NCBI GenBank assembly: GCA_964434115.1
Contig: CAYSSX010000001.1
Span: 165,855 to 229,854 of the forward strand
Reading direction: 5' to 3'
Length of the DNA: 64,000 nt
From: an uncultured bacterium
GTDB taxonomy: Bacteria > Omnitrophota > Omnitrophia > Omnitrophales > Aquincolibacteriaceae
Shown here: positions 1-64,000 of the stretch, piece by piece
Position numbering within the stretch: the first letter of the stretch is position 1
How the letters are laid out: the number at the start of each line of letters is the position of its first letter
The notes under the pieces: generated by a model
Seen by the model: only the letters and a program-made list of their open reading frames with translations
What the model was told of the DNA's origin: nothing
Databases searched by the model: none
Program-made: the position numbers and the translations under genes

Positions 1-1327
1 TCAGATTCATGGTTTCCTGCATTTTGGCGGATCGGGCGTCGCCCAGAATCGAACGTCCGCCCAAAGCGCGCGGTCCGAATTCCATCCGGCCCTGAAACCA
101 GCCAATGACCTTCTCCTCCGCGATCAAATCCGCGGCGGTTTCCGCGATCTTGGCGTCCGGGACAAAGGTGTAAGGGATTTTTTCCTGTTCCAGAAAGGTT
201 TTGATTTCCTCCGGCGTGTATTCGGGCCCGAGATAAGAGCCTTTTAGAAAATCATGCTTTCCGTCCGCCTTGCGCGGGTGATCAAGGTACTGATACCAGG
301 CAAAGAGGGCCGCGCCCAGGGCGCCGCCGGCATCGCCTGCCGCGGGCTGGATCCAGATTTTTTCAAACGGTCCTTCGCGGAGAAGCCGCCCGTTGGCCAC
401 ACAATTGAGCGCCACGCCGCCGGCAAGGCAGAGGTTCTTCATGCCGGTTTTTTGATGAACATAGCGGGCAATCCTGAGCACGATTTCTTCGGTCACTTCC
501 TGAATGGAGCGCGCGATATCCATGTCTTTTTGCGTGACCTTGGTTTCGCTCTTCCGCGGCGGGCCGCCGAAAAGATCGTGAAAGGCCTTGGAAGTCATTT
601 CAAGACCCGCGGGAAAATTGAAATATTTCATGTTGAGCCGGAAAGACCCGTCATCTTTCAGTTCTACAATTTCCTTGAGAATAAGGTCTTTGTAGCGCGG
701 TTCGCCGTAAGGAGCGAGGCCCATGAGTTTGTATTCGCCGGAATTGACGCGGAACCCCGCGTAGTACGTGAACGCGGAATACAGAAGCCCGAGGGAATGC
801 GGAAAAATAATTTCTTCAAGAAGCGTGACGCGGTTATCTTTGCCAATGCCGAAGCTGGCCGTGGCCCATTCCCCCACGCCGTCCATGGTCAGTACCGCGG
901 CTTCCTGAAACGGGGAAGGAAAAAAAGCGGAGGCTGAATGCGATTCGTGATGCTCCGTGAAAAGGATTTTGCCTTTGTAGCCCCCCAGTTCTTCCCGGAT
1001 CACGTCCTTGGTCCAAAGCTTCCGCTTGATCCAGGTGGGCATGGCTTTGATGAAGGACTTGAGGCCGCGGGGCGTGTAAGCCATATAGGTTTGAAGCAGG
1101 CGCTCGAATTTGACCAAAGGCTTATCGTAAAACACCACGATATCAAGGTCTTCAGGCTTGAGTCCCCCGCCCGCCTTCAGGCAATAGTCCACGGCCTTGG
1201 CCGGAAATTCCGCGTCGTGTTTTTTCCGGGTAAAACGCTCCTCCTGGGCCGCGGCCACGAGATCGCCGTCGCGCACAAGGCAGGCCGCGCTGTCGTGATA
1301 AAAAGCGGAAATCCCAAGAATTTTCAT
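1..1327 (-). CDS. Carbamoyltransferase (NodU/CmcH family), partial; C-terminus lies beyond the left window edge
   Basis: Manual minus-strand translation from the ATG at 1327 is open to position 1 and is absent from the ORF track only because it has no in-window stop. It reads MKILGISAFYHDSAACLVRDGDLVAAAQEERFTRKKHD...LFTEHHESHSASAFFPSPF...GGVALNCVANGRLL..., which is typical of NodU/CmcH O-carbamoyltransferases. Confidence 0.85.
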   Translation of the reverse strand, partial: MKILGISAFYHDSAACLVRDGDLVAAAQEERFTRKKHDAEFPAKAVDYCLKAGGGLKPEDLDIVVFYDKPLVKFERLLQTYMAYTPRGLKSFIKAMPTWIKRKLWTKDVIREELGGYKGKILFTEHHESHSASAFFPSPFQEAAVLTMDGVGEWATASFGIGKDNRVTLLEEIIFPHSLGLLYSAFTYYAGFRVNSGEYKLMGLAPYGEPRYKDLILKEIVELKDDGSFRLNMKYFNFPAGLEMTSKAFHDLFGGPPRKSETKVTQKDMDIARSIQEVTEEIVLRIARYVHQKTGMKNLCLAGGVALNCVANGRLLREGPFEKIWIQPAAGDAGGALGAALFAWYQYLDHPRKADGKHDFLKGSYLGPEYTPEEIKTFLEQEKIPYTFVPDAKIAETAADLIAEEKVIGWFQGRMEFGPRALGGRSILGDARSAKMQETMNL

Positions 1328-1479
1328 GAAGCGTTAAGCCCTTGAAGTTGAAGGCGCTGAGACTGCTGGATGCCGGCCCTTTTTCCAGGATAAGGATTCC
1401 CGGAGGGGCGCGCAAAGCTTGTCTCTAACTATGGACTCTGAATAAACTTAGGTGAGATTACCCTCTTTTGGGGACGGGG

Positions 1480-2709
1480 TCAAGCGGGATTCTGGGAAGA
1501 GGACCTCTGCACAGCGGCTGCCAAAAGCCCGGCAAAAAACCAGAAATGCAGCACCGACTGCGGATTGTGAAGCAAGGTGTCGCTGGCCGCAAAGACAAGG
1601 AAACTGAGCAGGCTCGCGATAAGGCCGGCCGCGAGGTTTCTGTCCGGAGTGCTGAGGTCGCGGGATTTTTTAAAAGCCCCGGTGATGAGAAAAACGAGAA
1701 AGGCGAGAAAGGAAACCAAACCTGGGATGCCGATCTCGGCGCCCATCTGCAAATAACCATTATGCGCGTAGTACTCTTTCACCCGCCAGCTCTTCTGCCG
1801 GTCGTACTTTTCATGCGCCTTGGTGTAGGTGTTGATTCCCGTTCCGGTCAAAGGTTTGGCCTGAATCACATTGACCGCCCGCTGCCAGAGGTCAAAGCGC
1901 TCGACAATGGATTGTTCCTTGCGGTTGATGTCCAGGTGAATCAAAACGTTTTTGGGAAGCATCAGGCACCCGATGCCTGCGGCCAGCACAAGGGCCAGCG
2001 CGATTTTCCACTTGCGGTACAAAAGCAGCGTTAAAAAACTTCCGCCCAGAAGGCCGAGCCATGCCCCGCGCGAGCGTGTGAGGTAGAGACAGAACAAACC
2101 TTCAAAGGCCAGAATGAAAAGCAGGATTTGATAACGGGATTTTTTGACCGCGTTAAAGGCCAGAGCAAGAACCACCGGAACCGTGAGCACCAGAAAGGCC
2201 GCGAGCAGACCGTAGGATTTAAAAGAGGAAGTGATCCTAAGTCCAGTGGAGGCATCCACGGCCCGGAAATGGCGGACAAAATCCCAGCCGGTCACGTATT
2301 GAAACAGGCCGTCCGCCACCACCAGGCCATAGGAACAAAGAAGGACTTTTTCCGTCAGGGTCCAGGATTTCAAGTCCCGCGGAATCCGGGCCACTAAAAT
2401 GAACAGGGCCACCTGCTGAAGCACTTTGAAAATGCCGCGGAAACTTTGTTTGGGAAACTCCGACCAGGTGTACGAAAGCAGGACAATGCCCGTGTAGACC
2501 GCGAGCGCCGCCAAAGCAGGACGGTCAAGACCCGTGAAAGGGTTTCTTTTTTCCAGAACCAGCAAGAGGACGGTCACAAGAAGGGCCGCGACGGTGGCGA
2601 TTTCAATCAGCGCGGTGGAAAACGTAAAGGCCGCGAGAAGGGCGAGGAGCGAGTAAAGAAGAATTTTTTCCCATGGAAGCTGGCGGAAATTCAGCGGCGC
2701 TTTAAGCAT
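1480..2709 (-). CDS. O-antigen ligase/polymerase family (Wzy_C) polytopic membrane protein
   Basis: 409 aa with many transmembrane segments. It has the LTRSRGAWLGLLGG motif (S-R-x-A/G-W) and a large periplasmic loop, typical of the Wzy_C/WaaL family. Confidence 0.75.
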   Translation of the reverse strand: MLKAPLNFRQLPWEKILLYSLLALLAAFTFSTALIEIATVAALLVTVLLLVLEKRNPFTGLDRPALAALAVYTGIVLLSYTWSEFPKQSFRGIFKVLQQVALFILVARIPRDLKSWTLTEKVLLCSYGLVVADGLFQYVTGWDFVRHFRAVDASTGLRITSSFKSYGLLAAFLVLTVPVVLALAFNAVKKSRYQILLFILAFEGLFCLYLTRSRGAWLGLLGGSFLTLLLYRKWKIALALVLAAGIGCLMLPKNVLIHLDINRKEQSIVERFDLWQRAVNVIQAKPLTGTGINTYTKAHEKYDRQKSWRVKEYYAHNGYLQMGAEIGIPGLVSFLAFLVFLITGAFKKSRDLSTPDRNLAAGLIASLLSFLVFAASDTLLHNPQSVLHFWFFAGLLAAAVQRSSSQNPA

Positions 2710-2738
2710 CGGTCCCCTGTTCCTTTTTCCGGCCGGCT

Positions 2739-4028
2739 TCAGGCCGGGATGATTTCAAAACGCCGTTCCTGAATGGAGCTTTCCAGGGCGGTCTGCGGGC
2801 CGGGCAGCGGGAGAACGAAACGCACTCCCTTGTCTTTCCAATGGCCGATTTTTTTCAGGATCTCGCGGGCGAAATTCCACGCGAAAATAACAATGATGTC
2901 CACAGGCTGTTTTTCCAGTTCACTGCTCGGGCGGATGGGAATCTTGACGCCCGGCGTCAGGTAGTTCTGTTTCAGCGGATTGTCGTCCACCACGTAATCA
3001 ATATCGTTCGCGGTCAAACCGTAGAAATTGAGGATGGTGCTGGCCTTGGCCGGCGCGCCGTAACCCGCGATTTTTTTACCCGCAGCCTTCTCGCGCGCGA
3101 TCATGGCGCGGAAATCGTCCCGGATGCCCATCACCCGCTTGGCGAAATCCTGGTAAACCGCGCCGCTCAGATAGCCGCCGTCTTTTTCCTTCCGGAGAAA
3201 ATGCTCCACGGATTCGTGAACCGGGCGGCCGCCTGTTTTCTTCTGCATAAAGACCCTGAGCGATCCGCCGTGCGACGGGACAAAATCAATGCGGAAAATC
3301 TCAAGCCCGAATTTTTCCACGACATATTTCAGGGAATGAACCGCGATATAGGAAAGATGCTCGTGATAAATCATGTCGAAGAGCAGTTCTTCCACCATGG
3401 TGACGAGATAAGGAAACTCAATGACAAAAAGACCCTTGTCGTCCAGAAGATCGGAGACATTGCGAAGCACGCTGTGGATGTCGTCGATGTGCGCGAACAC
3501 ATTGTTGCCGCTGATGGCGTGGGCCTTGCCGTGCTGGGCGATGATCGTTTTCACGCATTCGGCGTCAAAATAACGGTTGAGCGTGGGAAAGCCGTTTTTG
3601 TTGGCCTGCTCCGCGAGGTTTTTCGCGGGGTCCACGCCGACCGAACGCATCCCCTCTTTCATGTAGCAGGAAACAAGAAGCCCGTCGTTGCTGCCGATGT
3701 CCACCGCCAGCGGAGAGTCCACGCCCGCGATTTTTTCACGCACCGAATGGGCGTAAGCGGCAAAGTGGTCCCGGAAAGTCTGGGTCGTGGAGCTGACATA
3801 AAGGTAATGCGAGAACATCAGGTCAGGCGGCACCACATGCGAGAGCTGGACCAGGCCTGATTCCGGCGACCAGACAAGGCTCAGCGGGCACGTGAACTCC
3901 GGCTTGTCTTTGTCTTCGGGCCGGACATAGGAATTGGCCAAAGCCATGGTTCCGAGTTCGAGAAACGGTTTACCAAGCGGTGCGCCGGAGTAACGGCAGG
4001 CTGTTTTTTTATAAGGGTCTTGAGGCAT
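2739..4028 (-). CDS. SAM-dependent NDP-hexose C-methyltransferase-like protein (TylCIII/NovU family)
   Basis: 429 aa with an N-terminal Cys-containing putative zinc-binding region. A class I methyltransferase core (VDIGSNDGLL) is followed by a C-methyltransferase-type C-terminal domain (GYGAPAKASTILNFYGL). Confidence 0.7.
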   Translation of the reverse strand: MPQDPYKKTACRYSGAPLGKPFLELGTMALANSYVRPEDKDKPEFTCPLSLVWSPESGLVQLSHVVPPDLMFSHYLYVSSTTQTFRDHFAAYAHSVREKIAGVDSPLAVDIGSNDGLLVSCYMKEGMRSVGVDPAKNLAEQANKNGFPTLNRYFDAECVKTIIAQHGKAHAISGNNVFAHIDDIHSVLRNVSDLLDDKGLFVIEFPYLVTMVEELLFDMIYHEHLSYIAVHSLKYVVEKFGLEIFRIDFVPSHGGSLRVFMQKKTGGRPVHESVEHFLRKEKDGGYLSGAVYQDFAKRVMGIRDDFRAMIAREKAAGKKIAGYGAPAKASTILNFYGLTANDIDYVVDDNPLKQNYLTPGVKIPIRPSSELEKQPVDIIVIFAWNFAREILKKIGHWKDKGVRFVLPLPGPQTALESSIQERRFEIIPA

Positions 4029-4042
4029 GATTTTCCTCGGGG

Positions 4043-4816
4043 TTAAGCCGTGGGCATGGGGTTGACTGCGAAAATTTTTCCGTGGCGGATCACGACATCG
4101 CTTCCCGAAGCTACCGGAAAACGGTCTTCCACAATATCCATAATGACGGAGGCCACGAAATCAGGGCTCTGCTGCTTGTCCGCGTCCTTTTGTCCAAAAA
4201 GAGCGGCGCGCATTTCCGTGTTCATGCCGCCCGGGCAGATGTTCAGGCACTTCAGCGAAGTGTCTGAGTTTTCTTTGGCCACGCACTGCGTCAAAGCGGC
4301 CATGCCGTATTTGGAGGCGGAGTAAGCAAAGAGTTTGGGGACGCCCCGGATTCCAGCCATGGAAGAAATATTGAGAATGAGTCCGCCATTGCCCTGCTTC
4401 CGGAAAACGGGAATCAAGTGTTTGGTAAGGAGAAAAGCGGAAGTGAGGTTGGAACGGATCATCTGCTCAAAATCCTTCAGCGGAGTCAAAGCCACGGGCT
4501 GAAGCGTTCCCCCGATGCCGGCATTGTTGATCAGGATATCGACGGGCTTCCCCTGGCGTGCCATTTTCTGGCAGAACGCCTTCACCTGGGCCTCCGAGGT
4601 CAAATCCACCTGGGCCATGGTCAGGCTTCCCGCGGAAGACGTTTTGCCCCCCGCCCGCGCCGGCATTTTCCCGGCGCCGGGAAAATCCGGAAGCGCTTTC
4701 CAGTTTTTGCGTGTCCGGCTGACGCCGATGACCTCGTCGCCGGCCGCGGCAAATTTCTCAGCCAAACTCCGGCCCAGGCCTCGGGAGGCGCCTGTGATAA
4801 TGACCCTGCGGTTCAT
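4043..4816 (-). CDS. SDR family oxidoreductase
   Basis: ITGASRGLGRSLA Rossmann motif, a YSASK catalytic motif and NNAG; 257 aa. Confidence 0.85.
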   Translation of the reverse strand: MNRRVIITGASRGLGRSLAEKFAAAGDEVIGVSRTRKNWKALPDFPGAGKMPARAGGKTSSAGSLTMAQVDLTSEAQVKAFCQKMARQGKPVDILINNAGIGGTLQPVALTPLKDFEQMIRSNLTSAFLLTKHLIPVFRKQGNGGLILNISSMAGIRGVPKLFAYSASKYGMAALTQCVAKENSDTSLKCLNICPGGMNTEMRAALFGQKDADKQQSPDFVASVIMDIVEDRFPVASGSDVVIRHGKIFAVNPMPTA

Positions 4817-4852
4817 GGAAATCCCCGGGTTGTGAAAGGTTGCAAGAAAAGG

Positions 4853-5269
4853 CTATTTCACGGAAGCGGTTTTCAATGCCGGATTAATATAGCCTTCCAC
4901 CACTTTATAGGCAATCGTGTCTTCCTCGTATTTTCCGCTTTCGCGTTCCAGCGTGGTGAACGCGAGAAACACCGAGTCCTGCGTGAATTTCTGGGCGTGC
5001 GCGATGTACGCCGGTGTTTCCACGATATCGCCGGGCTTGACCTGAAGCACCTGGCGCTTCGAGGTATCGCGGGTGTCCACGGAGTGGCTTTCATAGGCGC
5101 CGCTGATAAGGTAAATGTACTGGTGGTCTTTTTTGTGGTAGTGGTTCGCGCGCACCGTTCCGGCCTTGGAGGTAATCATGGCCACATGCCCCAAGTGACC
5201 TTCGAACAAATTGTGAATTTCCCCGCGGGCGTCGACGAATGCGGGATCAATGTGGCGGATGTTTTCCAT
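4853..5269 (-). CDS. Cupin-fold protein, probably sugar 3,4-ketoisomerase-like (FdtA/WxcM C-terminal domain family)
   Basis: 138 aa. It has an NHYHKKDHQY His cluster and the cupin size and context typical of dTDP-sugar isomerases in deoxysugar clusters. This is a family-level guess only. Confidence 0.45.
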   Translation of the reverse strand: MENIRHIDPAFVDARGEIHNLFEGHLGHVAMITSKAGTVRANHYHKKDHQYIYLISGAYESHSVDTRDTSKRQVLQVKPGDIVETPAYIAHAQKFTQDSVFLAFTTLERESGKYEEDTIAYKVVEGYINPALKTASVK

Positions 5270-5317
5270 GGTGGTTATCTCCTTGCTTGTTTGGGTGACT
5301 TATAAAAAGGTTTAGGG

Positions 5318-6679
5318 TTAACGGTCAGAGGCTTCAGAAAACCAGCGGACCGTACGGCGGACCCCTTCGGAAAGCGAAATCTTGGGTTCAAAGCCGGTGA
5401 TGCGCTGTAACTTTGAAATGTCCGGGCAGCGGCGTTTCGGGTCAGAGCTGGCGTAAACCGCGTGCGGCGGATCAATGCTGACCACTTCCACCTTGTGCGG
5501 CATGGCGTCGCGGACCAAATAGGCCAGATCGCGCACCGAGATTTCCGGTGACGGGTTGCCGATGTTGAAGTACTCCCCGCTTTCTTTCGCGAAAAGCACC
5601 CGGAAAATGGCTTCAACAGCGTCGCTGATATAACAAAAGGAGCGGGTGTTGCGTCCGTCCCCGTGAATCGGCAGCGGCTCTTTGCGGAGCGCGTGTTCAA
5701 TGAAGTTCGGCAGCACGCGGTAATCATCCGGCCGGATTCCGGGGCCGTAGACATTGAACGGGCGGACGATCTTGACCGGCACGTTGAAGGTTCTCCAGAA
5801 CGCCAGGCACATGGTTTCGCCGAAACGCTTGGACTCGTCATAGCAGGAGCGCGGCCCGGTAATCGATACATTGCCGTAATACTCTTCGTTCGTGGGCACG
5901 TGTTTGGGGTCCGGGTCGCCGTACACTTCGCTGGAACTGGTGAAAAGAAATCCCGAGACGTTCTTTTTATAAGCCAGCTCAAGCATGTGGCGTGTTCCCA
6001 CGGTGCCCACATCCATGGTCTCAATCGGGTATTTCGTGTAGTACGCGGGCGAAGCGATGCCTGCCGCGTGAATGATGTAATCCACCTCTTCCGGGGTTTC
6101 AAAGGGGTTGATCACATTGTGGCGGTGAAAAATAAGATTCTTGTCGGAGATCACGCGCTGTTCGTAGCCGGTCACAAAGTTGTCGAGAAGCAAGGCCCGG
6201 GTTTTTTCTTCCAGAACCGCCTCATTCAAATATTTCAGAAGATGCACCATGTAGCGGCCGAGAAAGCCGTAGGCGCCGGTGATCAAAAAGGTCTTTCCCG
6301 CGAAAAACTTATGGTACGGCCGCAGGGCCTCGGCCAGGTTTTGAATGTCTTCCCGGATGACTTTGGATTCCGTGAGCGCGGCCACATTGGCGCGTTTGCC
6401 CGCGGGAGCCTTGGTTTTGCGCGCGGGTTCTGCCGGCGCTTTCACAGCCGCGTTCTTTTTGGACTTTGAAGAGGCGGCCTGAACCGCGCCTTCTTCCGTG
6501 TCGAGTCCCTGGGTAATGTAGGTCTTGATCAGCTGCTGATAGCCCATGTCCCCTTTTTGTCCAGCCACGCCGCGGAGTTCTTCGATCATGCCCTTGGGCA
6601 TACGGATCGAGATCAGCTTGCTGTCCTTTTCCTGGGAAGCGGTCTTGTCTTTTTCTGAGGCTTTTGTTTTAGAGGGCAT
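5318..6679 (-). CDS. NAD-dependent epimerase/dehydratase (UXS/ArnA-decarboxylase-like extended SDR) with an N-terminal BrnA-like ribbon-helix-helix domain and a Lys/Ala/Pro-rich linker
   Basis: The track ORF starts at 6745. The likely start is the ATG at 6679, preceded by GAGGAA. The N-terminus (KLISIRMPKGMIEELRGVAGQKGDMGYQQLIKTYITQGL) matches the BrnA/CopG-type antitoxin ribbon-helix-helix motif (ISIRL...GKGYQT.IN). A KAPAEPARKTKAPAGKR linker follows. The catalytic part has TGAYGFLG, YDESKR and the extended-SDR C-terminal domain. Confidence 0.75.
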   Translation of the reverse strand: MPSKTKASEKDKTASQEKDSKLISIRMPKGMIEELRGVAGQKGDMGYQQLIKTYITQGLDTEEGAVQAASSKSKKNAAVKAPAEPARKTKAPAGKRANVAALTESKVIREDIQNLAEALRPYHKFFAGKTFLITGAYGFLGRYMVHLLKYLNEAVLEEKTRALLLDNFVTGYEQRVISDKNLIFHRHNVINPFETPEEVDYIIHAAGIASPAYYTKYPIETMDVGTVGTRHMLELAYKKNVSGFLFTSSSEVYGDPDPKHVPTNEEYYGNVSITGPRSCYDESKRFGETMCLAFWRTFNVPVKIVRPFNVYGPGIRPDDYRVLPNFIEHALRKEPLPIHGDGRNTRSFCYISDAVEAIFRVLFAKESGEYFNIGNPSPEISVRDLAYLVRDAMPHKVEVVSIDPPHAVYASSDPKRRCPDISKLQRITGFEPKISLSEGVRRTVRWFSEASDR

Positions 6680-6705
6680 AGTTCCTCGCTTTGACGTTAG
6701 GTCGT

Positions 6706-6745
6706 GTATATACGTTCTGAAGGCGTAGTAAAATTGTATATACAA
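6706..6745. promoter_or_regulatory. Two palindromic operator-like sites (GTATATAC at 6706-6713; TTGTATATACAA at 6734-6745) in the divergent intergenic region
   Basis: Perfect 8-bp and 12-bp palindromes share the GTATATAC core. Their centres are 30 bp apart, about three helical turns, and they lie between the divergent epimerase (minus) and GT2 (plus) genes. Confidence 0.5.
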
Positions 6746-6796
6746 AATTCAGGGGTGTCAAATATCTTTTTTCCGCGCCCCCGCCTGTCATGCGGC

Positions 6797-6825
6797 TTGA
6801 CAGAAAATGCCGCTTCCACTATCGT
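6797..6825 (+). promoter_or_regulatory. Sigma70-like promoter (TTGACA-N17-TATCGT) for the GT2 gene, predicting a leaderless mRNA
   Basis: -35 TTGACA at 6797-6802, a 17-nt spacer, and -10 TATCGT at 6820-6825. The ATG at 6832 is about 7 nt downstream, so the transcript would begin at or next to the start codon. No Shine-Dalgarno motif is present. Confidence 0.4.
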
Positions 6826-6831
6826 TTCCCC

Positions 6832-7617
6832 ATGACTTTTCAAAGCGCCCCCGAGCCGGACATCAGTTTTATTATTCCCGTTTACAACGAGGAACAGAAC
6901 ATCGTCGGAGTCTTCCGCGATCTGTTCGATGTGATTGCCAAAAACCCGTCCTGGAAAACCGAAGTCATCGTGATCGAGGACGGCAGTAAGGACCGCACCC
7001 GGGAAGTGGTCCTCAACCTGGCCAAGCAATACCCCACGGCCCGCCTTATCATGCACTTGAAAAACCAAGGGTACAATCAGTCCATGCGCGACGGCATCGC
7101 CGAGGCCCGCGGGCGTTACTTGATGTACATCGGGGCGGACGAGGAATTTGACTGTTCCGAAGTCCCATCTTTCGTGAACCCCTTGCTGGAAGAAGGCGAA
7201 GGGCATGCCGATGTGGTGCTGGGCGTGCGCTGGCAGCGGAATGCCTACAAACTCCACCGCTTTTTTATTTCCGTGATTTATATCTTTCTTCTGAACGCCA
7301 TGTTCAAGCTGAGGGTCAATGATTACAACTGGTCCCAGGCCTGGAGCCGTGACCTGATCCGTTCCATTGATCTGGAATCCCGCTCCCTTTTTATGCTTCC
7401 CGAAATGATTATCAAGGCCTTTGACCTTGGCTTTAAGGTTAAAGAGGTTCCTTCCAATCACCGCGGCCGCCGCTGGGGCAAATCATCCCTCAATATGAAA
7501 ATTATGGGGTTCGCGCTCTGGGAATCGATCCGGTTTTACTTTGCCCGGCAGTCGAAAAATTATACGCCCGGCCGTCGCCCCCGCGAAACGCCTGCTAAGT
7601 CTCCGGTAGCCGGCTAG
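6832..7617 (+). CDS. GT2 polyprenol-phosphate glycosyltransferase (GtrB/ArnC/DPM1-like) with C-terminal transmembrane helices
   Basis: ISFIIPVYNEE, EDGSKD and GADEEFD motifs (DXD-type). The C-terminal hydrophobic segment FFISVIYIFLLNAMF is typical of bactoprenol-phosphate sugar synthases. The track ORF begins at 6790, but that ATG lies inside the predicted -35 region, so the start is set at 6832. Confidence 0.8.
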   Translation: MTFQSAPEPDISFIIPVYNEEQNIVGVFRDLFDVIAKNPSWKTEVIVIEDGSKDRTREVVLNLAKQYPTARLIMHLKNQGYNQSMRDGIAEARGRYLMYIGADEEFDCSEVPSFVNPLLEEGEGHADVVLGVRWQRNAYKLHRFFISVIYIFLLNAMFKLRVNDYNWSQAWSRDLIRSIDLESRSLFMLPEMIIKAFDLGFKVKEVPSNHRGRRWGKSSLNMKIMGFALWESIRFYFARQSKNYTPGRRPRETPAKSPVAG

Positions 7618-9290
7618 TTTTTCAGCGCCGGTTTCCGGTACAGTACAAAATCCCCTTCTGAAAAAAGTTTCTCATACCCTGCCCCGTCAAAATCCGCCAG
7701 TGTGTCTTCAAAGCTCTTGGTCTTAGGTTCCCAAAAGGTTTTATCGAAGATCAGATAATCCGCCTTCAGCTTCCCGGCCTGTTCGAGTTTGGTGGGCGTT
7801 GGGTTGTATTCCAGCTGGTACACGGTTTTTCTCCGTGACACTTGCGGGATCCAATTGTTGTGCGTCAGGACCGAAGCGTCGGGAGGAATCTGTGAAAGCG
7901 CGGCGCGCTTCGCGGGCGTGACCACGCTCCCGTTTTTTAAGCTGTTGTAAAAATAGTAATACTCGGAGGGGCCGGACCTGAGCAGGCTTGAGAGGACCAA
8001 GGCCGCGGCCAGCCACGAAGTGCGGCGCTTGAGCGCGGGAAATTTTTCAAGCACCACCCCGCAGCCATAGATGGCCGAGATGAAAACGAATGGCGAAAGT
8101 CCCGCTGTGTAGTGATAGCCGAAAGAACGGGTCACCGGGTTATCGGAAAGCAGGTTCTGGATCAGCACCGGTGCGGTCAAGAGCAGGGTCGGAAAGTGGA
8201 AAAAAGACAGGAAGAGCAGCGGTGAAAAAAGTTTTGCCGTGTAAGACAAGGAATCCGGACTCAAAAAACGCAGGAAGGCCCCGGCCGGATTCTGGGCCGC
8301 GCTTTTGTAAAAACCGGAATACAGATAGGCGTGGCCGCTGATTTCCGGGATCACCCAATGGGTCATTAGAAAAAGGTAAACCACGGAAAACAAAACCAGG
8401 GCTGAGCCCAGCACCTTCTGCTTTTCAAAGAAGACCAGCGTCAGCCCGAAAAAGAAAAGGATGCCGGAGAAATTCTCTTTGGCGGAAAGCGCCACGGCCA
8501 GCGCCGCGGCAAAAGCCGGCCAGCGGCGTTCTTTCATAAAAAGGAAGGCCAGAATGAGGACCGGCTGAGCCATCACTTCCGGATGAAAATCCTCGTGGAG
8601 AGCGCTGCGTTCCGGGTAAAAAAGAAAAAAGGCAAAAGCAAAGCAAAGGGCCAGACGCGGATCTTTTAAATGTTTCACCGTCAGGCTGTAGAGCGCCGGA
8701 ATGCAGAGCGCCAAGGCCGCGGCCTGAAGGAAAAGCAAAGTCCGGGGATCCTGCCACAGGGCATAAAAAGGCGTGAGCAAAAGCAGGAACGGGCTGAAGT
8801 GGTCCCCCAGCAGGCAGGTGTTGTCCTTCAGAGAAGAAAGCAGAAGGTTTCCGTGCACGGTGTTCCAAAGCGCCTGGTCAAAAATACCCAGGTCAAAGGC
8901 GCGGGTCTGCAGGCCTTCATGCCGGAACCATCCGATGATCATAGCCGAGGCCGCGTAGCAGAGCGTCAGAAGCAGGACTCCGCGCCGGGCGGTCTTTTCG
9001 GTAAGGGCGTTCCAGAAGCGCACGAGGTGAAGTTCCGGAAAAATCCGGGGTTTCCAAAAACGGGCGAAGATCAGGAGAAGAAAAAAAACGAGCGTTCCCG
9101 CGCGCACAATATTTCCGTAACGGTTTTTGGATTTCAGCGGGTGCATCCATCCCAGCTGAACAAGCGGAATCAGGTTAGTCAAAAGCGCGGCGGTGAGAAA
9201 CGCCAAAGCTGTTAAAAGCAGAAAATTCAAAAAGGCCTTTTCGCGGGCCGGGGTCATTGGGAAACCTCCACGGGCGGAGCCTTTCGCCAA
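7614..9290 (-). CDS. DUF2079-family polytopic membrane protein (GT-C-like putative glycosyltransferase)
   Basis: 558 aa. It has the RAFDLGIFDQALWN...HG motif characteristic of DUF2079 and more than 10 transmembrane segments. Its stop overlaps the convergent GT2 stop by 4 bp. Confidence 0.65.
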   Translation of the reverse strand: MAKGSARGGFPMTPAREKAFLNFLLLTALAFLTAALLTNLIPLVQLGWMHPLKSKNRYGNIVRAGTLVFFLLLIFARFWKPRIFPELHLVRFWNALTEKTARRGVLLLTLCYAASAMIIGWFRHEGLQTRAFDLGIFDQALWNTVHGNLLLSSLKDNTCLLGDHFSPFLLLLTPFYALWQDPRTLLFLQAAALALCIPALYSLTVKHLKDPRLALCFAFAFFLFYPERSALHEDFHPEVMAQPVLILAFLFMKERRWPAFAAALAVALSAKENFSGILFFFGLTLVFFEKQKVLGSALVLFSVVYLFLMTHWVIPEISGHAYLYSGFYKSAAQNPAGAFLRFLSPDSLSYTAKLFSPLLFLSFFHFPTLLLTAPVLIQNLLSDNPVTRSFGYHYTAGLSPFVFISAIYGCGVVLEKFPALKRRTSWLAAALVLSSLLRSGPSEYYYFYNSLKNGSVVTPAKRAALSQIPPDASVLTHNNWIPQVSRRKTVYQLEYNPTPTKLEQAGKLKADYLIFDKTFWEPKTKSFEDTLADFDGAGYEKLFSEGDFVLYRKPALKN

Positions 9291-10885
9291 AGTGTAAAAC
9301 CACCCTGGTCCTGGATTTTTGTGTACCCCGTCTGAGTCAGCTCGGCATACGCCTGGGGTTCCTTGTCTCCGAGAAACATCCGGTCAAGGGCCGTGTATTC
9401 TGAGGCCAAGGCCTTGGCGGATCCGCCTTCCTTGGGGTGATGATTTTCAAAAATATGCAGCTCTTTGCGGTTCACGGCCTGCGGCGCCAGAAACTCGTGG
9501 GTGCGCAGCGACGCGGCCGGCGGAAGCGCGGCGAGCTCTCTTTGCACCCAGCGGGTATGCGCCGAGATTTTCGAGGCATGTTCTCCCAGAACATAAAACT
9601 CCGGGACGCCGGAAAAAAGAACGGCCGCGCCGATCAGGACATAGGGCGCGGATCTCCGTGACCTGACACGCTTCCAGCCAGCCAGCGCGGAGATGACGAC
9701 ATAGGGCGTGAGCAGCGCCGTGTATTGAAAAAAAATCGAACGGGTGGCGTCATTCCGGGAAATCAGATTCTGGGCCAGCATGGGCAGGGTCAGTAAAAAA
9801 GCCGCGGGGCTGAGAAAACTGAGAAACGCGAAAGGAGCGAAGATTTTAACAAGATAGGAAACCGAAGGCCCTGAAAGGAGCTGCTGAAAAAGGGCGCCTG
9901 TCCCCTCCTTTTTCCAGGCCAGAAAATTGCCGCCCAGATAAAAGTAATCCGCGCCGGAGAAATGCGGAATCCAGATCTTTATGGCGGCCGTGAGATACGC
10001 GGCTGAAAAAAACATCCAGAAAATGCCGAAAAGCTTTTTCTTTTGAAAAGCGGCCGCGTAAAACCCCGCCCCAAAAAGCACGAGCGCGGTATTTTCTTTT
10101 GCCGCGAGCGCGGTGAGCATGCAGAGACCGGCGAAAAAGAGTTTCCCGCTTTCCAGAAAATAAAAGGCCCAGAGCAGGAGCGGAAAGGCTAAAACTTCCG
10201 GGTGAAAATCAAAACGCACGGAATTTCGGAGCGGCAGATAAAGCGCCAGAGCCAGAACAAACAAGGCCGCTGTTTTTGCGTCCTGGCGGCGGGCCAGAAA
10301 ATAAACCGGAAACACGGCGGACGCGGCGCTGACGGCCTGAAGAAGCAAAAGGCAGCGCGGGTCGGGCCAAAGCGCGTAAGGCAGCGCCAGCACAGCCAGG
10401 AGCGGGCTGAAATGATCTCCCAGCAGGCAGATGCCGCCTTTGATCGAGGAGTAAAGAAAGTCGCCGTGAAGTGTGTTCCAGACCGCTTGAGCGAAAATCG
10501 CCAGGTCAAAACTGCTGTGCAAAGCGTCATGCCTGACGCAGGAAGAACTTGTCCAAAGCGCGGCCAGGAATAAAAAAAGGCCGCAGGTGAACAGGCCCGG
10601 ATGCTTTAAAACCCAGGCCGCGGCCCGGTAAGCAAGTGAGGGCTTCGCGTCCCCGCCCTTGGTTTGGACCGGACGAAGCCAGGCCCACAAAAGCGTGAAC
10701 ACGGGAAAGGCCGTGATGAAAACGCGGTGAATCCAGGGCTTTTGCTGAATGATTTCGTGCAGCGATCCCTGAAAAAGAAACCCGGCCCCGCTCAGGCTGA
10801 GAAAAAGACTGAGCCCGGCGGCGGCATCAAAAAGCCGGGACTCGGCGCTTCCCGTGCCGGCGGTGTTAGTCTGGGAGTTAACCAT
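9254..10885 (-). CDS. DUF2079-family polytopic membrane protein (paralog of 7614..9290)
   Basis: 543 aa. It has SSFDLAIFAQAVWNTLHG...CLLGDHFSP and the same architecture as the adjacent paralog. This is a tandem duplication. Confidence 0.65.
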   Translation of the reverse strand: MVNSQTNTAGTGSAESRLFDAAAGLSLFLSLSGAGFLFQGSLHEIIQQKPWIHRVFITAFPVFTLLWAWLRPVQTKGGDAKPSLAYRAAAWVLKHPGLFTCGLFLFLAALWTSSSCVRHDALHSSFDLAIFAQAVWNTLHGDFLYSSIKGGICLLGDHFSPLLAVLALPYALWPDPRCLLLLQAVSAASAVFPVYFLARRQDAKTAALFVLALALYLPLRNSVRFDFHPEVLAFPLLLWAFYFLESGKLFFAGLCMLTALAAKENTALVLFGAGFYAAAFQKKKLFGIFWMFFSAAYLTAAIKIWIPHFSGADYFYLGGNFLAWKKEGTGALFQQLLSGPSVSYLVKIFAPFAFLSFLSPAAFLLTLPMLAQNLISRNDATRSIFFQYTALLTPYVVISALAGWKRVRSRRSAPYVLIGAAVLFSGVPEFYVLGEHASKISAHTRWVQRELAALPPAASLRTHEFLAPQAVNRKELHIFENHHPKEGGSAKALASEYTALDRMFLGDKEPQAYAELTQTGYTKIQDQGGFTLWRKAPPVEVSQ

Positions 10886-11972
10886 GGCTTTTTAAAAACT
10901 CCAGCAGTGTCCGCGCCACAAGGTCATGCCCTTCGGCGGTCCAGTGCAGATCGTCGGGAATGTACCAGGCCTCAATGGGTTTGCGCGTGAGCCCTTCTTT
11001 AAAGACAGGCGTAAGGTCCACGGCCCGCACCTGGCTTTTTCCGGCAAGGCGGAGCATGGAATCCCGGACCGGCTCCACGGTTCCCGTAATCCAGCGCATG
11101 GGCGGAACAATGACGAGCACGGGTTCACTGCCGTTCTGTCTGACGGTTTCAAAAAGACGTTTCAGGATTTCCCGTCCGAGCACCCATTCCCTTCCGCTTT
11201 CCGGGTCTTCGAGGCCCGCCTTTTTGAGAACCCGCCCCGAGAGTTTCCCGCTCAGGCGCACGAGCGCGGAATGATCCAGAAGTTTGAGAAAGAAAGGCCT
11301 GCCCGGATTCAGGTCAAAAAACTGGCTTCCCTGATAATGTCTTGGCGGCGGCACCGGGACTTGATGCAATTTGAGTCCGCCGGCCTCCAGCGTAAAATAG
11401 GGCTTGCCGTAACCCGCATCCGTGAAGCTCCGCGTCGCGCGCCAAAAGTCTTCGGGGTAGACCGCGATAAAAGTCACGGCCGGTTTGCAGGCAAATCCAA
11501 AGTCTTCCACAAGCAAAGCCATTTGATCCACGCCATAACCGGCCACGCCCAGATTGAGAACGTCCAGGGAAGGCTGAAGGGTTTCCATGCGCGCAGCGAA
11601 AGTTTCTTCGTCCCGCACGCCGAAACCAAAGGTAAAACTGTCCCCCACGGCATAAATGCGTTTCTTTCCGCTGATTTCAAAAGGGGGGTATTCCCGTTTG
11701 CCGCGCAGTCCCCGCGAGTTGGTGGAGAGCGGAATCTTTAAGTTGTTTTTAACCAGAGAGGCTTGCTTGCTTTTTTGATGGAACCAGCCGAGACGCGGAT
11801 GGTATTCAATCCACTGCTCTTCGGGGATTTTGGCCCAATCCGCGGGCGGAGCCGGCAGCGGTTCCGCGGCAGGCATCAGGATTCTGGCTCCGGCTTCAAG
11901 GACGCCAAGGACCAGCGCCAAGGTGAGGCCGTAAAAGAGCATTTTTTTCCGGGTGGAAAGGACGGAGGTCAC
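10878..11972 (-). CDS. SGNH/GDSL hydrolase-family protein (putative polysaccharide O-acyl esterase/transferase)
   Basis: GDSFTFG block I motif, an N-terminal signal/anchor helix, and DxxH near the C-terminus (DDLHWTAEGH). Confidence 0.65.
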   Translation of the reverse strand: MTSVLSTRKKMLFYGLTLALVLGVLEAGARILMPAAEPLPAPPADWAKIPEEQWIEYHPRLGWFHQKSKQASLVKNNLKIPLSTNSRGLRGKREYPPFEISGKKRIYAVGDSFTFGFGVRDEETFAARMETLQPSLDVLNLGVAGYGVDQMALLVEDFGFACKPAVTFIAVYPEDFWRATRSFTDAGYGKPYFTLEAGGLKLHQVPVPPPRHYQGSQFFDLNPGRPFFLKLLDHSALVRLSGKLSGRVLKKAGLEDPESGREWVLGREILKRLFETVRQNGSEPVLVIVPPMRWITGTVEPVRDSMLRLAGKSQVRAVDLTPVFKEGLTRKPIEAWYIPDDLHWTAEGHDLVARTLLEFLKSHG

Positions 11973-12811
11973 GAAGACTTTTTCTCCTCCCTTTTTGGGG
12001 AAAAAGTAAAAGTTTCATCAAATTCTTCGTCGACCTTTTTCTTCACAATCACATAACTGTACTTGAGAAGCGTGATGGCAAGGATGACCGGGGCGTAATA
12101 AACAAAGGCAAGAAAGCGAAAATCAGCACCCTTGAAAATAAAAAGCTCAAGCACGGCGAGCACGGTCAGAGCATTCATCAGTACGTGAATCTCGCAGCTT
12201 TTATGGAGAAAGGAAAACAGGCGTTTGGGAATTCCCCGGGAAGGCGGCAGGGAATCTCCCCCGCTTGCCGGAGAAGGGCCGCTTTTTACGGCAAGCCCGA
12301 TGGCCCCGGCCTGCTCAAGCTTTTCGACAAAGGCCTTGCTCTTGATGTCGTGTAAAAGATTGAAAAGCGTCATGGAAAAAGCCGTAAGCACGGCCAGAAC
12401 GACTCCGGGCGCGTCGAGGCCTCCGGCCGCGGCAAAGGCCATCCCCAGTCCAAGAACAGCCGCGGCGTGCACCATGTGATGCATGAGAAAATCAAAAAAG
12501 CGTCCGGTCAGGCAGGCGGTTTTGCGGTACCGGGCAATCTGCCCGTCCACATGGTCCAGGTAATACCAAAGCTGGAGCAAAAAGACGGCCGCGAGAAAGC
12601 AGCCGCTTCCCGGCAAAGCCAGAAAAAGACAGGCCGCGAGTCCGGTGAGAAGAGCCGCGAGCGTGACCTGATCCGCGGTGACCGGTGTGTGCAGCAAGAG
12701 CCACGTGCAGGGAAGCGCGGCATCACGCAAAAAAGTGCGCACCATCCAGTTCCCTTTTTTCTTGTAGTCCGGTTTCTGGCAGATCTTACCGAGTTCAGAA
12801 AGAGATTCCAA
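11969..12811 (-). CDS. CDP-alcohol phosphatidyltransferase-family membrane protein
   Basis: The DHVDGQIAR...G...D motif (D-x2-D-G-x2-A-R) lies within a polytopic membrane protein of 280 aa. Confidence 0.6.
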   Translation of the reverse strand: MESLSELGKICQKPDYKKKGNWMVRTFLRDAALPCTWLLLHTPVTADQVTLAALLTGLAACLFLALPGSGCFLAAVFLLQLWYYLDHVDGQIARYRKTACLTGRFFDFLMHHMVHAAAVLGLGMAFAAAGGLDAPGVVLAVLTAFSMTLFNLLHDIKSKAFVEKLEQAGAIGLAVKSGPSPASGGDSLPPSRGIPKRLFSFLHKSCEIHVLMNALTVLAVLELFIFKGADFRFLAFVYYAPVILAITLLKYSYVIVKKKVDEEFDETFTFSPKREEKKSS

Positions 12812-12813
12812 AA

Positions 12814-14244
12814 TCAGGCTCCTTGCAAAGAGGGGCGTCCCGGAATTTCGTGCCCCCGCGCTGCTTTTAACTTTAAAAATTCATCATGGGTTTCAAGGTA
12901 AACCGTGCCGACAAGGACCGGTATCCAGACAAAGAACTGGAGGAAGTAGGACTCCATAAGCATGCTCAGAAACCAGGTCACGAGCGCGCACAAGGCCACG
13001 GCCGCCAGAGTTTCCTCGCGGCAGGAACTCGGACACCGGGAAGCCTTTCTCAGTTTCACGCCCAGACGGACGGCAAAAAACAGGAACAAGAAAAAGCCCG
13101 CACTTCCCGTGGCCCCGAGCAAAAGAAAAAACAGCCCGTGAAAATCCACAACCTGGGGCACAAAACCCACGCCGGTGAAGGGATGCTCCATCAGGATGGC
13201 CTTAAGCATGTGCAGATCACGCAGTCTGAAGATTCCGAGAAAACCGAAGTTCTGCTGGTCCTGCAGGGTGTATTGCCAATATCCCGGGTCGAAAATCTGC
13301 GGCATCTTGACCACGCGCGACATAATCGATTCATTGACCAGACACAAGGCGGTGGTCACGCCGATGAGGATCACGGCCAGAAAAGGCGCGAGCTGGAGGC
13401 CGCGGGTGCAGACATTGCTTTTCTTGGTGCGCCACAGCCACAGCGGAATCACGACAAGGAAACTGATCCAGGCCGTGCGCGAACACGTGGCCACAAGCGC
13501 TGAAAAGATGACCGTCACCACCGTGACTGAAATGGCGTGAGAAAAACGCCTTTGCGGAAAGCCGAAAAAATACAAGGCAAACCAAAGCGATAATGCGGTC
13601 AGGATGCCCAGGTGGTTATTATGGATAATGTCTGTTCTCCAAAGCGGCAGCACGGAAAGCTCGGGAATCACAATCGCGGCAATTTGTAAAAGCACGCCAA
13701 AAAGAAAAAAACGCAGAGCATCGCCGAGAATTTTGAGCCTTTGCTGGGGTTCAAAGCCAAGCAAAACGCCCCCGACCGCGGTAATCATCAAGATGACCAA
13801 AGAGAGGTTCGCGGGAATCATCAGGGCCTTCCTGTCCGCGCCCAGGTAGGAAAAATTCCAGAATCCGATGGCGATAATCCCGGCCAACGGCAGAAAATGC
13901 CGGACTATTTTCCCAGCCCTTCGAAGATCTCCGGGTAAATCCCCTTTCATGATGCGCACCAAAAGGAGAATGCCTAAGGAAAGGTGAAAGTGTTTCACCG
14001 TGAACCAGGCGTTTTCCAGAAAACCCGCGGGATTAAAAAAGGCGCTGTTAAAAAAGACCGCGTAGAGCGCGTAGCGGATATCGAGCACAAAGAGAATGGA
14101 TTGAAAAATCCATCCAATACGGGCAAAGGCCAAAAAGGAACCCTGAAAATGAACCACCACAAGCGAGGCCACAAAAAAAAGATCGAGAAGGATCCGGGTG
14201 CGGAATTTCTCCTGCGGTGCCGCGGATGGGATCGCCGGGTTCAT
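12814..14244 (-). CDS. O-antigen ligase/polymerase family (Wzy_C) membrane protein, second copy
   Basis: 476 aa and polytopic, with the CSRTAWISFLVVIPLWL motif typical of Wzy_C. Confidence 0.7.
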   Translation of the reverse strand: MNPAIPSAAPQEKFRTRILLDLFFVASLVVVHFQGSFLAFARIGWIFQSILFVLDIRYALYAVFFNSAFFNPAGFLENAWFTVKHFHLSLGILLLVRIMKGDLPGDLRRAGKIVRHFLPLAGIIAIGFWNFSYLGADRKALMIPANLSLVILMITAVGGVLLGFEPQQRLKILGDALRFFLFGVLLQIAAIVIPELSVLPLWRTDIIHNNHLGILTALSLWFALYFFGFPQRRFSHAISVTVVTVIFSALVATCSRTAWISFLVVIPLWLWRTKKSNVCTRGLQLAPFLAVILIGVTTALCLVNESIMSRVVKMPQIFDPGYWQYTLQDQQNFGFLGIFRLRDLHMLKAILMEHPFTGVGFVPQVVDFHGLFFLLLGATGSAGFFLFLFFAVRLGVKLRKASRCPSSCREETLAAVALCALVTWFLSMLMESYFLQFFVWIPVLVGTVYLETHDEFLKLKAARGHEIPGRPSLQGA

Positions 14245-15293
14245 AGAGCTGTCTTGCCCCGCAGAATGCTTTCATAGGCTTCGAGGTTTTTTTTAGCGGC
14301 CTGCGGCCAAAGGTAATGAGACTGAATATGAATTCTGAGGTCCGGGGTTTTGGGCAGAGCGAGCGCCTGCAAAACCGCGCGGCGGATACTTTCCGGATTT
14401 GACGGGGAAACGTAGTGCGCGAAATTCTGGAAATATTCCCGTGTCGCCCCTTCCTCGGTAATCACGACCTTGGCCCCCGCGAGACCGGCTTCCAAAGCCG
14501 CGAGGCCCGGGGTTTCAAGCCAGGTGCCGAGCACAAAGGTGTCGCAGGCCGCGTAGGCGGAACGCAGCAGTTCCGAGCCGTGAGGCAGTCCGCCGAGAAA
14601 GTGGATGTTCTTGTCCGCTTCGGCCTTGCACGCCGCTTCATAGGCTTCATACCCGGGAACGCAGTCTCCGATCATGACCACGGGTTTGGGCATTCCTTTG
14701 AGCGCGCGGATCACGTTGAGCTGGTTCTTGCGCGGCTCAATACGGCCCACGCACAAAATAAAATCCTTGAAACCGAACTTCTGGACAAAGGGTTCGGGAC
14801 TCGCATCCGCAAAGGCCGGGTCCGCGGCATTCGGAATGACTTTTATTTTATTGCTGGGAACTTGAAAGAAACTTTCCAGCTGGCAGGCTTCGCTTTCCGA
14901 ATTGGGCAAAAGAAGATCCGCAATTTGCATCATGCGTTTTCTTTCCGAGGGCAGAAAAGGCAGCCAGCACTTGGCGGCGTGGCGGGCTAGGGACAGCGCC
15001 CGGGTTTTGCAATCCGGGTAAGTTCCCCACGCGGATTTCCAGCTGTACCAGCACACGGTGGAAAGCACGTTCTTGGTTCCGGCGAGTTTTGCGGTTTCCA
15101 TCATCCGGAGCGCGTCTTTGACCGAGCCGAAGGTGTGAAGAATATCAAAGTTTTTCAGTTTGTCGTTCCAGGGGTCAAAGAGTTTGACCTCGGCGCCTTC
15201 TTTTTCAAGGTATTCCTTGGTTTTCAGGAGAAGGATTTCTCCCCCGCCCGGAGATTGAAAGGCCACCGGGTAAACGTAAAAGGCGATTCTCAT
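14241..15293 (-). CDS. GT4 family glycosyltransferase
   Basis: GT-B fold with the E-x7-E region (LETPGLAALEAGLAGAKVV); 350 aa. Confidence 0.75.
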   Translation of the reverse strand: MRIAFYVYPVAFQSPGGGEILLLKTKEYLEKEGAEVKLFDPWNDKLKNFDILHTFGSVKDALRMMETAKLAGTKNVLSTVCWYSWKSAWGTYPDCKTRALSLARHAAKCWLPFLPSERKRMMQIADLLLPNSESEACQLESFFQVPSNKIKVIPNAADPAFADASPEPFVQKFGFKDFILCVGRIEPRKNQLNVIRALKGMPKPVVMIGDCVPGYEAYEAACKAEADKNIHFLGGLPHGSELLRSAYAACDTFVLGTWLETPGLAALEAGLAGAKVVITEEGATREYFQNFAHYVSPSNPESIRRAVLQALALPKTPDLRIHIQSHYLWPQAAKKNLEAYESILRGKTAL

Positions 15294-16468
15294 CGCGCCC
15301 TTCTCTTTTCCACAAGGCGGGTCTTGGGAACAGGCCTGCTTTCGGTGTTCAGGCGGCCGGAATTAAGCTCGCGGTCCAGCACTGACAAGATACGTTTGCA
15401 GGATTTTCCGTCGCCGTAGGGATTGCGTTTGACCTGCATGGAGGCGTAAAGCCGGGGTGAAGCAAGAAGGCGGCTGGTTTCCCGCAGGATTTTATTTGCG
15501 TCCGTTCCCACCAGTTTGGCGCAGCCGGCCCGGATGCCTTCCCCTCGTTCCGTGACATTGCGGAGAATCAGCACGGGCTTTCCAAAAGACGGGGCTTCTT
15601 CCTGAATGCCGCCGGAGTCCGTCAACACCGCGTAGCAATTTTTTAAAATCCAGCACGTCTCTTCATAGGAAAACGGGCGCATGAGGTGAATGCGTTCACA
15701 GCCTCCCAGGGCTTCGTGCGCCGGTCCCGAGACATTCGGATTCAGATGAACCGGGTAAACAATTTCCACGTCTTTGTGCCTGGCCGCAATTTTTTTAAGG
15801 CCCAGAAAAATCTGCCTCAGCCCTTCGCCGAAACTTTCCCGGCGGTGCGCCGTGACAAAAAGGATTTTTTTGGCCTTGTCGATTTTCCGGAAAAGCGGAT
15901 AGGAGGCGCGTACGTTTTGGGCCGCGAGTTCCACGGTGTCGACAATGGTGTTGCCGATTTGAAAAATCGCGGCTTTAGGAATGCCTTCGTTGATCAGGTT
16001 GGAGGTGGCGGTGCGCGTCGGAGTAAAGTGAATGTCCGCCAAATGCGACAGCAGTTTGCGGTTCATTTCCTCGGGAAAGGGCTGAAACTTGTTCCAGGTC
16101 CGGAGCCCGGCTTCAAGATGCGCGATGGGAACCTTGGCGTAGAAACTCGCGATGCCGACCATCAGCGCGGTGGCCGTATCCCCCTGCACAAAAACAATGT
16201 CAGGCTGCGTTTTCCGGATGATTTGCCCAAAACGGGAAATCACGCGGCCGCTGACGTATTCCAGCGTCTGGTTCACGCGCATGAGTTTTAAATCCGCATG
16301 GACTTTGAATTGAAAAAAATCAATCACCTGGTCCAGCATCTGGCGGTGCTGGCCCGTGATGCAGACATACGGCTGATAACGGCCGGAGGTTTCCAGTGCC
16401 TTGATGAGCGGCGCGAATTTCAGCGCCTCAGGGCGCGTGCCAAAAGCAATCAGAACCCGTTTTTTCAT
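15290..16468 (-). CDS. wecB: UDP-N-acetylglucosamine 2-epimerase (WecB/NeuC family)
   Basis: KKRVLIAFGTRPEALKFAPLIKAL..., VTAHRRES and the DSGGIQEEAPSFGKPVLILR motif. The 38-aa N-terminal extension in the track is spurious, so the start is set at the internal ATG at 16468. Confidence 0.85.
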   Translation of the reverse strand: MKKRVLIAFGTRPEALKFAPLIKALETSGRYQPYVCITGQHRQMLDQVIDFFQFKVHADLKLMRVNQTLEYVSGRVISRFGQIIRKTQPDIVFVQGDTATALMVGIASFYAKVPIAHLEAGLRTWNKFQPFPEEMNRKLLSHLADIHFTPTRTATSNLINEGIPKAAIFQIGNTIVDTVELAAQNVRASYPLFRKIDKAKKILFVTAHRRESFGEGLRQIFLGLKKIAARHKDVEIVYPVHLNPNVSGPAHEALGGCERIHLMRPFSYEETCWILKNCYAVLTDSGGIQEEAPSFGKPVLILRNVTERGEGIRAGCAKLVGTDANKILRETSRLLASPRLYASMQVKRNPYGDGKSCKRILSVLDRELNSGRLNTESRPVPKTRLVEKRRAR

Positions 16469-16508
16469 GAAGGTGTCCGTTGTAAGGTCCGGTGCCGGGC
16501 CGGACGAA

Positions 16509-17681
16509 CTAAATAAAGAAAGGAATGACCCGGGCGGAAGACTCGGTTTCGTGGTCCGTGAGCCAAAGGGCTTGGGCCGCAAACATGGTCACCCAGGCGT
16601 TCAGGTGATAGTGAATGGATCCGTCCTGTTCCTGACCGTAAAAAAAGGCGCCGCGCATGGGACCCTGCTGAACCTGAAAAGAGAGAAGTTTATCGCGCAG
16701 TTTTTTCAACGACTCTTCCCGTCCGGTTAAAAGGCCTTCCTGCTGAAGCCGGACCGCGGTTCTTAAAGTCTGGGCGAGAACATCCGCGCGCGTGAACGGC
16801 TGAAGGGCGCCGTCCTTGAAAAATGAAAATACGGTTCCGTCCGCGCGCTGCCCTTTCAAGGCCCATTCCACGCCGCGCTGCGCGGCCTGAAGCGCGTCAT
16901 TGTTCCCGTGAAAAAGACCGTGCTGGAGAAGGCCTTCCACGGTGTAAAGGTGCGGGTGAAGATGCGTGCTGCCTTCACTGTCCTGCGTGATGAAACGGCC
17001 GTCGGGCTGCTGAAGCTGAAGCGTGGCCGTGAAAAGTTTCTTCGCGGCCGCCGTATAAGCCGGGTTTCCCGTGAGTTCCTGAAGTTTGTCGAGCGCCATC
17101 AAGGCCTTGGCGTGAAACCCGCCGCTTTGGCGTGACCATTTGTCGCCCGTGGCCTCCGGCTCCTTGCGGCCGATGTGATAGACGGGAAAAAAAAGACCGT
17201 TCGGGCGGACGGTTTCCTTCAAAAGAAAATCAGCCATCCTGCAGGCGTGGTTCAGATAGGTCTTGTCCTTGGCTGCTTCCGCGAGGCAGACCAGACCGTA
17301 AACAATGATCCACTGGTCAAACGTGAACACCCATTCTTCAAAATAAGGGGTCCGGAAATGATCGTGATTCACGCGCGTGCGGATCAGTCCGTTTTCCGGA
17401 AACTCCTGGCGGATCAGCCAGTCTGCCGCCATCCGGGCCGCCGCGAGATAAGCAGGCTCCCCGGTCTGGGTGTGGGCAAAGAGGTAGGCGTTGACCGCGT
17501 AACCCGTGATTTCAGAATAAAGAAAAGGGTAAGACTGGGTGCGGACGTCAAACCAGGCGTTCACGCCGCCTTTTTTCTCCGGGGCGGAAGAAAGGTCCTG
17601 AATTCCCGAATGAAGCATCCAGGCAAAGGCCGCGCGGGCCGGACTGAGTTGTTCTTTGGACACGGGTGAAGTTGTCAGCAT
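16509..17681 (-). CDS. (alpha/alpha)6-toroid protein, possibly an N-acylglucosamine-2-epimerase-like or prenyltransferase/terpene-cyclase-like repeat protein
   Basis: Repeated Q-x2-DG-x-F/W-like motifs (QQPDGRF, QRADGTVF, GQEQDGSI); 390 aa and soluble. Function is not resolved. Confidence 0.4.
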   Translation of the reverse strand: MLTTSPVSKEQLSPARAAFAWMLHSGIQDLSSAPEKKGGVNAWFDVRTQSYPFLYSEITGYAVNAYLFAHTQTGEPAYLAAARMAADWLIRQEFPENGLIRTRVNHDHFRTPYFEEWVFTFDQWIIVYGLVCLAEAAKDKTYLNHACRMADFLLKETVRPNGLFFPVYHIGRKEPEATGDKWSRQSGGFHAKALMALDKLQELTGNPAYTAAAKKLFTATLQLQQPDGRFITQDSEGSTHLHPHLYTVEGLLQHGLFHGNNDALQAAQRGVEWALKGQRADGTVFSFFKDGALQPFTRADVLAQTLRTAVRLQQEGLLTGREESLKKLRDKLLSFQVQQGPMRGAFFYGQEQDGSIHYHLNAWVTMFAAQALWLTDHETESSARVIPFFI

Positions 17682-17705
17682 ATTTTTATCCGGGGTTAAA
17701 AGAGA

Positions 17706-18287
17706 TTAGCGGCCTGGGCTGAATGCTTTTCCGCAGGCCTGACATTTTTCCGGTAATGGAACGGGTTGTGAATCTTTAAAGCGAATCGTTTCACCGCAAG
17801 GACATACCCAGGCGCGCTGGCGCGCCGGATTTCCTGAAACAAGGGCAAATGGCGGAACCGGTTTTGTGACCACCGAGCCCGCGCCAATGACCGCGAACGC
17901 CCCCAGGTTTAGATCCGGAAGAATCGTGGCGTTTGCGCCGATGGATGCGCCGCGTCCGACTTTCCACTGGACTCCGCGCATGTCGCGCGTGGCGCCGCTC
18001 CGGGGCCAAGGGTCATTGGTAAAGCAGACGCCCGGTCCGACAAACACATCGTCTTCGACGGTTACGCCGTGATACAGCAAAGCCTTGTTATGAATCCTTA
18101 CGCGGTCGCCGATGATCACATGCCGGTCAATGTAGGCGCCATTCCCGATCACGCAGTTCTCGCCGATCACGGCCGATTCCCCTACCTGGACAAAGGCCCA
18201 GACGCGTGTCCCCGCCCCGACTTTCGCGGTCGGCGCAATCAGCGCGGACGGTTCTATGAGCGGCTGCGAAGATGCTGACGGTGCCAT
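17706..18287 (-). CDS. Left-handed beta-helix (hexapeptide-repeat) sugar N-acetyltransferase with a C-terminal Cys4 zinc-ribbon tail
   Basis: Hexapeptide repeats (VIGENCVIGNGAYIDRHVIIGDRVRIHN...). The C-terminal CPCGE...CQACGK resembles WbpD/PglD-type acetyltransferases. Confidence 0.8.
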   Translation of the reverse strand: MAPSASSQPLIEPSALIAPTAKVGAGTRVWAFVQVGESAVIGENCVIGNGAYIDRHVIIGDRVRIHNKALLYHGVTVEDDVFVGPGVCFTNDPWPRSGATRDMRGVQWKVGRGASIGANATILPDLNLGAFAVIGAGSVVTKPVPPFALVSGNPARQRAWVCPCGETIRFKDSQPVPLPEKCQACGKAFSPGR

Positions 18288-19237
18288 GCGATGTTCTTCT
18301 TGAGGCCTTCCTCGAAACTGACTTCGGCTTTCCAGCCGAAAAGTTTTTTGGCAAGCGCCGGGTTGCAGCGAAGCTTGTGAACTTCCGCGAGTCTCTGCTT
18401 GATGTGCGTGATCTGAGTTTTGGTGCCGCAGTGTTTCACGATTAATTCCGCGGTCTTGTTCACGCTGATATCGGTCCCGGTTCCGAAATTCACGGCCTGT
18501 CCAATGGCTTTGGGATGGCTGCCCATCACAAGGAACGCGCGCACCATATCATCGACGTAGGTGAAATCGCGGCTTTGTTTGCCGGATCCGTAAACCGTCA
18601 AGGGCTGGCCTTTCAAGGCCAGATCAATGAACTTGGGAATCACGTCGTAGGTGTGGCGGGGGCCGAAGGTATTGAAGGGGCGGATGATCGCCACCGGAAG
18701 ACCGTAGGTCAGATAATACGAAAAGGCAAAGCGGTCGGCCGCGACTTTCGAAGCCGCGTAAGGTGAAGTGGGATTCAGGCCATGGGTTTCGGAAATTGAA
18801 GGCGTGAGAGCTGTCCCGTAAATTTCACTGGAAGAGGTGCAGACCACCCTCTCTAAATTAGTGAGCTTCATCGCCGCGTGAAGGACGTTCAGGGTGCCGT
18901 GCAGGTTTGTGGCCATGACTTCGAAAGGATGATCAAAGGAATACGGCACATAGGCATCGGCCGCGAGATGCAGAATGACTTCCGGCTTGTTCTTCTTAAT
19001 CAGCGCCGTGGTGTCCGGGCTTGAAATATTGACCGCGATAATCTGCTGAAGGTCTTTTTTAAGGTGAGGGATATTTTTGAGTTCATACTTGTAGGTTCCG
19101 CTGACCGAGGAACCGCGGACCAGAACCGACACCTTGGCCCCGAGAGAAACCAGTTTTTCCGTGAGATGCGAGCCCATAAAACCGTCTGCGCCCGTCACCA
19201 GAACTTTCTTGCCCTTCCACTGCTGTTTCGCACTCAC
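18254..19237 (-). CDS. NAD-dependent epimerase/dehydratase (extended SDR; NDP-sugar 4,6-dehydratase-like)
   Basis: VLVTGADGFMGSHL and a YAASK catalytic dyad. The GTG start at 19237 is preceded by AGGAAAGGA. Confidence 0.8.
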   Translation of the reverse strand: MSAKQQWKGKKVLVTGADGFMGSHLTEKLVSLGAKVSVLVRGSSVSGTYKYELKNIPHLKKDLQQIIAVNISSPDTTALIKKNKPEVILHLAADAYVPYSFDHPFEVMATNLHGTLNVLHAAMKLTNLERVVCTSSSEIYGTALTPSISETHGLNPTSPYAASKVAADRFAFSYYLTYGLPVAIIRPFNTFGPRHTYDVIPKFIDLALKGQPLTVYGSGKQSRDFTYVDDMVRAFLVMGSHPKAIGQAVNFGTGTDISVNKTAELIVKHCGTKTQITHIKQRLAEVHKLRCNPALAKKLFGWKAEVSFEEGLKKNIAWHRQHLRSRS

Positions 19238-19338
19238 GAGAGGATTCCTTTCCTGATAAAAAGCGTGATCAATAAAGAAGTGCCGGATCTAGAAAAATGA
19301 TTCAGGGATTTTATCAGAAGTCAAAGCGGGGAACAAGT

Positions 19339-20862
19339 TTAGCCTTCATTTGAGGAATTCCCGGAAGAAAGGTCTTTGGAGGCCTTTTTGGCGAAAAAAC
19401 CCGTGAGCATCTCCCAGGCGTGCCTCAGGATGCCGGTTTCCCTCTCGGCCAAAGCCAAAAGAGGCAAGGCAAAACCCGCAAAGAGCAGGGTTTGCAGAAA
19501 AGCGGTGCCCAGATGGGTCTCTTCTAAGCCGCGGGTGATCCAGGCCACGGCGAGGAGAGCCGCGAGCGTATAGACAAAGGACAAAACGACCTGAACATAA
19601 AACATCAGAACCCCCTGGCGGAGCTTCAAAATCTTGAAGGAGGCCGCGGAGAAGAAAATAAAATTCAGAAAAGCCGTGATCAGGGAGGCGATGGCCACGC
19701 CCTCAATCCCCCGTCCGGCGTGAAGAAACCACCCGGAAAAACCATAGGCCGAGGCGATTAAAAGAATCTGCAGAGGGATCAGCAGCCAGTGTTTTCGCAC
19801 CGTGATAAGAAAATTGGAAAACGGATGGGTTAAGGCCATAAAAAAAGATCCCAGGATCACCATCTCGAGCGCGCCGAGTCCGTCCCGGTACGCGGGAAGA
19901 AACGCGGGCACCAGCCAGTTTGAAAAAATCCAGACCACGGCGAGCGGCAGAGGAAAAAGAAAGGCCAGCCCGAGCGCGGGCTTCACAAGATACTTCACCA
20001 GATCCTGAGGGTTGTCCCTCTGGGCGTACAGCTCCTGAAAATGCGGAAACAGGATCACGCCGAACATGTTGGGCAAAGAATAAAGATAATTGTTGGCCAT
20101 GAGCGCCACGCTGTAAATGCCGAGCTGTTCAAAACTGAGAAATTTGGCAATCATGATCCTGTCCGCGGAGGTCAAAAAAGTCCTCAGCACATCGGACACC
20201 AGCATGGCAAAGCCCAGATCAAAAAGCGGCAGGATCTTTTTCCAGGAAAAAAGAAAAGAGAACCGGTACGGGGTTTTCCAATGAAGAATGGCCAAACAAA
20301 GCAGGTAGTTCAAAAGTACGGACGCGAAAAACCCAAAGAGTTTAAACGGCCACGCCATTCCGAGGGCCAGGACCAGCCCCAAAACGCTGGAGAAAAAATT
20401 CAGCAGCCCGGCAAACACAAAGGCCTTGTGCGCCCTGAGCAGAACCACGTAGAGGTTGTAAATTCTTTGAAGCAGGATAATGCCGGCCACCACGAGGAGC
20501 CCGATGAAAATTTCGCTGGAATAGGTATTCCTTTTAGCGAGCGCGAAAACGACCACCCCAAGGGAAGTCAGGCCCGCGGTCAAAACCGTGAAACTGAAAA
20601 CCAGGTTCTTGGTTTCCTCGGCCTTTTCCGTTTCCCCTTTTTTTAAATAATACGGAACGTCGCGGGTGGTCGCGGTGGTGATCCCAAGGCTGGCGTGTTT
20701 GGCGTAGTTGATGATGACTTGCAGAAAAGCCCACACCCCCATTTGCGCGGGGCCTAAAAAGCGGCGCAGCAGGATTCCGGTCAGGACATCAAAGAATTGC
20801 GCGGCATAGGAACTGAGCGAGTAAATGCCGGCGTCTTTGAGGATTTCTTTTTTTTTCGACAT
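19339..20862 (-). CDS. wzx: Wzx-type oligosaccharide flippase (MOP superfamily polysaccharide biosynthesis protein)
   Basis: 507 aa with about 12-14 transmembrane segments and an N-terminal region typical of PST-family flippases. Confidence 0.8.
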   Translation of the reverse strand: MSKKKEILKDAGIYSLSSYAAQFFDVLTGILLRRFLGPAQMGVWAFLQVIINYAKHASLGITTATTRDVPYYLKKGETEKAEETKNLVFSFTVLTAGLTSLGVVVFALAKRNTYSSEIFIGLLVVAGIILLQRIYNLYVVLLRAHKAFVFAGLLNFFSSVLGLVLALGMAWPFKLFGFFASVLLNYLLCLAILHWKTPYRFSFLFSWKKILPLFDLGFAMLVSDVLRTFLTSADRIMIAKFLSFEQLGIYSVALMANNYLYSLPNMFGVILFPHFQELYAQRDNPQDLVKYLVKPALGLAFLFPLPLAVVWIFSNWLVPAFLPAYRDGLGALEMVILGSFFMALTHPFSNFLITVRKHWLLIPLQILLIASAYGFSGWFLHAGRGIEGVAIASLITAFLNFIFFSAASFKILKLRQGVLMFYVQVVLSFVYTLAALLAVAWITRGLEETHLGTAFLQTLLFAGFALPLLALAERETGILRHAWEMLTGFFAKKASKDLSSGNSSNEG

Positions 20863-20871
20863 GGGGGGCTT

Positions 20872-21666
20872 TTACCAGGCTGTCCAGCCGCCGTCGACCA
20901 TTAAGTTGTGGCCTGTCACAAACGACGAGGCGCCGGAGGCGAGGTAAAGAACAGCGCCCTTGATTTCTTTGCGGTCCATCATCCGGCCAAGCGGCGTTTT
21001 GGCCGCGTAGCGCTCCAGAAATTCCTCAGGCTGGTCATTGAACACTCCGCCGGGTGAAACGCAGTTGACGCGAAGCCCGTGCTTGGCCCAGTAAGCCGCG
21101 AAATACCGCGTGAGGTTGACGATCGCGCCCTTGCTCGCGGCGTAAACCGCGGGCGAGTTGATGCCGGAATTGCCGTAAATCCTTTGATCCGCCCCTACCA
21201 CCCCGTAAATGGAGGCAATATTGATAATGCTTCCGCGGATGTCCTTACGGATCATGGAAGCCGCCACATGTCTTGTCATCAGAAAAGTCCCGTTCACGTT
21301 TACTTTCATGACCCGGTCCCAGTGGGCCATGTCGTATTTTTCAACGCTCGTGAAATGCGTGGTGCCCGAGGCAATGGCCGCGTTAATCAGAATGTCGATG
21401 CCGCCGGATTTTTTTTCCACCGCGGAGACCAGTTTTTTGATGGCCCCTTCGTTTGTCACGTCAAGCTGCTGAAACCGCACGCGTGTTTTCAAAGCCTTGG
21501 GAACTCCGGCAAGTGCCTTTTTCCCGTTGGCGGGGTTGATATCGCAAAGGTAAACCGCGGCGCCGGCCTCAGCCAACGCCATGCCGATATGCGGGCCGAG
21601 GAGTCCCGCGCCTCCGGTCACAAGCGCGGTTTTTCCCGATAAACTCCACTCTGAATTTTTACCCAT
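20872..21666 (-). CDS. SDR family oxidoreductase
   Basis: TALVTGGAGLLGPHI, NAA and YAASKGA. The true start is the ATG at 21666, preceded by GAGGAGG. The 79-aa upstream extension in the track is spurious. Confidence 0.8.
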   Translation of the reverse strand: MGKNSEWSLSGKTALVTGGAGLLGPHIGMALAEAGAAVYLCDINPANGKKALAGVPKALKTRVRFQQLDVTNEGAIKKLVSAVEKKSGGIDILINAAIASGTTHFTSVEKYDMAHWDRVMKVNVNGTFLMTRHVAASMIRKDIRGSIINIASIYGVVGADQRIYGNSGINSPAVYAASKGAIVNLTRYFAAYWAKHGLRVNCVSPGGVFNDQPEEFLERYAAKTPLGRMMDRKEIKGAVLYLASGASSFVTGHNLMVDGGWTAW

Positions 21667-21697
21667 AAAGCCTCCTCGTGACGGTTCGTGCCGGCCC

Positions 21698-22414
21698 TTA
21701 GAGCCAGAAATGATAAACAAAAGTTGAGGAATATTCCGTGAATCCCATTTTTTTATAAAGACCGCAGGCCGGCGCATTCTCTTTTTGAGTCGCCACAGAA
21801 AGAAAGCGGGCCTTTTTTGAAGCCGCCCAAGCCTGGGCTTCTCTGACCAGCGCGGCACCCAGGCCCTTTCCCCGGCTCTTCTTGTCGACCCCGATAAGAT
21901 CAATCACGGCTTCGTCCTTTTTTTTCTTGAGGGTCACAAAGCCCGTGGGCTTACCGGCGGGCGAAACAGAAACAAGAACCGCGTCCGCGATTTCCTTGCG
22001 CACGGATTTCTGGATCCACAAAGTATAAAGACGTTTGTAATCCGCGGCCCGGAACCCGGGGTCGCACTTAAAGCGGGAATAAACCCCGCTTTGCAAGGCC
22101 AGATCCACAAGCGTTTTGTCCGCGGCCGTTTTTTTATAGGGCAGGACCGGAATCAGCGGCAGTTCGGTTTGTCCGCCCCGAACCGGCATCCGGTAAACCA
22201 CCTTTTCATCCACCTTGCGTCCGCCGGCCGGGAGGATTTTCTCCGGCTTTGAAAGCGCAAACGGCGAAAAAACATAGAGAAGCCGGAACCCCTGTTTTTG
22301 GGCCTTGTTTAAAATTTCAGAGAGCTGCTGGCTGTCTTCTTTGTCTTGAAGAGACAGGCAAGCGATTTTGATTTTAAAGAATTTCGAATCCCAGGCAAGC
22401 GGCGTTAATTTCAC
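21698..22414 (-). CDS. wecD: dTDP-fucosamine (4-amino-4,6-dideoxy sugar) N-acetyltransferase WecD-like, two-domain GNAT
   Basis: The N-terminus LTPLAWDSKFFKIKIACLSL aligns with E. coli WecD ([20 protein letters not shown]). A C-terminal GNAT domain follows. The GTG start at 22414 overlaps the TGA of the upstream gene (GTGA). Confidence 0.65.
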   Translation of the reverse strand: MKLTPLAWDSKFFKIKIACLSLQDKEDSQQLSEILNKAQKQGFRLLYVFSPFALSKPEKILPAGGRKVDEKVVYRMPVRGGQTELPLIPVLPYKKTAADKTLVDLALQSGVYSRFKCDPGFRAADYKRLYTLWIQKSVRKEIADAVLVSVSPAGKPTGFVTLKKKKDEAVIDLIGVDKKSRGKGLGAALVREAQAWAASKKARFLSVATQKENAPACGLYKKMGFTEYSSTFVYHFWL

Positions 22415-23403
22415 GCGCGGGCTCCCGTGGAAAGCGGCTTGCTGTCGCGGGCGCACAAAGCCACTTCAAGCACCCGGCGCGCGTCTTCCAGCGTGTGAAT
22501 AGGCTGCTCTTTTTTGTCTAAGACCGCCAGAAAATGCCGCATTAAATCCAGAAACATATCATTGGTTTGAAACCCGGCAGGCTCTTCGTGGTAAGTCCAG
22601 GCGCCTTTGGATTTTTGAAAGCATTCCACCCTTTTTTGATTCGGATTCCAGACAATCGTCCCTTCCGTGCCCGCGACCGCGCAATACCGGGTTTCCGGGT
22701 ACTGAAAATAATTAAGGCTGACACTGCCCGCGGCGCGTGATTGAAATTTCAAAAGAATTTCAGCCAGGTCTTCGGTTTCAATTTCCAGGTCACTGAAGCG
22801 GCCGGTCACGGATTCCACGCGGTCGACATCCCCCATCAGCCAGTAAACATAATCCAGTTCATGGATCGCGTCCAGGATCACGCCGCCGCCCAGGTCTTTC
22901 CTGGAACTGTACATGCGCCGGTAATCTTCCCAGGGATGCCATTCTTTCAAACAGCCGCCGTAATGGGCGCGGATGTCGAGCGGACGGCCGATGGCGCCTT
23001 CCTGGATTAACTTTTTCATGAGCCTGACCGAAGGGTGAAAACGCATTTTGTACCCGAGAAGGACGGGAAGTTTTTTTTCAGTGCAAAGCCGGATGAAATC
23101 TTCCACGCCTTCAAGCGTGTGGGAAATGGGCTTTTCGATAAACAGAGGAATGCCGCGAAGCGCCGCTTGACGCGCGGTTTCAAGGTGGAGGCTGGTCGGG
23201 TTTGTGACAAACACGGCGTCAGGCTTTTGATCCAAGGCCTCTTCGTAAGACTTAAAACTTTCAAGGCCGGTTTCTTTTTCAAAGTCCCCGAGCGTTTCAT
23301 TGCGCACGCGCCAGGCCAGGATTCTGCATGGGGTGAGCTGCTTGAGATTTTTGATGTGACGGCGCCCAATGGATCCGCAGCCGGTAAAGAGAAAGATTTT
23401 CAT
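22411..23403 (-). CDS. Gfo/Idh/MocA family NAD(P)-dependent oxidoreductase (WbpB-like sugar dehydrogenase)
   Basis: MKIFLFTGCGSIGRRH Rossmann fold, an EKP motif and the C-terminal alpha/beta domain. Confidence 0.85.
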   Translation of the reverse strand: MKIFLFTGCGSIGRRHIKNLKQLTPCRILAWRVRNETLGDFEKETGLESFKSYEEALDQKPDAVFVTNPTSLHLETARQAALRGIPLFIEKPISHTLEGVEDFIRLCTEKKLPVLLGYKMRFHPSVRLMKKLIQEGAIGRPLDIRAHYGGCLKEWHPWEDYRRMYSSRKDLGGGVILDAIHELDYVYWLMGDVDRVESVTGRFSDLEIETEDLAEILLKFQSRAAGSVSLNYFQYPETRYCAVAGTEGTIVWNPNQKRVECFQKSKGAWTYHEEPAGFQTNDMFLDLMRHFLAVLDKKEQPIHTLEDARRVLEVALCARDSKPLSTGARA

Positions 23404-25298
23404 CGGGAGTTTCCTCCGGGGGTTGCTTGAATGAGTTCGAGCAGTTCTCGGGCCGCGGCGAAAGAGGCCCCGCCTTCGGGCTTTGTCAGGTATTGGGGAA
23501 TCACTTGCAGCGACCTTTCAATTTGCGCGTCCCTGTACGGGCTGTCATGCAGAAGCTTGTCCAAAGCCGAACGGAGGGATTCCAGGTCTTTGGCTCCGAT
23601 CGCCGCGCCGGTCTCCGCATGCGGCTGAAGGTCACGCCCGCCTTCCAGGTTAATGGTGATCACCGGCTTACGCAGCATCATGGCTTCAATCGCCACGGTG
23701 GAACAAGGCGTCATCAGGATATCACAGGCCAAAAGAAGATTGGGGGTTGAGTAAAGCCGGAGAAGTTTGACCCGGTCCTTGAGCCCGGAATTCAAAACCC
23801 TTTCTTTAGTATAAGCCTCATGCGGGTCCCTTGGGTGGAGTTTTACGGCCAGGCACACATCGTGAAAAGGTTCCAAAGCCCGGAAAACCGTATCCAGCAA
23901 GCGCTGAGTATTTTCCCGCGACAAATAATGTCCGACAAAATCGGCGCGGCCGTCTTCATGAAAAGGATCGGTGGCAAGCACCACAATTTTTTGATCCGGC
24001 GCCGCACCCAGATCGCGCAAAACCTTCTTCCGCGCGTCCTCCTGCCGTTTCAGAACCTCTTCAAACCGGTCGTAGCGCGGCACGCCGGTGAGTGAGATCT
24101 GGCGGTCCGGAATTCCCCAGCTGAGCAGGAGTTCCCGGGAATAAGGCCCCCAGGCCGCGATTTTGGAAGCCGTAACCGGAGCCAAAGCAATCGGGACTGT
24201 GCGGAATGGCGCGCCGTGCTGAATGACCAGGGAAGGAATTTTTAACTTTCGCGCCGCGGAGGCCAAGGTCTTGTTGTAGGGCGTGACATCTTCGTCGAAA
24301 AGAATTCCCGCGGTTTTTTCTTTTTGAAGAAAATCCAAGGCCTGCTCATAAAGAGCCGTGAGCGGCTGGAGACGAGAAAACAGGCGCGAACGGAACGAAG
24401 GTCTCATGAGGGGCCAAAGGTCCACCCCGCTGCGTTTAAAAACATCCGAGCGCGACAAGGCGCTGTCCAGCCGGTTCCAAAGGGCCTTGTTTTCGGCCTC
24501 TGCCGGCGGAAAAGGCAAAAATTTCATGCCCATCAAATAACGCAAGGCAAATTTCCAGAAGCGAATCCCCGCTTTTTGCCTGAGCAGGGTCAGACGGACC
24601 GAAGGGTTCTGAACAAGATAAGGAATCACGGTTTCGCAGTGTTTGAGATCCGAGCAGATTAAGACAGGGAGTTTCTTCTTGGATAAGCCAAGATCGAAAA
24701 GAAAATTCGCCGCGCGCCAAAGGGCCTGCAGGCTCTTTTCCTTAGCGCTGTTGTCCGGAGCCGCAAGCGGTTCCGCCGCATCTTCGATACGTTCCGCGGG
24801 CCACAAAAAACGCAGTCCGCTTTCCAAACTGTTTTCCTGTGTCTCCGTGCAGGACTCTTTTTGATAAAGGCAGACCCGTTTCACACCGAGCTGAGTCAAA
24901 AGACCGTTCAGGAGCGCCGTGTCTCTAAAGTAAGCCAGCAAAAAATACGTGAAAGGATGCTGAATCAGGGATGCTGTTTGAAGGCCTGAGGTTTCCAGAA
25001 TCCCTGCGAGCTCCGGGCGCAGATACCAGTCCCCCGCGGTTTTAAAAGCGTCGTCATTGACGCTTTGCATGAAGGTCTCCTGCTCAAAATTTTCTTCAAA
25101 TAAAAAAAGTCCGGTTTCGCGGAGCGCGGCTTTTTCTGGGTCGGGAAGGCCGATCACCGCGGCCCGGCTTTGGGGAGACAGTTCCTGGGAAAGTTTTTTT
25201 AGGGCTTGAAGGCGCGCTTCCGGATTTGAGGAATCCCGGCGCGAGATGAGAACCAGTAAGGCGATTTCAGTCAAGACACCGCCATCACTTCGCGGCAT
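23400..25298 (-). CDS. GT-B-fold protein of the TagF (CDP-glycerol glycerophosphotransferase) / capsule-biosynthesis (KpsC/KpsS-like) type
   Basis: 632 aa. The C-terminal region DILMTPCSTVAIEAMMLRKPVITI resembles the TagF/Capsule_synth donor-binding motif. Family assignment is tentative. Confidence 0.45.
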   Translation of the reverse strand: MPRSDGGVLTEIALLVLISRRDSSNPEARLQALKKLSQELSPQSRAAVIGLPDPEKAALRETGLFLFEENFEQETFMQSVNDDAFKTAGDWYLRPELAGILETSGLQTASLIQHPFTYFLLAYFRDTALLNGLLTQLGVKRVCLYQKESCTETQENSLESGLRFLWPAERIEDAAEPLAAPDNSAKEKSLQALWRAANFLFDLGLSKKKLPVLICSDLKHCETVIPYLVQNPSVRLTLLRQKAGIRFWKFALRYLMGMKFLPFPPAEAENKALWNRLDSALSRSDVFKRSGVDLWPLMRPSFRSRLFSRLQPLTALYEQALDFLQKEKTAGILFDEDVTPYNKTLASAARKLKIPSLVIQHGAPFRTVPIALAPVTASKIAAWGPYSRELLLSWGIPDRQISLTGVPRYDRFEEVLKRQEDARKKVLRDLGAAPDQKIVVLATDPFHEDGRADFVGHYLSRENTQRLLDTVFRALEPFHDVCLAVKLHPRDPHEAYTKERVLNSGLKDRVKLLRLYSTPNLLLACDILMTPCSTVAIEAMMLRKPVITINLEGGRDLQPHAETGAAIGAKDLESLRSALDKLLHDSPYRDAQIERSLQVIPQYLTKPEGGASFAAARELLELIQATPGGNSR

Positions 25299-26142
25299 AA
25301 ATGTGGAGGACGTTGTCGAAAAACGCGGGCGAAAGAAGACGGGTTGACGGATTAAGACGAAGCCGGATCATGTCGAGCGGGATCCGGAACGGGTCCGACC
25401 ACTTGGCGTACGGCGTGCCGATGTAAAAATATTTTTTGCACACAATTTTGAAACCGGCCTTGATCAGCATTTCGGTCATGGTGCGTGTCGAGAAATAATA
25501 AATATGGTACTTGGGTGTGACGAGATTGAACTTCTCTTTATAAAGCCGCGCACAAAGGCTTCCGATGTTCGGCGTGTTGATGGCCAGCATACCGCCCGGC
25601 TTCAGAATCCGGTAAGCGGTGGTCAGGTAGGAATAGGGGTCCTGAAAGTGTTCAATCACGCCGCGCATGTTGACCACATCAAAAGAATTGTCTTCGTAAT
25701 CCAGTTCCGGAAGCGGGCCGAGTTTTACTTCGAGGCCAAAACGGACCCTGGCGTCTTCCGCGGCCGCGGGATTGAATTCGGTGCCGTATTTCTCCCACCC
25801 CGGCCCCAGCCTTGAAAGAAAAAAACCTCCGCCGCATCCGACATCGAGAATCCTTCCCGGCTTCACGAGTTTCTGGAGTTCCTTCACTTCAATGTCATAC
25901 ATCTTGATGCGGAGCGCGCGGGCCTTGTCTTCGCCGTGCATCTGGTAGTAATCCACGCCGTAGACCTTTTGCAGGCCGGCGCGGTTCAGCCGCGGGTTCA
26001 CATAAACCAGTCCGCAATGACGGCACTCCACGATTTTAAAGCCTTCGGATTCCCCCCAAAGCCCGGTGTCTTCGGACCCGCAGAGGTTGCAGGGAATGGT
26101 TTCAAGAAATTCAGGGGTCAAAAGCGAGGTGTCGGTCTGCAT
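25285..26142 (-). CDS. Class I SAM-dependent methyltransferase with an N-terminal zinc ribbon
   Basis: CNLCGS...CRHCG ribbon and the ILDVGCGGGFFL motif I. The start is set at the internal ATG at 26142, 4 nt after the degT stop. Confidence 0.75.
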   Translation of the reverse strand: MQTDTSLLTPEFLETIPCNLCGSEDTGLWGESEGFKIVECRHCGLVYVNPRLNRAGLQKVYGVDYYQMHGEDKARALRIKMYDIEVKELQKLVKPGRILDVGCGGGFFLSRLGPGWEKYGTEFNPAAAEDARVRFGLEVKLGPLPELDYEDNSFDVVNMRGVIEHFQDPYSYLTTAYRILKPGGMLAINTPNIGSLCARLYKEKFNLVTPKYHIYYFSTRTMTEMLIKAGFKIVCKKYFYIGTPYAKWSDPFRIPLDMIRLRLNPSTRLLSPAFFDNVLHIYAAK

Positions 26143-26146
26143 GGGC

Positions 26147-27367
26147 TTAACGTTTGTAGTATTCAAGGACTTTGACCACCGCTTCAATGGCGTCTTCAAC
26201 GTCCTGAGGCGTCATTTTGGCTGAAAGCGGAAGCGAGACCACGCGGTCGGAAACAAATTCCGCGCTGGGGAAATCCCCGCGCTTGTAACCAAAGGTTTCG
26301 CGGTAGTACTTCTGAAAATGAATGGCCCGGTAATGCACGCCCACGCCGATGGCTTCCCGGTGCATGGCTTCAATGAACTGGTCGCGCGTAATGCGGAGCG
26401 CGTCCGGGTTGATCAGGATCGGATAAAGATGCCAGGCGTGTTTGCCCAAATCATGAAAGTCTGGAATGATCAGGGAGTCCAGATGGCTGAGCGCTTCTTT
26501 GAAGCGGGCCGCGTAACGGCCGCGTGTTTCTATGAAAGAATCCAATTTGCGCAGCTGAACCAGGCCAAGCGCCGCGGCAATGTCCGTCATGTTGTACTTA
26601 AAGCCAGGGTAAATAATTTCATAATGCTTGAAACCCTTGCTCGAGTACCTTTGCCAGGCGTCCTGGTCAAGGCCGTGAAGCGACATGACTTCGATTTTCT
26701 TGGCCTTGTCCGGGTCATCGGTGGTCACCATGCCCCCTTCCGCGGTGGTCATGTTCTTTGTCACGTAAAAGCTGAAGCAGGTAAAGTTCCCGATGCTGCC
26801 GATCTTCCGGCCTTTGTATTCACTGCCCACCGCGTGGGCGGCATCCTGAATCACGGGAATGCCGTGCTTGGCCGCGATTTCGTGGATCGGGTCGAGGTCG
26901 CAGGTCAAACCGGCAAAATGAACCGGAATAATGGCCTTGGTGCGCGGCGTGATTTTCTTTTCAATTTCTTTGGGGTCAATGTTGAACCATTTGTTTTGAA
27001 TATCCGCGAAAACGGGTTTCGCGCCTGTGTGCACAATCGTGTTCACGGTTGCGGCAAAAGTCATGGGGGTGGTAATCACTTCATCGCCGGGACCAATGTC
27101 GCAGGCTTTAAGGCACAAATGAAGGGACGCGGTGCAGGAATTTGTGGCAATGGAATGCTTGGAGCCCACGTATTCCCGGAACTCTTTGGCAAACTGAATG
27201 GAGCGGGGCCCGGTGCTGATCCAGCCGGAGCGCAGCGCGGCAACAACTTCTTCGATTTCTTCCTCGCCGATCAAAGGCTGGCCGAATACCAGATACTTGT
27301 CGCGTACGGGTGTTCCGCCTTCAACTGCCGGGATTTTTGAGGATTTGCTCACAGATTGGGTTTCCAT
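26147..27367 (-). CDS. DegT/DnrJ/EryC1/StrS family PLP-dependent sugar aminotransferase
   Basis: Conserved Lys region (FSFYVTKNMTTAEGG); 406 aa. It is similar to PseC/WbpE/ArnB-type enzymes. Confidence 0.9.
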   Translation of the reverse strand: METQSVSKSSKIPAVEGGTPVRDKYLVFGQPLIGEEEIEEVVAALRSGWISTGPRSIQFAKEFREYVGSKHSIATNSCTASLHLCLKACDIGPGDEVITTPMTFAATVNTIVHTGAKPVFADIQNKWFNIDPKEIEKKITPRTKAIIPVHFAGLTCDLDPIHEIAAKHGIPVIQDAAHAVGSEYKGRKIGSIGNFTCFSFYVTKNMTTAEGGMVTTDDPDKAKKIEVMSLHGLDQDAWQRYSSKGFKHYEIIYPGFKYNMTDIAAALGLVQLRKLDSFIETRGRYAARFKEALSHLDSLIIPDFHDLGKHAWHLYPILINPDALRITRDQFIEAMHREAIGVGVHYRAIHFQKYYRETFGYKRGDFPSAEFVSDRVVSLPLSAKMTPQDVEDAIEAVVKVLEYYKR

Positions 27368-27415
27368 GGCTTTGTCAGATCTTGAAGAGATCGGTTTGAA
27401 AAGGTTTCAGGGTGC

Positions 27416-28252
27416 TTATTTTCTTCTGAGCCATTCATACTGCGATTCGATTTTTCTCATTTTCACATCCGGAGATCCCAGAATGGCTTCAAGCCGTCTG
27501 CATTCGCGTGCCAGCCGCGCCATTTGATCGGGATCAATCGAAACCGGCGCGTCCACGCAAGCGGTGTCGTCTTTCAAACGAAAATGTTTTTCAAGAACGC
27601 GGGCCCCCGCCGCGACAGCGTAAAGCGGAACCTGAATGTCTGCGGTATGGTCCGACTGCCCGATCACCGTATCAAAATGCGAGCGGAGCGTGTAGATCGC
27701 GCTCAGATGGGCTTCTGTTTCCGGCATGGGATACGCCGTAATGCAGTGAAGCAGGATGGTTTCCGCCCCCCGGGAAGTCAGAATATTATAAGCCTTTTGA
27801 ATTTCCTCAAGGCTGGACATGCCCACGGAAAGAATGGACGGCTTCCCTGTGGCGGCAATCTTCGGTACAAGTTCGCTGTCCGTGAGGTAAAAAGAGGCGA
27901 TCTTATAAAAAGGGCAGTCAATGGATTCGAGATAATCCAGGCTTTCAACGTCAAAAGGCGTGCTGAAAAATTCTACGCCCAGGGAATCCGCGTAAGCCTT
28001 GATTTCCTGAAAGGCCTTAAACGGGAGTTCGCATTTTTTAAGGATTCCGTACAAAGGCGATGGTTCCGGCGCCCGCTTTTCGGTGATGTAGGTTTGAAAT
28101 TTAACGGCATCGGCGCCGGCCTTGGCCGCGGCCTCCACAAGCCGGAGCGCCTTCTTAAGATCGCCCTCGTGGTTGATGCCGATTTCCGCGATGATATAAA
28201 CCGGGCGTCCGTCCCCCACCTGCTTTTGGCCGATCTGAATTAACTTAGACAT
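27416..28252 (-). CDS. NeuB-family nonulosonic acid synthase (PseI/LegI/NeuB-like) lacking the C-terminal SAF domain
   Basis: IIAEIGINHEGDL, KFQ and ...VGMSS. It is only 278 aa, so the TIM-barrel domain is present but the roughly 60-aa SAF/antifreeze-like domain is absent. Confidence 0.75.
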   Translation of the reverse strand: MSKLIQIGQKQVGDGRPVYIIAEIGINHEGDLKKALRLVEAAAKAGADAVKFQTYITEKRAPEPSPLYGILKKCELPFKAFQEIKAYADSLGVEFFSTPFDVESLDYLESIDCPFYKIASFYLTDSELVPKIAATGKPSILSVGMSSLEEIQKAYNILTSRGAETILLHCITAYPMPETEAHLSAIYTLRSHFDTVIGQSDHTADIQVPLYAVAAGARVLEKHFRLKDDTACVDAPVSIDPDQMARLARECRRLEAILGSPDVKMRKIESQYEWLRRK

Positions 28253-29381
28253 GAACCCTCTTGTGAGGCAAACGGTAATGAATGGTTTGAATTTTGTTCC
28301 GGGTACAAAAGTTCTTCGTAAATCGTTGAACCGCCGGCGTTAATCGCTTTGCCCAAAGGGAAGCGTGCGGGCCCTTGGGGTCCCGCGTAATGACCTGAAG
28401 GATCTTCTCCACAGGGGCCGAAAACTCCAAAGAATCCCAGTATTGTATCGATTTTTTATGAAGTGTCGACCTCTTCTTTTTTTGGAGCAGAAGAGCCTTA
28501 AGCCGGGCTGAAAACCCCGGCGTTTCCACCTGTGTGAAATCTCCAAGCCTTTCAACGGCGCCGGCTTGACTCAGCTTCCGGATATTGCCCTTCTGATGAG
28601 CGCGCAATTCAACGATGCCGCTCACCAGACCCCGCTTGACGCCTTCAAACAAGGTCAGTCCGCCCCCTGTGAGAAGCGTGTCCGCGGAATCCAGAATTTT
28701 AAAAAAATCCCGCCCAAAATCATGAATCCGGGAGCTTTTGGCAAAGCCCCGAAGGTGTTCCCGCGACAAAAGTCCCTTTTCCCCGGCCCCGGGCCTGAAA
28801 ATTTGCAGATCCAAACGATGCGCTTCAGGCATCTTTCTGAGCTGCTCCAGGCATTGAAGGGTCAGTCCCTTGGGTTCATTGCCTCCAAAAGATAGGACAA
28901 TTCTTTTCGCTGTCGGCGGGCATTTCGCCTTTTTATGGCTTTCCGATAAGAGCAAATAACGGTAGCCCTTGAAATCCGAACGCCGGTTTTCAATCAAGGG
29001 ATTAAGGGACACATCCGCGAGTGCGGCTGAAGCACCGCCGTCATCCAGGAGAACAAGAACTTTGTCCAGCGTCTTCAGCTTGCGGATAAACGGCGCGGGC
29101 CAGTCAAGACGATCCAAAATAAGGATGTCGGCTTTTACAGACTCCACGGCTTTTTTTGTTTCATGGAAACTGAAGGACTTTCCTTTCAGGACCCGGGGTT
29201 TATGACCGGAGTGAACCAGGAAATCGATGCCCGCGGAGTCTTTCGGAATAAGAAAGTGGCAGGCGGCTTTGGGCGAACCGCGTTTGATTCTGTCCGCGCT
29301 CATCACACAGCGGGAGAGATGTCCGAAATTGTATTCCGGATGTTTTCCCCCGGCGGTTAAAAAAAGAAGGTTCGGAAACAT
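28245..29381 (-). CDS. SpsG/PseG-like GT-B fold protein (UDP-sugar hydrolase/glycosyltransferase of nonulosonic acid pathways)
   Basis: 378 aa with a MurG-like GT-B signature (LLTGGGLTLFEG). It sits between the NeuB-like and cytidylyltransferase genes, as in sps/pse loci. Confidence 0.55.
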   Translation of the reverse strand: MFPNLLFLTAGGKHPEYNFGHLSRCVMSADRIKRGSPKAACHFLIPKDSAGIDFLVHSGHKPRVLKGKSFSFHETKKAVESVKADILILDRLDWPAPFIRKLKTLDKVLVLLDDGGASAALADVSLNPLIENRRSDFKGYRYLLLSESHKKAKCPPTAKRIVLSFGGNEPKGLTLQCLEQLRKMPEAHRLDLQIFRPGAGEKGLLSREHLRGFAKSSRIHDFGRDFFKILDSADTLLTGGGLTLFEGVKRGLVSGIVELRAHQKGNIRKLSQAGAVERLGDFTQVETPGFSARLKALLLQKKKRSTLHKKSIQYWDSLEFSAPVEKILQVITRDPKGPHASLWAKRLTPAVQRFTKNFCTRNKIQTIHYRLPHKRVHV

Positions 29382-30121
29382 CAGGTTTTACCCTTATGTT
29401 TCAAATGAAACACATGGGCGTTGATGTCTTTCCAGGCGGGGTTCTTTTCAAAAAGATCGATGATTTGCTCGGCTCGGTAGGCCTGATCAGCGGGCAGGTT
29501 TTCCGCAAGCTTCTTCAGCAATTCATAATCCTCCGGAGTATCGATGCAGATCCGGTATTCCGGATGATGAAGTTTTTCCTCCGCGGTCACGGAAACGAGT
29601 TTGTATTTTTCCGGGTGCTCGTAGAAATACGGCGTCACGTGTTCCAGATAAAAGGATTCCGGATTCATGGCCAGAAGTTCTTTGAGGCGGTCCGTACGGA
29701 CAATTTCTGTGTCCAGTCCCCGGGGGTAAGTCCGCTCAATCACGTTGGAGGCAAGGTCGCAGGGCTGGGAGAGAAAGGCCTGTAAAACTTTTTCCACCAC
29801 AAAGGGGTCGCTGAAAGGACAATCGGACGTGATGCGTACCATGGCGTCGAGCCCAAAGGCCTGGGCCGCGCCGGTGTAACGCTGCAAAACGTTTTCTTCG
29901 CTGCCGCGGAAAACGTCAATGCCCTTTTCTTTGCAGAAAGCGGCCAGCGGCTCGTCCTTGGGCGAAGTCGTCGTGGCCACAACCACGGACTGAATCCCCC
30001 GTACCCGGCGCATGTTGTCCACGCCGTGTTCCAAAACTGTTTTTCCGGCCAGCGGTTTAAGAATCTTGGCCGGCAGCCGTGTGGAACCCAAACGCGCTTG
30101 AATCACGATGCCGAGCTTCAT
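29381..30121 (-). CDS. Acylneuraminate cytidylyltransferase-family protein (SpsF/PseF-like CMP-sugar synthetase)
   Basis: IQARLGSTRLPAKIL N-terminal motif; 246 aa. Confidence 0.8.
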   Translation of the reverse strand: MKLGIVIQARLGSTRLPAKILKPLAGKTVLEHGVDNMRRVRGIQSVVVATTTSPKDEPLAAFCKEKGIDVFRGSEENVLQRYTGAAQAFGLDAMVRITSDCPFSDPFVVEKVLQAFLSQPCDLASNVIERTYPRGLDTEIVRTDRLKELLAMNPESFYLEHVTPYFYEHPEKYKLVSVTAEEKLHHPEYRICIDTPEDYELLKKLAENLPADQAYRAEQIIDLFEKNPAWKDINAHVFHLKHKGKT

Positions 30122-30127
30122 AGGATT

Positions 30128-30856
30128 TTAAACCTTGACCGGTTTTGACTTGAATTTGTGAGCGGAAAACCGCAGTTTCCAGACCATCCACAACGCTTCC
30201 CGGACAATGCGCCTGGAAATTTTCGAATCGCCGGAGGTTCTGTCCGTGAAGGTAATTGGAATTTCAAAAACACTGAATCCCTTCATCAGGGATTGAAACT
30301 TCATTTCGATCTGAAAGGAATAACCGTCAGAACGGATGGCGTCAAGGTCAAGGGCTTCCAGGACTTCCCTTCGGTAGGCCGTGTACCCGCCCGTCAGGTC
30401 GTGAATGGGAACCCCCAAAATGATCCGCGCGTAGATGTTGGCCAGGCGGCTGAGCAGAACGCGGCGCATGGGCCAGTTCGCGATTCTTCCGCCCTTCATC
30501 CAGCGGGAACCCGCGGCCACGTCATGCTGTTTTAAGGTTTCAAAAAAAGCCGGAAGATAGCGCGGGCGGTGGGAAAGGTCGGCGTCCATCTCAACGATGA
30601 CGTCGTAGTCGCCTTTCAAGGCCCATTTAAAACCCGCGATGTAGGCTGGGCCAAGGCCCATTTTTCCGGGCCGTTTCAGGAGATGGATGCGCTTGTTTTC
30701 AAGAGTCCAGGATTCGACCAGCGTTCCCGTGCCGTCCGGAGAGTTGTCATCCACCACCAGAACGTGGAGGTCTGGACTGAGGTTCATGAGGCGTCCCACA
30801 AGCTTGGGGATGTTTTCACGTTCGTTGTAAGTCGGAATGACAATCAAAGGTTTCAA
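30128..30856 (-). CDS. GT2 polyprenol-monophosphomannose synthase-like (Ppm1/DPM1 family)
   Basis: PTYNERENI, VDDNSPDG and EMDADLSH (DXD). It is soluble, 242 aa. Its ATG at 30856 overlaps the TGA of the GT-C gene upstream of it (ATGA). Confidence 0.85.
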   Translation of the reverse strand: MKPLIVIPTYNERENIPKLVGRLMNLSPDLHVLVVDDNSPDGTGTLVESWTLENKRIHLLKRPGKMGLGPAYIAGFKWALKGDYDVIVEMDADLSHRPRYLPAFFETLKQHDVAAGSRWMKGGRIANWPMRRVLLSRLANIYARIILGVPIHDLTGGYTAYRREVLEALDLDAIRSDGYSFQIEMKFQSLMKGFSVFEIPITFTDRTSGDSKISRRIVREALWMVWKLRFSAHKFKSKPVKV

Positions 30857-32343
30857 AGTTTTTCCTTCAGGTGATAAATCCGGAAATCAATTTCCTCAGA
30901 ATCTTCAAACGCGTAATGAGCGTTCATGTAGGCCGCGAAATCCGCCCTCTTTTCCAAAGCCGCCCTGTCGGAGACCACGAATTTTGAGGCCCCTTCGGAG
31001 CGCAGATGCTCAAGCCATGCCTGCGGGTCGCCGTACCCTTCAGCCTTCATCCGCTGGTGACGCGCCTGAGCCGTCATATTTTCAGGCGCCATGCCAAGGT
31101 CAAAGGGCCAGCCGCTGCGCCGGGTGTAATACAAAAGCTCCGGAGAAGTGCCGCTTTGGGCGATGACCCGGTCTTCAGGCTGAGTCCTCAGCTGAACCGC
31201 TTCACCCACGGCCGCAAGATGCCGGGCCCCGGCGCTGAAAGAGGCGCTTACAGGGGGAATATAATAGCGAAAGGAGGCCAGAAAAAACACCCCTAAAATT
31301 AGAAGGCCCCAGGATTTACGGCGCAAGGCCAGAAAATCGCTAAGCCCCGCGGCCGCCAGAACCGCGGCTCCCGGAATGGCGGCGATTAAATAAAAAGGAT
31401 GGTCATAAACTTTTTGCGGCAGAAGAAGCGCGGTGAACAACGGGCAAACGCAGGCTGCGGCCGCCAAAAGAACGGGCGGCCTTACTTTCCGGAAAGCACC
31501 GGTCAGCGCAAAAGGAACAAGCACAGGCGTGAGCCAAAGCGTAAAAATAATCTGCAGAAACCGCTGCAGAAAATCTTTTGAAAAAAGAAGAGACCGGCTC
31601 ATGACCCTTCCCTCGCCTGCCTGCATAAATAAACTGGTCATCACCGACTCCGGATGCGCGGTTTGGATCAAAGCCGTGCAGCCAAACCATAGGCCGGCCG
31701 GAAGCAGGACGCCAGCGCCAAAAAGGAAAAGCCTTTTCCACCTGCCGGTCTGTTGCAGCACCAGCGGAACAAGCATCACCGGGATCAGGAGGATAAAATG
31801 CAGGCGGGCCAGCAGGACAAGTGAAAAGAAAATTCCCGCGCCTAAGGCCGGAAAAAGTCCGGGGCGAAGGGCCAAGGCAAACGCGGACAAAAGGAAAAAT
31901 AAGGCAGCGGCCTCATTCTGAAGCGCGACTCCGTAAATCAGCGCCATGGGAGAAAAGGTGAAAAATAAAACCGCAAGAAAAGATTCCTGCTCCGAGAAAA
32001 ATTTCCGGGTGATTTTCCGGAGGAGCACGCCGGACCCTGCCATCCAAAGCGCGGCCTGCACGCGTCCCCAGAAATCGAGCGAAACCACGGGGATGAGGCG
32101 TTCTAAAAGTGCGGCGGCAAAACTTCCAAAAGGGTAATAAATGAGATGAAGGGCGGGTTTGCCATGCATCAGGATTTGGGTCTGCGGCGCGAGCCAGGCT
32201 TCCCAGCCGCCTTCGGTCATGGCGCGGGCCATCATGGCGTTGACGATTTGATAACTTCCGAAATGCCCGATCAAGGGGGCAGAAAAAAAAGGAATCTTGA
32301 TAAGAAAACCGCTGAGGATGGCAAGAATCCAGAGCTGCGGCAT
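30853..32343 (-). CDS. GT-C fold membrane glycosyltransferase, ArnT/PMT_2 (GT39-like) family
   Basis: 496 aa and polytopic. The R-x-FSEQESFLAVLFFTFSPMALIYGVALQNEAAALFF region matches the ArnT/Pmt loop-helix signature. Confidence 0.65.
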   Translation of the reverse strand: MPQLWILAILSGFLIKIPFFSAPLIGHFGSYQIVNAMMARAMTEGGWEAWLAPQTQILMHGKPALHLIYYPFGSFAAALLERLIPVVSLDFWGRVQAALWMAGSGVLLRKITRKFFSEQESFLAVLFFTFSPMALIYGVALQNEAAALFFLLSAFALALRPGLFPALGAGIFFSLVLLARLHFILLIPVMLVPLVLQQTGRWKRLFLFGAGVLLPAGLWFGCTALIQTAHPESVMTSLFMQAGEGRVMSRSLLFSKDFLQRFLQIIFTLWLTPVLVPFALTGAFRKVRPPVLLAAAACVCPLFTALLLPQKVYDHPFYLIAAIPGAAVLAAAGLSDFLALRRKSWGLLILGVFFLASFRYYIPPVSASFSAGARHLAAVGEAVQLRTQPEDRVIAQSGTSPELLYYTRRSGWPFDLGMAPENMTAQARHQRMKAEGYGDPQAWLEHLRSEGASKFVVSDRAALEKRADFAAYMNAHYAFEDSEEIDFRIYHLKEKL

Positions 32344-32348
32344 GGTTT

Positions 32349-33248
32349 TTAAGCCTTCCGGGCAATCAGGAGTACCCTGTTTTGCAGGCCGAGAAGCCGT
32401 GCCGCGAAAAAAAGGGTTCGAAGAAGAATCGAAGTCAGAGGGGTAAACCGGTAACGCGCGAGATCGGTTTCAGTTTTCCATACCCTCGCGGTTTGCAGGC
32501 CGGATTGCCGGACCAGCTTATCCAGAGTTTCGGTTCCAAAATAAGTCACATGCTCAAGGATGTAGAGCTTTTCAAGAGGCCCCGTGATTTTGCCGCCGCT
32601 GAGCGCGCAGGCTGTTTCCGCGATTACGGTCAGAAGATTCGGATACTGAGGCGTCGCGATCAACAGCAGTCCCCCGGGGGCCAGGAGTTTTTTCGCCTTT
32701 TCCACGAACAGCACGGGGTCCTGCGGATGTTCAATTAAATCCCACAAAACCACGCAGTCGTAAACGTCGTTCCCTGCCATTTCAAGAAACCCGCTGCAAA
32801 TCCCCTTAAGGCCTGCTTCGCGGACCGCGCGGATGTTGGCATCTCCGGAATCAACGCCCGTCACATCCCAGCCTTGGGTTGCCGCGAACTTTAAAAAAGA
32901 GCCTGTGCCGCAGCCGGCTTCCAAAAGCCTGCGGCCAGACGTGAGTTTTGAAGCCTCCGTCAGGGCTTTTGAGTAGTCAGCGTAAGTCCGGCTTTTGGGG
33001 TTCAGGGTTTCGTATTCATAATAATTTTCCAGCGCGGGGTTAATCTCTTTGAGAAGCTCGGGGTCGTTATAAAGAAGCATTTGTGAAGCGCCGTCGAGGG
33101 ACGGATCCACGTAGCGCAGTCCGCACGCCGGACAAATGTAAACCGAGAAATGACGGAGCTTGAACCGCGGATTTTTCGCGGCCGTGCTTTTGCAGGCCGG
33201 GCAATTTCCAAGACGCGTTAGATTCAGTTTTTGCCGGGCGTCGATCAT
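32349..33248 (-). CDS. Class I SAM-dependent methyltransferase with an N-terminal zinc ribbon
   Basis: CPACKS...CPACG and the LLEAGCGTGSF motif I; 299 aa. It is a paralog-like relative of 25285..26142. Confidence 0.75.
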   Translation of the reverse strand: MIDARQKLNLTRLGNCPACKSTAAKNPRFKLRHFSVYICPACGLRYVDPSLDGASQMLLYNDPELLKEINPALENYYEYETLNPKSRTYADYSKALTEASKLTSGRRLLEAGCGTGSFLKFAATQGWDVTGVDSGDANIRAVREAGLKGICSGFLEMAGNDVYDCVVLWDLIEHPQDPVLFVEKAKKLLAPGGLLLIATPQYPNLLTVIAETACALSGGKITGPLEKLYILEHVTYFGTETLDKLVRQSGLQTARVWKTETDLARYRFTPLTSILLRTLFFAARLLGLQNRVLLIARKA

Positions 33249-33290
33249 AGAGGCATCTTACGGGATTTTAGAAATCTGTAAAAGGAGCTT

Positions 33291-35144
33291 TTAAACCAGT
33301 TCATAGACCTCATACGAAAAAGCGGCCTCCACTTTGTTGACCGAAGTCAGGGCGTGGAGAAGACGCGTGTAACGGCCGTCTTGAAGAAGCCTGTCTACGG
33401 CCTCCGTCCGCTCAAGGTCTTCGGGTCGTGCCGGCACCGCAGGCCGCGAAACGGCAGGGACCGCCTTGAGAAGATGCGTAAACCCTTTTTCCTTCAAAAG
33501 CCGGCTGATTTCCTCCGCGGATTTTTTCTGAATTTCGGGGTGGCGTTTGATAAACCAGATGTTCCGTACCATTTCCCGTTCAAAATAAAATTGCCGGATT
33601 TCTTCGGCATTATAAATTTTGGCATTCTTCGGAAGGTTCTGATTCACCCAGGACGCGGCAGACCAGGAACGTTCGCGCATCAAAAGGTAGGCGTTTTTAT
33701 CGAATCCTGAGAGGTAGCGAAAAGCAAAGCGGTCGTGATAAAGCCCGGCAAGCATTAAAAGGGACACAAGTCCGGCGGCCGCTGCCAGAAAAACCGGACG
33801 AAATTTCACGCCCTGCGCGGAAATCAGGAAATCGTGGACTCCTCTTCCAGCCAGCATCACAAACACGGGGAATACGGGAAGCAGGAAGCGCGCGTTGTGG
33901 AAGAAACAAAACCAGACTGTGGTGTAAGCCCAGATAAAAAAGCCGTAAGGCCGCGCGTCCGGGTGCTTACGGACAGCGGCTAAAACAAAAGGCAGCGCGA
34001 GTAAATAAAAGGGGCCGGCCCAGTAACCCCGGTCATAACCGCCGGGGTTGACCGTCATAAAAAAAGGCAGCAGCAGATAATGAAGCAGGTCTTTGGGCGG
34101 CCCCATTTCCTGAAAGTGTTTCACGAAACTGAATTCCTGAGTGCCGAAAATCTGGCCGAGAAAGGGAAAAACCGGGTTTCCTGTCAAAATCCAGTTGCGG
34201 GCAAACCAGAACCCGCAGCCGGCCGTGAAGCCGAGTGAAAACCAAAGGAAGTTTTTCAGGCCTTCGCCCCAGCGGCAAGGCTTCAGGTTTTTCCAGATAA
34301 GAAGACCGGCATACGCAGGCGCGGCAATTAAAATCAGGATCTTGCAGCTTACCGCAAAGCCCCAGAACAAACCTCCAAGAAACAAAAGGCTGCGCCTGCG
34401 GTTTTCATTCTCCCGGCCCTGGACAGTCATCAAAACAGAAAGAAAAAGAAAAAGCGAGGCCCCCACATCGACATAGGTGGTCGGCATTTCATTGTAGACC
34501 GTGGGTGTTAAAAGAAAAATCAGGCCCAGAATCAATCCCGTCTTCCGGCTGGCACTGAACCGGGCCGTGCTGTCGATTACCAGGAGACAAAGGACCAGGC
34601 CTGTCCCCCAATGAAAGAGTTTGGCCAGCGGAACGCTCTTAAAAATCAGCGCCGTGGTGTAGAGCGTGTTAAGAAAAACCGGGAAATAAGAATTCAGGTC
34701 ATAGGGCTCCGGCCGCATGGAATGACGCCAGGCGAAAAACTTCGGAATGTTCAGCTGGTAACAAAGAGAGTCATTGGCGGTTTCGGGTACTGCGCAGAGG
34801 ACGAGGAGCAGTCCAAGGACAAAAAGCGTCACACACGAGGCGGTTTTTTCAACCGCGCTTTTTCCCGGAACCAAGGGTGAAAAGAAATCCCTCATTCCCC
34901 CCGCCAGCTTCAGCCGCGCCGCCAGCGCCGCGGCCAGAACAAGGAGAGGAAAACTTAAAATCAGAACCGGGGTCAAAAGTCCGGCATGGCCCAAAGCCGC
35001 TGTGAACAGGACGAAAAGGCCGCAGCCAAGGGTCCAGGAAACACACGCGCGCGTGACGGGCGGTAAAACGTCCAGATTCCGTGTGAATCCAAGCCCGGCG
35101 GCAAGAAACGAGAAAAAGAAAAGAGGAAACAAAAGTTCCGGCAT
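33291..35144 (-). CDS. Large polytopic membrane protein, putative GT-C-like glycosyltransferase
   Basis: 617 aa with about 12 N-terminal transmembrane segments and a C-terminal soluble domain. It is embedded among GT-C genes in the same operon. No specific family motif was recognised. Confidence 0.4.
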   Translation of the reverse strand: MPELLFPLFFFSFLAAGLGFTRNLDVLPPVTRACVSWTLGCGLFVLFTAALGHAGLLTPVLILSFPLLVLAAALAARLKLAGGMRDFFSPLVPGKSAVEKTASCVTLFVLGLLLVLCAVPETANDSLCYQLNIPKFFAWRHSMRPEPYDLNSYFPVFLNTLYTTALIFKSVPLAKLFHWGTGLVLCLLVIDSTARFSASRKTGLILGLIFLLTPTVYNEMPTTYVDVGASLFLFLSVLMTVQGRENENRRRSLLFLGGLFWGFAVSCKILILIAAPAYAGLLIWKNLKPCRWGEGLKNFLWFSLGFTAGCGFWFARNWILTGNPVFPFLGQIFGTQEFSFVKHFQEMGPPKDLLHYLLLPFFMTVNPGGYDRGYWAGPFYLLALPFVLAAVRKHPDARPYGFFIWAYTTVWFCFFHNARFLLPVFPVFVMLAGRGVHDFLISAQGVKFRPVFLAAAAGLVSLLMLAGLYHDRFAFRYLSGFDKNAYLLMRERSWSAASWVNQNLPKNAKIYNAEEIRQFYFEREMVRNIWFIKRHPEIQKKSAEEISRLLKEKGFTHLLKAVPAVSRPAVPARPEDLERTEAVDRLLQDGRYTRLLHALTSVNKVEAAFSYEVYELV

Positions 35145-37534
35145 TAAGCCTTCTTCCCCTTCAGATTAAAGAGCGAAGGGATGCTGTATTGAAAATTCAG
35201 ATAATAGGTTCCGGGCTGGTCGAGATAAACCGCTTGAAAAAGGCCGTAGGCCTTTTCGACCGGCTGTTTTTTGCCGTTCACCGTGACGCTCCATCCGGAA
35301 TCCCAGGTCTGCATCCAGACAAAAAAGCCGGGTTCGGATACCGCCACCTGCCACGCCTCATTCAACGGCGAGGCGGGAATGAAATGCTGAATCACAGGAC
35401 GGACCCCGGATGCGGATCCCCGGCCCGGTCCGCTTTCCGGGAAATTTCTTTCAAAAAGCACCACATCCCGGGGGTCATATTCCGCGCTCAGGAGGCGGTT
35501 TTTAATTTCCTGCCACGACATGTCTCCCCGGTACTGGGAAGTAAAAAAATACGGCGGGTAGGCCTGAAGATTGCGGTAAAGAAAATAGTCCGGTCCCTTG
35601 GAAAGAAGGTCGAGTTTGGGACTGCGCATTTCGGCCGTGGAAAGGATGTGGGAAACGCCCATGGCGGAAAGAAGCGGAATCCTTTCGGCAACAAAGCCCG
35701 GTGTCGGCGTTAAGGCTTGATTCGAATCATTGATGTTCCCGAATAACCCCAGGGTTTCGTAATACCGCCCGGAGATCAACGGGGAATACGCACCGATGTC
35801 TTCAATCCCAAGCAGCATATTGACACTGGGGACCGTCGGGAGAGATTCATCCGGTTTACGAAACCCGTAGAGCCGGTTCAAAAGACCTGCTGCCTGTTCT
35901 TTCTGAAGCGCCTGAATGGCGGGGTGATGAAGGTTCTCTTCAATTCTCGCCGTGGGCAGGAAATCGGTCCGCAAATCCCCGTAAGAAAAAACATAAAGAT
36001 CCAAAAGAATGAGAAGCCCTGCCGCGGGAATAAAAAAACGGCGGCCGCGGAAAAAAAGAACCAGAAGAAGCGACGCCGTGATGATGAGAAAAATCCAGAG
36101 GTTCCAGCTGTAGAGCGGAGAAAAAATCTGTGCCGCGTAATCCAGATAGGCGTTTAATTTCTCCATATAAAAGGACAGATCATGCGGGTGGCCGGGCTGA
36201 CCGAGAACGAATTTTTCAACAAGTCCCCGGCCCGCGTTCTCAAACGCTGAACGGTAATGACGAACCGCGAATCCGGCGGTAAACAAGGTCCCGGCAGCGC
36301 CGCCCAATAAGCATGCGAAGGCTGCGGCTGTCCCTTGTGTTTTCCGTTCCCGCCGGGCCTCTTCGATTCTGAGATAGGCCTCAAGCCCCGCGGCCGCTAG
36401 CATGGCAAAGGCGAAGTTGATAAAAACAAGGAACTTGGCCGGTGTGCGGAAGGCGTGAAAACCCGTCAGCTTAATGAGCCCCACATAAAGCGGACTCCAG
36501 CGTCCGAGCGCCATGAGCAGCGCGAAAATTCCCATCGCGGCCCAAAGCTTGAAGAAAAGACTTTTGCGGATTTCGGCACGGGAAAAAGCGATCGCGGCAA
36601 AAAAAAGCGGAAGGATTCCGTTGTACAGGCAATGCCCGCGGAACAGGCCCTGAAAATGCGGGAAAATCCAGGTTGAAAACACCAGGGGCGAAAGGGACCC
36701 CGCGTAAGCATAACCTTCCGCAGCGCCGGAGCGGTTAGAAGCCAGCGCCAGCGGATACGTCAGCAAAAGCTGGGGGAAAATTAAAAGACCGATTCCGAGA
36801 GCCGAAACAAACAAGCCCCCCAAGGTTTGATAAGGATAGTTGCGGAAATGCGGGGTTTCGTCGCGTAGAAAAGTAAGCCGGAGCAAGGTGTAAAAGAAAA
36901 CCATCAGTCCGCCCAGGACCGCGACTTGCAGATACCCTGCCACCATCGACAGCGCTCCTGCCGCGGCGAGTCCGGCCAGCGCGCTCCGCGTGCCCCGCTG
37001 CAAGTAGCGCTCCAGTTGAAACAGCATGAAAGGAAACCAGCACAGTGTTTTCAGGGAAGTGACGTTGTAATACGCCCCGCCATAAGCCGTGCCAAAGACA
37101 AAAAGGCATGCCCCGAGAAACGAGCTCATTTTTTTCATCCCCATTTCGCGAAGATAGGCGTACGTGCTCCATCCCCCAATCCAGAAATGAAGCGGCAGCT
37201 GCCAGGCAAAGGCCTGTTTGACCGGGAATAATCCGAAGAGCGCCAGGTTGGGAAGATAGAAAATCCCGATCTGGCTTTCCGCGGCAATGGGAAATCCGCA
37301 TTGGATAGCGGTCGTCCAAAGCGGAAGCATGCCCTGCTTAAGAGAGCTGGCGAGAAGCGCGGCCCAGGGGTAATGCTGCTCCCAATGATCGCCGACAAGC
37401 GGCGCGGAACGGGCCAGAAAAAGTTCCGGATAAAAACCAAACAGAAGCAGCGCAAAAGTTAACGGGAAAAACCATGCGGACTCCGTGAAGGTCAGGCTTG
37501 ATGTTTTGGACGCCCTGCTTTTTTTCGCGGTCAT
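35144..37534 (-). CDS. YfhO-family membrane protein (GT-C-like, lipid-linked sugar transferase candidate)
   Basis: 796 aa and polytopic. The C-terminal periplasmic domain (WDSGWSVTVNGKKQPVEKAYGLFQAVYLDQPGTYYLNF) resembles the YfhO family. Confidence 0.55.
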   Translation of the reverse strand: MTAKKSRASKTSSLTFTESAWFFPLTFALLLFGFYPELFLARSAPLVGDHWEQHYPWAALLASSLKQGMLPLWTTAIQCGFPIAAESQIGIFYLPNLALFGLFPVKQAFAWQLPLHFWIGGWSTYAYLREMGMKKMSSFLGACLFVFGTAYGGAYYNVTSLKTLCWFPFMLFQLERYLQRGTRSALAGLAAAGALSMVAGYLQVAVLGGLMVFFYTLLRLTFLRDETPHFRNYPYQTLGGLFVSALGIGLLIFPQLLLTYPLALASNRSGAAEGYAYAGSLSPLVFSTWIFPHFQGLFRGHCLYNGILPLFFAAIAFSRAEIRKSLFFKLWAAMGIFALLMALGRWSPLYVGLIKLTGFHAFRTPAKFLVFINFAFAMLAAAGLEAYLRIEEARRERKTQGTAAAFACLLGGAAGTLFTAGFAVRHYRSAFENAGRGLVEKFVLGQPGHPHDLSFYMEKLNAYLDYAAQIFSPLYSWNLWIFLIITASLLLVLFFRGRRFFIPAAGLLILLDLYVFSYGDLRTDFLPTARIEENLHHPAIQALQKEQAAGLLNRLYGFRKPDESLPTVPSVNMLLGIEDIGAYSPLISGRYYETLGLFGNINDSNQALTPTPGFVAERIPLLSAMGVSHILSTAEMRSPKLDLLSKGPDYFLYRNLQAYPPYFFTSQYRGDMSWQEIKNRLLSAEYDPRDVVLFERNFPESGPGRGSASGVRPVIQHFIPASPLNEAWQVAVSEPGFFVWMQTWDSGWSVTVNGKKQPVEKAYGLFQAVYLDQPGTYYLNFQYSIPSLFNLKGKKA

Positions 37535-39237
37535 GACGGACTGCCCTCAAGAAGTTCCAGCACCGGGCTTTTCCGTGAGCGGTCATAATAACCGCGGAAA
37601 TACAGGCGGCCAGGCATGGCCTTCATCAAAGCGGTGTTTTTTTCCGCGCCCAGATCATGGGCGTAAAGAATCCGTCCGTCCAGAAAAGGACTATTCCGCA
37701 CCGCGTCTTCCTCACCCATGACAAGTGTGTCTCCCAAAAATCCATGCACAAAAACAATGGAAGGCGTTTGAAGGTTTTTTTCAGCCAGCGCGTAAAGCGC
37801 TTTGCGTTCAGCCGCGGCCTTGCCATGAAAAGCCGCCTGCTTTTGAAACAGGAAACCCTGGGCAAAAAAAGAAACCAAGAGGACGGCGAAGAGACTCCCC
37901 CGCCACTCGGGCCATTTTTTCCAGAGCCCGAGAAGAGTGACTGCGGCGGTGACGGTTAAAAACGGAAAGGCTTCATAATAATACCGGGGTCCCCATTGGT
38001 TGCCGCCCCAGGAAAAATAAAGGAAGTACGCCAAAGCCAGGCTGACCGGGGCCAAACGGAAACTCTTTTGGAGCGGTGTGAGCTTGAACCCGCTGAAAAA
38101 AGAAAGAAAATAAAAAATCACGAGGGCCGGGGCGGTCCAATCCATGAGGTAAAAAATCCGGGCCGCGATAAACCAGAAACCGTCCAAGGGTGTGTAGTCG
38201 CTCCGGAAACCCAGACGTTCCCAGGATTTGTCAAATTGATTAGGCGCTTTAAAAGGTTTTCCGGAAATCGTGAAATTCTGCCAAAGAATCAGGATAAAAA
38301 AGATCAGAAGAACCGCGGCCGCCGCCATTTCGTCCCGGGTGAGGCGTCTGCGTTTTATGATTGTGGTCAGGGGCGGAATCAAAAAAGGCAGTGCCAAGGC
38401 CGCGGTCGTGAGATAGCGCGTCATGAGTCCGTAGCCTATGGCGGCGGCGCAAAGCATGGCCCAGCCGGTTTTTTGATCGTTCCCTGCCTCGTTCCACCGG
38501 AGGAAGCTGTAAAGAAAAAGAGAGGACATGAGAAGGGCCGCAGGGTGGGAAAAATAAGCCGCGCCCGTGAACAGGAAGAAAGGGGCCGTGAGCGCGAGAA
38601 GAAGTCCGAGGACCGCAGCGCTGCGGTCAAAAATCCGGCGCGCGGAAGCGAGAAAGAGCGGCAGGCTGAGGGCCGTCAAAACGGGATTCACCCAGTGGGT
38701 CAACCCTGCCGAAATTCCAAACGACCAGATCAGCGGCCAGCCCGGCGGATAAACACTGAACCATTTCCCCGCTTTGTTTCCAATATGGGTCACATTAAAA
38801 AATTCGGATAAGGCGTGCGGCGGCACCCACAATTTCCCTTTTCTCAGGCATTCGGCAAGAAAATAACAGGAATGTTCATCCGCGGAACTCATGAAACCGT
38901 GAAGCACGGCCTGATTGACCCCGTAAAGGACAAAGGCTGCGGCCGGCACTGCGGCAAAAGAAAAAAGCATGAAAAGCCCTTTGGGAAATTCGCCTTCCAA
39001 GGGATGCGTTTTGAAAAAGCCCGAAAGGAAAAAACCCAGAGCCGCGGCCAGAAGCGACAGTCCTAAGAAAAGCATGGCGTCAGAAGTGATGAAACTATGC
39101 CGGCCTAAAATGATTTCCCAGTTTGGGACCGACGGGCTCAGAACCGTGAAAAAGACTCCGGCAAGAGAAAGCACCGCAAGCAGAAATCCATTTTTTCCGG
39201 ATTTTTTTTTCTCAAGAAGATCCTTAGGCGTCATCAC
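37531..39237 (-). CDS. GT-C fold membrane glycosyltransferase, ArnT/PMT_2 (GT39-like) family
   Basis: 568 aa. An Asp-Glu pair (ADEH) lies in the first loop, and ArnT-like transmembrane architecture follows. The 4-bp overlap with the gene after it suggests translational coupling. Confidence 0.6.
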   Translation of the reverse strand: MMTPKDLLEKKKSGKNGFLLAVLSLAGVFFTVLSPSVPNWEIILGRHSFITSDAMLFLGLSLLAAALGFFLSGFFKTHPLEGEFPKGLFMLFSFAAVPAAAFVLYGVNQAVLHGFMSSADEHSCYFLAECLRKGKLWVPPHALSEFFNVTHIGNKAGKWFSVYPPGWPLIWSFGISAGLTHWVNPVLTALSLPLFLASARRIFDRSAAVLGLLLALTAPFFLFTGAAYFSHPAALLMSSLFLYSFLRWNEAGNDQKTGWAMLCAAAIGYGLMTRYLTTAALALPFLIPPLTTIIKRRRLTRDEMAAAAVLLIFFILILWQNFTISGKPFKAPNQFDKSWERLGFRSDYTPLDGFWFIAARIFYLMDWTAPALVIFYFLSFFSGFKLTPLQKSFRLAPVSLALAYFLYFSWGGNQWGPRYYYEAFPFLTVTAAVTLLGLWKKWPEWRGSLFAVLLVSFFAQGFLFQKQAAFHGKAAAERKALYALAEKNLQTPSIVFVHGFLGDTLVMGEEDAVRNSPFLDGRILYAHDLGAEKNTALMKAMPGRLYFRGYYDRSRKSPVLELLEGSPS

Positions 39238-40985
39238 AAGGGGTCCTTATCCAGAGAAAGCTTGTAAACTTCAAGAAGCGGGCCGGCCAGACGGCGGGCA
39301 CTTAACTCTTTGCTTAAAAAAGGCGCTCCGGTCATGGCGTAAGGATCAAAAGACGCGGCAATTAAAGAATCCCGGAAGGGCGTGAAACGGGCTACGGGCT
39401 CCAAAGCCGGAAGCGTTTTGAGAAATGCGGAAAGCCTCGCCTCATCATGGCCTCTTTCCACCACCACGTAGGAAATGCCCAGGCCTCGGAGTTTTTCAGC
39501 GTCATACGGCACGGGTTCAGGAGCCAGCACAAAAACCGGCCCGGGATTTTCATCGTGAGTGAGCTGGTACAGCCTGTAACCCGGCCGCTGGCCGGCCTTG
39601 TCCCAAAGAAATTGAAGACGTCTTTTCTGGACTTCAGGAAACGCGCCTGAAGATTCAATCCGGCTGAGTTTTTCCCGCAGGGAATCTTCGGACCAGGCAA
39701 GGCGGGGTCCGTAAAAAGGCACACTCAAAGCAACCCCCGAGTTTTTGGGAAGATGCCTTTCTATCCAGTTTTTTGCGTCTGTCCGGGTGTCCCCCGCTGT
39801 AAGAATGCCGCCCAGCTGAATGGATTTTTGAAGCGGCTGAAAAAGGGCTGCAAGCAAAAAGCCCGTGGTCAGAAGTGTTTTAAAAAACGGTTTCTGAACT
39901 GCCGCGGTTAAAGAGAAAATGGAATCCGCGGCAAAAAAGGCAATGAAAGGAGTGAGCGGGAGAGTGTAACGGTCATACAATTGTCCTCCCAGAACAAGAA
40001 CAACATAATAGGAAAGAACGAAAGACAGAAGAACAAAACGGGCCTTGATGGAAACCGGGGCTCCTTGGGGGCGGATTAAAGAGACCATTCCGGCAAGCGC
40101 AAACCCCAGCATCAGTGAGCCTGTCCCTTCCAGGGCTGAGTAAAGCAAGGGGTGCATCCAGGGAACTCCCCCGGCATGCGCGGCGCCTTCCGCCGCTAAC
40201 TCGTTGCAGAAAAACTGAAAATCAAGCGCGGCAAACGGGTTCAAAATAATAAAGACGGCCAAGGAACACAGGCCCGCTAAAAAAATTCCGGCGAGCGGAA
40301 TTTTCTTTGATTCAGCGGCTTGAAACAGGCACGCGGCCCCATAAGGCACGACGAGAAACACCCCGTTGTATTTGAAGGCCGCCGCGAGGCCTATCCAAAA
40401 ACCGCAAAGCAAATGCCTTTTCAGGGAAGAAGCTTCCGGCTTGGCGTCCAGCAGATTAAAAAAAGATCCCATGGCCGCGGTCAGAACAGCAAGAAGCGGC
40501 ATATCCGTGTAAATATAATGAGAGTCGCGCACATGAAGAAAACATACCGCGAGAAGTAAAGCCGCGGCCAAGGCCCTGCCCTCGCCAAAAATCCTCATGG
40601 TCACGCGGTACAGAAAAAAGATGCCAAGGACGCCGGGCAGAACACCGAGGACGACGCGCCCTATCCAATAAAACGCCGTGGGGTCCGAGTAAAAAAGCCG
40701 CTCAAAGTCAGACGGTGCGTAGAAAACCCCGGACAGCTTTCCCGCCAGAAAAAAAAGTCCGTAAAAAAGAAAAAGGAGGTAACTCGTGAGCGGCGGAATC
40801 CGGAAAAAATGCGGGTGAAGGTCGCCTGAGCCGTAAGCCAGGGCGTGATTGACGACAATGGGTTCATCCGCGTGATACAGGTCAGGCAGGCCGAAGGAGA
40901 TTCCCCAGATCCGAAGTGCGAATCCCAGGAGAAGAATGGCCGTTAAAGCAAGCGTGATTGAGCCCGAGGACCGGATTGAGTTCAT
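39234..40985 (-). CDS. GT-C fold membrane glycosyltransferase, ArnT/PMT_2 (GT39-like) family
   Basis: LYHADEPIVVNHAL DE-motif loop and R...F...A..LLLAV helix. The internal ATG at 40985 shares a base with the TGA of the GT2 gene (TGATG). The 32-aa extension in the track is spurious. Confidence 0.7.
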   Translation of the reverse strand: MNSIRSSGSITLALTAILLLGFALRIWGISFGLPDLYHADEPIVVNHALAYGSGDLHPHFFRIPPLTSYLLFLFYGLFFLAGKLSGVFYAPSDFERLFYSDPTAFYWIGRVVLGVLPGVLGIFFLYRVTMRIFGEGRALAAALLLAVCFLHVRDSHYIYTDMPLLAVLTAAMGSFFNLLDAKPEASSLKRHLLCGFWIGLAAAFKYNGVFLVVPYGAACLFQAAESKKIPLAGIFLAGLCSLAVFIILNPFAALDFQFFCNELAAEGAAHAGGVPWMHPLLYSALEGTGSLMLGFALAGMVSLIRPQGAPVSIKARFVLLSFVLSYYVVLVLGGQLYDRYTLPLTPFIAFFAADSIFSLTAAVQKPFFKTLLTTGFLLAALFQPLQKSIQLGGILTAGDTRTDAKNWIERHLPKNSGVALSVPFYGPRLAWSEDSLREKLSRIESSGAFPEVQKRRLQFLWDKAGQRPGYRLYQLTHDENPGPVFVLAPEPVPYDAEKLRGLGISYVVVERGHDEARLSAFLKTLPALEPVARFTPFRDSLIAASFDPYAMTGAPFLSKELSARRLAGPLLEVYKLSLDKDPL

Positions 40986-41698
40986 CAACGAAGGTGCATA
41001 AGGCGGATCTTCAAAATATCGAGAAACATCAGCATGGGGTCTAGCAGAAGGCGGACACGCGTCTGCGCCGAATGCCTCCACACCACGGGTTTCTCAAAAA
41101 CTTTGTAGCCGCATTTTTGCGCTAAATAAATGATTTCCACGTCAAAACTGAAACCCTCGATTTTTTGCAGGGTAAATAATTTGTGGGCCGCTTCCCTGCG
41201 AAAACACTTAAAGCCGCACTGGGAATCCTCAATGCCTTTGAAGGTCAAAAAACGGGCGATGCGGTTGAAGACCTTGCCCATCCACTCCCTGAAAAATTCC
41301 TGACGCACTTCAATCTTCGACCGGTCAAGCGCGCGGGAACCGATCACAACGTCCTGATCTTTTTTCAGAAGCTCAAGAAATCCCATGATTTCTTCGATCG
41401 GGGTCGAGAGGTCGGCATCGGAAAATAAAATATAATTTCCCCTGCCGGCAAGCATGCCCAGTTTAACCGCGTGGCCTTTGCCCCGGTTGGGACGGGTTTC
41501 GATGATTTTGTGCTCAATGTTCTGGAGACAGCGGCGGGCCACTTCGACGGTACCGTCGGAACTGCCGTCATCGGAAACAATGATTTCGTAGCGCAGCCCC
41601 TGCGAGTTCAGGAAATGGATAATCTCGCGAAGCGTTTTTTCAATGCGCTTCTCTTCATTGTATGCGGGGATAACGACGGAAAGGTCGAGTTCTGACAC
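40985..41698 (-). CDS. GT2 polyprenol-phosphate glycosyltransferase (ArnC/GtrB/dolichyl-phosphate glucosyltransferase-like)
   Basis: SVVIPAYNEE, SDDGSSDGT and SDADLS (DXD); 237 aa. Confidence 0.85.
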   Translation of the reverse strand: MSELDLSVVIPAYNEEKRIEKTLREIIHFLNSQGLRYEIIVSDDGSSDGTVEVARRCLQNIEHKIIETRPNRGKGHAVKLGMLAGRGNYILFSDADLSTPIEEIMGFLELLKKDQDVVIGSRALDRSKIEVRQEFFREWMGKVFNRIARFLTFKGIEDSQCGFKCFRREAAHKLFTLQKIEGFSFDVEIIYLAQKCGYKVFEKPVVWRHSAQTRVRLLLDPMLMFLDILKIRLMHLR

Positions 41699-41729
41699 CG
41701 CAGCTCACCTGGAGGTTAAGAGGTTGAGA

Positions 41730-42683
41730 TTAAGCCGGACTTACAGGCTGTTTTTGACGAAAATACTCAATCGTGGATTTGAGACCGTCCTGCAATGCGA
41801 TTTTGGGTTCCCAGCCAAAAGCCTTCCGGGCCTTGGTGATATCGGGCTGGCGGATTTTGGGATCATCGACGGGCAGCGGTTTGTAATCAATGCGGCTCTG
41901 ACTGCCGGTCATACGGATAATGGTTTCCGCAAGCTGAAGAATCGTCATTTCATTGGGGTTCCCCAGATTAACGGGGTCGTTGATATCGGAAAAAAGGACA
42001 TGGGTCAAACCTTCGACCAGGTCCGAGACATAACAAAAACTGCGTGTCTGGTTTCCGCTTCCAAAAACGGGAATGGCTTCATTTTTCAACGCGGCTGAAA
42101 TAAATTCAGGAATCGCGCGGCCGTCACGAAGGCGCATGCGGGGGCCGTACGTATTGAAAATACGGATGATTTTGGTATTCAGTCCATGGTAGGTGTGATA
42201 GGCCATGGTCATGGCCTCGGCAAAGCGTTTGGCCTCGTCATACACGCCGCGGGGACCTACGGGATTCACATTCCCCCAGTAAGTCTCTTTCTGCGGGTGA
42301 ACCAGCGGATCGCCGTAAACTTCCGAAGTCGAGGCGATCAGAAACGTCGCCTTCTTGGCCTTGGCAAGTCCCAAAGCATTGTGGGTTCCGAGCGCGCCGA
42401 CTTTCAACGTAGGAATCGGGTATTGAAGGTAATCCACGGGGCTTGCCGGAGACGCGAAATGAAGAACGTAATCCACCGGCCCGGCATAGTCGATGTGGTC
42501 ACTGACATTTTGCTCCAGCAGCGTGAAGCGGGGCTCTGTTTTCAGATGCGCGATATTGTCGCGGTTACCTGTCAAAAAGTTGTCCACGCAGACCACGCGG
42601 AAGCCTTTGTTCAAATAAAAATCACACAAATGGGAGCCGATAAAGCCTGCTCCCCCTGTAATTAAAACAATCTTTTCAGACAT
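41730..42683 (-). CDS. uxs: UDP-glucuronate decarboxylase (UDP-xylose synthase / ArnA-decarboxylase-like extended SDR)
   Basis: [32 protein letters not shown] and [10 protein letters not shown]. This is a strong UXS signature. Confidence 0.85.
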
Positions 42684-42711
42684 AATTCCTCTTAATGGGG
42701 GCTGATGGGGT

Positions 42712-44022
42712 TTATTTCTTGCTGCTTCGCCCTATGCCGTAATAGTCGAAGCCGAGGTTTTTAATTTCTTCCGGATCGTAGAGATTACGTCCGTCAAAAA
42801 TGACCGGTGACTTCAGAAGACGTTTGATTTTTTTCATGTCCAGCGTTTTGAATTCTTTCCAGTCCGTCAGTACGGCGAGCGCATCCGCTCCGCGGCAGAC
42901 TTCGTAAGCGCTCGAAGTAAACTGAACACCCTTGAAAAGCGGCTTCGCCTTTTCCATGGCTTCAGGGTCATAGGCGCGGATTTTCACACCTTCCTTCTGA
43001 AGGGCTTCAATGATTTCGATAGACGGCGCAAAACGCATATCGTCTGTATTGCCTTTGAAGGCCAAACCCAGAACACCGATTGTTTTTCCGCGCAGATTCC
43101 AGAGAACCCGCTCGATCAGCTGAACATAGTAAAGCTTCTGGGTGTCATTGATTTCGAGGACTTCTTTAAGCATGTTGAAAGGGACGCCCAGGGATTTGGA
43201 CATGTGGTAGAAAGCGGCAAGGTCTTTCGGAAAACAGAATCCGCCAAAACCGATTCCGGCTTTAAGGAAACTGGCCCCAATGCGCGGGTCAAGGCCCATA
43301 CCCCTTGAAACCTGCTCAATGTCCGCGCCCACAGCATCACAGACGCGGGCGACCATATTAATGAAAGAGATTTTTGTAGCGAGAAAGGAATTAGAGGCAT
43401 GTTTGATGATTTCCGCGCTCTTGATGTCTGTCACCACTAAAGGGGCCTTCACCGGCGCGTAGAGTTTGCGGAGCAGATCCTCAGCGCGGCGGCTGGAAAC
43501 GCCGACCACGATGCGGTCCGGTTTCAAAAAATCTTCAATGGCCGACCCTTCGCGGAGAAACTCGGGGTTGGAGGCAACGTCAAAATCGACTTTGCGGCGG
43601 TGATTGGCCTTGATCGTTTTGTAAACCCGTTCCCCGGTTTGCACAGGGACCGTGCTTTTTTCAACCACCAGGCAGTAATGCGTGAGGTTGCGCGCGATTT
43701 CCCGGGAAACATTTTCCACATAGGAGAGATCCGCGCCGCCGTCATCCCGCGGCGGGGTATTGACGCAGATGAAAATGACTTCGGAAGTTTTAACGGCATC
43801 GGCAATCGAGCTGGTAAAAGTGATTTTTTTCTTTTTCCGGGCCGCCTTGATCATTTCAGAGAGTCCCGGTTCGTAAATCGGAACTTTCCCTTTTCTGAGG
43901 ATCGCGAGTTTTTTCGGGTCGTTATCCACGCAGGTGACCTGGTGTCCGAGATGCGCGAAACAGGCTCCCGTTACAAGCCCGACATAACCCGATCCGATAA
44001 TTCCGACTTTAATACTGGCCAT
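42712..44022 (-). CDS. ugd: UDP-glucose 6-dehydrogenase
   Basis: [13 protein letters not shown] and the [10 protein letters not shown] catalytic Cys motif. The start is set at the internal ATG at 44022, just after the lptD stop. Confidence 0.9.
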
Positions 44023-46303
44023 AACTAAAATTTCCCCCATCCTCAAGGTTGGTATAACCCATGTCTTGGTTGGCTCCCGCTACAGTTTCGCCGATTCTGG
44101 GGGGAGAAAAGGACGAACGGGAACCGCTTTTTAAGTTGATTTGCGGATACTGCTTCATACGAAGCTGAAAAAAGATTTCTTTATTGGAGTCAGCAATTTG
44201 AGAATTGCGGACGTTGTAACCAAAATCAAAAAGCAGGCAGTACATGTCGCGCGTGGCCATGAGCTGCCACTCGTCGATCTGGGCGCCTTCGGCGTTCCAG
44301 CGGATGTACCCGCCCAGGTTCCAGTATTCATTCAGTTTGTAATGGCCGTCAAAAATGAACTGCGTGCTGCCCTCAATTTCCTGGTCCGGAATGTCCGTGA
44401 TATAGCGGTGCCCGAAAATAAGGTAAAGCTTGTCCGTCGCGTGAATGAGGAGGTCTTGATTAAACACGCTGAGTTCGGAGGTGAGAAAGTTGTATTCCGC
44501 GCGGACTTGAAATTGAAGCCAGTTGTAGGGGCGCAGTGTCAATTCCTGTTCAAGCGTTGTGAAAGAAGCGCCTTTTTCAACATTGTGGGGGTTTGGCGAA
44601 AAATTGAGAAAGGTGTTATAGCTCACGATGTCAACGCGATGGGTGCGGCCGTTAATGACCCTTTTGGTCTGCAGGCGGTTTTCCAGGCCCAAAGTCACAA
44701 CATCCGCGTCATCAATGGTGTCAATATGATCGAAGCGGTGCAGGGTTTCATCGCTGACGGTTGAACGCACGGCATTATACGCGAGAACGGGCTCCATCAC
44801 GTGACGGAGGCGGTTCACTTCAACGCCCCATTTGTCAAAAGTGGATTCGTAGGTCTTGTAATACTGATTGCGGATGTCAACCCCCGCGCCGCCGACCATG
44901 CGGAAAGTGTCATCGCCTTCGTCGCGCTGCCGGCTGTAATAGGTTCCCCGGCTGTTCACGTAGGGTGTGACTTTAAAATCATTCAGTTTGAACGGGTAGG
45001 AAATTTCACTCCAGTGGTCCGCGCGGTTCACATCTTCGCTGTAACGGCTCCGGCGAAGGGTCTTTTCAAGGTTTGCGTAGCTTGTCTCGTTTTCATAATA
45101 AAGCCCCTTGTTTCCAAGAGGCTGGTTCTTCCAGTTGACGCGCACTTCCGGAAGACGTTCCACCGTGGATTCAAAGCTGTTCATCTTCTTAGTGGCATGA
45201 ATAAGGGCACCGTAACGCTCCCCGTTTTTGGTCAGGGTCACAAAGGAGCTTGGTTCCACTTCGCTGCGGTGTTCTTTCTGAAAAAATTCCTGGAGGAAAT
45301 ATTCGTCGGCAAGCCTGTGATAGCGGAGCTGAATGTTGGAGTATTCATCCAGGTCTGTCCGGTGCCACCAGGACAAGCGTCCTCTGGCGCGGTCTTCTCT
45401 TTCGCTGAAAGGATCTTCCAGTCCTGGGCTGGGCGCGCGCTTATCCTGGGTCGCGTACCCTTTGATCAAACCGTGCCCGAATTTACCGAAATTGTAATTC
45501 AGGTCCGCTCCGCCGCCGAACCCGCGCCGGGCGCGCCAGTCAAAATGAAGTTTTCCATAAATATTCTTCGTGATGCTGAAGCCTTTGGAGGTTTCGATGT
45601 AGGCGCCGAATTCTGATTTGTAGCCGGCCGACACCTGCAAGGGGGCGTTCTTCTGCTGCAGCGGAATCACCAGGTAAGGCCACCAGAAAATCGGCTTTCC
45701 AAGCGAGTAAATCGTAACGTTCCGCGCCACCATTTTATCGTCTTGATGAATGGTGACTTTCTTGGCGTGGATTTCATACGGCGGGTTCTCCCCTTTACAT
45801 GTCGTGAAGGCCGTGTCGGTCGCGACGGAAGTCGTGGCGTTTTGTTTGTCAATTTGCTGGGCTTTACAATGCCAGGGGTAGGCGAGGATGGTCCCCTGCG
45901 GGAAACTGCCGGAGTCGGTATTGAAATCGTAATAAACGTCTTCACCCTTCGCGGTCGGCGTATCGCCGCTGAAAATAATGACGTGTCCGCGGGCATAGGC
46001 CTTTTTGGTTTCAGTTTCGACCTCGGCGTAGTCGGCCGTGATCTTCTGAGAACCGTAGGTGATGACAACGTTCCCCTTTGCCACCACTTTGTTTTCCTGT
46101 TTCAGGTATTCCAGTGTGTCGGCAACGGTTTCAACTTTCGGCTGCACTTCTTCAAACTTATCCTTTACAGGCAGTGCCCGGGCCGAAGAGGTTTCGGGAG
46201 GTTCATCCGCGAAGGCTGGAATGGAAAAGGATAAACTTGAAAGAATCAAAAAAACAAAAAACTCGGGGGAACGTTTCAAAAACCGAAAGAATGATAGTGT
46301 CAT
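44009..46303 (-). CDS. lptD: LPS-assembly outer membrane protein LptD (OstA family)
   Basis: 764 aa with a signal peptide, an N-terminal OstA-like domain and a large C-terminal beta-barrel-type region rich in Y/W/G alternation. Confidence 0.75.
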   Translation of the reverse strand: MTLSFFRFLKRSPEFFVFLILSSLSFSIPAFADEPPETSSARALPVKDKFEEVQPKVETVADTLEYLKQENKVVAKGNVVITYGSQKITADYAEVETETKKAYARGHVIIFSGDTPTAKGEDVYYDFNTDSGSFPQGTILAYPWHCKAQQIDKQNATTSVATDTAFTTCKGENPPYEIHAKKVTIHQDDKMVARNVTIYSLGKPIFWWPYLVIPLQQKNAPLQVSAGYKSEFGAYIETSKGFSITKNIYGKLHFDWRARRGFGGGADLNYNFGKFGHGLIKGYATQDKRAPSPGLEDPFSEREDRARGRLSWWHRTDLDEYSNIQLRYHRLADEYFLQEFFQKEHRSEVEPSSFVTLTKNGERYGALIHATKKMNSFESTVERLPEVRVNWKNQPLGNKGLYYENETSYANLEKTLRRSRYSEDVNRADHWSEISYPFKLNDFKVTPYVNSRGTYYSRQRDEGDDTFRMVGGAGVDIRNQYYKTYESTFDKWGVEVNRLRHVMEPVLAYNAVRSTVSDETLHRFDHIDTIDDADVVTLGLENRLQTKRVINGRTHRVDIVSYNTFLNFSPNPHNVEKGASFTTLEQELTLRPYNWLQFQVRAEYNFLTSELSVFNQDLLIHATDKLYLIFGHRYITDIPDQEIEGSTQFIFDGHYKLNEYWNLGGYIRWNAEGAQIDEWQLMATRDMYCLLFDFGYNVRNSQIADSNKEIFFQLRMKQYPQINLKSGSRSSFSPPRIGETVAGANQDMGYTNLEDGGNFSYGQY

Positions 46304-46315
46304 AACCTCTTCCGT

Positions 46316-47692
46316 TTACAAATCCTGGTAACGAACCACCCTGTTCCGGCCTTCTTCTTTGGCGCGGTACAGGGCGGCGTCAGCTTTGCTGATGAGTTCA
46401 TTTGATAGATTGAGTGTGTCGCCGCTTTTCTTATCCAAATCAGGACAATCTGCGGGAAACACGGAAACACCCACACTGGCTGTGACTTTGGTGTTCACGT
46501 CATAAACTTTGTAAATATGTCTCGCTATACTCGAGCGGATTCTTTCCGCAACTTCCAAGGCTCCGGCGGCACCGGTTTCGGGCATCGCCATAATAAATTC
46601 TTCCCCTCCAAAACGGGCCACAAGGTCTACTTTCCGGAGATTCGAACGAAGAATTCCCGCCACCTCACGCAGGGTTGCGTCCCCCACCAGGTGACCGAGT
46701 TCGTCATTATATCTTTTGAAGTGATCAATGTCTAACATTAATAATGCCAATGAGAAGCCGTGTTTTAGACTGCGCCGCAATTCATCTTCAAAGAGCACCA
46801 TAAAGTGGCGGCGTACGAAAACCTGGGTTAAATCATCAATGATTGACAGGGCTTTGACCGTGTCATAAAGGCGTATTTTTTTAATCTGAAGCACGAGGTG
46901 GGCAACCAGGACTTCGAATTTCGCTAAATCCGATACCTTGGCCCCAGAGACCGCCAAATAGGCCAGGGATTCCTGCTGAATGGTCAAATGAAACAGCCAT
47001 CGCGACTCCGAGACTTGAGGGAGGCGGTCTTTTTTGACCGAAAGGACGTCTTTTTTCTCCTGGTCCGTGAGCGGCCGTTCGGACTCCAGAACGCCGGATT
47101 CCTTGATCGCAAAAACGTGATGAGCGGAGTCTTCCGTGCTTCCGGCTCCGGAGGGTACGAGAAGCAGGTCCATTTCCTCAAAGGGAAGTTCCGGACGGAC
47201 TTTTTTATGCAAAGCCTCAGCGAGCGTGGAGTAGCTGAGGCATTCGCTGAAATCACGGGCAATTTCAAAAAGGTCCATCAGGCTGGCGGCCTGTTTTTCA
47301 AGGTGCTGCAAATTGTCAAGACGATGCTGGTGTTTGTGTTTGAGAATTTCCCAGTCCCGCAAAATCTCTTTATTTTTTTCACTTTCGAAAGCGACCTGGC
47401 TCTCCCATCTTTTATGATAAAAAATCAAAGAAGCAATCAATGCGAAATGGCCGGCGCATAAAAGCACCATTTCGGGTTCATAATCCCGGACGATATAAAA
47501 AAGTTCGGAGAGAAAAAACAGCGAGAGGCCGGAGAAGAAAAGTGTGCGGTTCCGTTCCAGATAAAAGTAGAACAATGGAAAAACAAGGAGCGACGAGAAA
47601 ACGTAATATGCCAGGTGCAGATCCCGCGTCTTGAAGTAGACCGCAGGCATCATAATAAGGAAGACCGCGAAGATCAGGTTTCGCTTGAGCAT
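46316..47692 (-). CDS. Membrane-anchored diguanylate cyclase (GGDEF domain)
   Basis: RFGGEEF active-site motif and DIDHFKRYND; N-terminal transmembrane helices. Confidence 0.85.
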   Translation of the reverse strand: MLKRNLIFAVFLIMMPAVYFKTRDLHLAYYVFSSLLVFPLFYFYLERNRTLFFSGLSLFFLSELFYIVRDYEPEMVLLCAGHFALIASLIFYHKRWESQVAFESEKNKEILRDWEILKHKHQHRLDNLQHLEKQAASLMDLFEIARDFSECLSYSTLAEALHKKVRPELPFEEMDLLLVPSGAGSTEDSAHHVFAIKESGVLESERPLTDQEKKDVLSVKKDRLPQVSESRWLFHLTIQQESLAYLAVSGAKVSDLAKFEVLVAHLVLQIKKIRLYDTVKALSIIDDLTQVFVRRHFMVLFEDELRRSLKHGFSLALLMLDIDHFKRYNDELGHLVGDATLREVAGILRSNLRKVDLVARFGGEEFIMAMPETGAAGALEVAERIRSSIARHIYKVYDVNTKVTASVGVSVFPADCPDLDKKSGDTLNLSNELISKADAALYRAKEEGRNRVVRYQDL

Positions 47693-49119
47693 ACCCGGTT
47701 CCTTCCCCCGCGCTTGGCTTTATACAGGGCTTCATCGGCTTTCTGGACGAGCATTTCCAGATCAAGGGTGTCCTGCGGCAGTGTTGCGACCCCGATGGAA
47801 ACGGTCATGGAAACCTGTTCGCGCCGGATCACGAAAGGTTTGCTTTCGACTTCTGAACGAACTCTTTCCGCGGTTCTTATAGCTTCCTCACGCGGACACT
47901 CCGGTAAAAGCACGGAAAATTCTTCACCGCCATAGCGCGCGACAACGGCATTGTCGCAGACCCCTTTAAGGATCTCCGAAAACCGCATCAGCATCAGATC
48001 GCCGCCGCCATGGCCGAAACGGTCATTGCATTCTTTAAAGTGATCAATGTCGCACATCAGCACCGAAAGCGGACGTTTGGTCAGAAGGGCCCGGCCGTGT
48101 TCTTGTTTAAGGCGGTCAAAGAAATAGCGTCTGACGTAAAGGCCCGTCAGGGAATCCTTGATCGCCAGCTCTTCGGTTTTCTCATAAAGCATGGCATTGG
48201 AAATAGCGGAAGAAGAAAGAGCCGCGATGGCGTCAATCAAGCGCAAGTCATCATTGGCGAACGTATTGGGCTCATGCGAGTTGACGCGGAGGGTTCCGAT
48301 GACGCGCCCTTCATGAAGCACCGGGGCAATGATCAAACTCCGGATGTCTTCCTGGCGCGCGGTTTCCGTGACGTCAAAGCGAAAGTCCTGGTGCGAGTCG
48401 GAAACGATAAAGCGCTTCCGGTTTTTGATGGACCACTGGTCAAAGAGATCGCCTTGTTTGGCCGCCGAGGCGGTCGTGTTTCGATGGCTCTTTTTGGAGG
48501 CCACCACGGACAGGTTCTTCCCCTCCGGATCGGCGAGGCTGAGCAGCGTGATGTCGCCGCGGGGAATAAAGTCATTAGTTCTTTCAGCCACCATTTTCCC
48601 CAGTTCACTCACCGACATGGTGGTCGCGAGTTCCTCGGCAAGCTTTCTGAGGTTGTAGTAGGTAGAGTATTTTTCGAAAAGAATACTGATCCCCTCGCCT
48701 TTGACTTTATAGGAAACCTCGAGGTCGTTTCTTTCGTTTTGAAATTTTTCGCGGTCCACCAGAAAATCCGCGATCCTGTTTTCAAAGCTTTCATCCATGC
48801 GGTAAAGCAGCAGGCACAAAATGGCGTAGGCCCCGAGAAACCAGACCACGACCGGGGATTCGGCAACGCCGTAAACAAAAAAGACGAGGATCGCGGCAAA
48901 GGATGCGAAGAGTCCCCCGCCGATAATCCGGAAAGCGATCCAGCCGCCGACAATGGGAAAGAAAAAACCGGAAAGGGCAAGAAAACAGCGCCTGAGATAA
49001 ACTTCGGGAATCAGGGTGTTTTCAAGCGCAGAAAGGGCGTGGATGATTTGATGCGTGAGAATAAAAGACAGAATGACAGATAGGACAAGACTAACGTGAC
49101 GACGGGTTGTTGAACCCAT
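47674..49119 (-). CDS. Diguanylate cyclase with N-terminal transmembrane helices and a GAF-like sensor domain (GGDEF)
   Basis: RYGGEEF and DIDHFKECND. A GAF-like region (LIIAPVLHEGRVIGTLRVNS) is present. Confidence 0.85.
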   Translation of the reverse strand: MGSTTRRHVSLVLSVILSFILTHQIIHALSALENTLIPEVYLRRCFLALSGFFFPIVGGWIAFRIIGGGLFASFAAILVFFVYGVAESPVVVWFLGAYAILCLLLYRMDESFENRIADFLVDREKFQNERNDLEVSYKVKGEGISILFEKYSTYYNLRKLAEELATTMSVSELGKMVAERTNDFIPRGDITLLSLADPEGKNLSVVASKKSHRNTTASAAKQGDLFDQWSIKNRKRFIVSDSHQDFRFDVTETARQEDIRSLIIAPVLHEGRVIGTLRVNSHEPNTFANDDLRLIDAIAALSSSAISNAMLYEKTEELAIKDSLTGLYVRRYFFDRLKQEHGRALLTKRPLSVLMCDIDHFKECNDRFGHGGGDLMLMRFSEILKGVCDNAVVARYGGEEFSVLLPECPREEAIRTAERVRSEVESKPFVIRREQVSMTVSIGVATLPQDTLDLEMLVQKADEALYKAKRGGRNRVCSSET

Positions 49120-49126
49120 AGTCCTC

Positions 49127-50230
49127 TCAGACGATGGCTTTATCCGTTACAGGATCGAAGAAATGAGCTTTGCTCATGTCGAATACAACCTGAAGATCCT
49201 GATTCACGGCAGCCGTATCCTGGTTAGAAACCCGTGCCACAAAACTGTTCCGTCCCACATTGAGGTAGAGATAAATTTCTGACCCCATGGGTTCCACCAC
49301 GTCAACAGTTCCCGTGATGGTGAACTCAGGACGGGCGTCCTGGGCGAAAATTTTGTCGTAGATGTCTTCAGGGCGGATTCCCAAGATAACTTCCTTGTCT
49401 TTGTAAGGAGCAATTCTCGGGTAAGACTGCGGCAGCATGCGAAGCTTGATTCCCTTGTCCTGAAAAAAGTATTCCGCCTGCTCCTTCACCACCTTCCCCT
49501 GAAGGAAGTTCATGGGAGGCGAGCCGATAAATCCCGCCACAAAACGGCTCGCGGGGTTTTCATACAGGTTGACGGGATCCGCCACCTGAAGAATATGGCC
49601 GCCGCGCATAACCACAATGCGGTCCCCCAGCGTCAGGGCTTCCACTTGATCGTGGGTCACATAAATCATGGTGCACTGAAGGCGGTTGTGAAGTTTGTGG
49701 ATTTCTTTTCTCATTTGGATGCGGAGTTTCGCATCCAGGTTGCTCAAAGGTTCATCAAAAAGAAAGACTTTCGGCTTGCGCACAATCGCACGTCCTACGG
49801 CCACGCGCTGGCGTTCACCGCCGGAGAGTTCTTTGGGCTTGCGCTTCAGCATATCCGTCAGGCCGAGAATTTCCGCAGCTTCCATCACGCGGCGTTCGAT
49901 TTCTTTGCTGGGGTACTTGCGGAGTTTCAAGGCAAAAGCGAGATTTTCATAAACCGACATATGCGGATAAAGGGCGTAATTTTGAAAAACCATGGCGATG
50001 TCCCTGTTTTTGGCGGGCACATCATTGACCAAATTGCCGTCGATGTAAATTTCTCCGGAGGAGATTTCTTCAAGACCGGCGATCATACGCAGGGTCGTCG
50101 ATTTTCCGCAGCCGGAAGGACCCACAAAAACCATAAATTCCTTGTCTTTAATTTCAAGGCTGACCTTGTCCACGGCCGGCGCATTATTGCCGTAAACTTT
50201 CGAGAGATTTTTCAATACTACGGTTGCCAA
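49127..50230 (-). CDS. ABC transporter ATP-binding protein, MalK/UgpC/MsmK sugar-importer type
   Basis: Walker A GPSGCGKST, the LSGGERQRVA signature and a C-terminal TOBE domain. The likely start is the TTG at about 50230, preceded by GGAGA. No permease gene is present in the window. Confidence 0.85.
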   Translation of the reverse strand: MATVVLKNLSKVYGNNAPAVDKVSLEIKDKEFMVFVGPSGCGKSTTLRMIAGLEEISSGEIYIDGNLVNDVPAKNRDIAMVFQNYALYPHMSVYENLAFALKLRKYPSKEIERRVMEAAEILGLTDMLKRKPKELSGGERQRVAVGRAIVRKPKVFLFDEPLSNLDAKLRIQMRKEIHKLHNRLQCTMIYVTHDQVEALTLGDRIVVMRGGHILQVADPVNLYENPASRFVAGFIGSPPMNFLQGKVVKEQAEYFFQDKGIKLRMLPQSYPRIAPYKDKEVILGIRPEDIYDKIFAQDARPEFTITGTVDVVEPMGSEIYLYLNVGRNSFVARVSNQDTAAVNQDLQVVFDMSKAHFFDPVTDKAIV

Positions 50231-50253
50231 AGGAATTCTCCTTTTTTGTGAAG

Positions 50254-51120
50254 TTACAGCACGGACTCGAGGATTTTCTGCAAACAATCCTTCAGGTCTT
50301 TTCGCGGCACAACTTTGTCAATCATGCCATGCTGGAGTAGAAATTCGGAAGTTTGAAAATCCGCTGGAAGTTTCTGGCGGATCGTTTGCTCGATGACACG
50401 GGGGCCGGCAAAACCGATCAAGGCTTTAGGTTCCGCAAGAATAATATCCCCTAAGGAAGAAAAGCTCGCCATCACACCGCCCATGGTCGGGTTGGTTAAA
50501 ATGGAAATGTACGGCCGGTGTCCTCTTTGATAACGCGCAAGGGCCACAGAGGTTTTGGCCATCTGCATGAGGCTGAGTGCGCCTTCATACATACGTGCCC
50601 CGCCGCCGGAACCCGAAATGATGATCAGCGGAAGTTTTTTTTCAGCGGCCAGCTCCACGAGTCGCGTCAGTTTTTCACCCACCACCGAACCCATGGACCC
50701 CATGATGAAACGCGAGTCCGTGACGCCGAAAGCAACGTTCATGCCCGCGATTTTACCTTCACCGGTGACACAGGCCTCTTTAAGACCGGTCTTTTTCTGG
50801 TCCTGCTTCAGCTTTTCAAAATAGGATTTTGTTCCTTCGAAGCCCAGCGGGTCCAGGGACGCAAGGTCAGCATTTATTTCTTTAAAAGATTTGGGATCCA
50901 GAACATGCTGAATACGGTCCTGGGCGCCCATGATGAAATGGTATTCGCATTTCTGGCAAACCAGGAGATTTTCTCTAAGGGATTTATTGAACATCACATT
51001 CTGGCAGGCCGGACACTTGGTCCAGAGCCCCGCAGGGATGCTCTTCTTTTTAAGGCCGCTTGTGACTGGAGGCGCTGGCGCTTCTACGTTCATATCCCGT
51101 TTTGGTTCTTCTGCGGCCAT
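50254..51120 (-). CDS. accD: Acetyl-CoA carboxylase carboxyltransferase beta subunit
   Basis: N-terminal zinc ribbon (CPACQ...CQKCEYH) and a carboxyltransferase domain. Confidence 0.9.
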   Translation of the reverse strand: MAAEEPKRDMNVEAPAPPVTSGLKKKSIPAGLWTKCPACQNVMFNKSLRENLLVCQKCEYHFIMGAQDRIQHVLDPKSFKEINADLASLDPLGFEGTKSYFEKLKQDQKKTGLKEACVTGEGKIAGMNVAFGVTDSRFIMGSMGSVVGEKLTRLVELAAEKKLPLIIISGSGGGARMYEGALSLMQMAKTSVALARYQRGHRPYISILTNPTMGGVMASFSSLGDIILAEPKALIGFAGPRVIEQTIRQKLPADFQTSEFLLQHGMIDKVVPRKDLKDCLQKILESVL

Positions 51121-51248
51121 GGTTTCTTTCTAGGTTCGGGCCGGCTTGGTCGGCGAATCGCGTGATTGGATGCCTGAAAAAATCGTTGCATTATAAAAAA
51201 ACACATGCGGCAGTGTCAATCTCTTTCTAACCATTGGTTGTGGAAGCC

Positions 51249-51277
51249 TTTACAACAAAAATGATTCATGGTATGGT
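51249..51277 (+). promoter_or_regulatory. Putative sigma70 promoter of rpoN (TTTACA-N17-TATGGT), predicting a near-leaderless transcript
   Basis: -35 at 51249-51254 and -10 at 51272-51277. The ATG at 51284 lies about 7 nt downstream, with no Shine-Dalgarno motif. Confidence 0.3.
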
Positions 51278-51283
51278 TTTTGT

Positions 51284-52738
51284 ATGGAACAGAGGCAATT
51301 TCAACATCAAACTCAAAAGCTCATCCTATCACCTCAGATCCGCCAATACCTAAGGCTTTTGCAAATGCCTATCGCGGAACTTTCTCAGGCGGTGGAAGCG
51401 GAAATGGTTGAGAACCCGCTTCTCGAGGAACAGGTCCGGGACGAAATGGAAGAAGCCGGGCTGGAGAGTGATGTTCCCGTTGTGGATCTTCCCAAGCCGG
51501 CCACGGATGAAGTGCGTCCGGGAGAGAGCTTTGAAGCCCTTCCTGATTGGGACAACGCGGATGACAGTTACGGGACATACTCCGCCGGTCCCACCCACTC
51601 GGATGATATTGATGACGCGCAAAGGAACAAAGACTACCAGCAGGGACTTTTAACAAAGCCTGAAGCCCTCTCCGACTACCTTTGCTGGCAGATCCGCTTC
51701 CTGGATTTAACGGCGGAAGAAAAAAACATCGCCGAAGAAATCGTCGGCAATCTGGATGAACAGGGTTTTTTGAAAGCCGAGCTTTCCGAAATCGCCCAGG
51801 CGTGTAAAACCACGGAAGAAAACGTTGCCAGGATTCTGGAACGGGTCCAGCAGCTGGAGCCTCCCGGGATCGGCGCCCGGACCCTTCAGGAAGCACTTCT
51901 TCTCCAGCTTGCCCGCAAAAGTGATCCTGAAACCGAGACCGCACGCACGATTATCCGCGACCATCTTCCCCTTTTAGAAAAACGCGACTGGAATCAGCTT
52001 TCGAAGCTCCTGATGTGCGATGTTGAGAAAATCCGCAAAGCCGCGGACCTGATCATGCGCCTGGAACCCCGGCCCGGCCGGAGCTTTTACGCGGAAGAAG
52101 CCATTGCCGTCACTCCGGATGCCATTGTCACCTTAAATGAGAACAATTCTCCGCGTCTGAAAGTTGAAATTGTGAACGAAAAAATTCCGGAACTCCGGAT
52201 CAATTCCTATTACCGGAATATGCTCCGGAAAAAGGATCTGGATGAAAAGACACGGCTTTTTCTCAAAGAGAAACTTCAAGGCGCGCTTGATTTCATTAAA
52301 GCCGTCCAGCAGCGCAAGTCCACCCTGCATGGGATCACGGATGAACTCGTCAAGGAGCAGGCGGAGTTTTTCGAAAAAGGCTTCTCTCATTTAAAACCGC
52401 TCCGGCTGAAGGACATTGCCCAAAATATGGGGATTCATGAGTCGACGGTAAGCCGCGCGATCAGCGGCAAGCATATTCAAACGCCTCAGGGCACCATTCC
52501 CTACCGGAGTTTTTTCTCTTCTAAACTTGAAACGACCTCCGGCGAAGCGGAGTCCCAGAAAAGCATTATGTCTAAAATCAAGAACCTCATCTCCCAGGAA
52601 GATCCCGCCAATCCGATGAGTGATCAGGACATTGTGGAAAAAATGAAAACAGACGGAATTCAGATTGCCCGCCGCACGGTCGCCAAGTACAGGGATTTGC
52701 TCAAAGTACTCCCCTCGCACCTCCGCCGGAAACGTTAA
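51284..52738 (+). CDS. rpoN: RNA polymerase sigma-54 factor
   Basis: The N-terminal Gln/Leu-rich region I (LILSPQIRQYLRLLQMP) and the C-terminal RpoN box (ARRTVAKYR). Confidence 0.9.
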   Translation: MEQRQFQHQTQKLILSPQIRQYLRLLQMPIAELSQAVEAEMVENPLLEEQVRDEMEEAGLESDVPVVDLPKPATDEVRPGESFEALPDWDNADDSYGTYSAGPTHSDDIDDAQRNKDYQQGLLTKPEALSDYLCWQIRFLDLTAEEKNIAEEIVGNLDEQGFLKAELSEIAQACKTTEENVARILERVQQLEPPGIGARTLQEALLLQLARKSDPETETARTIIRDHLPLLEKRDWNQLSKLLMCDVEKIRKAADLIMRLEPRPGRSFYAEEAIAVTPDAIVTLNENNSPRLKVEIVNEKIPELRINSYYRNMLRKKDLDEKTRLFLKEKLQGALDFIKAVQQRKSTLHGITDELVKEQAEFFEKGFSHLKPLRLKDIAQNMGIHESTVSRAISGKHIQTPQGTIPYRSFFSSKLETTSGEAESQKSIMSKIKNLISQEDPANPMSDQDIVEKMKTDGIQIARRTVAKYRDLLKVLPSHLRRKR

Positions 52739-52761
52739 GCACAACTTTCGAAAGGTCTCTG

Positions 52762-53319
52762 ATGGCTAAAAAAGAATCGTACCGCGTCAAAAGCCGCAAG
52801 GTTGTTTTTTCAAAAGGCCCCATTCACCTTGTGGACTGCGAAGTGAGGCTGGCTTCCGGACGGATTCTCTCCCGCCAGATCATCGAGCATCCGGGGTCGG
52901 TGGTTATTATCCCGCGCTTTGAGGACGGCCGGTTTGGGCTGATTCGTCAATTCCGCTTTGCGGCCCGCCAGAACCTCTGGGAATTTCCTGCCGGAGGGAT
53001 TGAGCCCGGGGAAAACCTTCGTCAGGCCGCGGCCCGTGAACTTTCTGAAGAAATCGGACAGCATCCGCGAAAACTCCGCAAGCTTTTGGGGTTCTTCCCT
53101 TCGCCCGGCGTTTCCGGAGAAGTGATGCACCTCTTCCTTGCGGAATCGATGATTCCAAGGCAGGGCATTCAGGACGAGGATGAGGAAATCGAACTCCGTC
53201 TTTTCAGCGCCAAAGAGATCCTTTCCCAGATTCGGCGAGGAAAAATCATCGACGCCAAAACAATTCTCGGCATTTATTATCTTCAAGGACTGGGGATGCT
53301 TGGCTCAGGTAAGAAATAA
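52762..53319 (+). CDS. NUDIX hydrolase (ADP-ribose pyrophosphatase-like)
   Basis: Nudix box GGIEPGENLRQAAARELSEEIG. Confidence 0.8.
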   Translation: MAKKESYRVKSRKVVFSKGPIHLVDCEVRLASGRILSRQIIEHPGSVVIIPRFEDGRFGLIRQFRFAARQNLWEFPAGGIEPGENLRQAAARELSEEIGQHPRKLRKLLGFFPSPGVSGEVMHLFLAESMIPRQGIQDEDEEIELRLFSAKEILSQIRRGKIIDAKTILGIYYLQGLGMLGSGKK

Positions 53320-53322
53320 CGC

Positions 53323-53350
53323 TTGGATGAAGTTCGAGGTTTGTTATAAT
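53323..53350 (+). promoter_or_regulatory. Strong sigma70-like promoter upstream of tRNA-Thr (TTGGAT-N16-TATAAT)
   Basis: -35 TTGGAT at 53323-53328 and a perfect -10 TATAAT at 53345-53350, about 25 nt upstream of the tRNA 5' end. Confidence 0.5.
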
Positions 53351-53375
53351 ACGCGTCTTCTGAACAGCTTCTTTT

Positions 53376-53451
<76 letters not shown>

Positions 53452-53453
53452 TA

Positions 53454-54746
53454 TTACTTTCTCTCCTGAGTTTTCAGCCAATCTTCCAGACTCATAATTT
53501 TTCTCTCGTCCGGATCAAAGATATGCGTGCAGTTTCTTCCTTGGCGCTTGGATTCCAGAAGCGCAGCGTCTACCCACTTGATCAAAAAGTCGGAGTCGAT
53601 GGAATGAGCGGCTGTTTCCATGGTCACCCCGATGCTGATGGTGATGTGAAGGCCTTCCCCGGAAGACAGAGCCACATAAAGATTCGGATCGGTTTCCATG
53701 TATTGCCTCAGCCGTTCAGCAATTAAGGTGGCCTCATAGAGCTCAACGCCGGGAAGCACGACGCAGAATTCGTCGCCGCCGTAACGGAAAACCAGGGACT
53801 GGCCCGTCACGGTTTCTTTAACGTTCTGAGTCACCAGCTGTAGAATTCTGTCCCCCTGCTGATGCCCCGCCTTGTCGTTGATGGTTTTAAAACCGTCAAC
53901 GTCGAACATAATGATGGAAAAAAAATCCTGGCAGTTTTTATCTTTATAAACATCGGTCGACAGCCAGCGCGTCATGTAGCTTCGGTTGAAGGCGCCGCTG
54001 AGTGTGTCGATCAGGGCCAGGTTTTCCATCCGCTCATAAGCTCTTTTTAAGCGCACCTGATAATCCTGCAGCAGCCGGTTTTCACCTTCCATGCGCTTTT
54101 TAAGTGAAAATTCTTTAAAGCGCATGGTCTCGTTCATTTTGGCGGCGATGACGGCCACCGCGATGTAGAGAGCCAAAAAGGTGTTCGACTTCAGCATCCA
54201 GTCAGACTCGACGGATTCCCGGAGCATGAGGAGTCCCAACGGGTAGAAAAGATAAATGGAAAGACAGATGCAGGTGGTGGCAAAAGCTCCCCACGGCATC
54301 AGGAAACCCATCATGATGAAAAACAAGGTGTAGGTTCCCAGATGATCAATGCTGGTCGGATTTCCGGTAAGCTGAATAAGCGCCGTTGAAGCCCCCACAA
54401 AAATCGCGAGCATCATCGTGAACGCGTAACAGCTTTTTCTGAATTGCGGCAAAAAGCTGAGCGCCCCAAAAAAGAGAAGGACTCCGCTCGCGCAAATCCT
54501 TATTTTGGAAGCGGCTGTCAGCAAATAGTGCCCGCCTCCCTGGGTTAGAAAATCCGAAACCGCGGTGAAGGCAAACAGGGAAAACAAAATGGCCACGCAC
54601 AGGCGGAAGCGAGGGACGGCCAAACGGTCTGTTTCCAATTCAAAAAAGGATTTCAAATCATCCTGCGGAGCGGAATGATCCTTAATGAACCGAACCAGTT
54701 CCTCGCCGACCTTCCCCTCGTCCTTGGCGCGCTTGTTTTTTCCCAT
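53454..54746 (-). CDS. Membrane-anchored diguanylate cyclase (GGDEF domain)
   Basis: RYGGDEF and FDVDGFKTIND with multiple N-terminal transmembrane helices. Its stop codon lies 2 nt from the 3' end of the convergent tRNA-Thr. Confidence 0.85.
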   Translation of the reverse strand: MGKNKRAKDEGKVGEELVRFIKDHSAPQDDLKSFFELETDRLAVPRFRLCVAILFSLFAFTAVSDFLTQGGGHYLLTAASKIRICASGVLLFFGALSFLPQFRKSCYAFTMMLAIFVGASTALIQLTGNPTSIDHLGTYTLFFIMMGFLMPWGAFATTCICLSIYLFYPLGLLMLRESVESDWMLKSNTFLALYIAVAVIAAKMNETMRFKEFSLKKRMEGENRLLQDYQVRLKRAYERMENLALIDTLSGAFNRSYMTRWLSTDVYKDKNCQDFFSIIMFDVDGFKTINDKAGHQQGDRILQLVTQNVKETVTGQSLVFRYGGDEFCVVLPGVELYEATLIAERLRQYMETDPNLYVALSSGEGLHITISIGVTMETAAHSIDSDFLIKWVDAALLESKRQGRNCTHIFDPDERKIMSLEDWLKTQERK

Positions 54747-54751
54747 GGAGC

Positions 54752-54988
54752 TTAGGCGGCTTTCTTCATTGGTGCGGGTTTTGCCTGCGAGGCAAGTAAC
54801 ACGTTTCTTTGCTCCAGCAAAAAAAGAGCATGCTTGGAATAAAGCCCGCCCATGTGCTTCTGGGCGTTTTCAAGCGCGGCGTCCAGTTCGCTCAGGCTTA
54901 ACTTGCTGACCTTGGTGTGATGCTTTTGATGATCTGAAATTTTTACGGGCGCTTCGCTTTCCTGGCTCTTTTCTTTTTCCTTACCCAT
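54752..54988 (-). CDS. Small hypothetical protein (78 aa, K/E-rich N-terminus)
   Basis: ATG at 54988 preceded by GGAGGG. No recognisable domain. It lies upstream of the GGDEF gene in the same orientation. Confidence 0.35.
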   Translation of the reverse strand: MGKEKEKSQESEAPVKISDHQKHHTKVSKLSLSELDAALENAQKHMGGLYSKHALFLLEQRNVLLASQAKPAPMKKAA

Positions 54989-55146
54989 AGTCCCTCCACC
55001 AGCTATCAAGGTTAATCAAGATTGATCAAAATAGACTTCTTTTATGAATATAACCTCTATTTGCTTTTTTTCAAGGGTGGAGAAAGTAAAAGAATCCGAA
55101 AGTCAGATTTTAACTCTATATATTGAAAGGAGTTAGAAATGGCTTC

Positions 55147-55962
55147 TTAAGAGACAGAAGCAAAAGAAAAGGGATACGGAGGGTTTCCAAAGCAAAGAAA
55201 ACCGGGGTTTGTTAAGTCCGGCTTATTATAGAGGAACTCTTTTTTGTCCCATTGAAGGACGCTTCCCCCGGATTCATTGACAATGCAATGGGCGGCGGCG
55301 GTGTCCCATTCCATGGTGGGTCCGATTCTTGGATAAAAATGAGCGGAGCCTTCTGCGACAAGTCCCATTTTGAGGGCGCTTCCCACATTCAGGACCTTGA
55401 CCGGCTTCCATTCCGCAAGCAGACGGTCCATTTTATCCCGGTCGTGGGAGCGGCTTGCCGCCACAATAAGTCCCCCGGCCCGGTAATCTGCGGCGCGGAT
55501 CTTCTGGGTTTGTCCCGAAGGCCCTTTCTTGAATGCGCCCCCTCCGGAAAAAGCCGAGTACACAAAATGGAGTGCGGGCGCGAGCATAACGCCTAAAACA
55601 GGGCGGCTTTTGTGAATCAAACCGATGTTAACCGAAAACTCACCATTGCGATTCACGAATTCTTTGGTGCCGTCCAAGGGATCCACGAGCCAAAAGCTTT
55701 CCCAGTTTTTGCGCTCCTCAAAAGGCGGCGGGGCCGATTCTTCTGAGATCACGGGAATTGCCGGGGTCAATTGCTGTAGACCTTCGGAGATGATTTGATG
55801 GGATTGAGCATCGGCTAGCGTTAACGGAGACCGGTCTTCTTTATAAGTCACGGCAAAATCAGGATGGTGATAAACATCCAGGATGGCGGCACTGGCACGC
55901 TCTGCCAGCTGAACAACTGAGGGAAGGAGCTGGGCGAGAAACTGAGAATCGGGCGCTGCCAT
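55147..55962 (-). CDS. cysQ: 3'(2'),5'-bisphosphate nucleotidase CysQ (inositol monophosphatase family)
   Basis: WLVDPLDGTKEF metal-binding motif. The N-terminus aligns with CysQ. The track ORF starts with a TTG inside the repeat region, so the start is set at the ATG at 55962. Confidence 0.75.
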   Translation of the reverse strand: MAAPDSQFLAQLLPSVVQLAERASAAILDVYHHPDFAVTYKEDRSPLTLADAQSHQIISEGLQQLTPAIPVISEESAPPPFEERKNWESFWLVDPLDGTKEFVNRNGEFSVNIGLIHKSRPVLGVMLAPALHFVYSAFSGGGAFKKGPSGQTQKIRAADYRAGGLIVAASRSHDRDKMDRLLAEWKPVKVLNVGSALKMGLVAEGSAHFYPRIGPTMEWDTAAAHCIVNESGGSVLQWDKKEFLYNKPDLTNPGFLCFGNPPYPFSFASVS

Positions 55963-55996
55963 CACTGCGGCTTCTTTCTCAAAACAGAATTGAATC

Positions 55997-56188
55997 GGGA
56001 TACGGCCGTAAGCCAAATGCTTACGGCATTCCGCTCGGCCCTGACGGCCTTCGCTTCAGGAACCTTCGATTCCCTTTAAAAATAAATGGAGCGGGATACG
56101 GCCGTAAGCCAAATGCTTACGGCATTCCGCTCGGCCCTGACGGCCTTCGCTTCAGGAACCTTCGATTCCCTTTAAAAATAAATGGAGC
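55997..56188. repeat. Two perfect tandem copies of a 96-bp unit directly abutting tRNA-Gly, each ending with a 15-nt copy of the tRNA 3' end plus an 8-bp-stem hairpin
   Basis: The unit is gggatacggccgtaagccaaatgcttacggcattccgctcggccctgacggccttcgcttcaggaaccttcgattccctttaaaaataaatggagc, at 55997-56092 and 56093-56188. It contains the hairpin ccgtaagc-caaat-gcttacgg. In minus orientation it ends in CCGTATCCCGCTCCA, identical to the tRNA-Gly 3' terminus. Confidence 0.9.
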
Positions 56189-56257
56189 GGGATACGGGAA
56201 TCGAACCCGTCTGACCAGCTTGGGAAGCTGGGACATTACCACTATGCTAATCCCGCA
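56184..56257 (-). tRNA. tRNA-Gly (anticodon CCC), 74 nt with encoded CCA
   Basis: Manual fold: acceptor GCGGGAT/ATCCCGC, anticodon stem CCAGC/GCTGG with loop TTCCCAA, T-arm ACGGG-TTCGATT-CCCGT, and CCA. Confidence 0.85.
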
Positions 56258-56301
56258 TGGAGCCTATCTTACACGCCTCGAAAAGAATTGAAAAATGAAA
56301 T

Positions 56302-57231
56302 TTAAAAGGCGCTGGTATGACGGAAAAGTTCAAGCCTCTCATCAAGATCCCGGCGGGAGATCTTGCGGAGCTTTTCCAGCCCAAACTCTTCCACGGCAAA
56401 AGACGCGACAATCGTTCCGTAAGCCGCGGCGCGTTTGATATTCTCAAAAGAGGTATCACCTGTCGAAGCCAAATAGCCCATAAGCCCCCCGGCAAAACTG
56501 TCACCCGCGCCTGTCGGGTCAAAAACACTTTCAAGCGGATAGGCGGGTAAAGCAAAAAAGCGGTTTCCGGCGATGAGCAGAACCCCGTGTTCGCCTTTTT
56601 TAATCACCACGCATTCCGGGCCGTAACCGCGGATGATTTGAGCGGCCCGAACGAGGTTGGGTTCCCCGGTCAGCTGCCGAGCCTCCCCGTCGTTTAACAC
56701 AAACCCGTCAACGCGGGATAAAACTTTGAGCAACTCTTCCTTTTTGCTCGCGATCCAGTAGTTCATGGTGTCGCAGGCGACAAATTTAAGGCGCGGCTTT
56801 GAAAGCTGATCCAAAACCTTGAGCTGAAGAACCGGATCAATGTTCGCGAGAAAAACAAATTCGGGTTCCTGTTTTAAGCTGATTTTGGGGTTAAAGGCCG
56901 CTAAAACGTTCAAATGCGTTTCCAGAGTATTGGCGGAGTTCATGTCGTTTTCATAAAAACCTTTCCAGGCAAAAGTCTTTCCTGAAACGGTTTCGAGGTT
57001 TGACAAATCAATCGGGCGCTCCCCGAGAATGCGGCGGTATTCTTCAGGGAAATCCTCCCCGACCACGCCGACCAGCGCGACTTTCTGAAAAAAACTTGCG
57101 GCGTAAGAAAAATAGGAGGCGGATCCCCCAAAAACTTTTTCGCGGGATCCGAAAGGGGTTCGTATCGAATCAATCGCAACGGTTCCGACCACGACCAAAG
57201 GTTTGCTTGCGACCAGGGTTTCAGCGCTCAT
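56302..57231 (-). CDS. PfkB-family carbohydrate kinase (candidate heptose-7-phosphate kinase, HldA / HldE domain I equivalent)
   Basis: DPTGAGDSFAGG anion-hole motif and a ribokinase-like fold. The start is set at the internal ATG at 57231, 7 nt after the upstream stop. It lies directly downstream of the adenylyltransferase-ThiE gene and gmhA. Confidence 0.75.
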   Translation of the reverse strand: MSAETLVASKPLVVVGTVAIDSIRTPFGSREKVFGGSASYFSYAASFFQKVALVGVVGEDFPEEYRRILGERPIDLSNLETVSGKTFAWKGFYENDMNSANTLETHLNVLAAFNPKISLKQEPEFVFLANIDPVLQLKVLDQLSKPRLKFVACDTMNYWIASKKEELLKVLSRVDGFVLNDGEARQLTGEPNLVRAAQIIRGYGPECVVIKKGEHGVLLIAGNRFFALPAYPLESVFDPTGAGDSFAGGLMGYLASTGDTSFENIKRAAAYGTIVASFAVEEFGLEKLRKISRRDLDERLELFRHTSAF

Positions 57232-58387
57232 GACGGTAAATCCTTTCTGAAAGTTGATGAGCCGCCTGGGCGGGGTTTTTCGCGTCAAAAACGGCGCGCA
57301 CCACAGCCACCCGGACAGCGCCTGCATCCAGCACGCTTTTAAGATTTGATTCGTTAATACCGCCGATGGCGACAAAAGGTTTCTTTATTTCCCGGGCCGC
57401 CTGACGAACAAGCTTGAGTCCGACGGGAATATATCCGGGTTTGGTTGGAGTTGTGAAAACCGGCCCTACGCCGATGTAGTCAACTTCTTCCCGGGCCGTT
57501 TTACGCGCCTGAACAAGACTATGAGTAGACTTCCCAAGATACAGTTTGTGTCCGGCCTTTTTTAAAAGACCGCGAATCGCAGGGACGGGCAGATCATCCT
57601 GACCGATATGCAAACCGTCTGCATGACAGGCCAACGCGATATCGAGACGGTCATTGACGAAAAAAAGCTTTTGATAGCGGTCCGCGAGACGTCTGAGTCC
57701 GATACCCGCGGCCGCGAGTTCTTTATCGGAAATATTTTTTCCCCGCAGCTGGATAATGTCCGCGCCGCCTCGATAGACCGCCTCAGCCTTTTTGAGGAAG
57801 CCCGGAATGGAGTCACCCTGTTTCAGGTCTGAAACAGCGTAAAGGCGGAAATTTTTAAAAACAGTTTCGCGCCAGTCGCTCATTTGCCGGTTTATTTTCT
57901 GCCCGGCTTCGGGATGGGCCAAAATCTTTTCAATCACGCCCGTTGTGGACCGGCCTTTTAAAAAAGTAATGCGTTTTACTTTGCCGCCCCAGGAAAGCAC
58001 TTCCTTGCCGCCGACGATGTCGCCGGTTTTCCAATCCGCTCCCTTGACAAGCACATCGGGACGGGAAGCCAGGATCAGACGGAGGGGGGTCGGATCAGAA
58101 AAAAGCACTACGTAATCCACGCAGGAAAGAGCCGCCAGCACCGCCAGGCGGTCCTTTTCGGAGTTTACGGGCCGATGCGGCCCCTTGTAAGAACGGACCG
58201 AAGCGTCCGTGTTGATTCCGAGGATTAAGACATCACCCAGGGAGCGGGCTTTTTCAAGATACTGAACATGGCCCGCGTGGAGAATGTCGAAGGCCCCGTT
58301 TGTGAAAACAATTTTCTTCTTTTGCTTATGGAGGCGTGCTGCCGTTTTTTGAAGACTTGCGAGGGTGAGAACTTTCAGCTTATTCAT
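57221..58387 (-). CDS. Fusion protein: heptose-1-phosphate adenylyltransferase domain (HldE domain II / RfaE-II, cytidylyltransferase fold) plus thiamine-phosphate synthase domain (ThiE)
   Basis: N-terminus: IVFTNGAFDILHAGHVQYLEKARSLGD...VNSEKDR...VKGADW...GGKV, which matches RfaE domain II. C-terminus: LYAVSD...GADIIQLR...ADGLHIGQDDLP...LGKSTHSL...VDYIGVGPVFTTPTK, which matches ThiE. Confidence 0.8.
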   Translation of the reverse strand: MNKLKVLTLASLQKTAARLHKQKKKIVFTNGAFDILHAGHVQYLEKARSLGDVLILGINTDASVRSYKGPHRPVNSEKDRLAVLAALSCVDYVVLFSDPTPLRLILASRPDVLVKGADWKTGDIVGGKEVLSWGGKVKRITFLKGRSTTGVIEKILAHPEAGQKINRQMSDWRETVFKNFRLYAVSDLKQGDSIPGFLKKAEAVYRGGADIIQLRGKNISDKELAAAGIGLRRLADRYQKLFFVNDRLDIALACHADGLHIGQDDLPVPAIRGLLKKAGHKLYLGKSTHSLVQARKTAREEVDYIGVGPVFTTPTKPGYIPVGLKLVRQAAREIKKPFVAIGGINESNLKSVLDAGAVRVAVVRAVFDAKNPAQAAHQLSERIYRHER

Positions 58388-58959
58388 GAGGCGAAAAGCT
58401 TTTGCTCCACGACTTCCGAAACTGCGTGAAGCGCAGTGATGTGAACCTCTTGAATGTGAGGGGTCTTCGGCGTCTGGGCTTTAAAACAAAGGTCGCAGAT
58501 TTTGGCCAGCTCCCCGCCCGCTTCCCCGGTCAGGCCGATCGTAATGACGCCCTGACTTTTGGCTTGCCGGACCGCCTCAAGAACATTCTTCGAGTTGCCG
58601 CTTGTGGAAATTCCGATCAGCACGTCGCCTTTTTCTCCGAGCCCTTCCACCTGACGGGAAAAAACCCGTTCAAAGCAATAGTCATTGGCCACGGCTGTGA
58701 GAATGGAGGTGTCGGTGGTCAGCGCGATCGCGGGCAGGCTTTTGCGCTCGAGCTTGAAGCGGGCGATAAATTCCGCGGCAATATGCTGGGAATCCGCCGC
58801 GCTTCCGCCGTTACCGCAAAGAAGCAGTTTCCGTCCCTTGCGGAAAGCTTCCACAAGAACCTCGGCAACGGCTTCCAGCGTTTTCATCTGCTCGGGAGTG
58901 AAACTTCTCTCCACGGCCTCGCGGTGATACCCGATGATGCTTTCAAGAGATTTGATCAA
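58384..58959 (-). CDS. gmhA: D-sedoheptulose-7-phosphate isomerase GmhA (SIS domain)
   Basis: LLLCGNGGSAADSQHIAAEF...GDVLIGISTSGNSKNV...IHITALH aligns closely with E. coli GmhA. The start is uncertain; a TTG after the pfk stop or the internal ATG at 58887 are the candidates. Confidence 0.8.
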   Translation of the reverse strand: MIKSLESIIGYHREAVERSFTPEQMKTLEAVAEVLVEAFRKGRKLLLCGNGGSAADSQHIAAEFIARFKLERKSLPAIALTTDTSILTAVANDYCFERVFSRQVEGLGEKGDVLIGISTSGNSKNVLEAVRQAKSQGVITIGLTGEAGGELAKICDLCFKAQTPKTPHIQEVHITALHAVSEVVEQKLFAS

Positions 58960-58963
58960 GCAC

Positions 58964-59989
58964 TCACCCAAAGAAGATTTTAGCCATCTCGTAAAGATCC
59001 GGCGGAACGGTTTTAAGCTTTCCGACAGCTTCTTCAAGACAGACATCCACGACATTGCGGCCTTGCAGACTGACCATGTGGCCGTATTTTTCTGACTTCA
59101 CGAGCTCTACCGCTTTGACTCCGAAGCGTGTTCCGAGAACGCGGTCAAAGGCCGTCGGTGTTCCGCCGCGCTGAATGTGGCCCAGCACAGTGACACGGGT
59201 TTCAAAACCTGTTTTCGCTTCGATGATATCGCCCAGCGTGTTACCGATCCCGCCGAGACGGACATGCCCGAACGCGTCCAGCTTTTCTTCGACAACGACA
59301 TTTTGATTTTGAATCACGGCGCCTTCGGCAACGGCCACAATACTGAAAGTCTTGCCGCGTTGATGGCGCTTTTTAATCAGCTCGCAGACCTGCTCCACAT
59401 CAATGGGAACCTCAGGAATCAAAATCACATCGGCTCCTCCGGCAATCCCTGCTTCAAGAGCAATCCAGCCTGCGTGGCGGCCCATGATCTCAACCACCAT
59501 GACGCGGTTGTGAGATTCGGCCGTGGTGTGCAGACGGTCAATGCATTCCGTAGCGATATTCAATGCCGTGTCGAATCCAAACGTGTAATCCGTGGCGTTG
59601 AGGTCATTGTCGATCGTTTTAGGAACACCGATGACGCGGACGCCTTCTTTATGAAGCTTGTTGGCGGCACCCAGCGTGTCTTCGCCGCCGATGGCAATCA
59701 AGGCGTGAAGATTGTTTTTTGCCATGGTCTCTTTGACCTTGGCGATGTTTTCGGGGGATTTGCAGGGGTTTGTCCGGGATGTGCCGAGAATCGTTCCGCC
59801 CTTCGGAAGAATGCCGGATACGGAGTTCTGATCCAGAATCACGAAATCATTTTCAATCATTCCCCGCCAGCCGTAGCGGAAGCCCAAGGTTTTCCAGTTG
59901 TACATCTGCGCAGTTTTCACAACAGCCCGAATGACCGCGTTTAATCCCGGGCAATCACCACCGCCTGTGAGCACACCAATCTGAGTCAT
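58964..59989 (-). CDS. pfkA: 6-phosphofructokinase (PfkA family; ATP- or PPi-dependent not resolved)
   Basis: GVLTGGGDCPGLNAVIR, IGGEDTLGAA, MGRHAG and GHIQRGG motifs. Confidence 0.9.
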   Translation of the reverse strand: MTQIGVLTGGGDCPGLNAVIRAVVKTAQMYNWKTLGFRYGWRGMIENDFVILDQNSVSGILPKGGTILGTSRTNPCKSPENIAKVKETMAKNNLHALIAIGGEDTLGAANKLHKEGVRVIGVPKTIDNDLNATDYTFGFDTALNIATECIDRLHTTAESHNRVMVVEIMGRHAGWIALEAGIAGGADVILIPEVPIDVEQVCELIKKRHQRGKTFSIVAVAEGAVIQNQNVVVEEKLDAFGHVRLGGIGNTLGDIIEAKTGFETRVTVLGHIQRGGTPTAFDRVLGTRFGVKAVELVKSEKYGHMVSLQGRNVVDVCLEEAVGKLKTVPPDLYEMAKIFFG

Positions 59990-60022
59990 GACAACATCCT
60001 CCTTAAATAAAGTAATGAGAAA

Positions 60023-60604
60023 TTATACTGAAACAGGTTTATCGTTTTTATCTTCTTGGCTCTGACGGTCACCCTCATAATCCTCGATGCGCTGAACGTC
60101 ACAGAGAATTTCAAAGCGGTTATCCGGGCCGAGCATCTTGCGCAGGCGGTCTCCAATTTCATCCTGAATTTCCGCCAAAAGCTTGGGAACCCCGCCGCCT
60201 GACCAAAGCACCAGACGGAGTTTGATTTCCAGATCTTTTCCGTGGATCAACGTTTTGGCCTTCCACTCCTTGACCATGTGGATCCGCTTCAAAACCTTTT
60301 TGATGACGTCTTCAACGGCCGTCACGGAAATGATCATCGGGCCCGATTCGCCCTGATAGATAATCGCGTCTGATTCGCGCCCTTTTTTGACCAGCATCCT
60401 TGAAAAGATCAAGCCCACGGTAATAAACAAAATCCCGATAAATCCAAGATGCAGGGATTGGACGGGATTTTCATAAACTTCCCGAAGTTTGAAAATCGCA
60501 TCTTCCAGACTCAGGACATGGAGCGCGACAATCATCAAGAGACTGCCCAGCGTCAAAAAAGCAAAGATGGCAAAGATCTGAGCAAAAACATTAATCACTT
60601 TCAT
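60023..60604 (-). CDS. Asp23/AmaP-like membrane-anchored stress protein (tentative)
   Basis: N-terminal transmembrane helices followed by an Asp23-like region (VTAVEDVIKKVLKRI...). Low-confidence family call. Confidence 0.35.
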   Translation of the reverse strand: MKVINVFAQIFAIFAFLTLGSLLMIVALHVLSLEDAIFKLREVYENPVQSLHLGFIGILFITVGLIFSRMLVKKGRESDAIIYQGESGPMIISVTAVEDVIKKVLKRIHMVKEWKAKTLIHGKDLEIKLRLVLWSGGGVPKLLAEIQDEIGDRLRKMLGPDNRFEILCDVQRIEDYEGDRQSQEDKNDKPVSV

Positions 60605-60613
60605 AAGCGCACA

Positions 60614-61996
60614 TTACCCCGTCTTCTTGTCGTGCGGCTTTGGCTTATCGTGGTGATCCATAAGATGGGTCTCAATAAAGTTGGTGCTCACAGCGCCTTG
60701 TCTGAAACGCGGACGGTTCAGGATTTTTTCATGGATCGGAACGGTAGTTTTAATGGGGCCGATTGTGGTCTCTTTGAGCGCCCGCAGCATGACCTGGATC
60801 GCCTCGGTTCTGTCTTTCCCGTAGGCGATAAATTTGGCCAGCATGGAATCATAAAACGGCGGCATGTTGTAACCCGCGTAACCGTGGCTGTCGACGCGGA
60901 TATGCGGTCCGCCCGGAACAATCCAGGTATCGATTTTCCCCGGCGAGGGGCGGAAATCGTTGTCGGGATCTTCCGCATTAATGCGGCATTCGATCGCATG
61001 CCCTTTGAATTGGACCTTGTCCTGAGTAAAGCTTAATTTTTCACCGGCCGCGATCCGGATTTGTTCTTTGACAATGTCGATTCCGGTAATCATTTCCGTG
61101 ACCGGATGCTCCACCTGCAAACGGGTATTTATTTCCATGAAATAGAATTCGCCGCCTTCATCCACGAGAAACTCGACAGTTCCGGCGTTTTCATACTTGA
61201 ACGCCTTCGCGGCTTTGATCGCGGCTTCTCCGATTCTTTTGCGCAGCTTGGGATCAAACCCCATGGCCGGAGCTTCTTCAATCAGTTTTTGATGGCGGCG
61301 TTGAACCGAGCAATCGCGCTCCCCTAAGTGGACGACATTCCCTTTGCTGTCGGCAATGATCTGAACTTCGATGTGGCGTGGATTTTTGATCAGCTTTTCA
61401 ATATAGACTTCACGGTTTCCGAAAGCAGCCTCGGCTTCTGCCTGGGCTGTGAGAAATGCACTGATGAGTTTGCCGTCGTTGTGCGCCGGTTTAATCCCCT
61501 TGCCGCCGCCGCCCGCCGCGGCCTTGACCATGACGGGATAACCGATTTTTTTAGCCAGGCGAAGGGCCTCTTCCTGGTCTTTAACGCCGCCTTGGCTCCC
61601 GGGAATAATCGGAACTCCGACCTTCCGCATTTCTTCGCGGGCAATGGACTTGTGTCCGGCCATGCGGATGGAGTTGGGTTTTGGGCCAATGAATTTGATC
61701 TGGCAAGATTCACAGATTTCGGCGAAGTGCGCGTTTTCCGCCAAAAAACCATAGCCGGGATGAATCGCTTCAACGTCGGCAATTTCGGCGGCGGAAATCA
61801 AGGAGGGAATGTTGAGGTAGCTCTGGCTCGAGGGGGCTTCTCCGATGCAGATCGCTTCATCAGCGAGTTTTACATGAAGGGATTCCCGGTCTGCTTTTGA
61901 AAAAACGGCGACCGTGCGGATTCCCATCTCACGGCACGCGCGGATGATTCGCACTGCGACTTCACCGCGGTTGGCAATCATAATTTTATGAAACAT
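60614..61996 (-). CDS. accC: Acetyl-CoA carboxylase biotin carboxylase subunit
   Basis: [26 protein letters not shown]..., the ATP-grasp domain and [14 protein letters not shown]. Confidence 0.95.
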
Positions 61997-62054
61997 GGCA
62001 CCCTATTAGGTTGGTGGTTTTCAAGAAAGTCGAAATGGAAAACAAAAGCGGCCG

Positions 62055-62519
62055 TTAGGATGTCTTCCGGATACGGAACAGCGGCTGATCAAATTCAAGA
62101 GGCTCCCCGTTTTTAACCAGGATTTCCTCGATCACACCGCCGACGTCTGATTTGATTTCATTCATCAACTTCATGGCTTCCACAATACAGAGGACATCGC
62201 CGGGCTTAATGGTCTGCCCCGCAGTGATGTAAGCGGGCTGATCCGGGGCCGGTGATGCGTAAAAGGTCCCAACCATGGGTGATTTAATGAAGGTCCCCCC
62301 GGCGTTACCCGCGGCGGGAGCTTCGGATGGGGCTGGAGAGTCCTGAACCTGGGGAATCCTGGCTGCTGTGCGGACAGCCTGAAGAACAGGTTCCGCGATA
62401 ATCTGCCCCGCAGCATTCTTCTTCAGTTTGAGCTTAATGCCCTCTTTTTCGATTTCAATTTCGCAAAGATCATGCTCTTTCATCAAAGCGAGAATTTCTT
62501 TAATTTCCTTAATGTTCAT
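62055..62519 (-). CDS. accB: Acetyl-CoA carboxylase biotin carboxyl carrier protein
   Basis: EAMKLMNEI biotinyl-Lys motif and an Ala/Pro-rich linker. The start is the ATG at 62519, preceded by AGGGGA. The track's N-terminal extension is spurious. Confidence 0.9.
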   Translation of the reverse strand: MNIKEIKEILALMKEHDLCEIEIEKEGIKLKLKKNAAGQIIAEPVLQAVRTAARIPQVQDSPAPSEAPAAGNAGGTFIKSPMVGTFYASPAPDQPAYITAGQTIKPGDVLCIVEAMKLMNEIKSDVGGVIEEILVKNGEPLEFDQPLFRIRKTS

Positions 62520-62630
62520 TTCAAATCCCCTGTTGGGCCAAGTTGATCTAAAACACAAATGAGAACGTTGTTTACGAAACTCCTTAAAACTTCCTCCAGG
62601 TCCTTAGCGACAGCTCTAAGGTATCTCTTC

Positions 62631-62659
62631 ATACTAATGACTTTGGGGATAGACGTCAA
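62631..62659 (-). promoter_or_regulatory. Putative sigma70 promoter of accBC (TTGACG-N17-TAGTAT, minus strand) with a roughly 110-nt 5' UTR containing a hairpin
   Basis: The reverse complement of 62654-62659 is TTGACG and that of 62631-62636 is TAGTAT, with a 17-nt spacer. The inverted repeat ccttagcgacagctctaagg at 62602-62621 lies in the leader. Confidence 0.35.
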
Positions 62660-62673
62660 AAAAAATTTGTTCC

Positions 62674-63123
62674 CTATTCGCCAAAAGCCCCTAATAAGGA
62701 ACATGCGGCCCTGAGGCCAAGCCGGTAGCTTTCCTTGCCGAATCCCGAGATTTGTCCCACGCAGGCCGGTGCCGTGACCGATTGGCGCCGGAATTCCTCT
62801 CTTTTGTGAATGTTCGACAAATGCACTTCCACACAGGGAATCGCACACGCCAAAATGGCATCGCGGAGAGCCACACTGGTATGGGTATAGGCCGCCGGGT
62901 TGATCACAATCGCGGTGTATTTTTTCCGCGCGGAACCGATCACGTCCAGAAGGTCCCCTTCATGGTTGGATTGATAAAAATCCACCTGAACTTTAAGGGC
63001 CTTGGCTTCTTCAAGAAGCAGCTGGTTAATTTCTTCCAAAGTCAGCTTCCCGTAGATTTCCACCTCTCGCTGCCCCAAAAGATTGAGGTTGGGACCGTGA
63101 ATCACCAGGATTTTCTTTTTCAT
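62674..63123 (-). CDS. aroQ: Type II 3-dehydroquinate dehydratase
   Basis: [16 protein letters not shown], the HLSNIH motif; 149 aa. Confidence 0.9.
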
Positions 63124-64000
63124 GCAGGGTCTCCTTGCTGAACCGTTTCAATATCGTGCAGGGTTTGACTTTTAAGACCGCCGGCAAAGGCGAACCACAA
63201 ACCGGACAGGAATCCAAATCCGTAAATAAGGAAATCGGTTAAGAGCGAAAGAGCCAGGGCCCTTTCCGGAGGCATGTAGTGCGAAAAGAAATAAACAGAC
63301 CCGGCTTCCCGCACACCGAGGCCGCCCAAAGAAGGCGCCATACTAATAATGGAAACCAGAGGGATGATCACAAAGTAAATGCCGGGATGAATGTCAACGC
63401 CCAGGCTTTCCCCCATCCAGTAGTTAAGAAGAATCACGATGGACTGGCCGGTGATCGAAATCAGAAGACAGGCGGCCAATGTTCCTTTGTGGTTCTTGCA
63501 GGTGTAGAAGGCGTGGTAAAGCTCAGTCAGTTTATCCCGCAGTTTTCCCGCGGGAATTAAAAAATCCAGAAATTTGAAAGCCTTGGCAAAGCGGCGGCTG
63601 GCAAAAAAAAGCGTAATTCCGCCAATGAGCGCAAGAAAAGCATAAAACACGAGCGAAACCCGGGGGTCTTCAAATTCCTTATGGAAAAAAAGCATCCCCA
63701 CCATGGCGATGATCATAATCGCGATAAGGCCTAGAAGCCGGTCAAGAATGACGGAGGTCGCGGCCGGGATTTTTTTTCCGGAATACTTGGAAGCGTAATA
63801 AATTTTGGCCACATCCCCGCCTACCGCGGACGGCAGGAAGAGATTAAAAAAAAGGCCCACCACACAGAGGTAGAGGGTTTTAGCGTAGGAAACATGGACT
63901 CCCTGAATCAAAAAAATGCGCCAGAGACGAACCGCCATGATGACCTGCACGGCGGCGAAGGCCGCGACCGCGAGGCCGAACCACTCCCAATTGACTTCCG
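63120..64000 (-). CDS. Lysylphosphatidylglycerol-synthase-like transmembrane domain protein (UPF0104 / flippase-like), partial; N-terminus beyond the right window edge
   Basis: Polytopic membrane protein with [13 protein letters not shown] motifs. The reading frame stays open from 63950 to 64000, so the gene continues past the window. Confidence 0.5.

Follow-up and report, generated by a model that had tools for sequence, protein, structure and literature searches.

The core module of the locus reported here appears to share the logic of the ArnC/ArnT pathway, except that xylose would replace Ara4N. Our search of the literature turned up no lipid-linked xylose donor. A further point of reference, relevant to one of the added modules, is the BFO_1060 family, a Pse/Leg-derivative transferase of Tannerella (PMC5420450). 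The locus lies in a stretch of 64,000 nucleotides (the window) from an Omnitrophota bacterium, which is uncultivated. The cluster combines pathway types that are already known into an enlarged mosaic and does not amount to a novel machinery. On balance, and with moderate confidence, we favor the view that it is a vertically inherited, composite locus for LPS biosynthesis and decoration that has grown outward from an ancestral lptD-linked module.

Layout of the cluster

A preliminary description of this DNA had proposed a glycan cluster of about 46 kb, all on the minus strand except for one GT2 gene. ORF listing and Pfam/NCBIfam scans bore this out: 38 genes lie between lptD (44009-46303) and position 1 (37 on the minus strand, one GT2 on the plus strand at 6832-7617), with 37 of them beyond lptD up to the left window edge, and the cluster runs on past that edge. 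All listed glycan functions were recovered, including a carbamoyltransferase cut by the edge. Two plus-strand ORFs (254-937 and 938-1345) were rejected as antisense artefacts. Spacing was likewise as described, mostly below 50 bp with many overlaps: of 36 junctions between successive minus-strand genes, 18 overlap and 15 measure 0-50 bp (33/36 together). The three larger ones measure 101 bp (19238-19338), 152 bp (1328-1479), and 934 bp, the last containing the plus-strand GT2. No GtrA/ArnEF/MATE-type flippase gene was found in the cluster region, and because positions 1-44040 are 98.6% coding there is no room for one, a point against the pathway proposed below for the core module.

The idea of one very long transcript (44 kb) gained no support: the run is broken by the opposite-strand GT2 and by a divergent intergenic region (6680-6831) with back-to-back sigma-70-like promoters. 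These are pattern matches only, one on the minus strand (6761-6733; TTGACA-17-TACAAT, 11/12) and one on the plus strand (6797-6825; 10/12), and they are the two best such matches in positions 1-20000.

A conserved core module next to lptD

The locus is anchored by LptD, the LPS outer-membrane insertase (44009-46303, minus strand, as are all genes below unless stated). It matches LptD_N with 32.8 bits (cutoff 20.4), carries an N-terminal hydrophobic segment (residues 13-34), and has more than 100 Omnitrophota homologues, some of them named LptD; an identical database protein (P0121) has precomputed PF04453 and PF03968 matches. The next gene, ugd (42712-44040), which reaches 32 nt into lptD across its stop, encodes a UDP-glucose 6-dehydrogenase with all three UDPG_MGDP_dh domains (NDP-sugar dehydrogenase subfamily 481.6 bits, cutoff 189.8; TuaD 543.8 bits). 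It is followed by UXS (41730-42683), a UDP-glucuronate decarboxylase by sequence. This assignment is specific at that level: human UXS1 was matched with 341 bits (E 6.5e-101), against 139 bits for the next non-UXS PDB match. GT2a (40985-41698) resembles soluble polyprenyl-phosphate glycosyltransferases of the ArnC/DPMS/GtrB type (Glycos_transf_2 106 bits; top PDB matches DPMS 5mlz 75.9, ArnC 62, and GtrB 60 bits), and a hydrophobic-segment scan found no TM segment in it. GT-C1 (39234-40985) is of the GT39/PMT_2 type (PMT_2 49 bits, PMT 33 bits) with invariant residues D40 and E41, and a natural GT2+PMT fusion protein (P0350) exists.

In the proposed pathway, Ugd would supply UDP-GlcA, which UXS would convert to UDP-xylose. 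The soluble GT2 would then place the pentose on undecaprenyl phosphate, and after flipping GT-C1 would transfer this sugar, on the periplasmic side, to either lipid A/core or O-antigen. The AF2 model of GT-C1 (pLDDT 92.8) confidently predicts a GT-C fold, and its best 37 Foldseek matches in the PDB were all GT-C enzymes, with ALG9 first (1.9e-9) and ArnT 5f15 second (3.7e-9, TM about 0.5). The fold is, however, at least as close to ALG9 and STT3 as it is to ArnT (TM about 0.5), and it therefore does not narrow the acceptor class.

Conservation and shuffling among relatives

We compared the locus with Omnitrophota MAGs. Gene order was collinear in four independent assemblies, and a 253-kb contig was fully collinear over positions 1-46303; in a third relative there is a comparable cluster, about 50 kb long. 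Genes were thus not scattered, and an assembly chimera is ruled out because independent assemblies keep the gene order. In every relative sampled (LptD identities of 87, 74, 62, 55, 49, and 46%), a ugd orthologue directly follows lptD, then come a UXS orthologue (67-95% identical across relatives) and a GT-C, usually with a GT2 between these two. Strict UXS-GT2a-GT-C1 coupling is nevertheless not universal: GT2a was present in 5/7 relatives and missing from that position in L013 and L019. In L015 the module ends right after the GT-C.

The rest of the cluster is a clade-specific, shuffled expansion around this conserved core. The preliminary description had envisaged a single ornate product, and that claim gained no support, given the conserved core and the modules shuffled between relatives. 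All modules may serve one molecule; the shuffling is equally compatible with several products.

The proposed association with LPS gained support from the conserved lptD-ugd-UXS-GT-C order, from a WaaL-like fold (see below), and from the best-covered relative, in which the cluster extends about 10 kb further left and ends at a uracil-DNA glycosylase gene. Encoded in this extension are a protein of the GT9 heptosyltransferase family, a GmhB-like phosphatase (170 bits, just under the 178 cutoff), a pair of GT4 enzymes, and a priming enzyme of the WcaJ type (432 bits, cutoff 410.75). By synteny, the priming transferase, heptosyltransferase, and GmhB probably lie just past the left edge here too. 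Within the window we found an HldC domain (196.5 bits, cutoff 181.5) and a GmhA match (205 bits, cutoff 209). The capsule-like glycan suggested earlier gained no support, in that Wza, Wzc, and Kps-type genes did not turn up.

Expansion of the GT-C set

The first clade addition (30128-39237) would extend the GT-C set by four genes and bring in a methyltransferase along with a second lipid-sugar GT2, GT2a and GT2c being the other small GT2s among the three in the cluster. Of the seven GT-C proteins originally counted, five exceed Pfam thresholds (two DUF2079 proteins, and PMT_2 at 49, 35, and 26.4 bits), the one at 30853-32343 was rescued by profile-profile comparison, and the YfhO-like one fell just short. 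GT-C2 (37531-39237; PMT_2 35.5 bits, cutoff 26.1; seven hydrophobic segments) retains a D120-E121 pair among its orthologues, which occur in L003, L013, L014, and L019. The 796-aa YfhO-like candidate (35144-37534) aligned over residues 25-605 with 27.6 bits (cutoff 28.5; E 1.2e-6) and has ten hydrophobic segments and orthologues in L003, L013, and L019; profile comparison with GT-C1 gave no match. GT-C4 (33291-35144) is borderline (PMT_2 26.4 bits, cutoff 26.1), with nine hydrophobic segments and orthologues in L003 and L013/L005.

GT-C5 (30853-32343) is divergent and on its own reached only 20.6 bits with PMT_2 (cutoff 26.1). Its family, a small one of only 353 representatives, matched the GT-C1 family in hhalign (98.7%, E 2.7e-16, 458 columns), and 53/69 family members matched PMT_2. 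At the level of sequence profiles GT-C5 is therefore homologous to GT-C1; no conserved acidic residue was found in its first loop. The module also encodes MT2, a class-I SAM methyltransferase (32349-33248; Methyltransf_23 77.8 bits; 72% identical in L005), and GT2b, a second polyprenyl-phosphate glycosyltransferase-like enzyme (30128-30856; Glycos_transf_2 103.6 bits; 88% identical in L005), whose top NCBIfam matches (AglJ, ArnC, dolichyl-P hexose transferase, and PpgS) were all below cutoffs.

A candidate nonulosonic-acid branch

The addition at 20872-30121 would provide a branch for CMP-activated nonulosonic/ulosonic acids, together with a dedicated GT-B transferase. This chemistry, like the C-methyl and carbamoyl chemistry proposed with it, is plausible from the families found, and most of the nonulosonic-acid enzymes score below NCBIfam cutoffs. 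The putative CMP-sugar-acid synthetase (29381-30121) matched CTP_transf_3 (107.8 bits) and, below cutoff, KdsB-type models (about 60 bits) and PseF (18.8 bits). Its neighbor (28245-29381) is weakly PseG-like (TIGR03590 51.2 bits, cutoff 153.6), had no Pfam or PDB sequence match, and is 66% identical in L005. The NeuB-family synthase (27416-28252; NeuB 234.5 bits) is short and lacks a SAF domain: the sub-cutoff alignments to NeuB_NnaB (260 bits) and PseI (243 bits) stop at about model position 272 of 329, and the L005 orthologue is of equal length and 89% identical. A DegT/PseC/ArnB-type aminotransferase (26147-27367; DegT_DnrJ_EryC1 451 bits) scored 408 bits with ArnB (cutoff 631) and 361 bits with PseC (cutoff 423.5), and is followed by MT1, a class-I SAM methyltransferase (25285-26199; Methyltransf_23 75.8 bits, Methyltransf_11 69 bits).

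The 632-aa GT-B protein (23400-25298; Glycos_transf_1 46 bits, Glyphos_transf 35 bits) had been called TagF-like. A nonulosonic-acid transferase is the more likely identity, given its match to the BFO_1060 family (68 bits, cutoff 200) and its DxD pattern (335), EDG (448), and HP (488), which are identical in the L005 orthologue. The module is completed by a GFO/IDH/MocA oxidoreductase (22411-23403; three GFO_IDH_MocA domains; UDP-GlcNAc 3-dehydrogenase model 113 bits, below cutoff), a GNAT N-acyltransferase (21698-22456; Acetyltransf_1 58.8 bits; WecD-type model 110 bits, cutoff 219), and a classical SDR (20872-21666; adh_short_C2 178.8 bits). For the SDR we moved the start to ATG 21666, with GAGG upstream of it; in the long ORF, the adh_short_C2 domain begins at residue 91.

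The Wzx/Wzy-type block

The segment at 11969-20862 would add a Wzx/Wzy-type O-unit block with WecB, a GT4, a dehydratase, and an acetyltransferase. Its Wzx-type MOP flippase (19339-20862) matched Polysacc_synt_3 with 69.4 bits (cutoff 23) and has eight hydrophobic segments. The NDP-sugar 4,6-dehydratase (18254-19237; GDP_Man_Dehyd 213 bits; 96% identical in L005) is LegB-like (257.5 bits, cutoff 475), and the LbH (hexapeptide) sugar N-acetyltransferase (17706-18287; Hexapep 84 bits) resembles the NeuD/PglB/VioB family (103.5 bits, cutoff 160.8). WecB, a non-hydrolysing UDP-GlcNAc 2-epimerase (15290-16468), reached 419.9 bits with TIGR00236 (cutoff 210), against only 92.9 bits with the NeuC model; the GT4 (14241-15293) matched Glycos_transf_1 (62 bits) and Glyco_transf_4 (31 bits). 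A 390-aa protein (16509-17681), 82% conserved in L005, has no assigned role and gave only sub-threshold GH76, GH47, and pectate-lyase matches and a weak PDB match (3k7x, E 0.0055).

Of two Wzy_C proteins reported earlier, the one at 1480-2709 stood and the one at 12814-14244 remained sub-threshold (25.6 bits, cutoff 31.7). The latter is a candidate Wzy polymerase; about ten TM helices are predicted in it, its 12 hydrophobic segments overlap in part, and no NCBIfam model matched. The proposed phospho-alcohol chemistry is unproven, its basis being a single 32-bit CDP-OH_P_transf match (cutoff 22) of a CDP-alcohol phosphotransferase-family membrane protein (11969-12811), which also matched inositol-phosphate-synthase-type models (about 31-38 bits, below cutoff).

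The left part of the cluster

Next to this block lies an SGNH/GDSL hydrolase (10878-11972; Lipase_GDSL_2 37 bits) with one hydrophobic segment, an N-terminal anchor. The addition at 6832-10885 would then bring in a third GT2 and two DUF2079 membrane proteins, both GT-C candidates: b (9254-10885; 179 bits) and a (7614-9257; 227.8 bits), which are 38% identical, a reaching only 53% against the GT-C1 family in hhalign. GT2c (6832-7617, plus strand; Glycos_transf_2 84.5 bits), also polyprenyl-phosphate glycosyltransferase-like, matched PgaC_IcaA best, its other matches including PgfS, ArnC, and AglJ, all below cutoff; its orthologues have 261 aa (L011, also on the opposite strand) and 269 aa (L018).

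Positions 1-6679 would add a branch for C-methyl deoxysugars, along with a WaaL ligase and a carbamoyltransferase. The first gene (5318-6679) joins an RHH/CopG-like N-terminal segment (CopG_antitoxin 22.5 bits, cutoff 28) to a UXS/4,6-dehydratase-like SDR (Epimerase 164.7 bits; 39% identical to UXS), a fusion retained in L011 and L018. It is followed by a cupin resembling sugar ketoisomerases/epimerases (4853-5269; Cupin_2 29 bits; 90-91% identical in relatives, one orthologue with a weak FdtA match), a classical SDR and candidate ketoreductase (4043-4816; adh_short 154 bits), and an NDP-sugar C-methyltransferase (2739-4028; Methyltransf_14 168.9 bits, Methyltransf_13 64.3 bits).

The Wzy_C-family protein at 1480-2709 (97.2 bits) models as a WaaL ligase: with an AF2 pLDDT of 93.9, its top PDB fold was WaaL 7tpg (TM 0.69-0.70, E 3.5e-8), followed by SEDS proteins (TM about 0.45-0.55). 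It may instead be a PglL-type protein O-oligosaccharyltransferase, which would fit the present data as well as WaaL. The NodU/CmcH-type carbamoyltransferase (1-1327) begins with the ATG at 1327, is still in open frame at position 1, and matched NodU over model positions 1-431 of 556 (83 bits); its full-length L011 orthologue has 606 aa, with Carbam_trans_N and Carbam_trans_C.

Layout of the locus and signs of transcription

An open reading frame listing combined with Pfam and NCBIfam scans placed 38 genes between lptD (44009-46303) and position 1, 37 of them on the minus strand and one, a GT2 gene (GT2c; 6832-7617), on the plus strand, and all functions listed in the preliminary description were located among them. 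We read these genes as a composite locus for LPS biosynthesis and decoration that has grown around an ancestral, lptD-tied pentose module, a reading that we consider somewhat probable. After several gene starts had been adjusted, 36 minus-strand junctions were measured: 18 overlap, 15 span 0-50 bp, and three are larger, namely 101 bp (19238-19338), 152 bp (1328-1479) and 934 bp, the last enclosing the plus-strand GT2. The coding share of positions 1-44040 amounts to 98.6%. The carbamoyltransferase named in the preliminary description is genuine: its minus-strand frame opens at 1327 and is cut by the left edge, with positions 1-431 of 556 of the NodU model matched. Two plus-strand reading frames antisense to it (254-937 and 938-1345) had no Pfam match and were rejected as genes.

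The earlier proposal that such packing implies one very long transcript is unsupported, since the two best sigma-70-like matches within 1-20000 stand back to back at 6680-6831, between the gene of an SDR with a ribbon-helix-helix-like extension (RHH-SDR; 5318-6679) and GT2c. The co-directional run begins further right than lptD, at accD (51120), upstream of which a sigma-70-like pattern was matched at 12 of 12 positions (TTGACA-18-TATAAT; 51219-51190, minus strand). Terminator pattern scans gave matches that were modestly or not at all above shuffled controls. GT2c and the neighboring minus-strand gene DUF2079a (7614-9257) are convergent, with a 4-nt overlap of their stop codons (7614-7617) that leaves no space for terminators between them. 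The left part of the cluster (1-20000) has a G+C content of 0.54-0.57, the housekeeping flank (46000-64000) one of about 0.49-0.52. Just two tRNAs emerged from Rfam and tRNA scans, and neither lies in the cluster: tRNA-Thr(CGT) at 53376-53451 (plus) and tRNA-Gly(CCC) at 56183-56256 (minus).

A core tied to lptD across relatives

LptD carries the LptA-like beta-jellyroll domain LptD_N (PF03968) at residues 61-190, with 32.8 bits against a cutoff of 20.4. The C-terminal beta-barrel PF04453 was not listed at E<=0.001 in the Pfam scan of the window protein; it is precomputed for the identical database protein P0121, and in the orthologues of relatives L013-L017 it is listed with no flag for a weak or faint match. 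Homologues in the database bear the names LptD or GT39, from Candidatus Omnitrophota; a PDB sequence search with LptD gave no match. Next to lptD lie ugd (42712-44040) and the UXS gene (41730-42683), whose 317-aa product scores 341 bits (E 6.5e-101) to human UXS1. Two other identities of this SDR beside Ugd were rejected: a UDP-GlcA 4-epimerase as in the Rhizobium-type GalA system, the best epimerase reaching 139 bits against the 341 of UXS1, and ArnA, whose model gave 91.7 bits against a cutoff of 777. Across the cluster, we regard as solid the assignments of UXS, WecB, Ugd, the C-methyltransferase (169 bits), Wzx, the DegT aminotransferase, the NeuB domain, CTP_transf_3 and both DUF2079 proteins.

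The relatives located through LptD are Omnitrophota MAGs. Four of these, L014, L016, L015 and L017 (62, 55, 49 and 46% LptD identity, respectively), keep the flank accD-ABC-GGDEF-GGDEF-lptD and have, downstream of lptD, ugd and nucleotide-sugar SDRs that include a UXS orthologue (67-76% identical). As far as the retrieved flanks extend, UXS is followed by an orthologue of GT2a (40985-41698; 49-62%) and then of GT-C1 (39234-40985; 41-46%). In L015 the glycan genes end directly after the GT-C, and pyruvate-oxidoreductase genes come next. Because the core order is common to the relatives and L015 ends after the GT-C, we take lptD-ugd-(SDRs)-UXS-GT2-GT-C to be the ancestral unit; judged from gene order, the ~40 kb beyond this core is an expansion within this clade. 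GT2a is kept in five other relatives at 49-89% identity and is absent in L013 and L019, where gaps of 75 bp and 45 bp, respectively, separate UXS from GT-C1; it is dispensable in these two relatives. On the other side of lptD, the order accD, MalK-like ABC ATPase, GAF-GGDEF cyclase, GGDEF cyclase, lptD (46316-51219) is kept in all relatives with a retrieved upstream flank (74-46% LptD identity), and rpoN lies divergently upstream of accD. Two diguanylate cyclase genes thus stand in a permanent association with lptD and the glycan cluster.

The preliminary description had named an assembly chimera, or a scattering of these genes in related genomes, as what would speak against a single cluster. 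When this was checked, independent assemblies proved collinear: relative L003 (87% LptD identity) from lptD to GT-C4 (33291-35144), short Logan contigs from lptD to GT-C1, and the 253-kb JGI contig Ga0209573_1000086 with its ENA twin (L013, L005, L011; 74% LptD identity) across the whole window. It is highly improbable that the locus arose through chimeric assembly or the recent acquisition of a foreign island: the G+C content of its left part (0.55-0.57) is slightly above that of the flanking housekeeping genes (about 0.50-0.52), but the same order recurs in assemblies from JGI, ENA, NCBI and Logan, the flanks are syntenic too, and no integrase, transposase or bordering tRNA was found in or beside the cluster.

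GT2 and GT-C proteins

The three small GT2s, GT2a, GT2b (30128-30856) and GT2c, have 237-261 aa and no predicted TM helices. For two of them the highest-scoring models are those of polyprenyl-phosphate glycosyltransferases (ArnC, AglJ, PpgS, PgfS), which also rank close to the top for the third; every score is below cutoff. For GT2a the best PDB matches are DPMS, ArnC and GtrB; it scores 70.7 bits against the ArnC model (cutoff 529), and the ArnC-type C-terminal TM helices are absent.

The GT-C fold of GT-C1 was confirmed with a structural model (pLDDT 92.8): the 37 PDB structures closest to it in fold are GT-C enzymes without exception (ALG9, ArnT, STT3/AglB, ALG12, Pmt4), with Emb and AftA also among the matches; a PDB sequence search with the same protein gave no match. 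Residues D40 and E41 are invariant in its family. ArnT (5f15) is the second-ranked fold match (TM 0.49-0.52, 14% identity) and is no nearer than ALG9 (TM about 0.5), so that any acceptor named for GT-C1 is a candidate. GT-C5 (30853-32343) scores 20.6 bits to PMT_2 against a cutoff of 26.1 and was confirmed by profile, with an hhalign probability of 98.7% (E 2.7e-16) to the GT-C1 family and PMT_2 matches in 53 of 69 members of its own family. GT-C2 (37531-39237) and GT-C4 were assigned to GT-C by Pfam, GT-C4 being borderline (26.4 bits against 26.1). The YfhO-like protein (35144-37534; 27.6 bits against 28.5), a likely GT-C candidate, and the DUF2079 pair (DUF2079a and DUF2079b, the latter at 9254-10885) were assigned by Pfam only, and we take both families to belong to the GT-C clan. 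Among the GT-C paralogues, the DUF2079 pair was the sole BLASTP match and thin-profile hhalign gave nothing convincing; deeper profile comparison reached 53% for DUF2079 and was negative for the YfhO-like protein. Literature searches on DUF2079 found no mention of it.

The GT-C5 family is small: 1.84 billion proteins yielded 353 representatives at E<=0.001. Its first extracytoplasmic loop lacks the conserved acidic residue seen in GT-C1, GT-C2, the YfhO-like protein and DUF2079, and E144 alone is invariant. GT-C5 may have a different catalytic arrangement, or be non-catalytic. A partnership of GT2 and GT-C enzymes is supported by the 863-aa database protein P0350, in which a GT2 domain (PF00535) and PMT/PMT_2 are joined in one chain, so that the two enzyme types adjoining in the window occur naturally fused.

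A putative ulosonic-acid branch and the GT-B protein

The locus resembles Pse/Leg pathways in its NeuB-family synthase, CTP_transf_3 enzyme, DegT aminotransferase, N-acyltransferases and PseG-like protein; the sps genes of Bacillus subtilis offer a further comparison for a nonulosonic-acid pathway. Most of its nonulosonic-acid enzymes score below equivalog cutoffs. The synthase has 234 bits to Pfam NeuB, 260 to NeuB_NnaB (cutoff 399.65) and 243 to PseI (cutoff 340.25), and the other scores are 257 for LegB (cutoff 475), 361 for PseC (cutoff 423.5), 103.5 for the NeuD family (cutoff 160.8) and 51 for PseG (cutoff 153.55). The candidate for CMP activation gives 107.8 bits to CTP_transf_3 and 18.8 to PseF. 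In a PDB sequence search the PseG-like protein had no match, and a 390-aa protein and the GT-B protein had marginal matches only. The Epimerase_2 gene was rejected as a hydrolysing NeuC/LegG, with 420 bits to WecB (cutoff 210) and 93 to NeuC.

The NeuB homologue (27416-28252, minus strand) has 278 aa and no C-terminal SAF domain, and NCBIfam alignments stop at ~272 of 329. This shortness is not a sequencing truncation, because the L005 orthologue has the same length (89% identical). The locus differs from Pse/Leg pathways in that all of the Pse/Leg-type matches lie below equivalog cutoffs, the NeuB protein is without SAF and the 2-epimerase is the non-hydrolysing WecB. The product could be another ulosonic acid instead of one of the Pse/Leg type.

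The 632-aa GT-B protein (23400-25298), called TagF-like in the preliminary description, scores 68 bits to the BFO_1060 family, below the cutoff of 200. That family is the Pse/Leg-derivative transferase of Tannerella forsythia (PMC5420450), with which it shares the DxD pattern and the D/E-D/E-G and HP motifs; here these read DxD, EDG and HP, all in blocks identical to the orthologue.

Export, ligation and the left block

Wzx scores 69.4 bits to Polysacc_synt_3, against a cutoff of 23. Two Wzy_C proteins had been proposed; the one at 1480-2709 held up (97 bits), and the one at 12814-14244 fell below the cutoff (25.6 against 31.7 bits), which leaves it, with its 12 partly overlapping hydrophobic segments, as a candidate polymerase. 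In fold, the model of the former (pLDDT 93.9) resembles WaaL (7tpg) most (TM 0.69-0.70), with SEDS proteins next (about 0.45-0.55). Score and modeled fold point to a WaaL-like ligase, and WaaL and a PglL-type protein O-oligosaccharyltransferase would both fit. No family match to a Wzz chain-length regulator was found in the window or in L011, and no initiating phosphoglycosyltransferase in the window.

In the relative represented by Ga0209573_1000086 the cluster extends ~10 kb beyond the carbamoyltransferase, in the order SxtJ, DUF5989, GT9, GT4, GT4, WcaJ-type phosphoglycosyltransferase, GT2, GmhB-like phosphatase (170 bits against a cutoff of 178) and GT28-like protein, followed by uracil-DNA glycosylase; the whole locus there is ~54 kb including lptD. 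The WcaJ-type primer (432 bits, cutoff 410.75) sits at a position equivalent to ~6 kb past the window's left edge. Given its presence in this syntenic relative, the priming enzyme of the window organism most likely lies just off that edge. A heptose-containing LPS core is supported by an HldC domain and GmhA (205 bits, cutoff 209) in the window together with GT9 and GmhB in this extension. The HldC-type heptose-1-phosphate adenylyltransferase domain (196.5 bits, cutoff 181.5) belongs to ORF 57221-58387 (minus strand), which also contains a ThiE thiamine-phosphate synthase domain (186 bits, cutoff 145); in L016 the two domains are separate adjacent genes. The adjoining PfkB kinase matches the HldE kinase domain weakly (38.6 bits).

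We also considered that all or most of the locus is a general protein O-glycosylation system. An O-unit on undecaprenyl diphosphate would be flipped by Wzx and transferred to surface proteins by the Wzy_C protein as a PglL-type enzyme, and the PMT_2 enzymes would sugar Ser/Thr of envelope proteins directly. PMT_2/PMT is the protein O-mannosyltransferase family, with Pmt4 among the fold matches; Wzy_C spans WaaL and O-oligosaccharyltransferases, an "O-glycosylation ligase" model giving 67.6 bits; and the nearest named relative of the GT-B protein, the Tannerella transferase, caps a protein-bound O-glycan. WaaL, however, is the sole solved structure that the ligase closely resembles, the lptD linkage is conserved phylum-wide, heptosyltransferase and GmhB genes fall within the extended cluster, and the locus holds no target protein or S-layer gene. 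We therefore judge this alternative quite unlikely.

In the left block, the RHH-SDR gene (5318-6679, minus strand), close to the divergent promoter-like region, encodes a UXS/dehydratase-like SDR with an N-terminal extension of ~130 aa that consists of a CopG/ribbon-helix-helix-like segment (SKLISIRMPKGMIEELRGVAGQKGDMGYQQLIKTYITQGL; CopG_antitoxin 22.5 bits, cutoff 28) and a Lys/Ala-rich linker. The same fusion, of a DNA-binding type of fold with an enzyme of sugar-nucleotide metabolism, occurs in L011 (453 aa) and L018 (494 aa as called, with homology from an internal Met ~47 residues in).

Reshuffling of modules among relatives

A third relative (L018/L019; Logan DRR438485/DRR438484) has a comparable locus on contigs of about 50-55 kb. 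It keeps the left block of GT2c, RHH-SDR, cupin, SDR, C-methyltransferase, WaaL and carbamoyltransferase at 57-91% identity and has two PMT_2 genes in place of the window's DUF2079 pair. A DUF2079 gene stands directly after GT-C1 there, with DUF2079, LbH, DegT and SGNH genes between GT-C1 and GT-C2. Compared with the 74% relative, the cytoplasmic sugar-nucleotide enzymes are 81-96% identical and the GT-C, Wzy, WaaL, DUF2079 and GT-B proteins 46-67%. On this synteny, the composition of the expansion is not fixed among relatives.

Such variation bears on whether the genes share a neighborhood only and make several independent products, with neither a single ornate glycan nor a single operon: a lipid A/core modification by lptD, a separate Wzx/Wzy polysaccharide, and separate decorations of other envelope polymers from lipid-linked sugars. 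The lptD-ugd-UXS-GT2-GT-C module does stand alone in L015, modules are rearranged among relatives (DUF2079 and PMT_2 swap places, GT2a is lost in some), a divergent promoter-like region (6680-6831) and gaps of 101 and 152 bp interrupt the run, and orthologue identity spans 46-96% across the locus. Yet the packing is extreme, with the 18 overlapping junctions crossing the proposed module borders, one Wzx, one strong ligase and one primer (in the relative) serve the whole locus, and the entire order is conserved with the 74% relative. Independent products are fairly unlikely in our view, and we continue with the composite LPS locus.

Comparison with known systems

The Arn system (PmrHFIJKLM) comprises Ugd, ArnA, ArnB, ArnC (GT2), ArnD, ArnE/F and ArnT (GT-C) and adds L-Ara4N to lipid A. 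Like Arn, the core starts at Ugd and UDP-GlcA, continues with a decarboxylating SDR, and has an ArnC-like GT2 adjoining a GT-C in genes that abut or overlap; its tie to LPS is via lptD. Unlike in Arn, the SDR is a true UXS and not ArnA, without a formyltransferase domain, the ArnB-like aminotransferase is 13 kb off in another module, and GT-C1 is of GT39/PMT_2 type, with a likeness to ArnT at the fold level alone (TM about 0.5). An ArnD deformylase and an ArnE/F flippase are absent among the 38 genes, which leave no unassigned coding space. Because ArnA, ArnD and ArnE/F were looked for and not found, the locus is not a member of the Arn pathway.

Three-component systems were represented by GtrA/GtrB/GtrC (O-antigen glucosylation), CsbB/GtcA/YfhO (lipoteichoic acid) and PRPP-based pentofuranose systems, in which a PRPP-fed polyprenyl phosphoribose synthase acts with a MATE flippase and GT136 (PMC11127046). 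The locus would share with them the cytoplasmic synthesis of a polyprenyl-phosphate sugar and a GT-C outside the cytoplasm, its GT2s corresponding at the family level only. It differs in having three GT2s and seven GT-C candidates (one YfhO-like) where those systems have one GT-C, and in a donor fed by UXS and not by UDP-Glc, UDP-GlcNAc or PRPP. Neither the window cluster nor the relative's extension contains a dedicated small flippase (GtrA/GtcA, ArnE/F or MATE), and the polyprenyl phosphoribose synthase and MATE flippase of the pentofuranose systems are absent here.

With Wzx/Wzy O-antigen clusters the locus has in common Wzx, a candidate Wzy, a WaaL-fold ligase, GT4, nucleotide-sugar genes and, in the relative's extension, the WcaJ-type primer. 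Unlike in such clusters, no Wzz was found, Wzy is below threshold, and a single locus combines core genes (GT9, GmhB) with genes for lipid A/core-type modification. Its size (at least 46 kb, and about 54 kb in the relative) and gene count are well above those of typical O-antigen clusters. Mycobacterial arabinogalactan and LAM assembly (Emb, Aft; decaprenyl-P-arabinose) likewise has several GT-Cs in series outside the cytoplasm and lipid-linked pentose donors; there, however, the GT-C families are others and the donor comes from PRPP and not from UXS, whereas the envelope here is diderm with LptD. By analogy, the locus would work like a merger of an Arn-type module, a Gtr/CsbB-YfhO-type decoration, a Wzx/Wzy/WaaL pathway and a Pse/Leg-type branch.

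A proposed pathway and its implications

From protein families, two folds, synteny and gene spacing we infer the following steps. In the core, Ugd and UXS would yield UDP-xylose, the ArnC/DPMS-like GT2a would load the pentose onto undecaprenyl phosphate, and GT-C1 would transfer it, on the periplasmic side, to lipid A/core or the O-chain. GT2b, beside GT-C5, and GT2c, convergent with the DUF2079 pair, may supply other lipid-linked sugars to the remaining GT-Cs. A 5,7-diamino nonulosonic acid in CMP-activated form, or a related ulosonic acid, would be the product of block 20872-30121, which would also transfer it. Block 11969-20862 would contribute Wzx, the candidate Wzy, WecB (UDP-ManNAc), GT4, a LegB-like dehydratase, an LbH acetyltransferase, an SGNH enzyme and a CDP-alcohol phosphotransferase. 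Block 1-6679 would provide a C-methyl deoxysugar (SDR, cupin, SDR, C-methyltransferase), ligation (WaaL-like) and carbamoylation. Every part comes from a known family, and the chemistry is predicted throughout.

To our knowledge, nothing about the envelope glycans of Omnitrophota has been established experimentally. Our most far-reaching proposal is tentative, possible but doubtful: a phylum-wide, lptD-linked periplasmic LPS decoration with xylose or a xylose-derived pentose from undecaprenyl-phosphate-xylose, expanded in this clade to a seven-GT-C assembly line. If true, much of the surface glycan would be built or elaborated by this line outside the cytoplasm, as in mycobacteria and the eukaryotic ER, but in a diderm. 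Literature searches found no lipid-linked xylose donor and no UXS together with ArnT and lipid A, and in two Omnitrophota genome preprints LPS and capsule glycosyltransferases come up solely as variable cargo.

Three features make the locus interesting: lptD is linked phylum-wide to a GT2/GT-C module fed by UXS, seven GT-C candidates are concentrated in it, and its modules are shuffled between close relatives. It illustrates how a surface-glycan locus of 50 kb, with a module order that changes from one close relative to another, can grow from a small conserved module for modification; such variation usually reflects phage or host-interaction pressure. As a concrete phylum-wide marker, the locus combines lptD-ugd, a UXS orthologue and a GT-C, usually with a GT2, and it offers a prediction, the addition of a lipid-linked pentose to LPS. 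The core genes number four, few enough for a trial in E. coli.

What the first reader, a model, noticed from the sequence alone, without database searches (positions are those of the whole stretch)
5318..6745. BrnA-type ribbon-helix-helix DNA-binding motif fused through a histone-like K/A/P linker to an SDR sugar epimerase/dehydratase
The residues just after the Shine-Dalgarno-supported start at 6679 (KLISIRMPKGMIEELRGVAGQKGDMGYQQLIKTYITQGL) match the BrnA/CopG antitoxin C-terminal ribbon-helix-helix signature. That signature in free-standing BrnA antitoxins is ISIRLD...L.W.K..GKGYQT.IN..LR.YV. An AKP-rich basic linker follows, then a complete UXS/ArnA-decarboxylase-like extended SDR. A DNA-binding antitoxin module covalently attached to a nucleotide-sugar enzyme would be a one-component system. 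Here the enzyme domain would sense an NDP-sugar or NAD and gate repressor activity. No BrnT toxin gene is nearby, so this is not a toxin-antitoxin pair. The two GTATATAC-core palindromes immediately upstream are plausible cognate operators.
Basis: partly seen in the sequence, partly recalled or inferred. Interest (0 to 1): 0.7.

Follow-up and report, generated by a model that had tools for sequence, protein, structure and literature searches.

The report
Sugar enzyme fused to DNA-binding repressor
A UDP-xylose-synthase-like sugar enzyme of Omnitrophota bacteria carries at its front end a small DNA-binding module borrowed from a toxin-antitoxin system. Two strictly conserved palindromes sit on its own promoter, so the enzyme most likely switches off its own sugar-synthesis operon.

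Summary
The minus-strand ORF 5318-6679 (453 aa, ATG with a GAGGA Shine-Dalgarno) has four parts: a basic tail, a 40-residue ribbon-helix-helix (RHH) of the BrnA/CopG-antitoxin type, a disordered linker, and a complete UXS-like extended SDR.

- **Fusion.** It is kept in at least 54 protein clusters, almost all Omnitrophota, under purifying selection (dN/dS about 0.15).
- **Palindromes.** GTATATAC occurs only twice in the 64 kb window, both times in this gene's promoter. All 15 orthologous fusion loci carry TTGACA, then (T)GTATATAC(A) over the -10, then a second copy before the start codon. The surrounding DNA is scrambled.
- **Spacing.** Copy spacing falls at 21-22, 30-32 or 41-43 bp, which are whole helical turns.
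- **Control.** Six orthologous cassettes whose SDR lacks the RHH have no such motif.
- **Relatives.** Free-standing relatives of the RHH, several beside BrnT-like toxins, carry the same core in their promoters.

Best reading: a self-repressing enzyme-regulator analogous to PutA, domesticated from a BrnA antitoxin. It controls an operon of SDR, cupin, ketoreductase and C-methyltransferase.

Not shown: DNA binding itself and ligand gating by the enzyme domain. The "histone-like" linker is not conserved. This is a new variant of a known kind.

The parts
5318..6679 (-). CDS of the RHH-SDR fusion protein (453 aa plus stop codon)
   Evidence: ORF list and sequence. An identical 453-aa product is in public gene calls (P0001). 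At least 54 full-length orthologous clusters exist.
6620..6679 (-). N-terminal basic tail (residues 1-20), variable in sequence and always net positive in orthologues
   Evidence: Alignment A1. Tail net charge is +1 to +9 in the 52 orthologues scored. That it acts as a DNA-contacting arm is inferred.
6503..6619 (-). Ribbon-helix-helix domain (residues 21-59). The predicted beta-strand is KLISIRM (6599-6619). I23, S24, R26, L35, A39, Y47, Q48, I51 and K52 are invariant in the 54 fusion sequences of A1/A2.
   Evidence: Pfam PF12441 E 2.3e-5. Conservation. hhalign to BrnA 94% and to Arc 85%. dN/dS about 0.15.
6368..6502 (-). Disordered linker (residues 60-104), K/A/P-rich in this genome only
   Evidence: AF2 pLDDT is below 50 over residues 58-95. 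Composition and length are not conserved.
5321..6367 (-). UXS-like extended SDR (residues 105-453). It has GxxGxxG (G135-G141), S249-S250-E251, Y280-K284 and R416/R417.
   Evidence: Pfam Epimerase E 3e-48. Human UXS1 E 4e-59, with aligned catalytic motifs. These residues are invariant in 120 sequences. hUXS1 residue roles come from PMC3438964.
6683..6687 (-). Shine-Dalgarno GAGGA, 4 nt upstream of the ATG
   Evidence: Sequence. Purine-rich SD-like stretches precede the start in the orthologous loci.
6756..6761 (-). -35 hexamer TTGACA
   Evidence: Promoter scan, 11 of 12 matches. TTGACA lies 10-12 nt upstream of the first palindrome in 14 of 15 orthologous loci.
6733..6738 (-). -10 hexamer TACAAT with a 17-nt spacer. 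Its first three bases lie inside operator 1.
6734..6745 (.). Operator 1: TTGTATATACAA (core GTATATAC at 6736-6743), overlapping the spacer and the -10
   Evidence: It is present at the same place in all 15 orthologous fusion loci.
6705..6714 (.). Operator 2: cGTATATACa (core at 6706-6713), about +14 to +21 of the predicted transcript and 30 bp centre-to-centre from operator 1
   Evidence: A second copy lies 21-43 bp downstream of operator 1 in every fusion locus.
4853..5269 (-). Cupin gene, second gene of the conserved cassette
   Evidence: Pfam Cupin_2. Syntenic in all fusion and short-form loci.
4043..4816 (-). Classical SDR (adh_short), a putative ketoreductase and third gene of the cassette
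   Evidence: Synteny.
2739..4028 (-). NDP-sugar C-methyltransferase (Methyltransf_13/14), fourth gene of the cassette
   Evidence: Synteny.

Best explanation
The gene encodes a bifunctional enzyme-repressor. [quoted passage not shown]

**Proposed mechanism (inferred)**
- Two chains pair their RHH segments into one DNA-reading dimer.
- One dimer sits on each of two identical palindromes, (T)GTATATAC(A).
- Operator 1 overlaps the spacer and -10 of the gene's own sigma-70 promoter. Operator 2 lies in the early transcribed region, a whole number of helical turns away.
- The SDR bodies probably bridge the two bound dimers. Together they occlude RNA polymerase and repress the four-gene cassette: RHH-SDR, cupin, ketoreductase, C-methyltransferase. 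The cassette most likely makes a C-methyl-branched sugar nucleotide.

**Shown by computation**
- The domain architecture, its conservation and purifying selection.
- An intact UXS active-site signature.
- Conservation, position and phasing of the operators.
- Co-occurrence of operators with the RHH.

**Inferred only**
- Physical binding, repression rather than activation, and bridging by the SDR.
- Whether the sugar-nucleotide or NAD(H) state of the enzyme modulates binding remains open.
For: 1. **RHH identity.** PF12441 E 2.3e-5. hhalign probability 94% to a BrnA that partners a 100-bit BrnT, and 85% to Arc. An exhaustive HMMER search gives 789 hits. The nearest free-standing ones (E 1e-14 to 1e-17) pass the PF12441 threshold. 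One of them follows a BrnT-like gene in L009.
2. **Fusion conserved and translated.** 54 full-length clusters at 63-85% identity. The RHH segment has dN/dS about 0.15 with dS about 1.8.
3. **Enzyme intact.** GxxGxxG, S249/S250/E251, Y280/K284 and R416/R417 are invariant in 120 sequences and align with hUXS1 T118/S119/E120, Y147/K151 and R277.
4. **Operators in the window.** GTATATAC occurs twice in 64 kb, both in this promoter, against 0.05 expected. The promoter is TTGACA-17-TACAAT.
5. **Operators in orthologues.** All 15 orthologous loci, found by protein alone, have TTGACA or a near match, then the core 10-12 nt later, then a second core (three in L013) before the ATG. The flanks are unalignable. 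Only one further copy occurs in about 160 kb of these loci.
6. **Phasing.** Spacings are 21, 22, 22 / 30-32 (twelve loci) / 41, 41, 43, 43, 43. Rayleigh R is 0.88 at 10.5 bp with phase 0.1 bp.
7. **Control.** Six orthologous cassettes with an RHH-less SDR have no GTATATAC in 5.7-11 kb each.
8. **No other regulator in the cassette.** The cassette sits in unrelated neighbourhoods. The RHH is its only DNA-binding domain. No GntR-type gene lies within 10 kb in the two fusion loci inspected (L121, L122).
9. **Same core at relatives' promoters.**
   - L088: BrnT/BrnA.
   - L041 and L042: BrnT/DUF4258-like toxin plus CopG_antitoxin-like antitoxin.
   - L009.
   - L124, found without reference to DNA: CGTATATACG over its promoter.
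Against: - There is no direct binding evidence.
- The window protein is below the Pfam gathering score for any RHH family.
- AlphaFold monomer models do not show a confident RHH. The RHH region scores pLDDT 50-59 in the full-length model. The isolated segment folds as one long helix with pTM 0.33. A dimer could not be modelled.
- The fusions form essentially one clade. The RHH/operator co-occurrence is therefore close to a single evolutionary event plus long maintenance, and the spacing statistics treat related genomes as independent.
- The DNA pattern is not specific to this system. Of 80 metagenome loci with TTGACA-N10-12-GTATATAC-N12-38-GTATATAC, only about 4-7 encode the RHH. Others lie upstream of TetR, AbrB-type or RHH_1-type regulators, or are simple repeats. 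AT-rich palindromes over a -10 are thus used by several regulator families.
- Part of operator 1's conservation could be promoter function.
- Two relatives (L123, L126) lack an exact core.
Confidence: 0.7

Rival explanations
1. Ligand-gated one-component switch. This is the architecture above, but DNA binding is controlled by the catalytic domain's occupancy (UDP-GlcA, UDP-4-keto-pentose, UDP-Xyl or NAD+/NADH). One route would be a change in the SDR dimer-tetramer state that bridges the two operators. It extends the best explanation rather than excluding it.
For: - The catalytic site is fully conserved, so the domain still binds NAD and a UDP-sugar.
- Operators 21-43 bp apart and in helical phase need bridging through something larger than RHH-RHH contacts.
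- There is precedent in PutA, whose RHH-enzyme fusion switches with substrate (PMC5293562).
Against: No computation here addresses ligand dependence. Simple negative autoregulation, in which enzyme level sets its own synthesis, needs no ligand and fits all the data. The long variable linker (27-66 aa) is a poor conduit for allostery.
Confidence: 0.3
2. The palindromes are operators of a different, unlinked regulator (for example GntR/HutC-type, TetR or AbrB-type). The RHH would then serve another purpose, such as oligomerisation or nucleoid tethering.
For: GT-N-TA-N-AC is the classic core of GntR/HutC operators (own knowledge). The same two-palindrome promoter pattern occurs upstream of TetR and AbrB-type antitoxin genes in metagenomes.
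Against: - The palindromes co-occur perfectly with the RHH: 15 of 15 fusion loci against 0 of 6 RHH-less loci.
- The cassette moves between unrelated neighbourhoods with its promoter, and has no other DNA-binding gene attached.
- Free-standing relatives of this RHH carry the same core at their own promoters.
Confidence: 0.12
3. Residual antitoxin. The RHH module still neutralises a BrnT-like toxin encoded elsewhere, or is a decaying remnant of a toxin-antitoxin insertion with no present function.
For: The nearest free-standing relatives are antitoxins next to BrnT/DUF4258-like toxins.
Against: - No BrnT-like gene lies in the 64 kb window or next to any fusion locus.
- Only the RHH part of the BrnA profile is retained (profile positions 39-78).
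- The segment is under strong purifying selection across a deep clade, so it is not decaying.
Confidence: 0.04
4. The repeats act only as promoter or RNA elements (a -10-like sequence, or a 5'-UTR structure), without any protein operator role.
For: Operator 1 overlaps the -10. Operator 2 is transcribed.
Against: - Operator 2 is not at a promoter position, yet it is identical to operator 1 in all loci.
- An 8-bp AT-rich palindrome with no loop is not a stable hairpin.
- There is no Rfam match.
- Short-form cassettes have promoters without the motif.
- Spacing in whole helical turns is a DNA-face property.
Confidence: 0.03

Closest known systems
PutA (trifunctional proline utilization A of E. 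coli and Salmonella)
   Same: An N-terminal RHH domain is covalently fused to a working metabolic enzyme that represses its own regulon. This is the paradigm 'trigger enzyme' (PMC5293562).
   Different: - The catalytic domains are unrelated: PRODH/P5CDH flavoenzyme against NAD-dependent extended SDR.
- There is no detectable sequence relation between the RHH modules; Pfam gave no PutA-type hit.
- PutA binds several GTTGCA sites (own knowledge) and switches by membrane association. Here there are two identical 8-10-bp palindromes in helical phase, and the switch, if any, is unknown.
BrnA antitoxin of the BrnT/BrnA type II toxin-antitoxin system (Pfam PF14384 / PF12441)
   Same: The ISIR...GYQxLIK ribbon-helix-helix is homologous. 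BrnTA autoregulates by binding its own promoter (PMC5086665). BrnA-type operons found here carry the same GTATATAC core.
   Different: There is no toxin partner, and the N-terminal half of the BrnA profile is missing. The module is fused to a 350-aa enzyme and controls a sugar-biosynthesis operon.
Human UXS1 and the E. coli ArnA C-terminal domain (UDP-glucuronate decarboxylases, extended SDR)
   Same: UXS1 is the best solved match (E 4e-59). The catalytic S/T-Y-K triad and the UXS-specific Ser/Glu/Arg are shared.
   Different: No known UXS or ArnA carries a DNA-binding domain. This one sits in a cassette with a cupin, a ketoreductase and a C-methyltransferase. The product is therefore probably a branched pentose or deoxy-sugar rather than UDP-xylose itself. 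No NCBIfam equivalog threshold is reached.
Arc, MetJ, CopG and NikR (RHH repressors)
   Same: Short beta-strand-helix-helix dimers read short symmetric sites and bind cooperatively as higher oligomers. The profile match to Arc spans the strand and both helices. NikR also joins an RHH to a ligand-binding domain and binds two half-sites about two turns apart (own knowledge).
   Different: In Arc, MetJ and CopG, neighbouring dimers touch directly at 8-11 bp spacing. Here the sites are 2, 3 or 4 turns apart, so bridging through the enzyme domain is implied.
Rex (wHTH plus Rossmann NAD(H) sensor), BirA and NadR (enzyme-repressors)
   Same: A DNA-binding domain is joined to a nucleotide-binding or catalytic domain, so that metabolism feeds back on transcription.
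   Different: The DNA-binding fold differs (winged helix or HTH against RHH), and so does the chemistry. The analogy is functional only.

Membership tests
Ribbon-helix-helix, BrnA/CopG-antitoxin type (Pfam PF12441 / PF14384) | Profile match at or above the curated gathering score | tested here: not met
   For the window protein, PF12441 scores 25.5 bits against a cutoff of 28 (E 2.3e-5). PF14384 gives no hit. NCBIfam BrnA scores 19.8 against 60. Seven orthologues carry a precomputed PF12441 hit.
Ribbon-helix-helix, BrnA/CopG-antitoxin type (Pfam PF12441 / PF14384) | Homology to accepted members through intermediate sequences or profiles | tested here: met
   The profile of 48 RHH segments finds free-standing proteins at E 1e-14 to 1e-17. 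Four of those tested (P0129, P0130, P0133, P0155) exceed the PF12441 cutoff. hhalign to a PF14384-positive BrnA gives probability 94%, E 9e-8.
Ribbon-helix-helix, BrnA/CopG-antitoxin type (Pfam PF12441 / PF14384) | Beta-strand / helix / helix topology forming an intertwined dimer | tested here: inconclusive
   The alignment to Arc covers the strand and both helices (probability 85%). The full-length AF2 model gives two helices at 29-42 and 46-60, but with pLDDT 50-59. The isolated segment folds as one helix.
Ribbon-helix-helix, BrnA/CopG-antitoxin type (Pfam PF12441 / PF14384) | Sequence-specific binding to repeated or palindromic operators in its own promoter | not testable with these tools
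   Only comparative support exists: conserved, phased palindromes in 15 of 15 fusion loci and 0 of 6 RHH-less loci.
Type II toxin-antitoxin system BrnT/BrnA | Adjacent BrnT (PF04365) toxin gene | tested here: not met
   tblastn of four BrnT-like toxins against the window gives E > 0.2. The neighbours are sugar-pathway genes.
Type II toxin-antitoxin system BrnT/BrnA | Small free-standing antitoxin with the N-terminal BrnA region | tested here: not met
   Only profile positions 39-78 of 79 are matched. The module is the N-terminus of a 453-aa enzyme.
UXS/ArnA-type UDP-glucuronate decarboxylase (extended SDR) | GxxGxxG NAD site and the S/T-Y-K catalytic triad | tested here: met
   G135/G138/G141, S249, Y280 and K284 are invariant in 120 homologues and align with hUXS1.
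UXS/ArnA-type UDP-glucuronate decarboxylase (extended SDR) | UXS-specific Ser119, Glu120 and Arg277 equivalents | tested here: met
   SSSEVYGDP aligns with STSEVYGDP, and DPKRRCPDI with DPQKRKPDI. Residue roles are from PMC3438964. The exact Arg equivalence (R416 or R417) is read from the alignment.
UXS/ArnA-type UDP-glucuronate decarboxylase (extended SDR) | Equivalog-level profile score or demonstrated activity | tested here: not met
   The best NCBIfam scores are far below their cutoffs: LegB 120 against 475, PRK11908 88 against 294. Activity is not testable here.
Trigger enzymes (PutA-like enzyme-repressors) | DNA-binding domain covalently joined to a catalytically competent enzyme, with operators at the enzyme's own operon | tested here: met
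   Architecture and active site. Operator-like sites.
Trigger enzymes (PutA-like enzyme-repressors) | Substrate- or cofactor-dependent switch between enzyme and regulator roles | not testable with these tools
   This needs binding assays with and without UDP-sugars and NAD(H).

The most novel reading that the evidence does not exclude
A BrnA antitoxin's RHH, together with its GTATATAC operator-promoter, was captured by a UXS-like enzyme in an ancestor of an Omnitrophota clade. The result would be a nucleotide-sugar- or NAD(H)-responsive repressor-enzyme. Ligand-dependent association of SDR dimers bridges two RHH dimers bound 2-4 helical turns apart. Flux through a C-methyl-sugar pathway would then set transcription of its own portable cassette. 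This would be the first RHH trigger enzyme outside PutA, and the first transcription factor built on an extended-SDR sugar-nucleotide enzyme.
Probability: 0.3. Interest if true: 0.75.

Novelty: new variant of a known kind. Interest (0 to 1): 0.6.

Why it matters
**Why the case is useful.** Enzyme-repressor fusions are rare and instructive. PutA, BirA and NadR show how metabolism can talk to transcription without a separate sensor. This case adds a second, independent RHH-enzyme fusion. Its DNA-binding part can be traced to a toxin-antitoxin module, which gives a concrete example of antitoxin domestication into ordinary gene regulation.

**Why it is easy to test.**
- The predicted operators are exact.
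- The mutations to make are obvious.
- RHH-less orthologues provide natural controls.
- There is a natural series of 2-, 3- and 4-turn operator spacings.

**Wider use.** The organisms are uncultured Omnitrophota, where almost no regulator-operator pair is known. The compact self-regulated promoter and operator unit could also serve as a portable part. Public records currently annotate these proteins only as 'NAD-dependent epimerase/dehydratase', so the regulatory half is invisible in databases.

Tried and rejected
- **AlphaFold2, full-length protein with 59 sequences.** The SDR is confident, but the RHH region scores pLDDT 50-59 and the linker is disordered. This is no proof of an RHH fold.
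- **AlphaFold2, isolated RHH profile.** The result is a single long helix with pTM 0.33. It is uninformative, so no fold search was run on it.
- **PDB sequence-profile search with the RHH profile.** Only a marginal Arc hit at E 0.7.
- **Word-indexed homologue search with the 46-aa profile.** It returned only 3 proteins. The exhaustive HMMER search was needed.
- **Unbiased DNA-pattern scan of metagenomes.** Most hits are not RHH-SDR: simple repeats and other regulators. I therefore considered, and kept as a rival, binding of the palindromes by a GntR/TetR/AbrB-type regulator. I rejected it as the main explanation because of the RHH/operator co-occurrence and the matching sites at BrnA-type promoters.
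- **Viral-contig scan for free-standing relatives.** One distant hit inside an operon, with no motif.
- **Rfam scan of the intergenic region.** No match.
- **Literature searches for an RHH-SDR or RHH-UXS fusion, and for BrnA operator sequences.** Nothing was found. The primary BrnTA paper is not held.
- **The 'histone-like linker' idea.** Rejected, because composition, charge and length are not conserved.
Full report
**What is in the sequence.** The minus strand carries an ORF ending at 5318. Its longest form starts at a TTG at 6745. The ATG at 6679 is preceded by GAGGA at 6683-6687. It yields a 453-aa product identical to a protein already called in public assemblies (P0001).

Pfam places an extended-SDR domain at residues 132-374 and beyond (Epimerase, E 3e-48). 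It also gives a single N-terminal match, residues 17-57, to the ribbon-helix-helix part (profile positions 39-78 of 79) of PF12441 CopG_antitoxin. That match has E 2.3e-5 and 25.5 bits, just under the gathering score of 28. NCBIfam's BrnA model matches at E 7e-4.

**Is the N-terminal module a real, conserved domain?** A homologue search returned at least 54 clusters of 425-475 aa. They cover 94-100% of the query at 63-85% identity, and almost all that carry a name are Omnitrophota MAGs. Behind them is a larger set of about 355-aa proteins that begin at the SDR.

In the alignment, the basic tail and the linker are free to vary. The segment KLISIRIPExxIxxLRxVAGxKGxxGYQQLIKxYIxxGL is nearly invariant. 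Codon comparison of this 40-residue segment gives a median dN/dS of 0.15 at dS about 1.8. For the window against L001, dN is 0.044 and dS is 0.60. It is therefore translated and under purifying selection.

A profile of the segment was searched exhaustively against 1.84 billion representatives and finds 789 proteins. The closest that are not fragments of the fusion are 95-170-aa proteins (E 1e-14 to 1e-17). Four of those tested pass the PF12441 threshold. One of them, P0155 in locus L009, lies directly after a BrnT-like gene.

hhalign of the profile against a textbook BrnA, which is PF14384-positive and lies downstream of a 100-bit BrnT in L088, gives probability 94%, E 9e-8. I accept the module as an RHH of the BrnA/CopG-antitoxin lineage.

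AlphaFold monomer models neither confirm nor contradict this. A dimer could not be modelled.

**The enzyme half.** The nearest solved structure is human UDP-xylose synthase, E 4e-59. dTDP-glucose 4,6-dehydratases are much further away.

The alignment pairs SSSEVYGDP with hUXS1 [16 protein letters not shown] with CYDEGKR, and DPKRRCPDI with DPQKRKPDI. These cover the SDR triad and the Ser/Glu/Arg that the hUXS1 structure paper identifies as specific to decarboxylases (PMC3438964). These residues and the GxxGxxG are invariant in 120 fusion and short-form homologues. The enzyme is therefore almost certainly active. No NCBIfam equivalog threshold is met, so the exact reaction is not assigned.

**Context.** The gene is the first of a co-directional run: cupin (4853-5269), classical SDR (4043-4816), NDP-sugar C-methyltransferase (2739-4028), then a Wzy_C protein. 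A GT2 glycosyltransferase gene diverges upstream, followed by two DUF2079 membrane proteins.

The four-gene core (SDR, cupin, adh_short, C-methyltransferase) is syntenic in every fusion locus where enough downstream sequence was recovered, and in every short-form locus. The flanking genes differ completely from genome to genome. The cassette is thus a portable unit, and the RHH is the only DNA-binding domain it carries.

**The palindromes.** GTATATAC occurs exactly twice in the 64 kb window, at 6706-6713 and 6736-6743. The chance expectation is 0.05.

The upstream copy, TTGTATATACAA, overlaps the spacer and the first three bases of the -10 of a near-consensus promoter, TTGACA-17-TACAAT. The downstream copy lies at about +14 to +21 of the predicted transcript.

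I then fetched loci by protein only, using the RHH profile against one genome per species. This gave 16 loci, 15 of which encode the fusion. All 15 have the same layout:
- TTGACA (TTGACG in one locus), then the core 10-12 nt later.
- A second exact core before the start codon (three cores in L013).
- Surrounding intergenic DNA that cannot be aligned.

Flanking bases extend the consensus to TGTATATACA. Outside these promoters, the roughly 160 kb of fusion loci hold one further copy. With synonymous sites near saturation, exact retention of two 8-mers in every genome means selection.

**Spacing.** Centre-to-centre distances in 20 loci are 21, 22, 22; then 30, 30, 31 (four times) and 32 (six times); then 41, 41, 43, 43, 43. 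Nothing lies in between.

The Rayleigh R is 0.88 at a 10.5-bp period, with a mean phase of 0.1 bp. None of 100,000 random draws reached this value. The loci are phylogenetically related, so the p-value is inflated. Even so, at least two independent changes of spacing class each moved the site by about one turn.

This is the signature of two proteins bound on one face of the helix and interacting. At 2-4 turns the interaction cannot be direct RHH-RHH contact, as in Arc or MetJ. The SDR bodies are the obvious bridge (inference).

**Linking the palindromes to the RHH.**
- *Control.* Six orthologous cassettes whose SDR lacks the RHH have no exact copy anywhere in 5.7-11 kb each, and no palindrome at the promoter. 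Two of these cluster near the fusions in a neighbour-joining tree.
- *Relatives found by protein homology, blind to the DNA.* L009 (BrnT-like gene plus RHH) has TGGTATATACAAT about 30 bp upstream of the operon. L124, a free-standing 81-aa RHH, has CGTATATACG over its promoter. L126 has only GTATATCT, and a viral-contig relative inside an operon has nothing.
- *Reverse search by DNA pattern in metagenomes.* It returned fusion loci (L037, L040, L052, L082, L091). It also returned three toxin-antitoxin operons whose antitoxin carries the same ISIRL...GYQxLI motif (L041, L042, L088).

That search also showed the limits of the argument. Most of the 80 loci were simple repeats, or promoters of unrelated regulators (TetR, AbrB-type and RHH_1-type antitoxins). 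An AT-rich palindrome across a -10 is therefore a common solution and not a private signature.

For that reason I keep 'another regulator binds here' as a live rival, at about 0.12.

**What I conclude.** The best-supported explanation is a self-repressing enzyme-regulator. RHH dimers formed by pairs of chains bind the two TGTATATACA boxes. The boxes are held in register by the enzyme bodies, and RNA polymerase is excluded from the cassette's own promoter.

In kind, this is what PutA does (PMC5293562). It is also what BrnTA complexes do at their own promoter (PMC5086665). The module appears to be a BrnA RHH that lost its toxin and its N-terminal half and was recruited, possibly along with its operator-promoter, to a sugar-nucleotide operon.

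Nothing here tests it. The 'histone-like' linker is a feature of this sub-clade only. In orthologues the K/A/P fraction runs from 0.12 to 0.53, net charge from -5 to +7, and length from 27 to 66 aa. Many carry an ETLxxIGTP motif instead.

**Novelty.** Literature searches found no description of an RHH-SDR or RHH-UXS fusion, nor of this operator. Public names for these proteins mention only the epimerase/dehydratase.

I classify it as a new variant of a known kind, the RHH-enzyme autorepressor or trigger enzyme. It is not categorically new. Interest is moderate to high because the prediction is sharp, the controls exist in nature, and the evolutionary origin from an antitoxin can be traced.

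Noticed in passing
L121 1-8848 and 14384-21419 (Omnitrophota HK-STAS-OMNI-5, the same genome as L010): The RHH-SDR cassette sits between two giant ORFs of 8920 aa and 5401 aa that have no Pfam hits. The branched sugar might decorate such giant surface proteins.
   Followed up: no
L003 5947-7189: The RHH-SDR reading frame is broken near residue 347: tblastn matches fall in two pieces, and the ORF ends at 7056. This is a frameshift, an assembly error or a pseudogene. Both operators are intact.
   Followed up: partly
L013, -98, -86 and -54 relative to the ATG at 5968: This locus has three GTATATAC copies, spaced 12 and 32 bp apart, instead of two.
   Followed up: partly
Linker of the orthologues (alignment A1, columns about 120-135): Many orthologues share an L(K/E)ETLxxIGTP motif in the otherwise variable linker. 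The window's own sub-clade lacks it. It could be a short interaction or hinge motif.
   Followed up: no
window 7614-9290 and 9254-10885 (minus strand); 6832-7617 (plus strand): Two tandem DUF2079 membrane-protein paralogues overlap by 37 nt. A GT2 glycosyltransferase gene diverges from the RHH-SDR promoter. The GT2 start is probably the ATG at 6832, not the one at 6790. The GT2/DUF2079 arrangement is shared only with the closest relatives, L001 and L002.
   Followed up: partly
L036, L071, L092, L068 (metagenome loci): VapB/MazE-type (AbrB fold), RHH_1-type and TetR-type regulator genes also sit behind promoters with two or three (A)TGTATATACA(T) boxes. The same palindrome is thus reused by unrelated repressor folds.
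   Followed up: partly
L041 180-842 and L042 5596-6588: Each locus has a two-gene module: a DUF4258/BrnT-like toxin followed by a 115-145-aa antitoxin with an ISIRL...GYQxLI RHH. Both genes score below the Pfam thresholds, so this is apparently an uncurated BrnTA-like subfamily.
   Followed up: partly
window 1480-2709 (minus strand): A Wzy_C/O-antigen-ligase-like gene follows the C-methyltransferase gene here and in L001 only. This suggests the sugar ends up in a surface polymer in this lineage.
   Followed up: no
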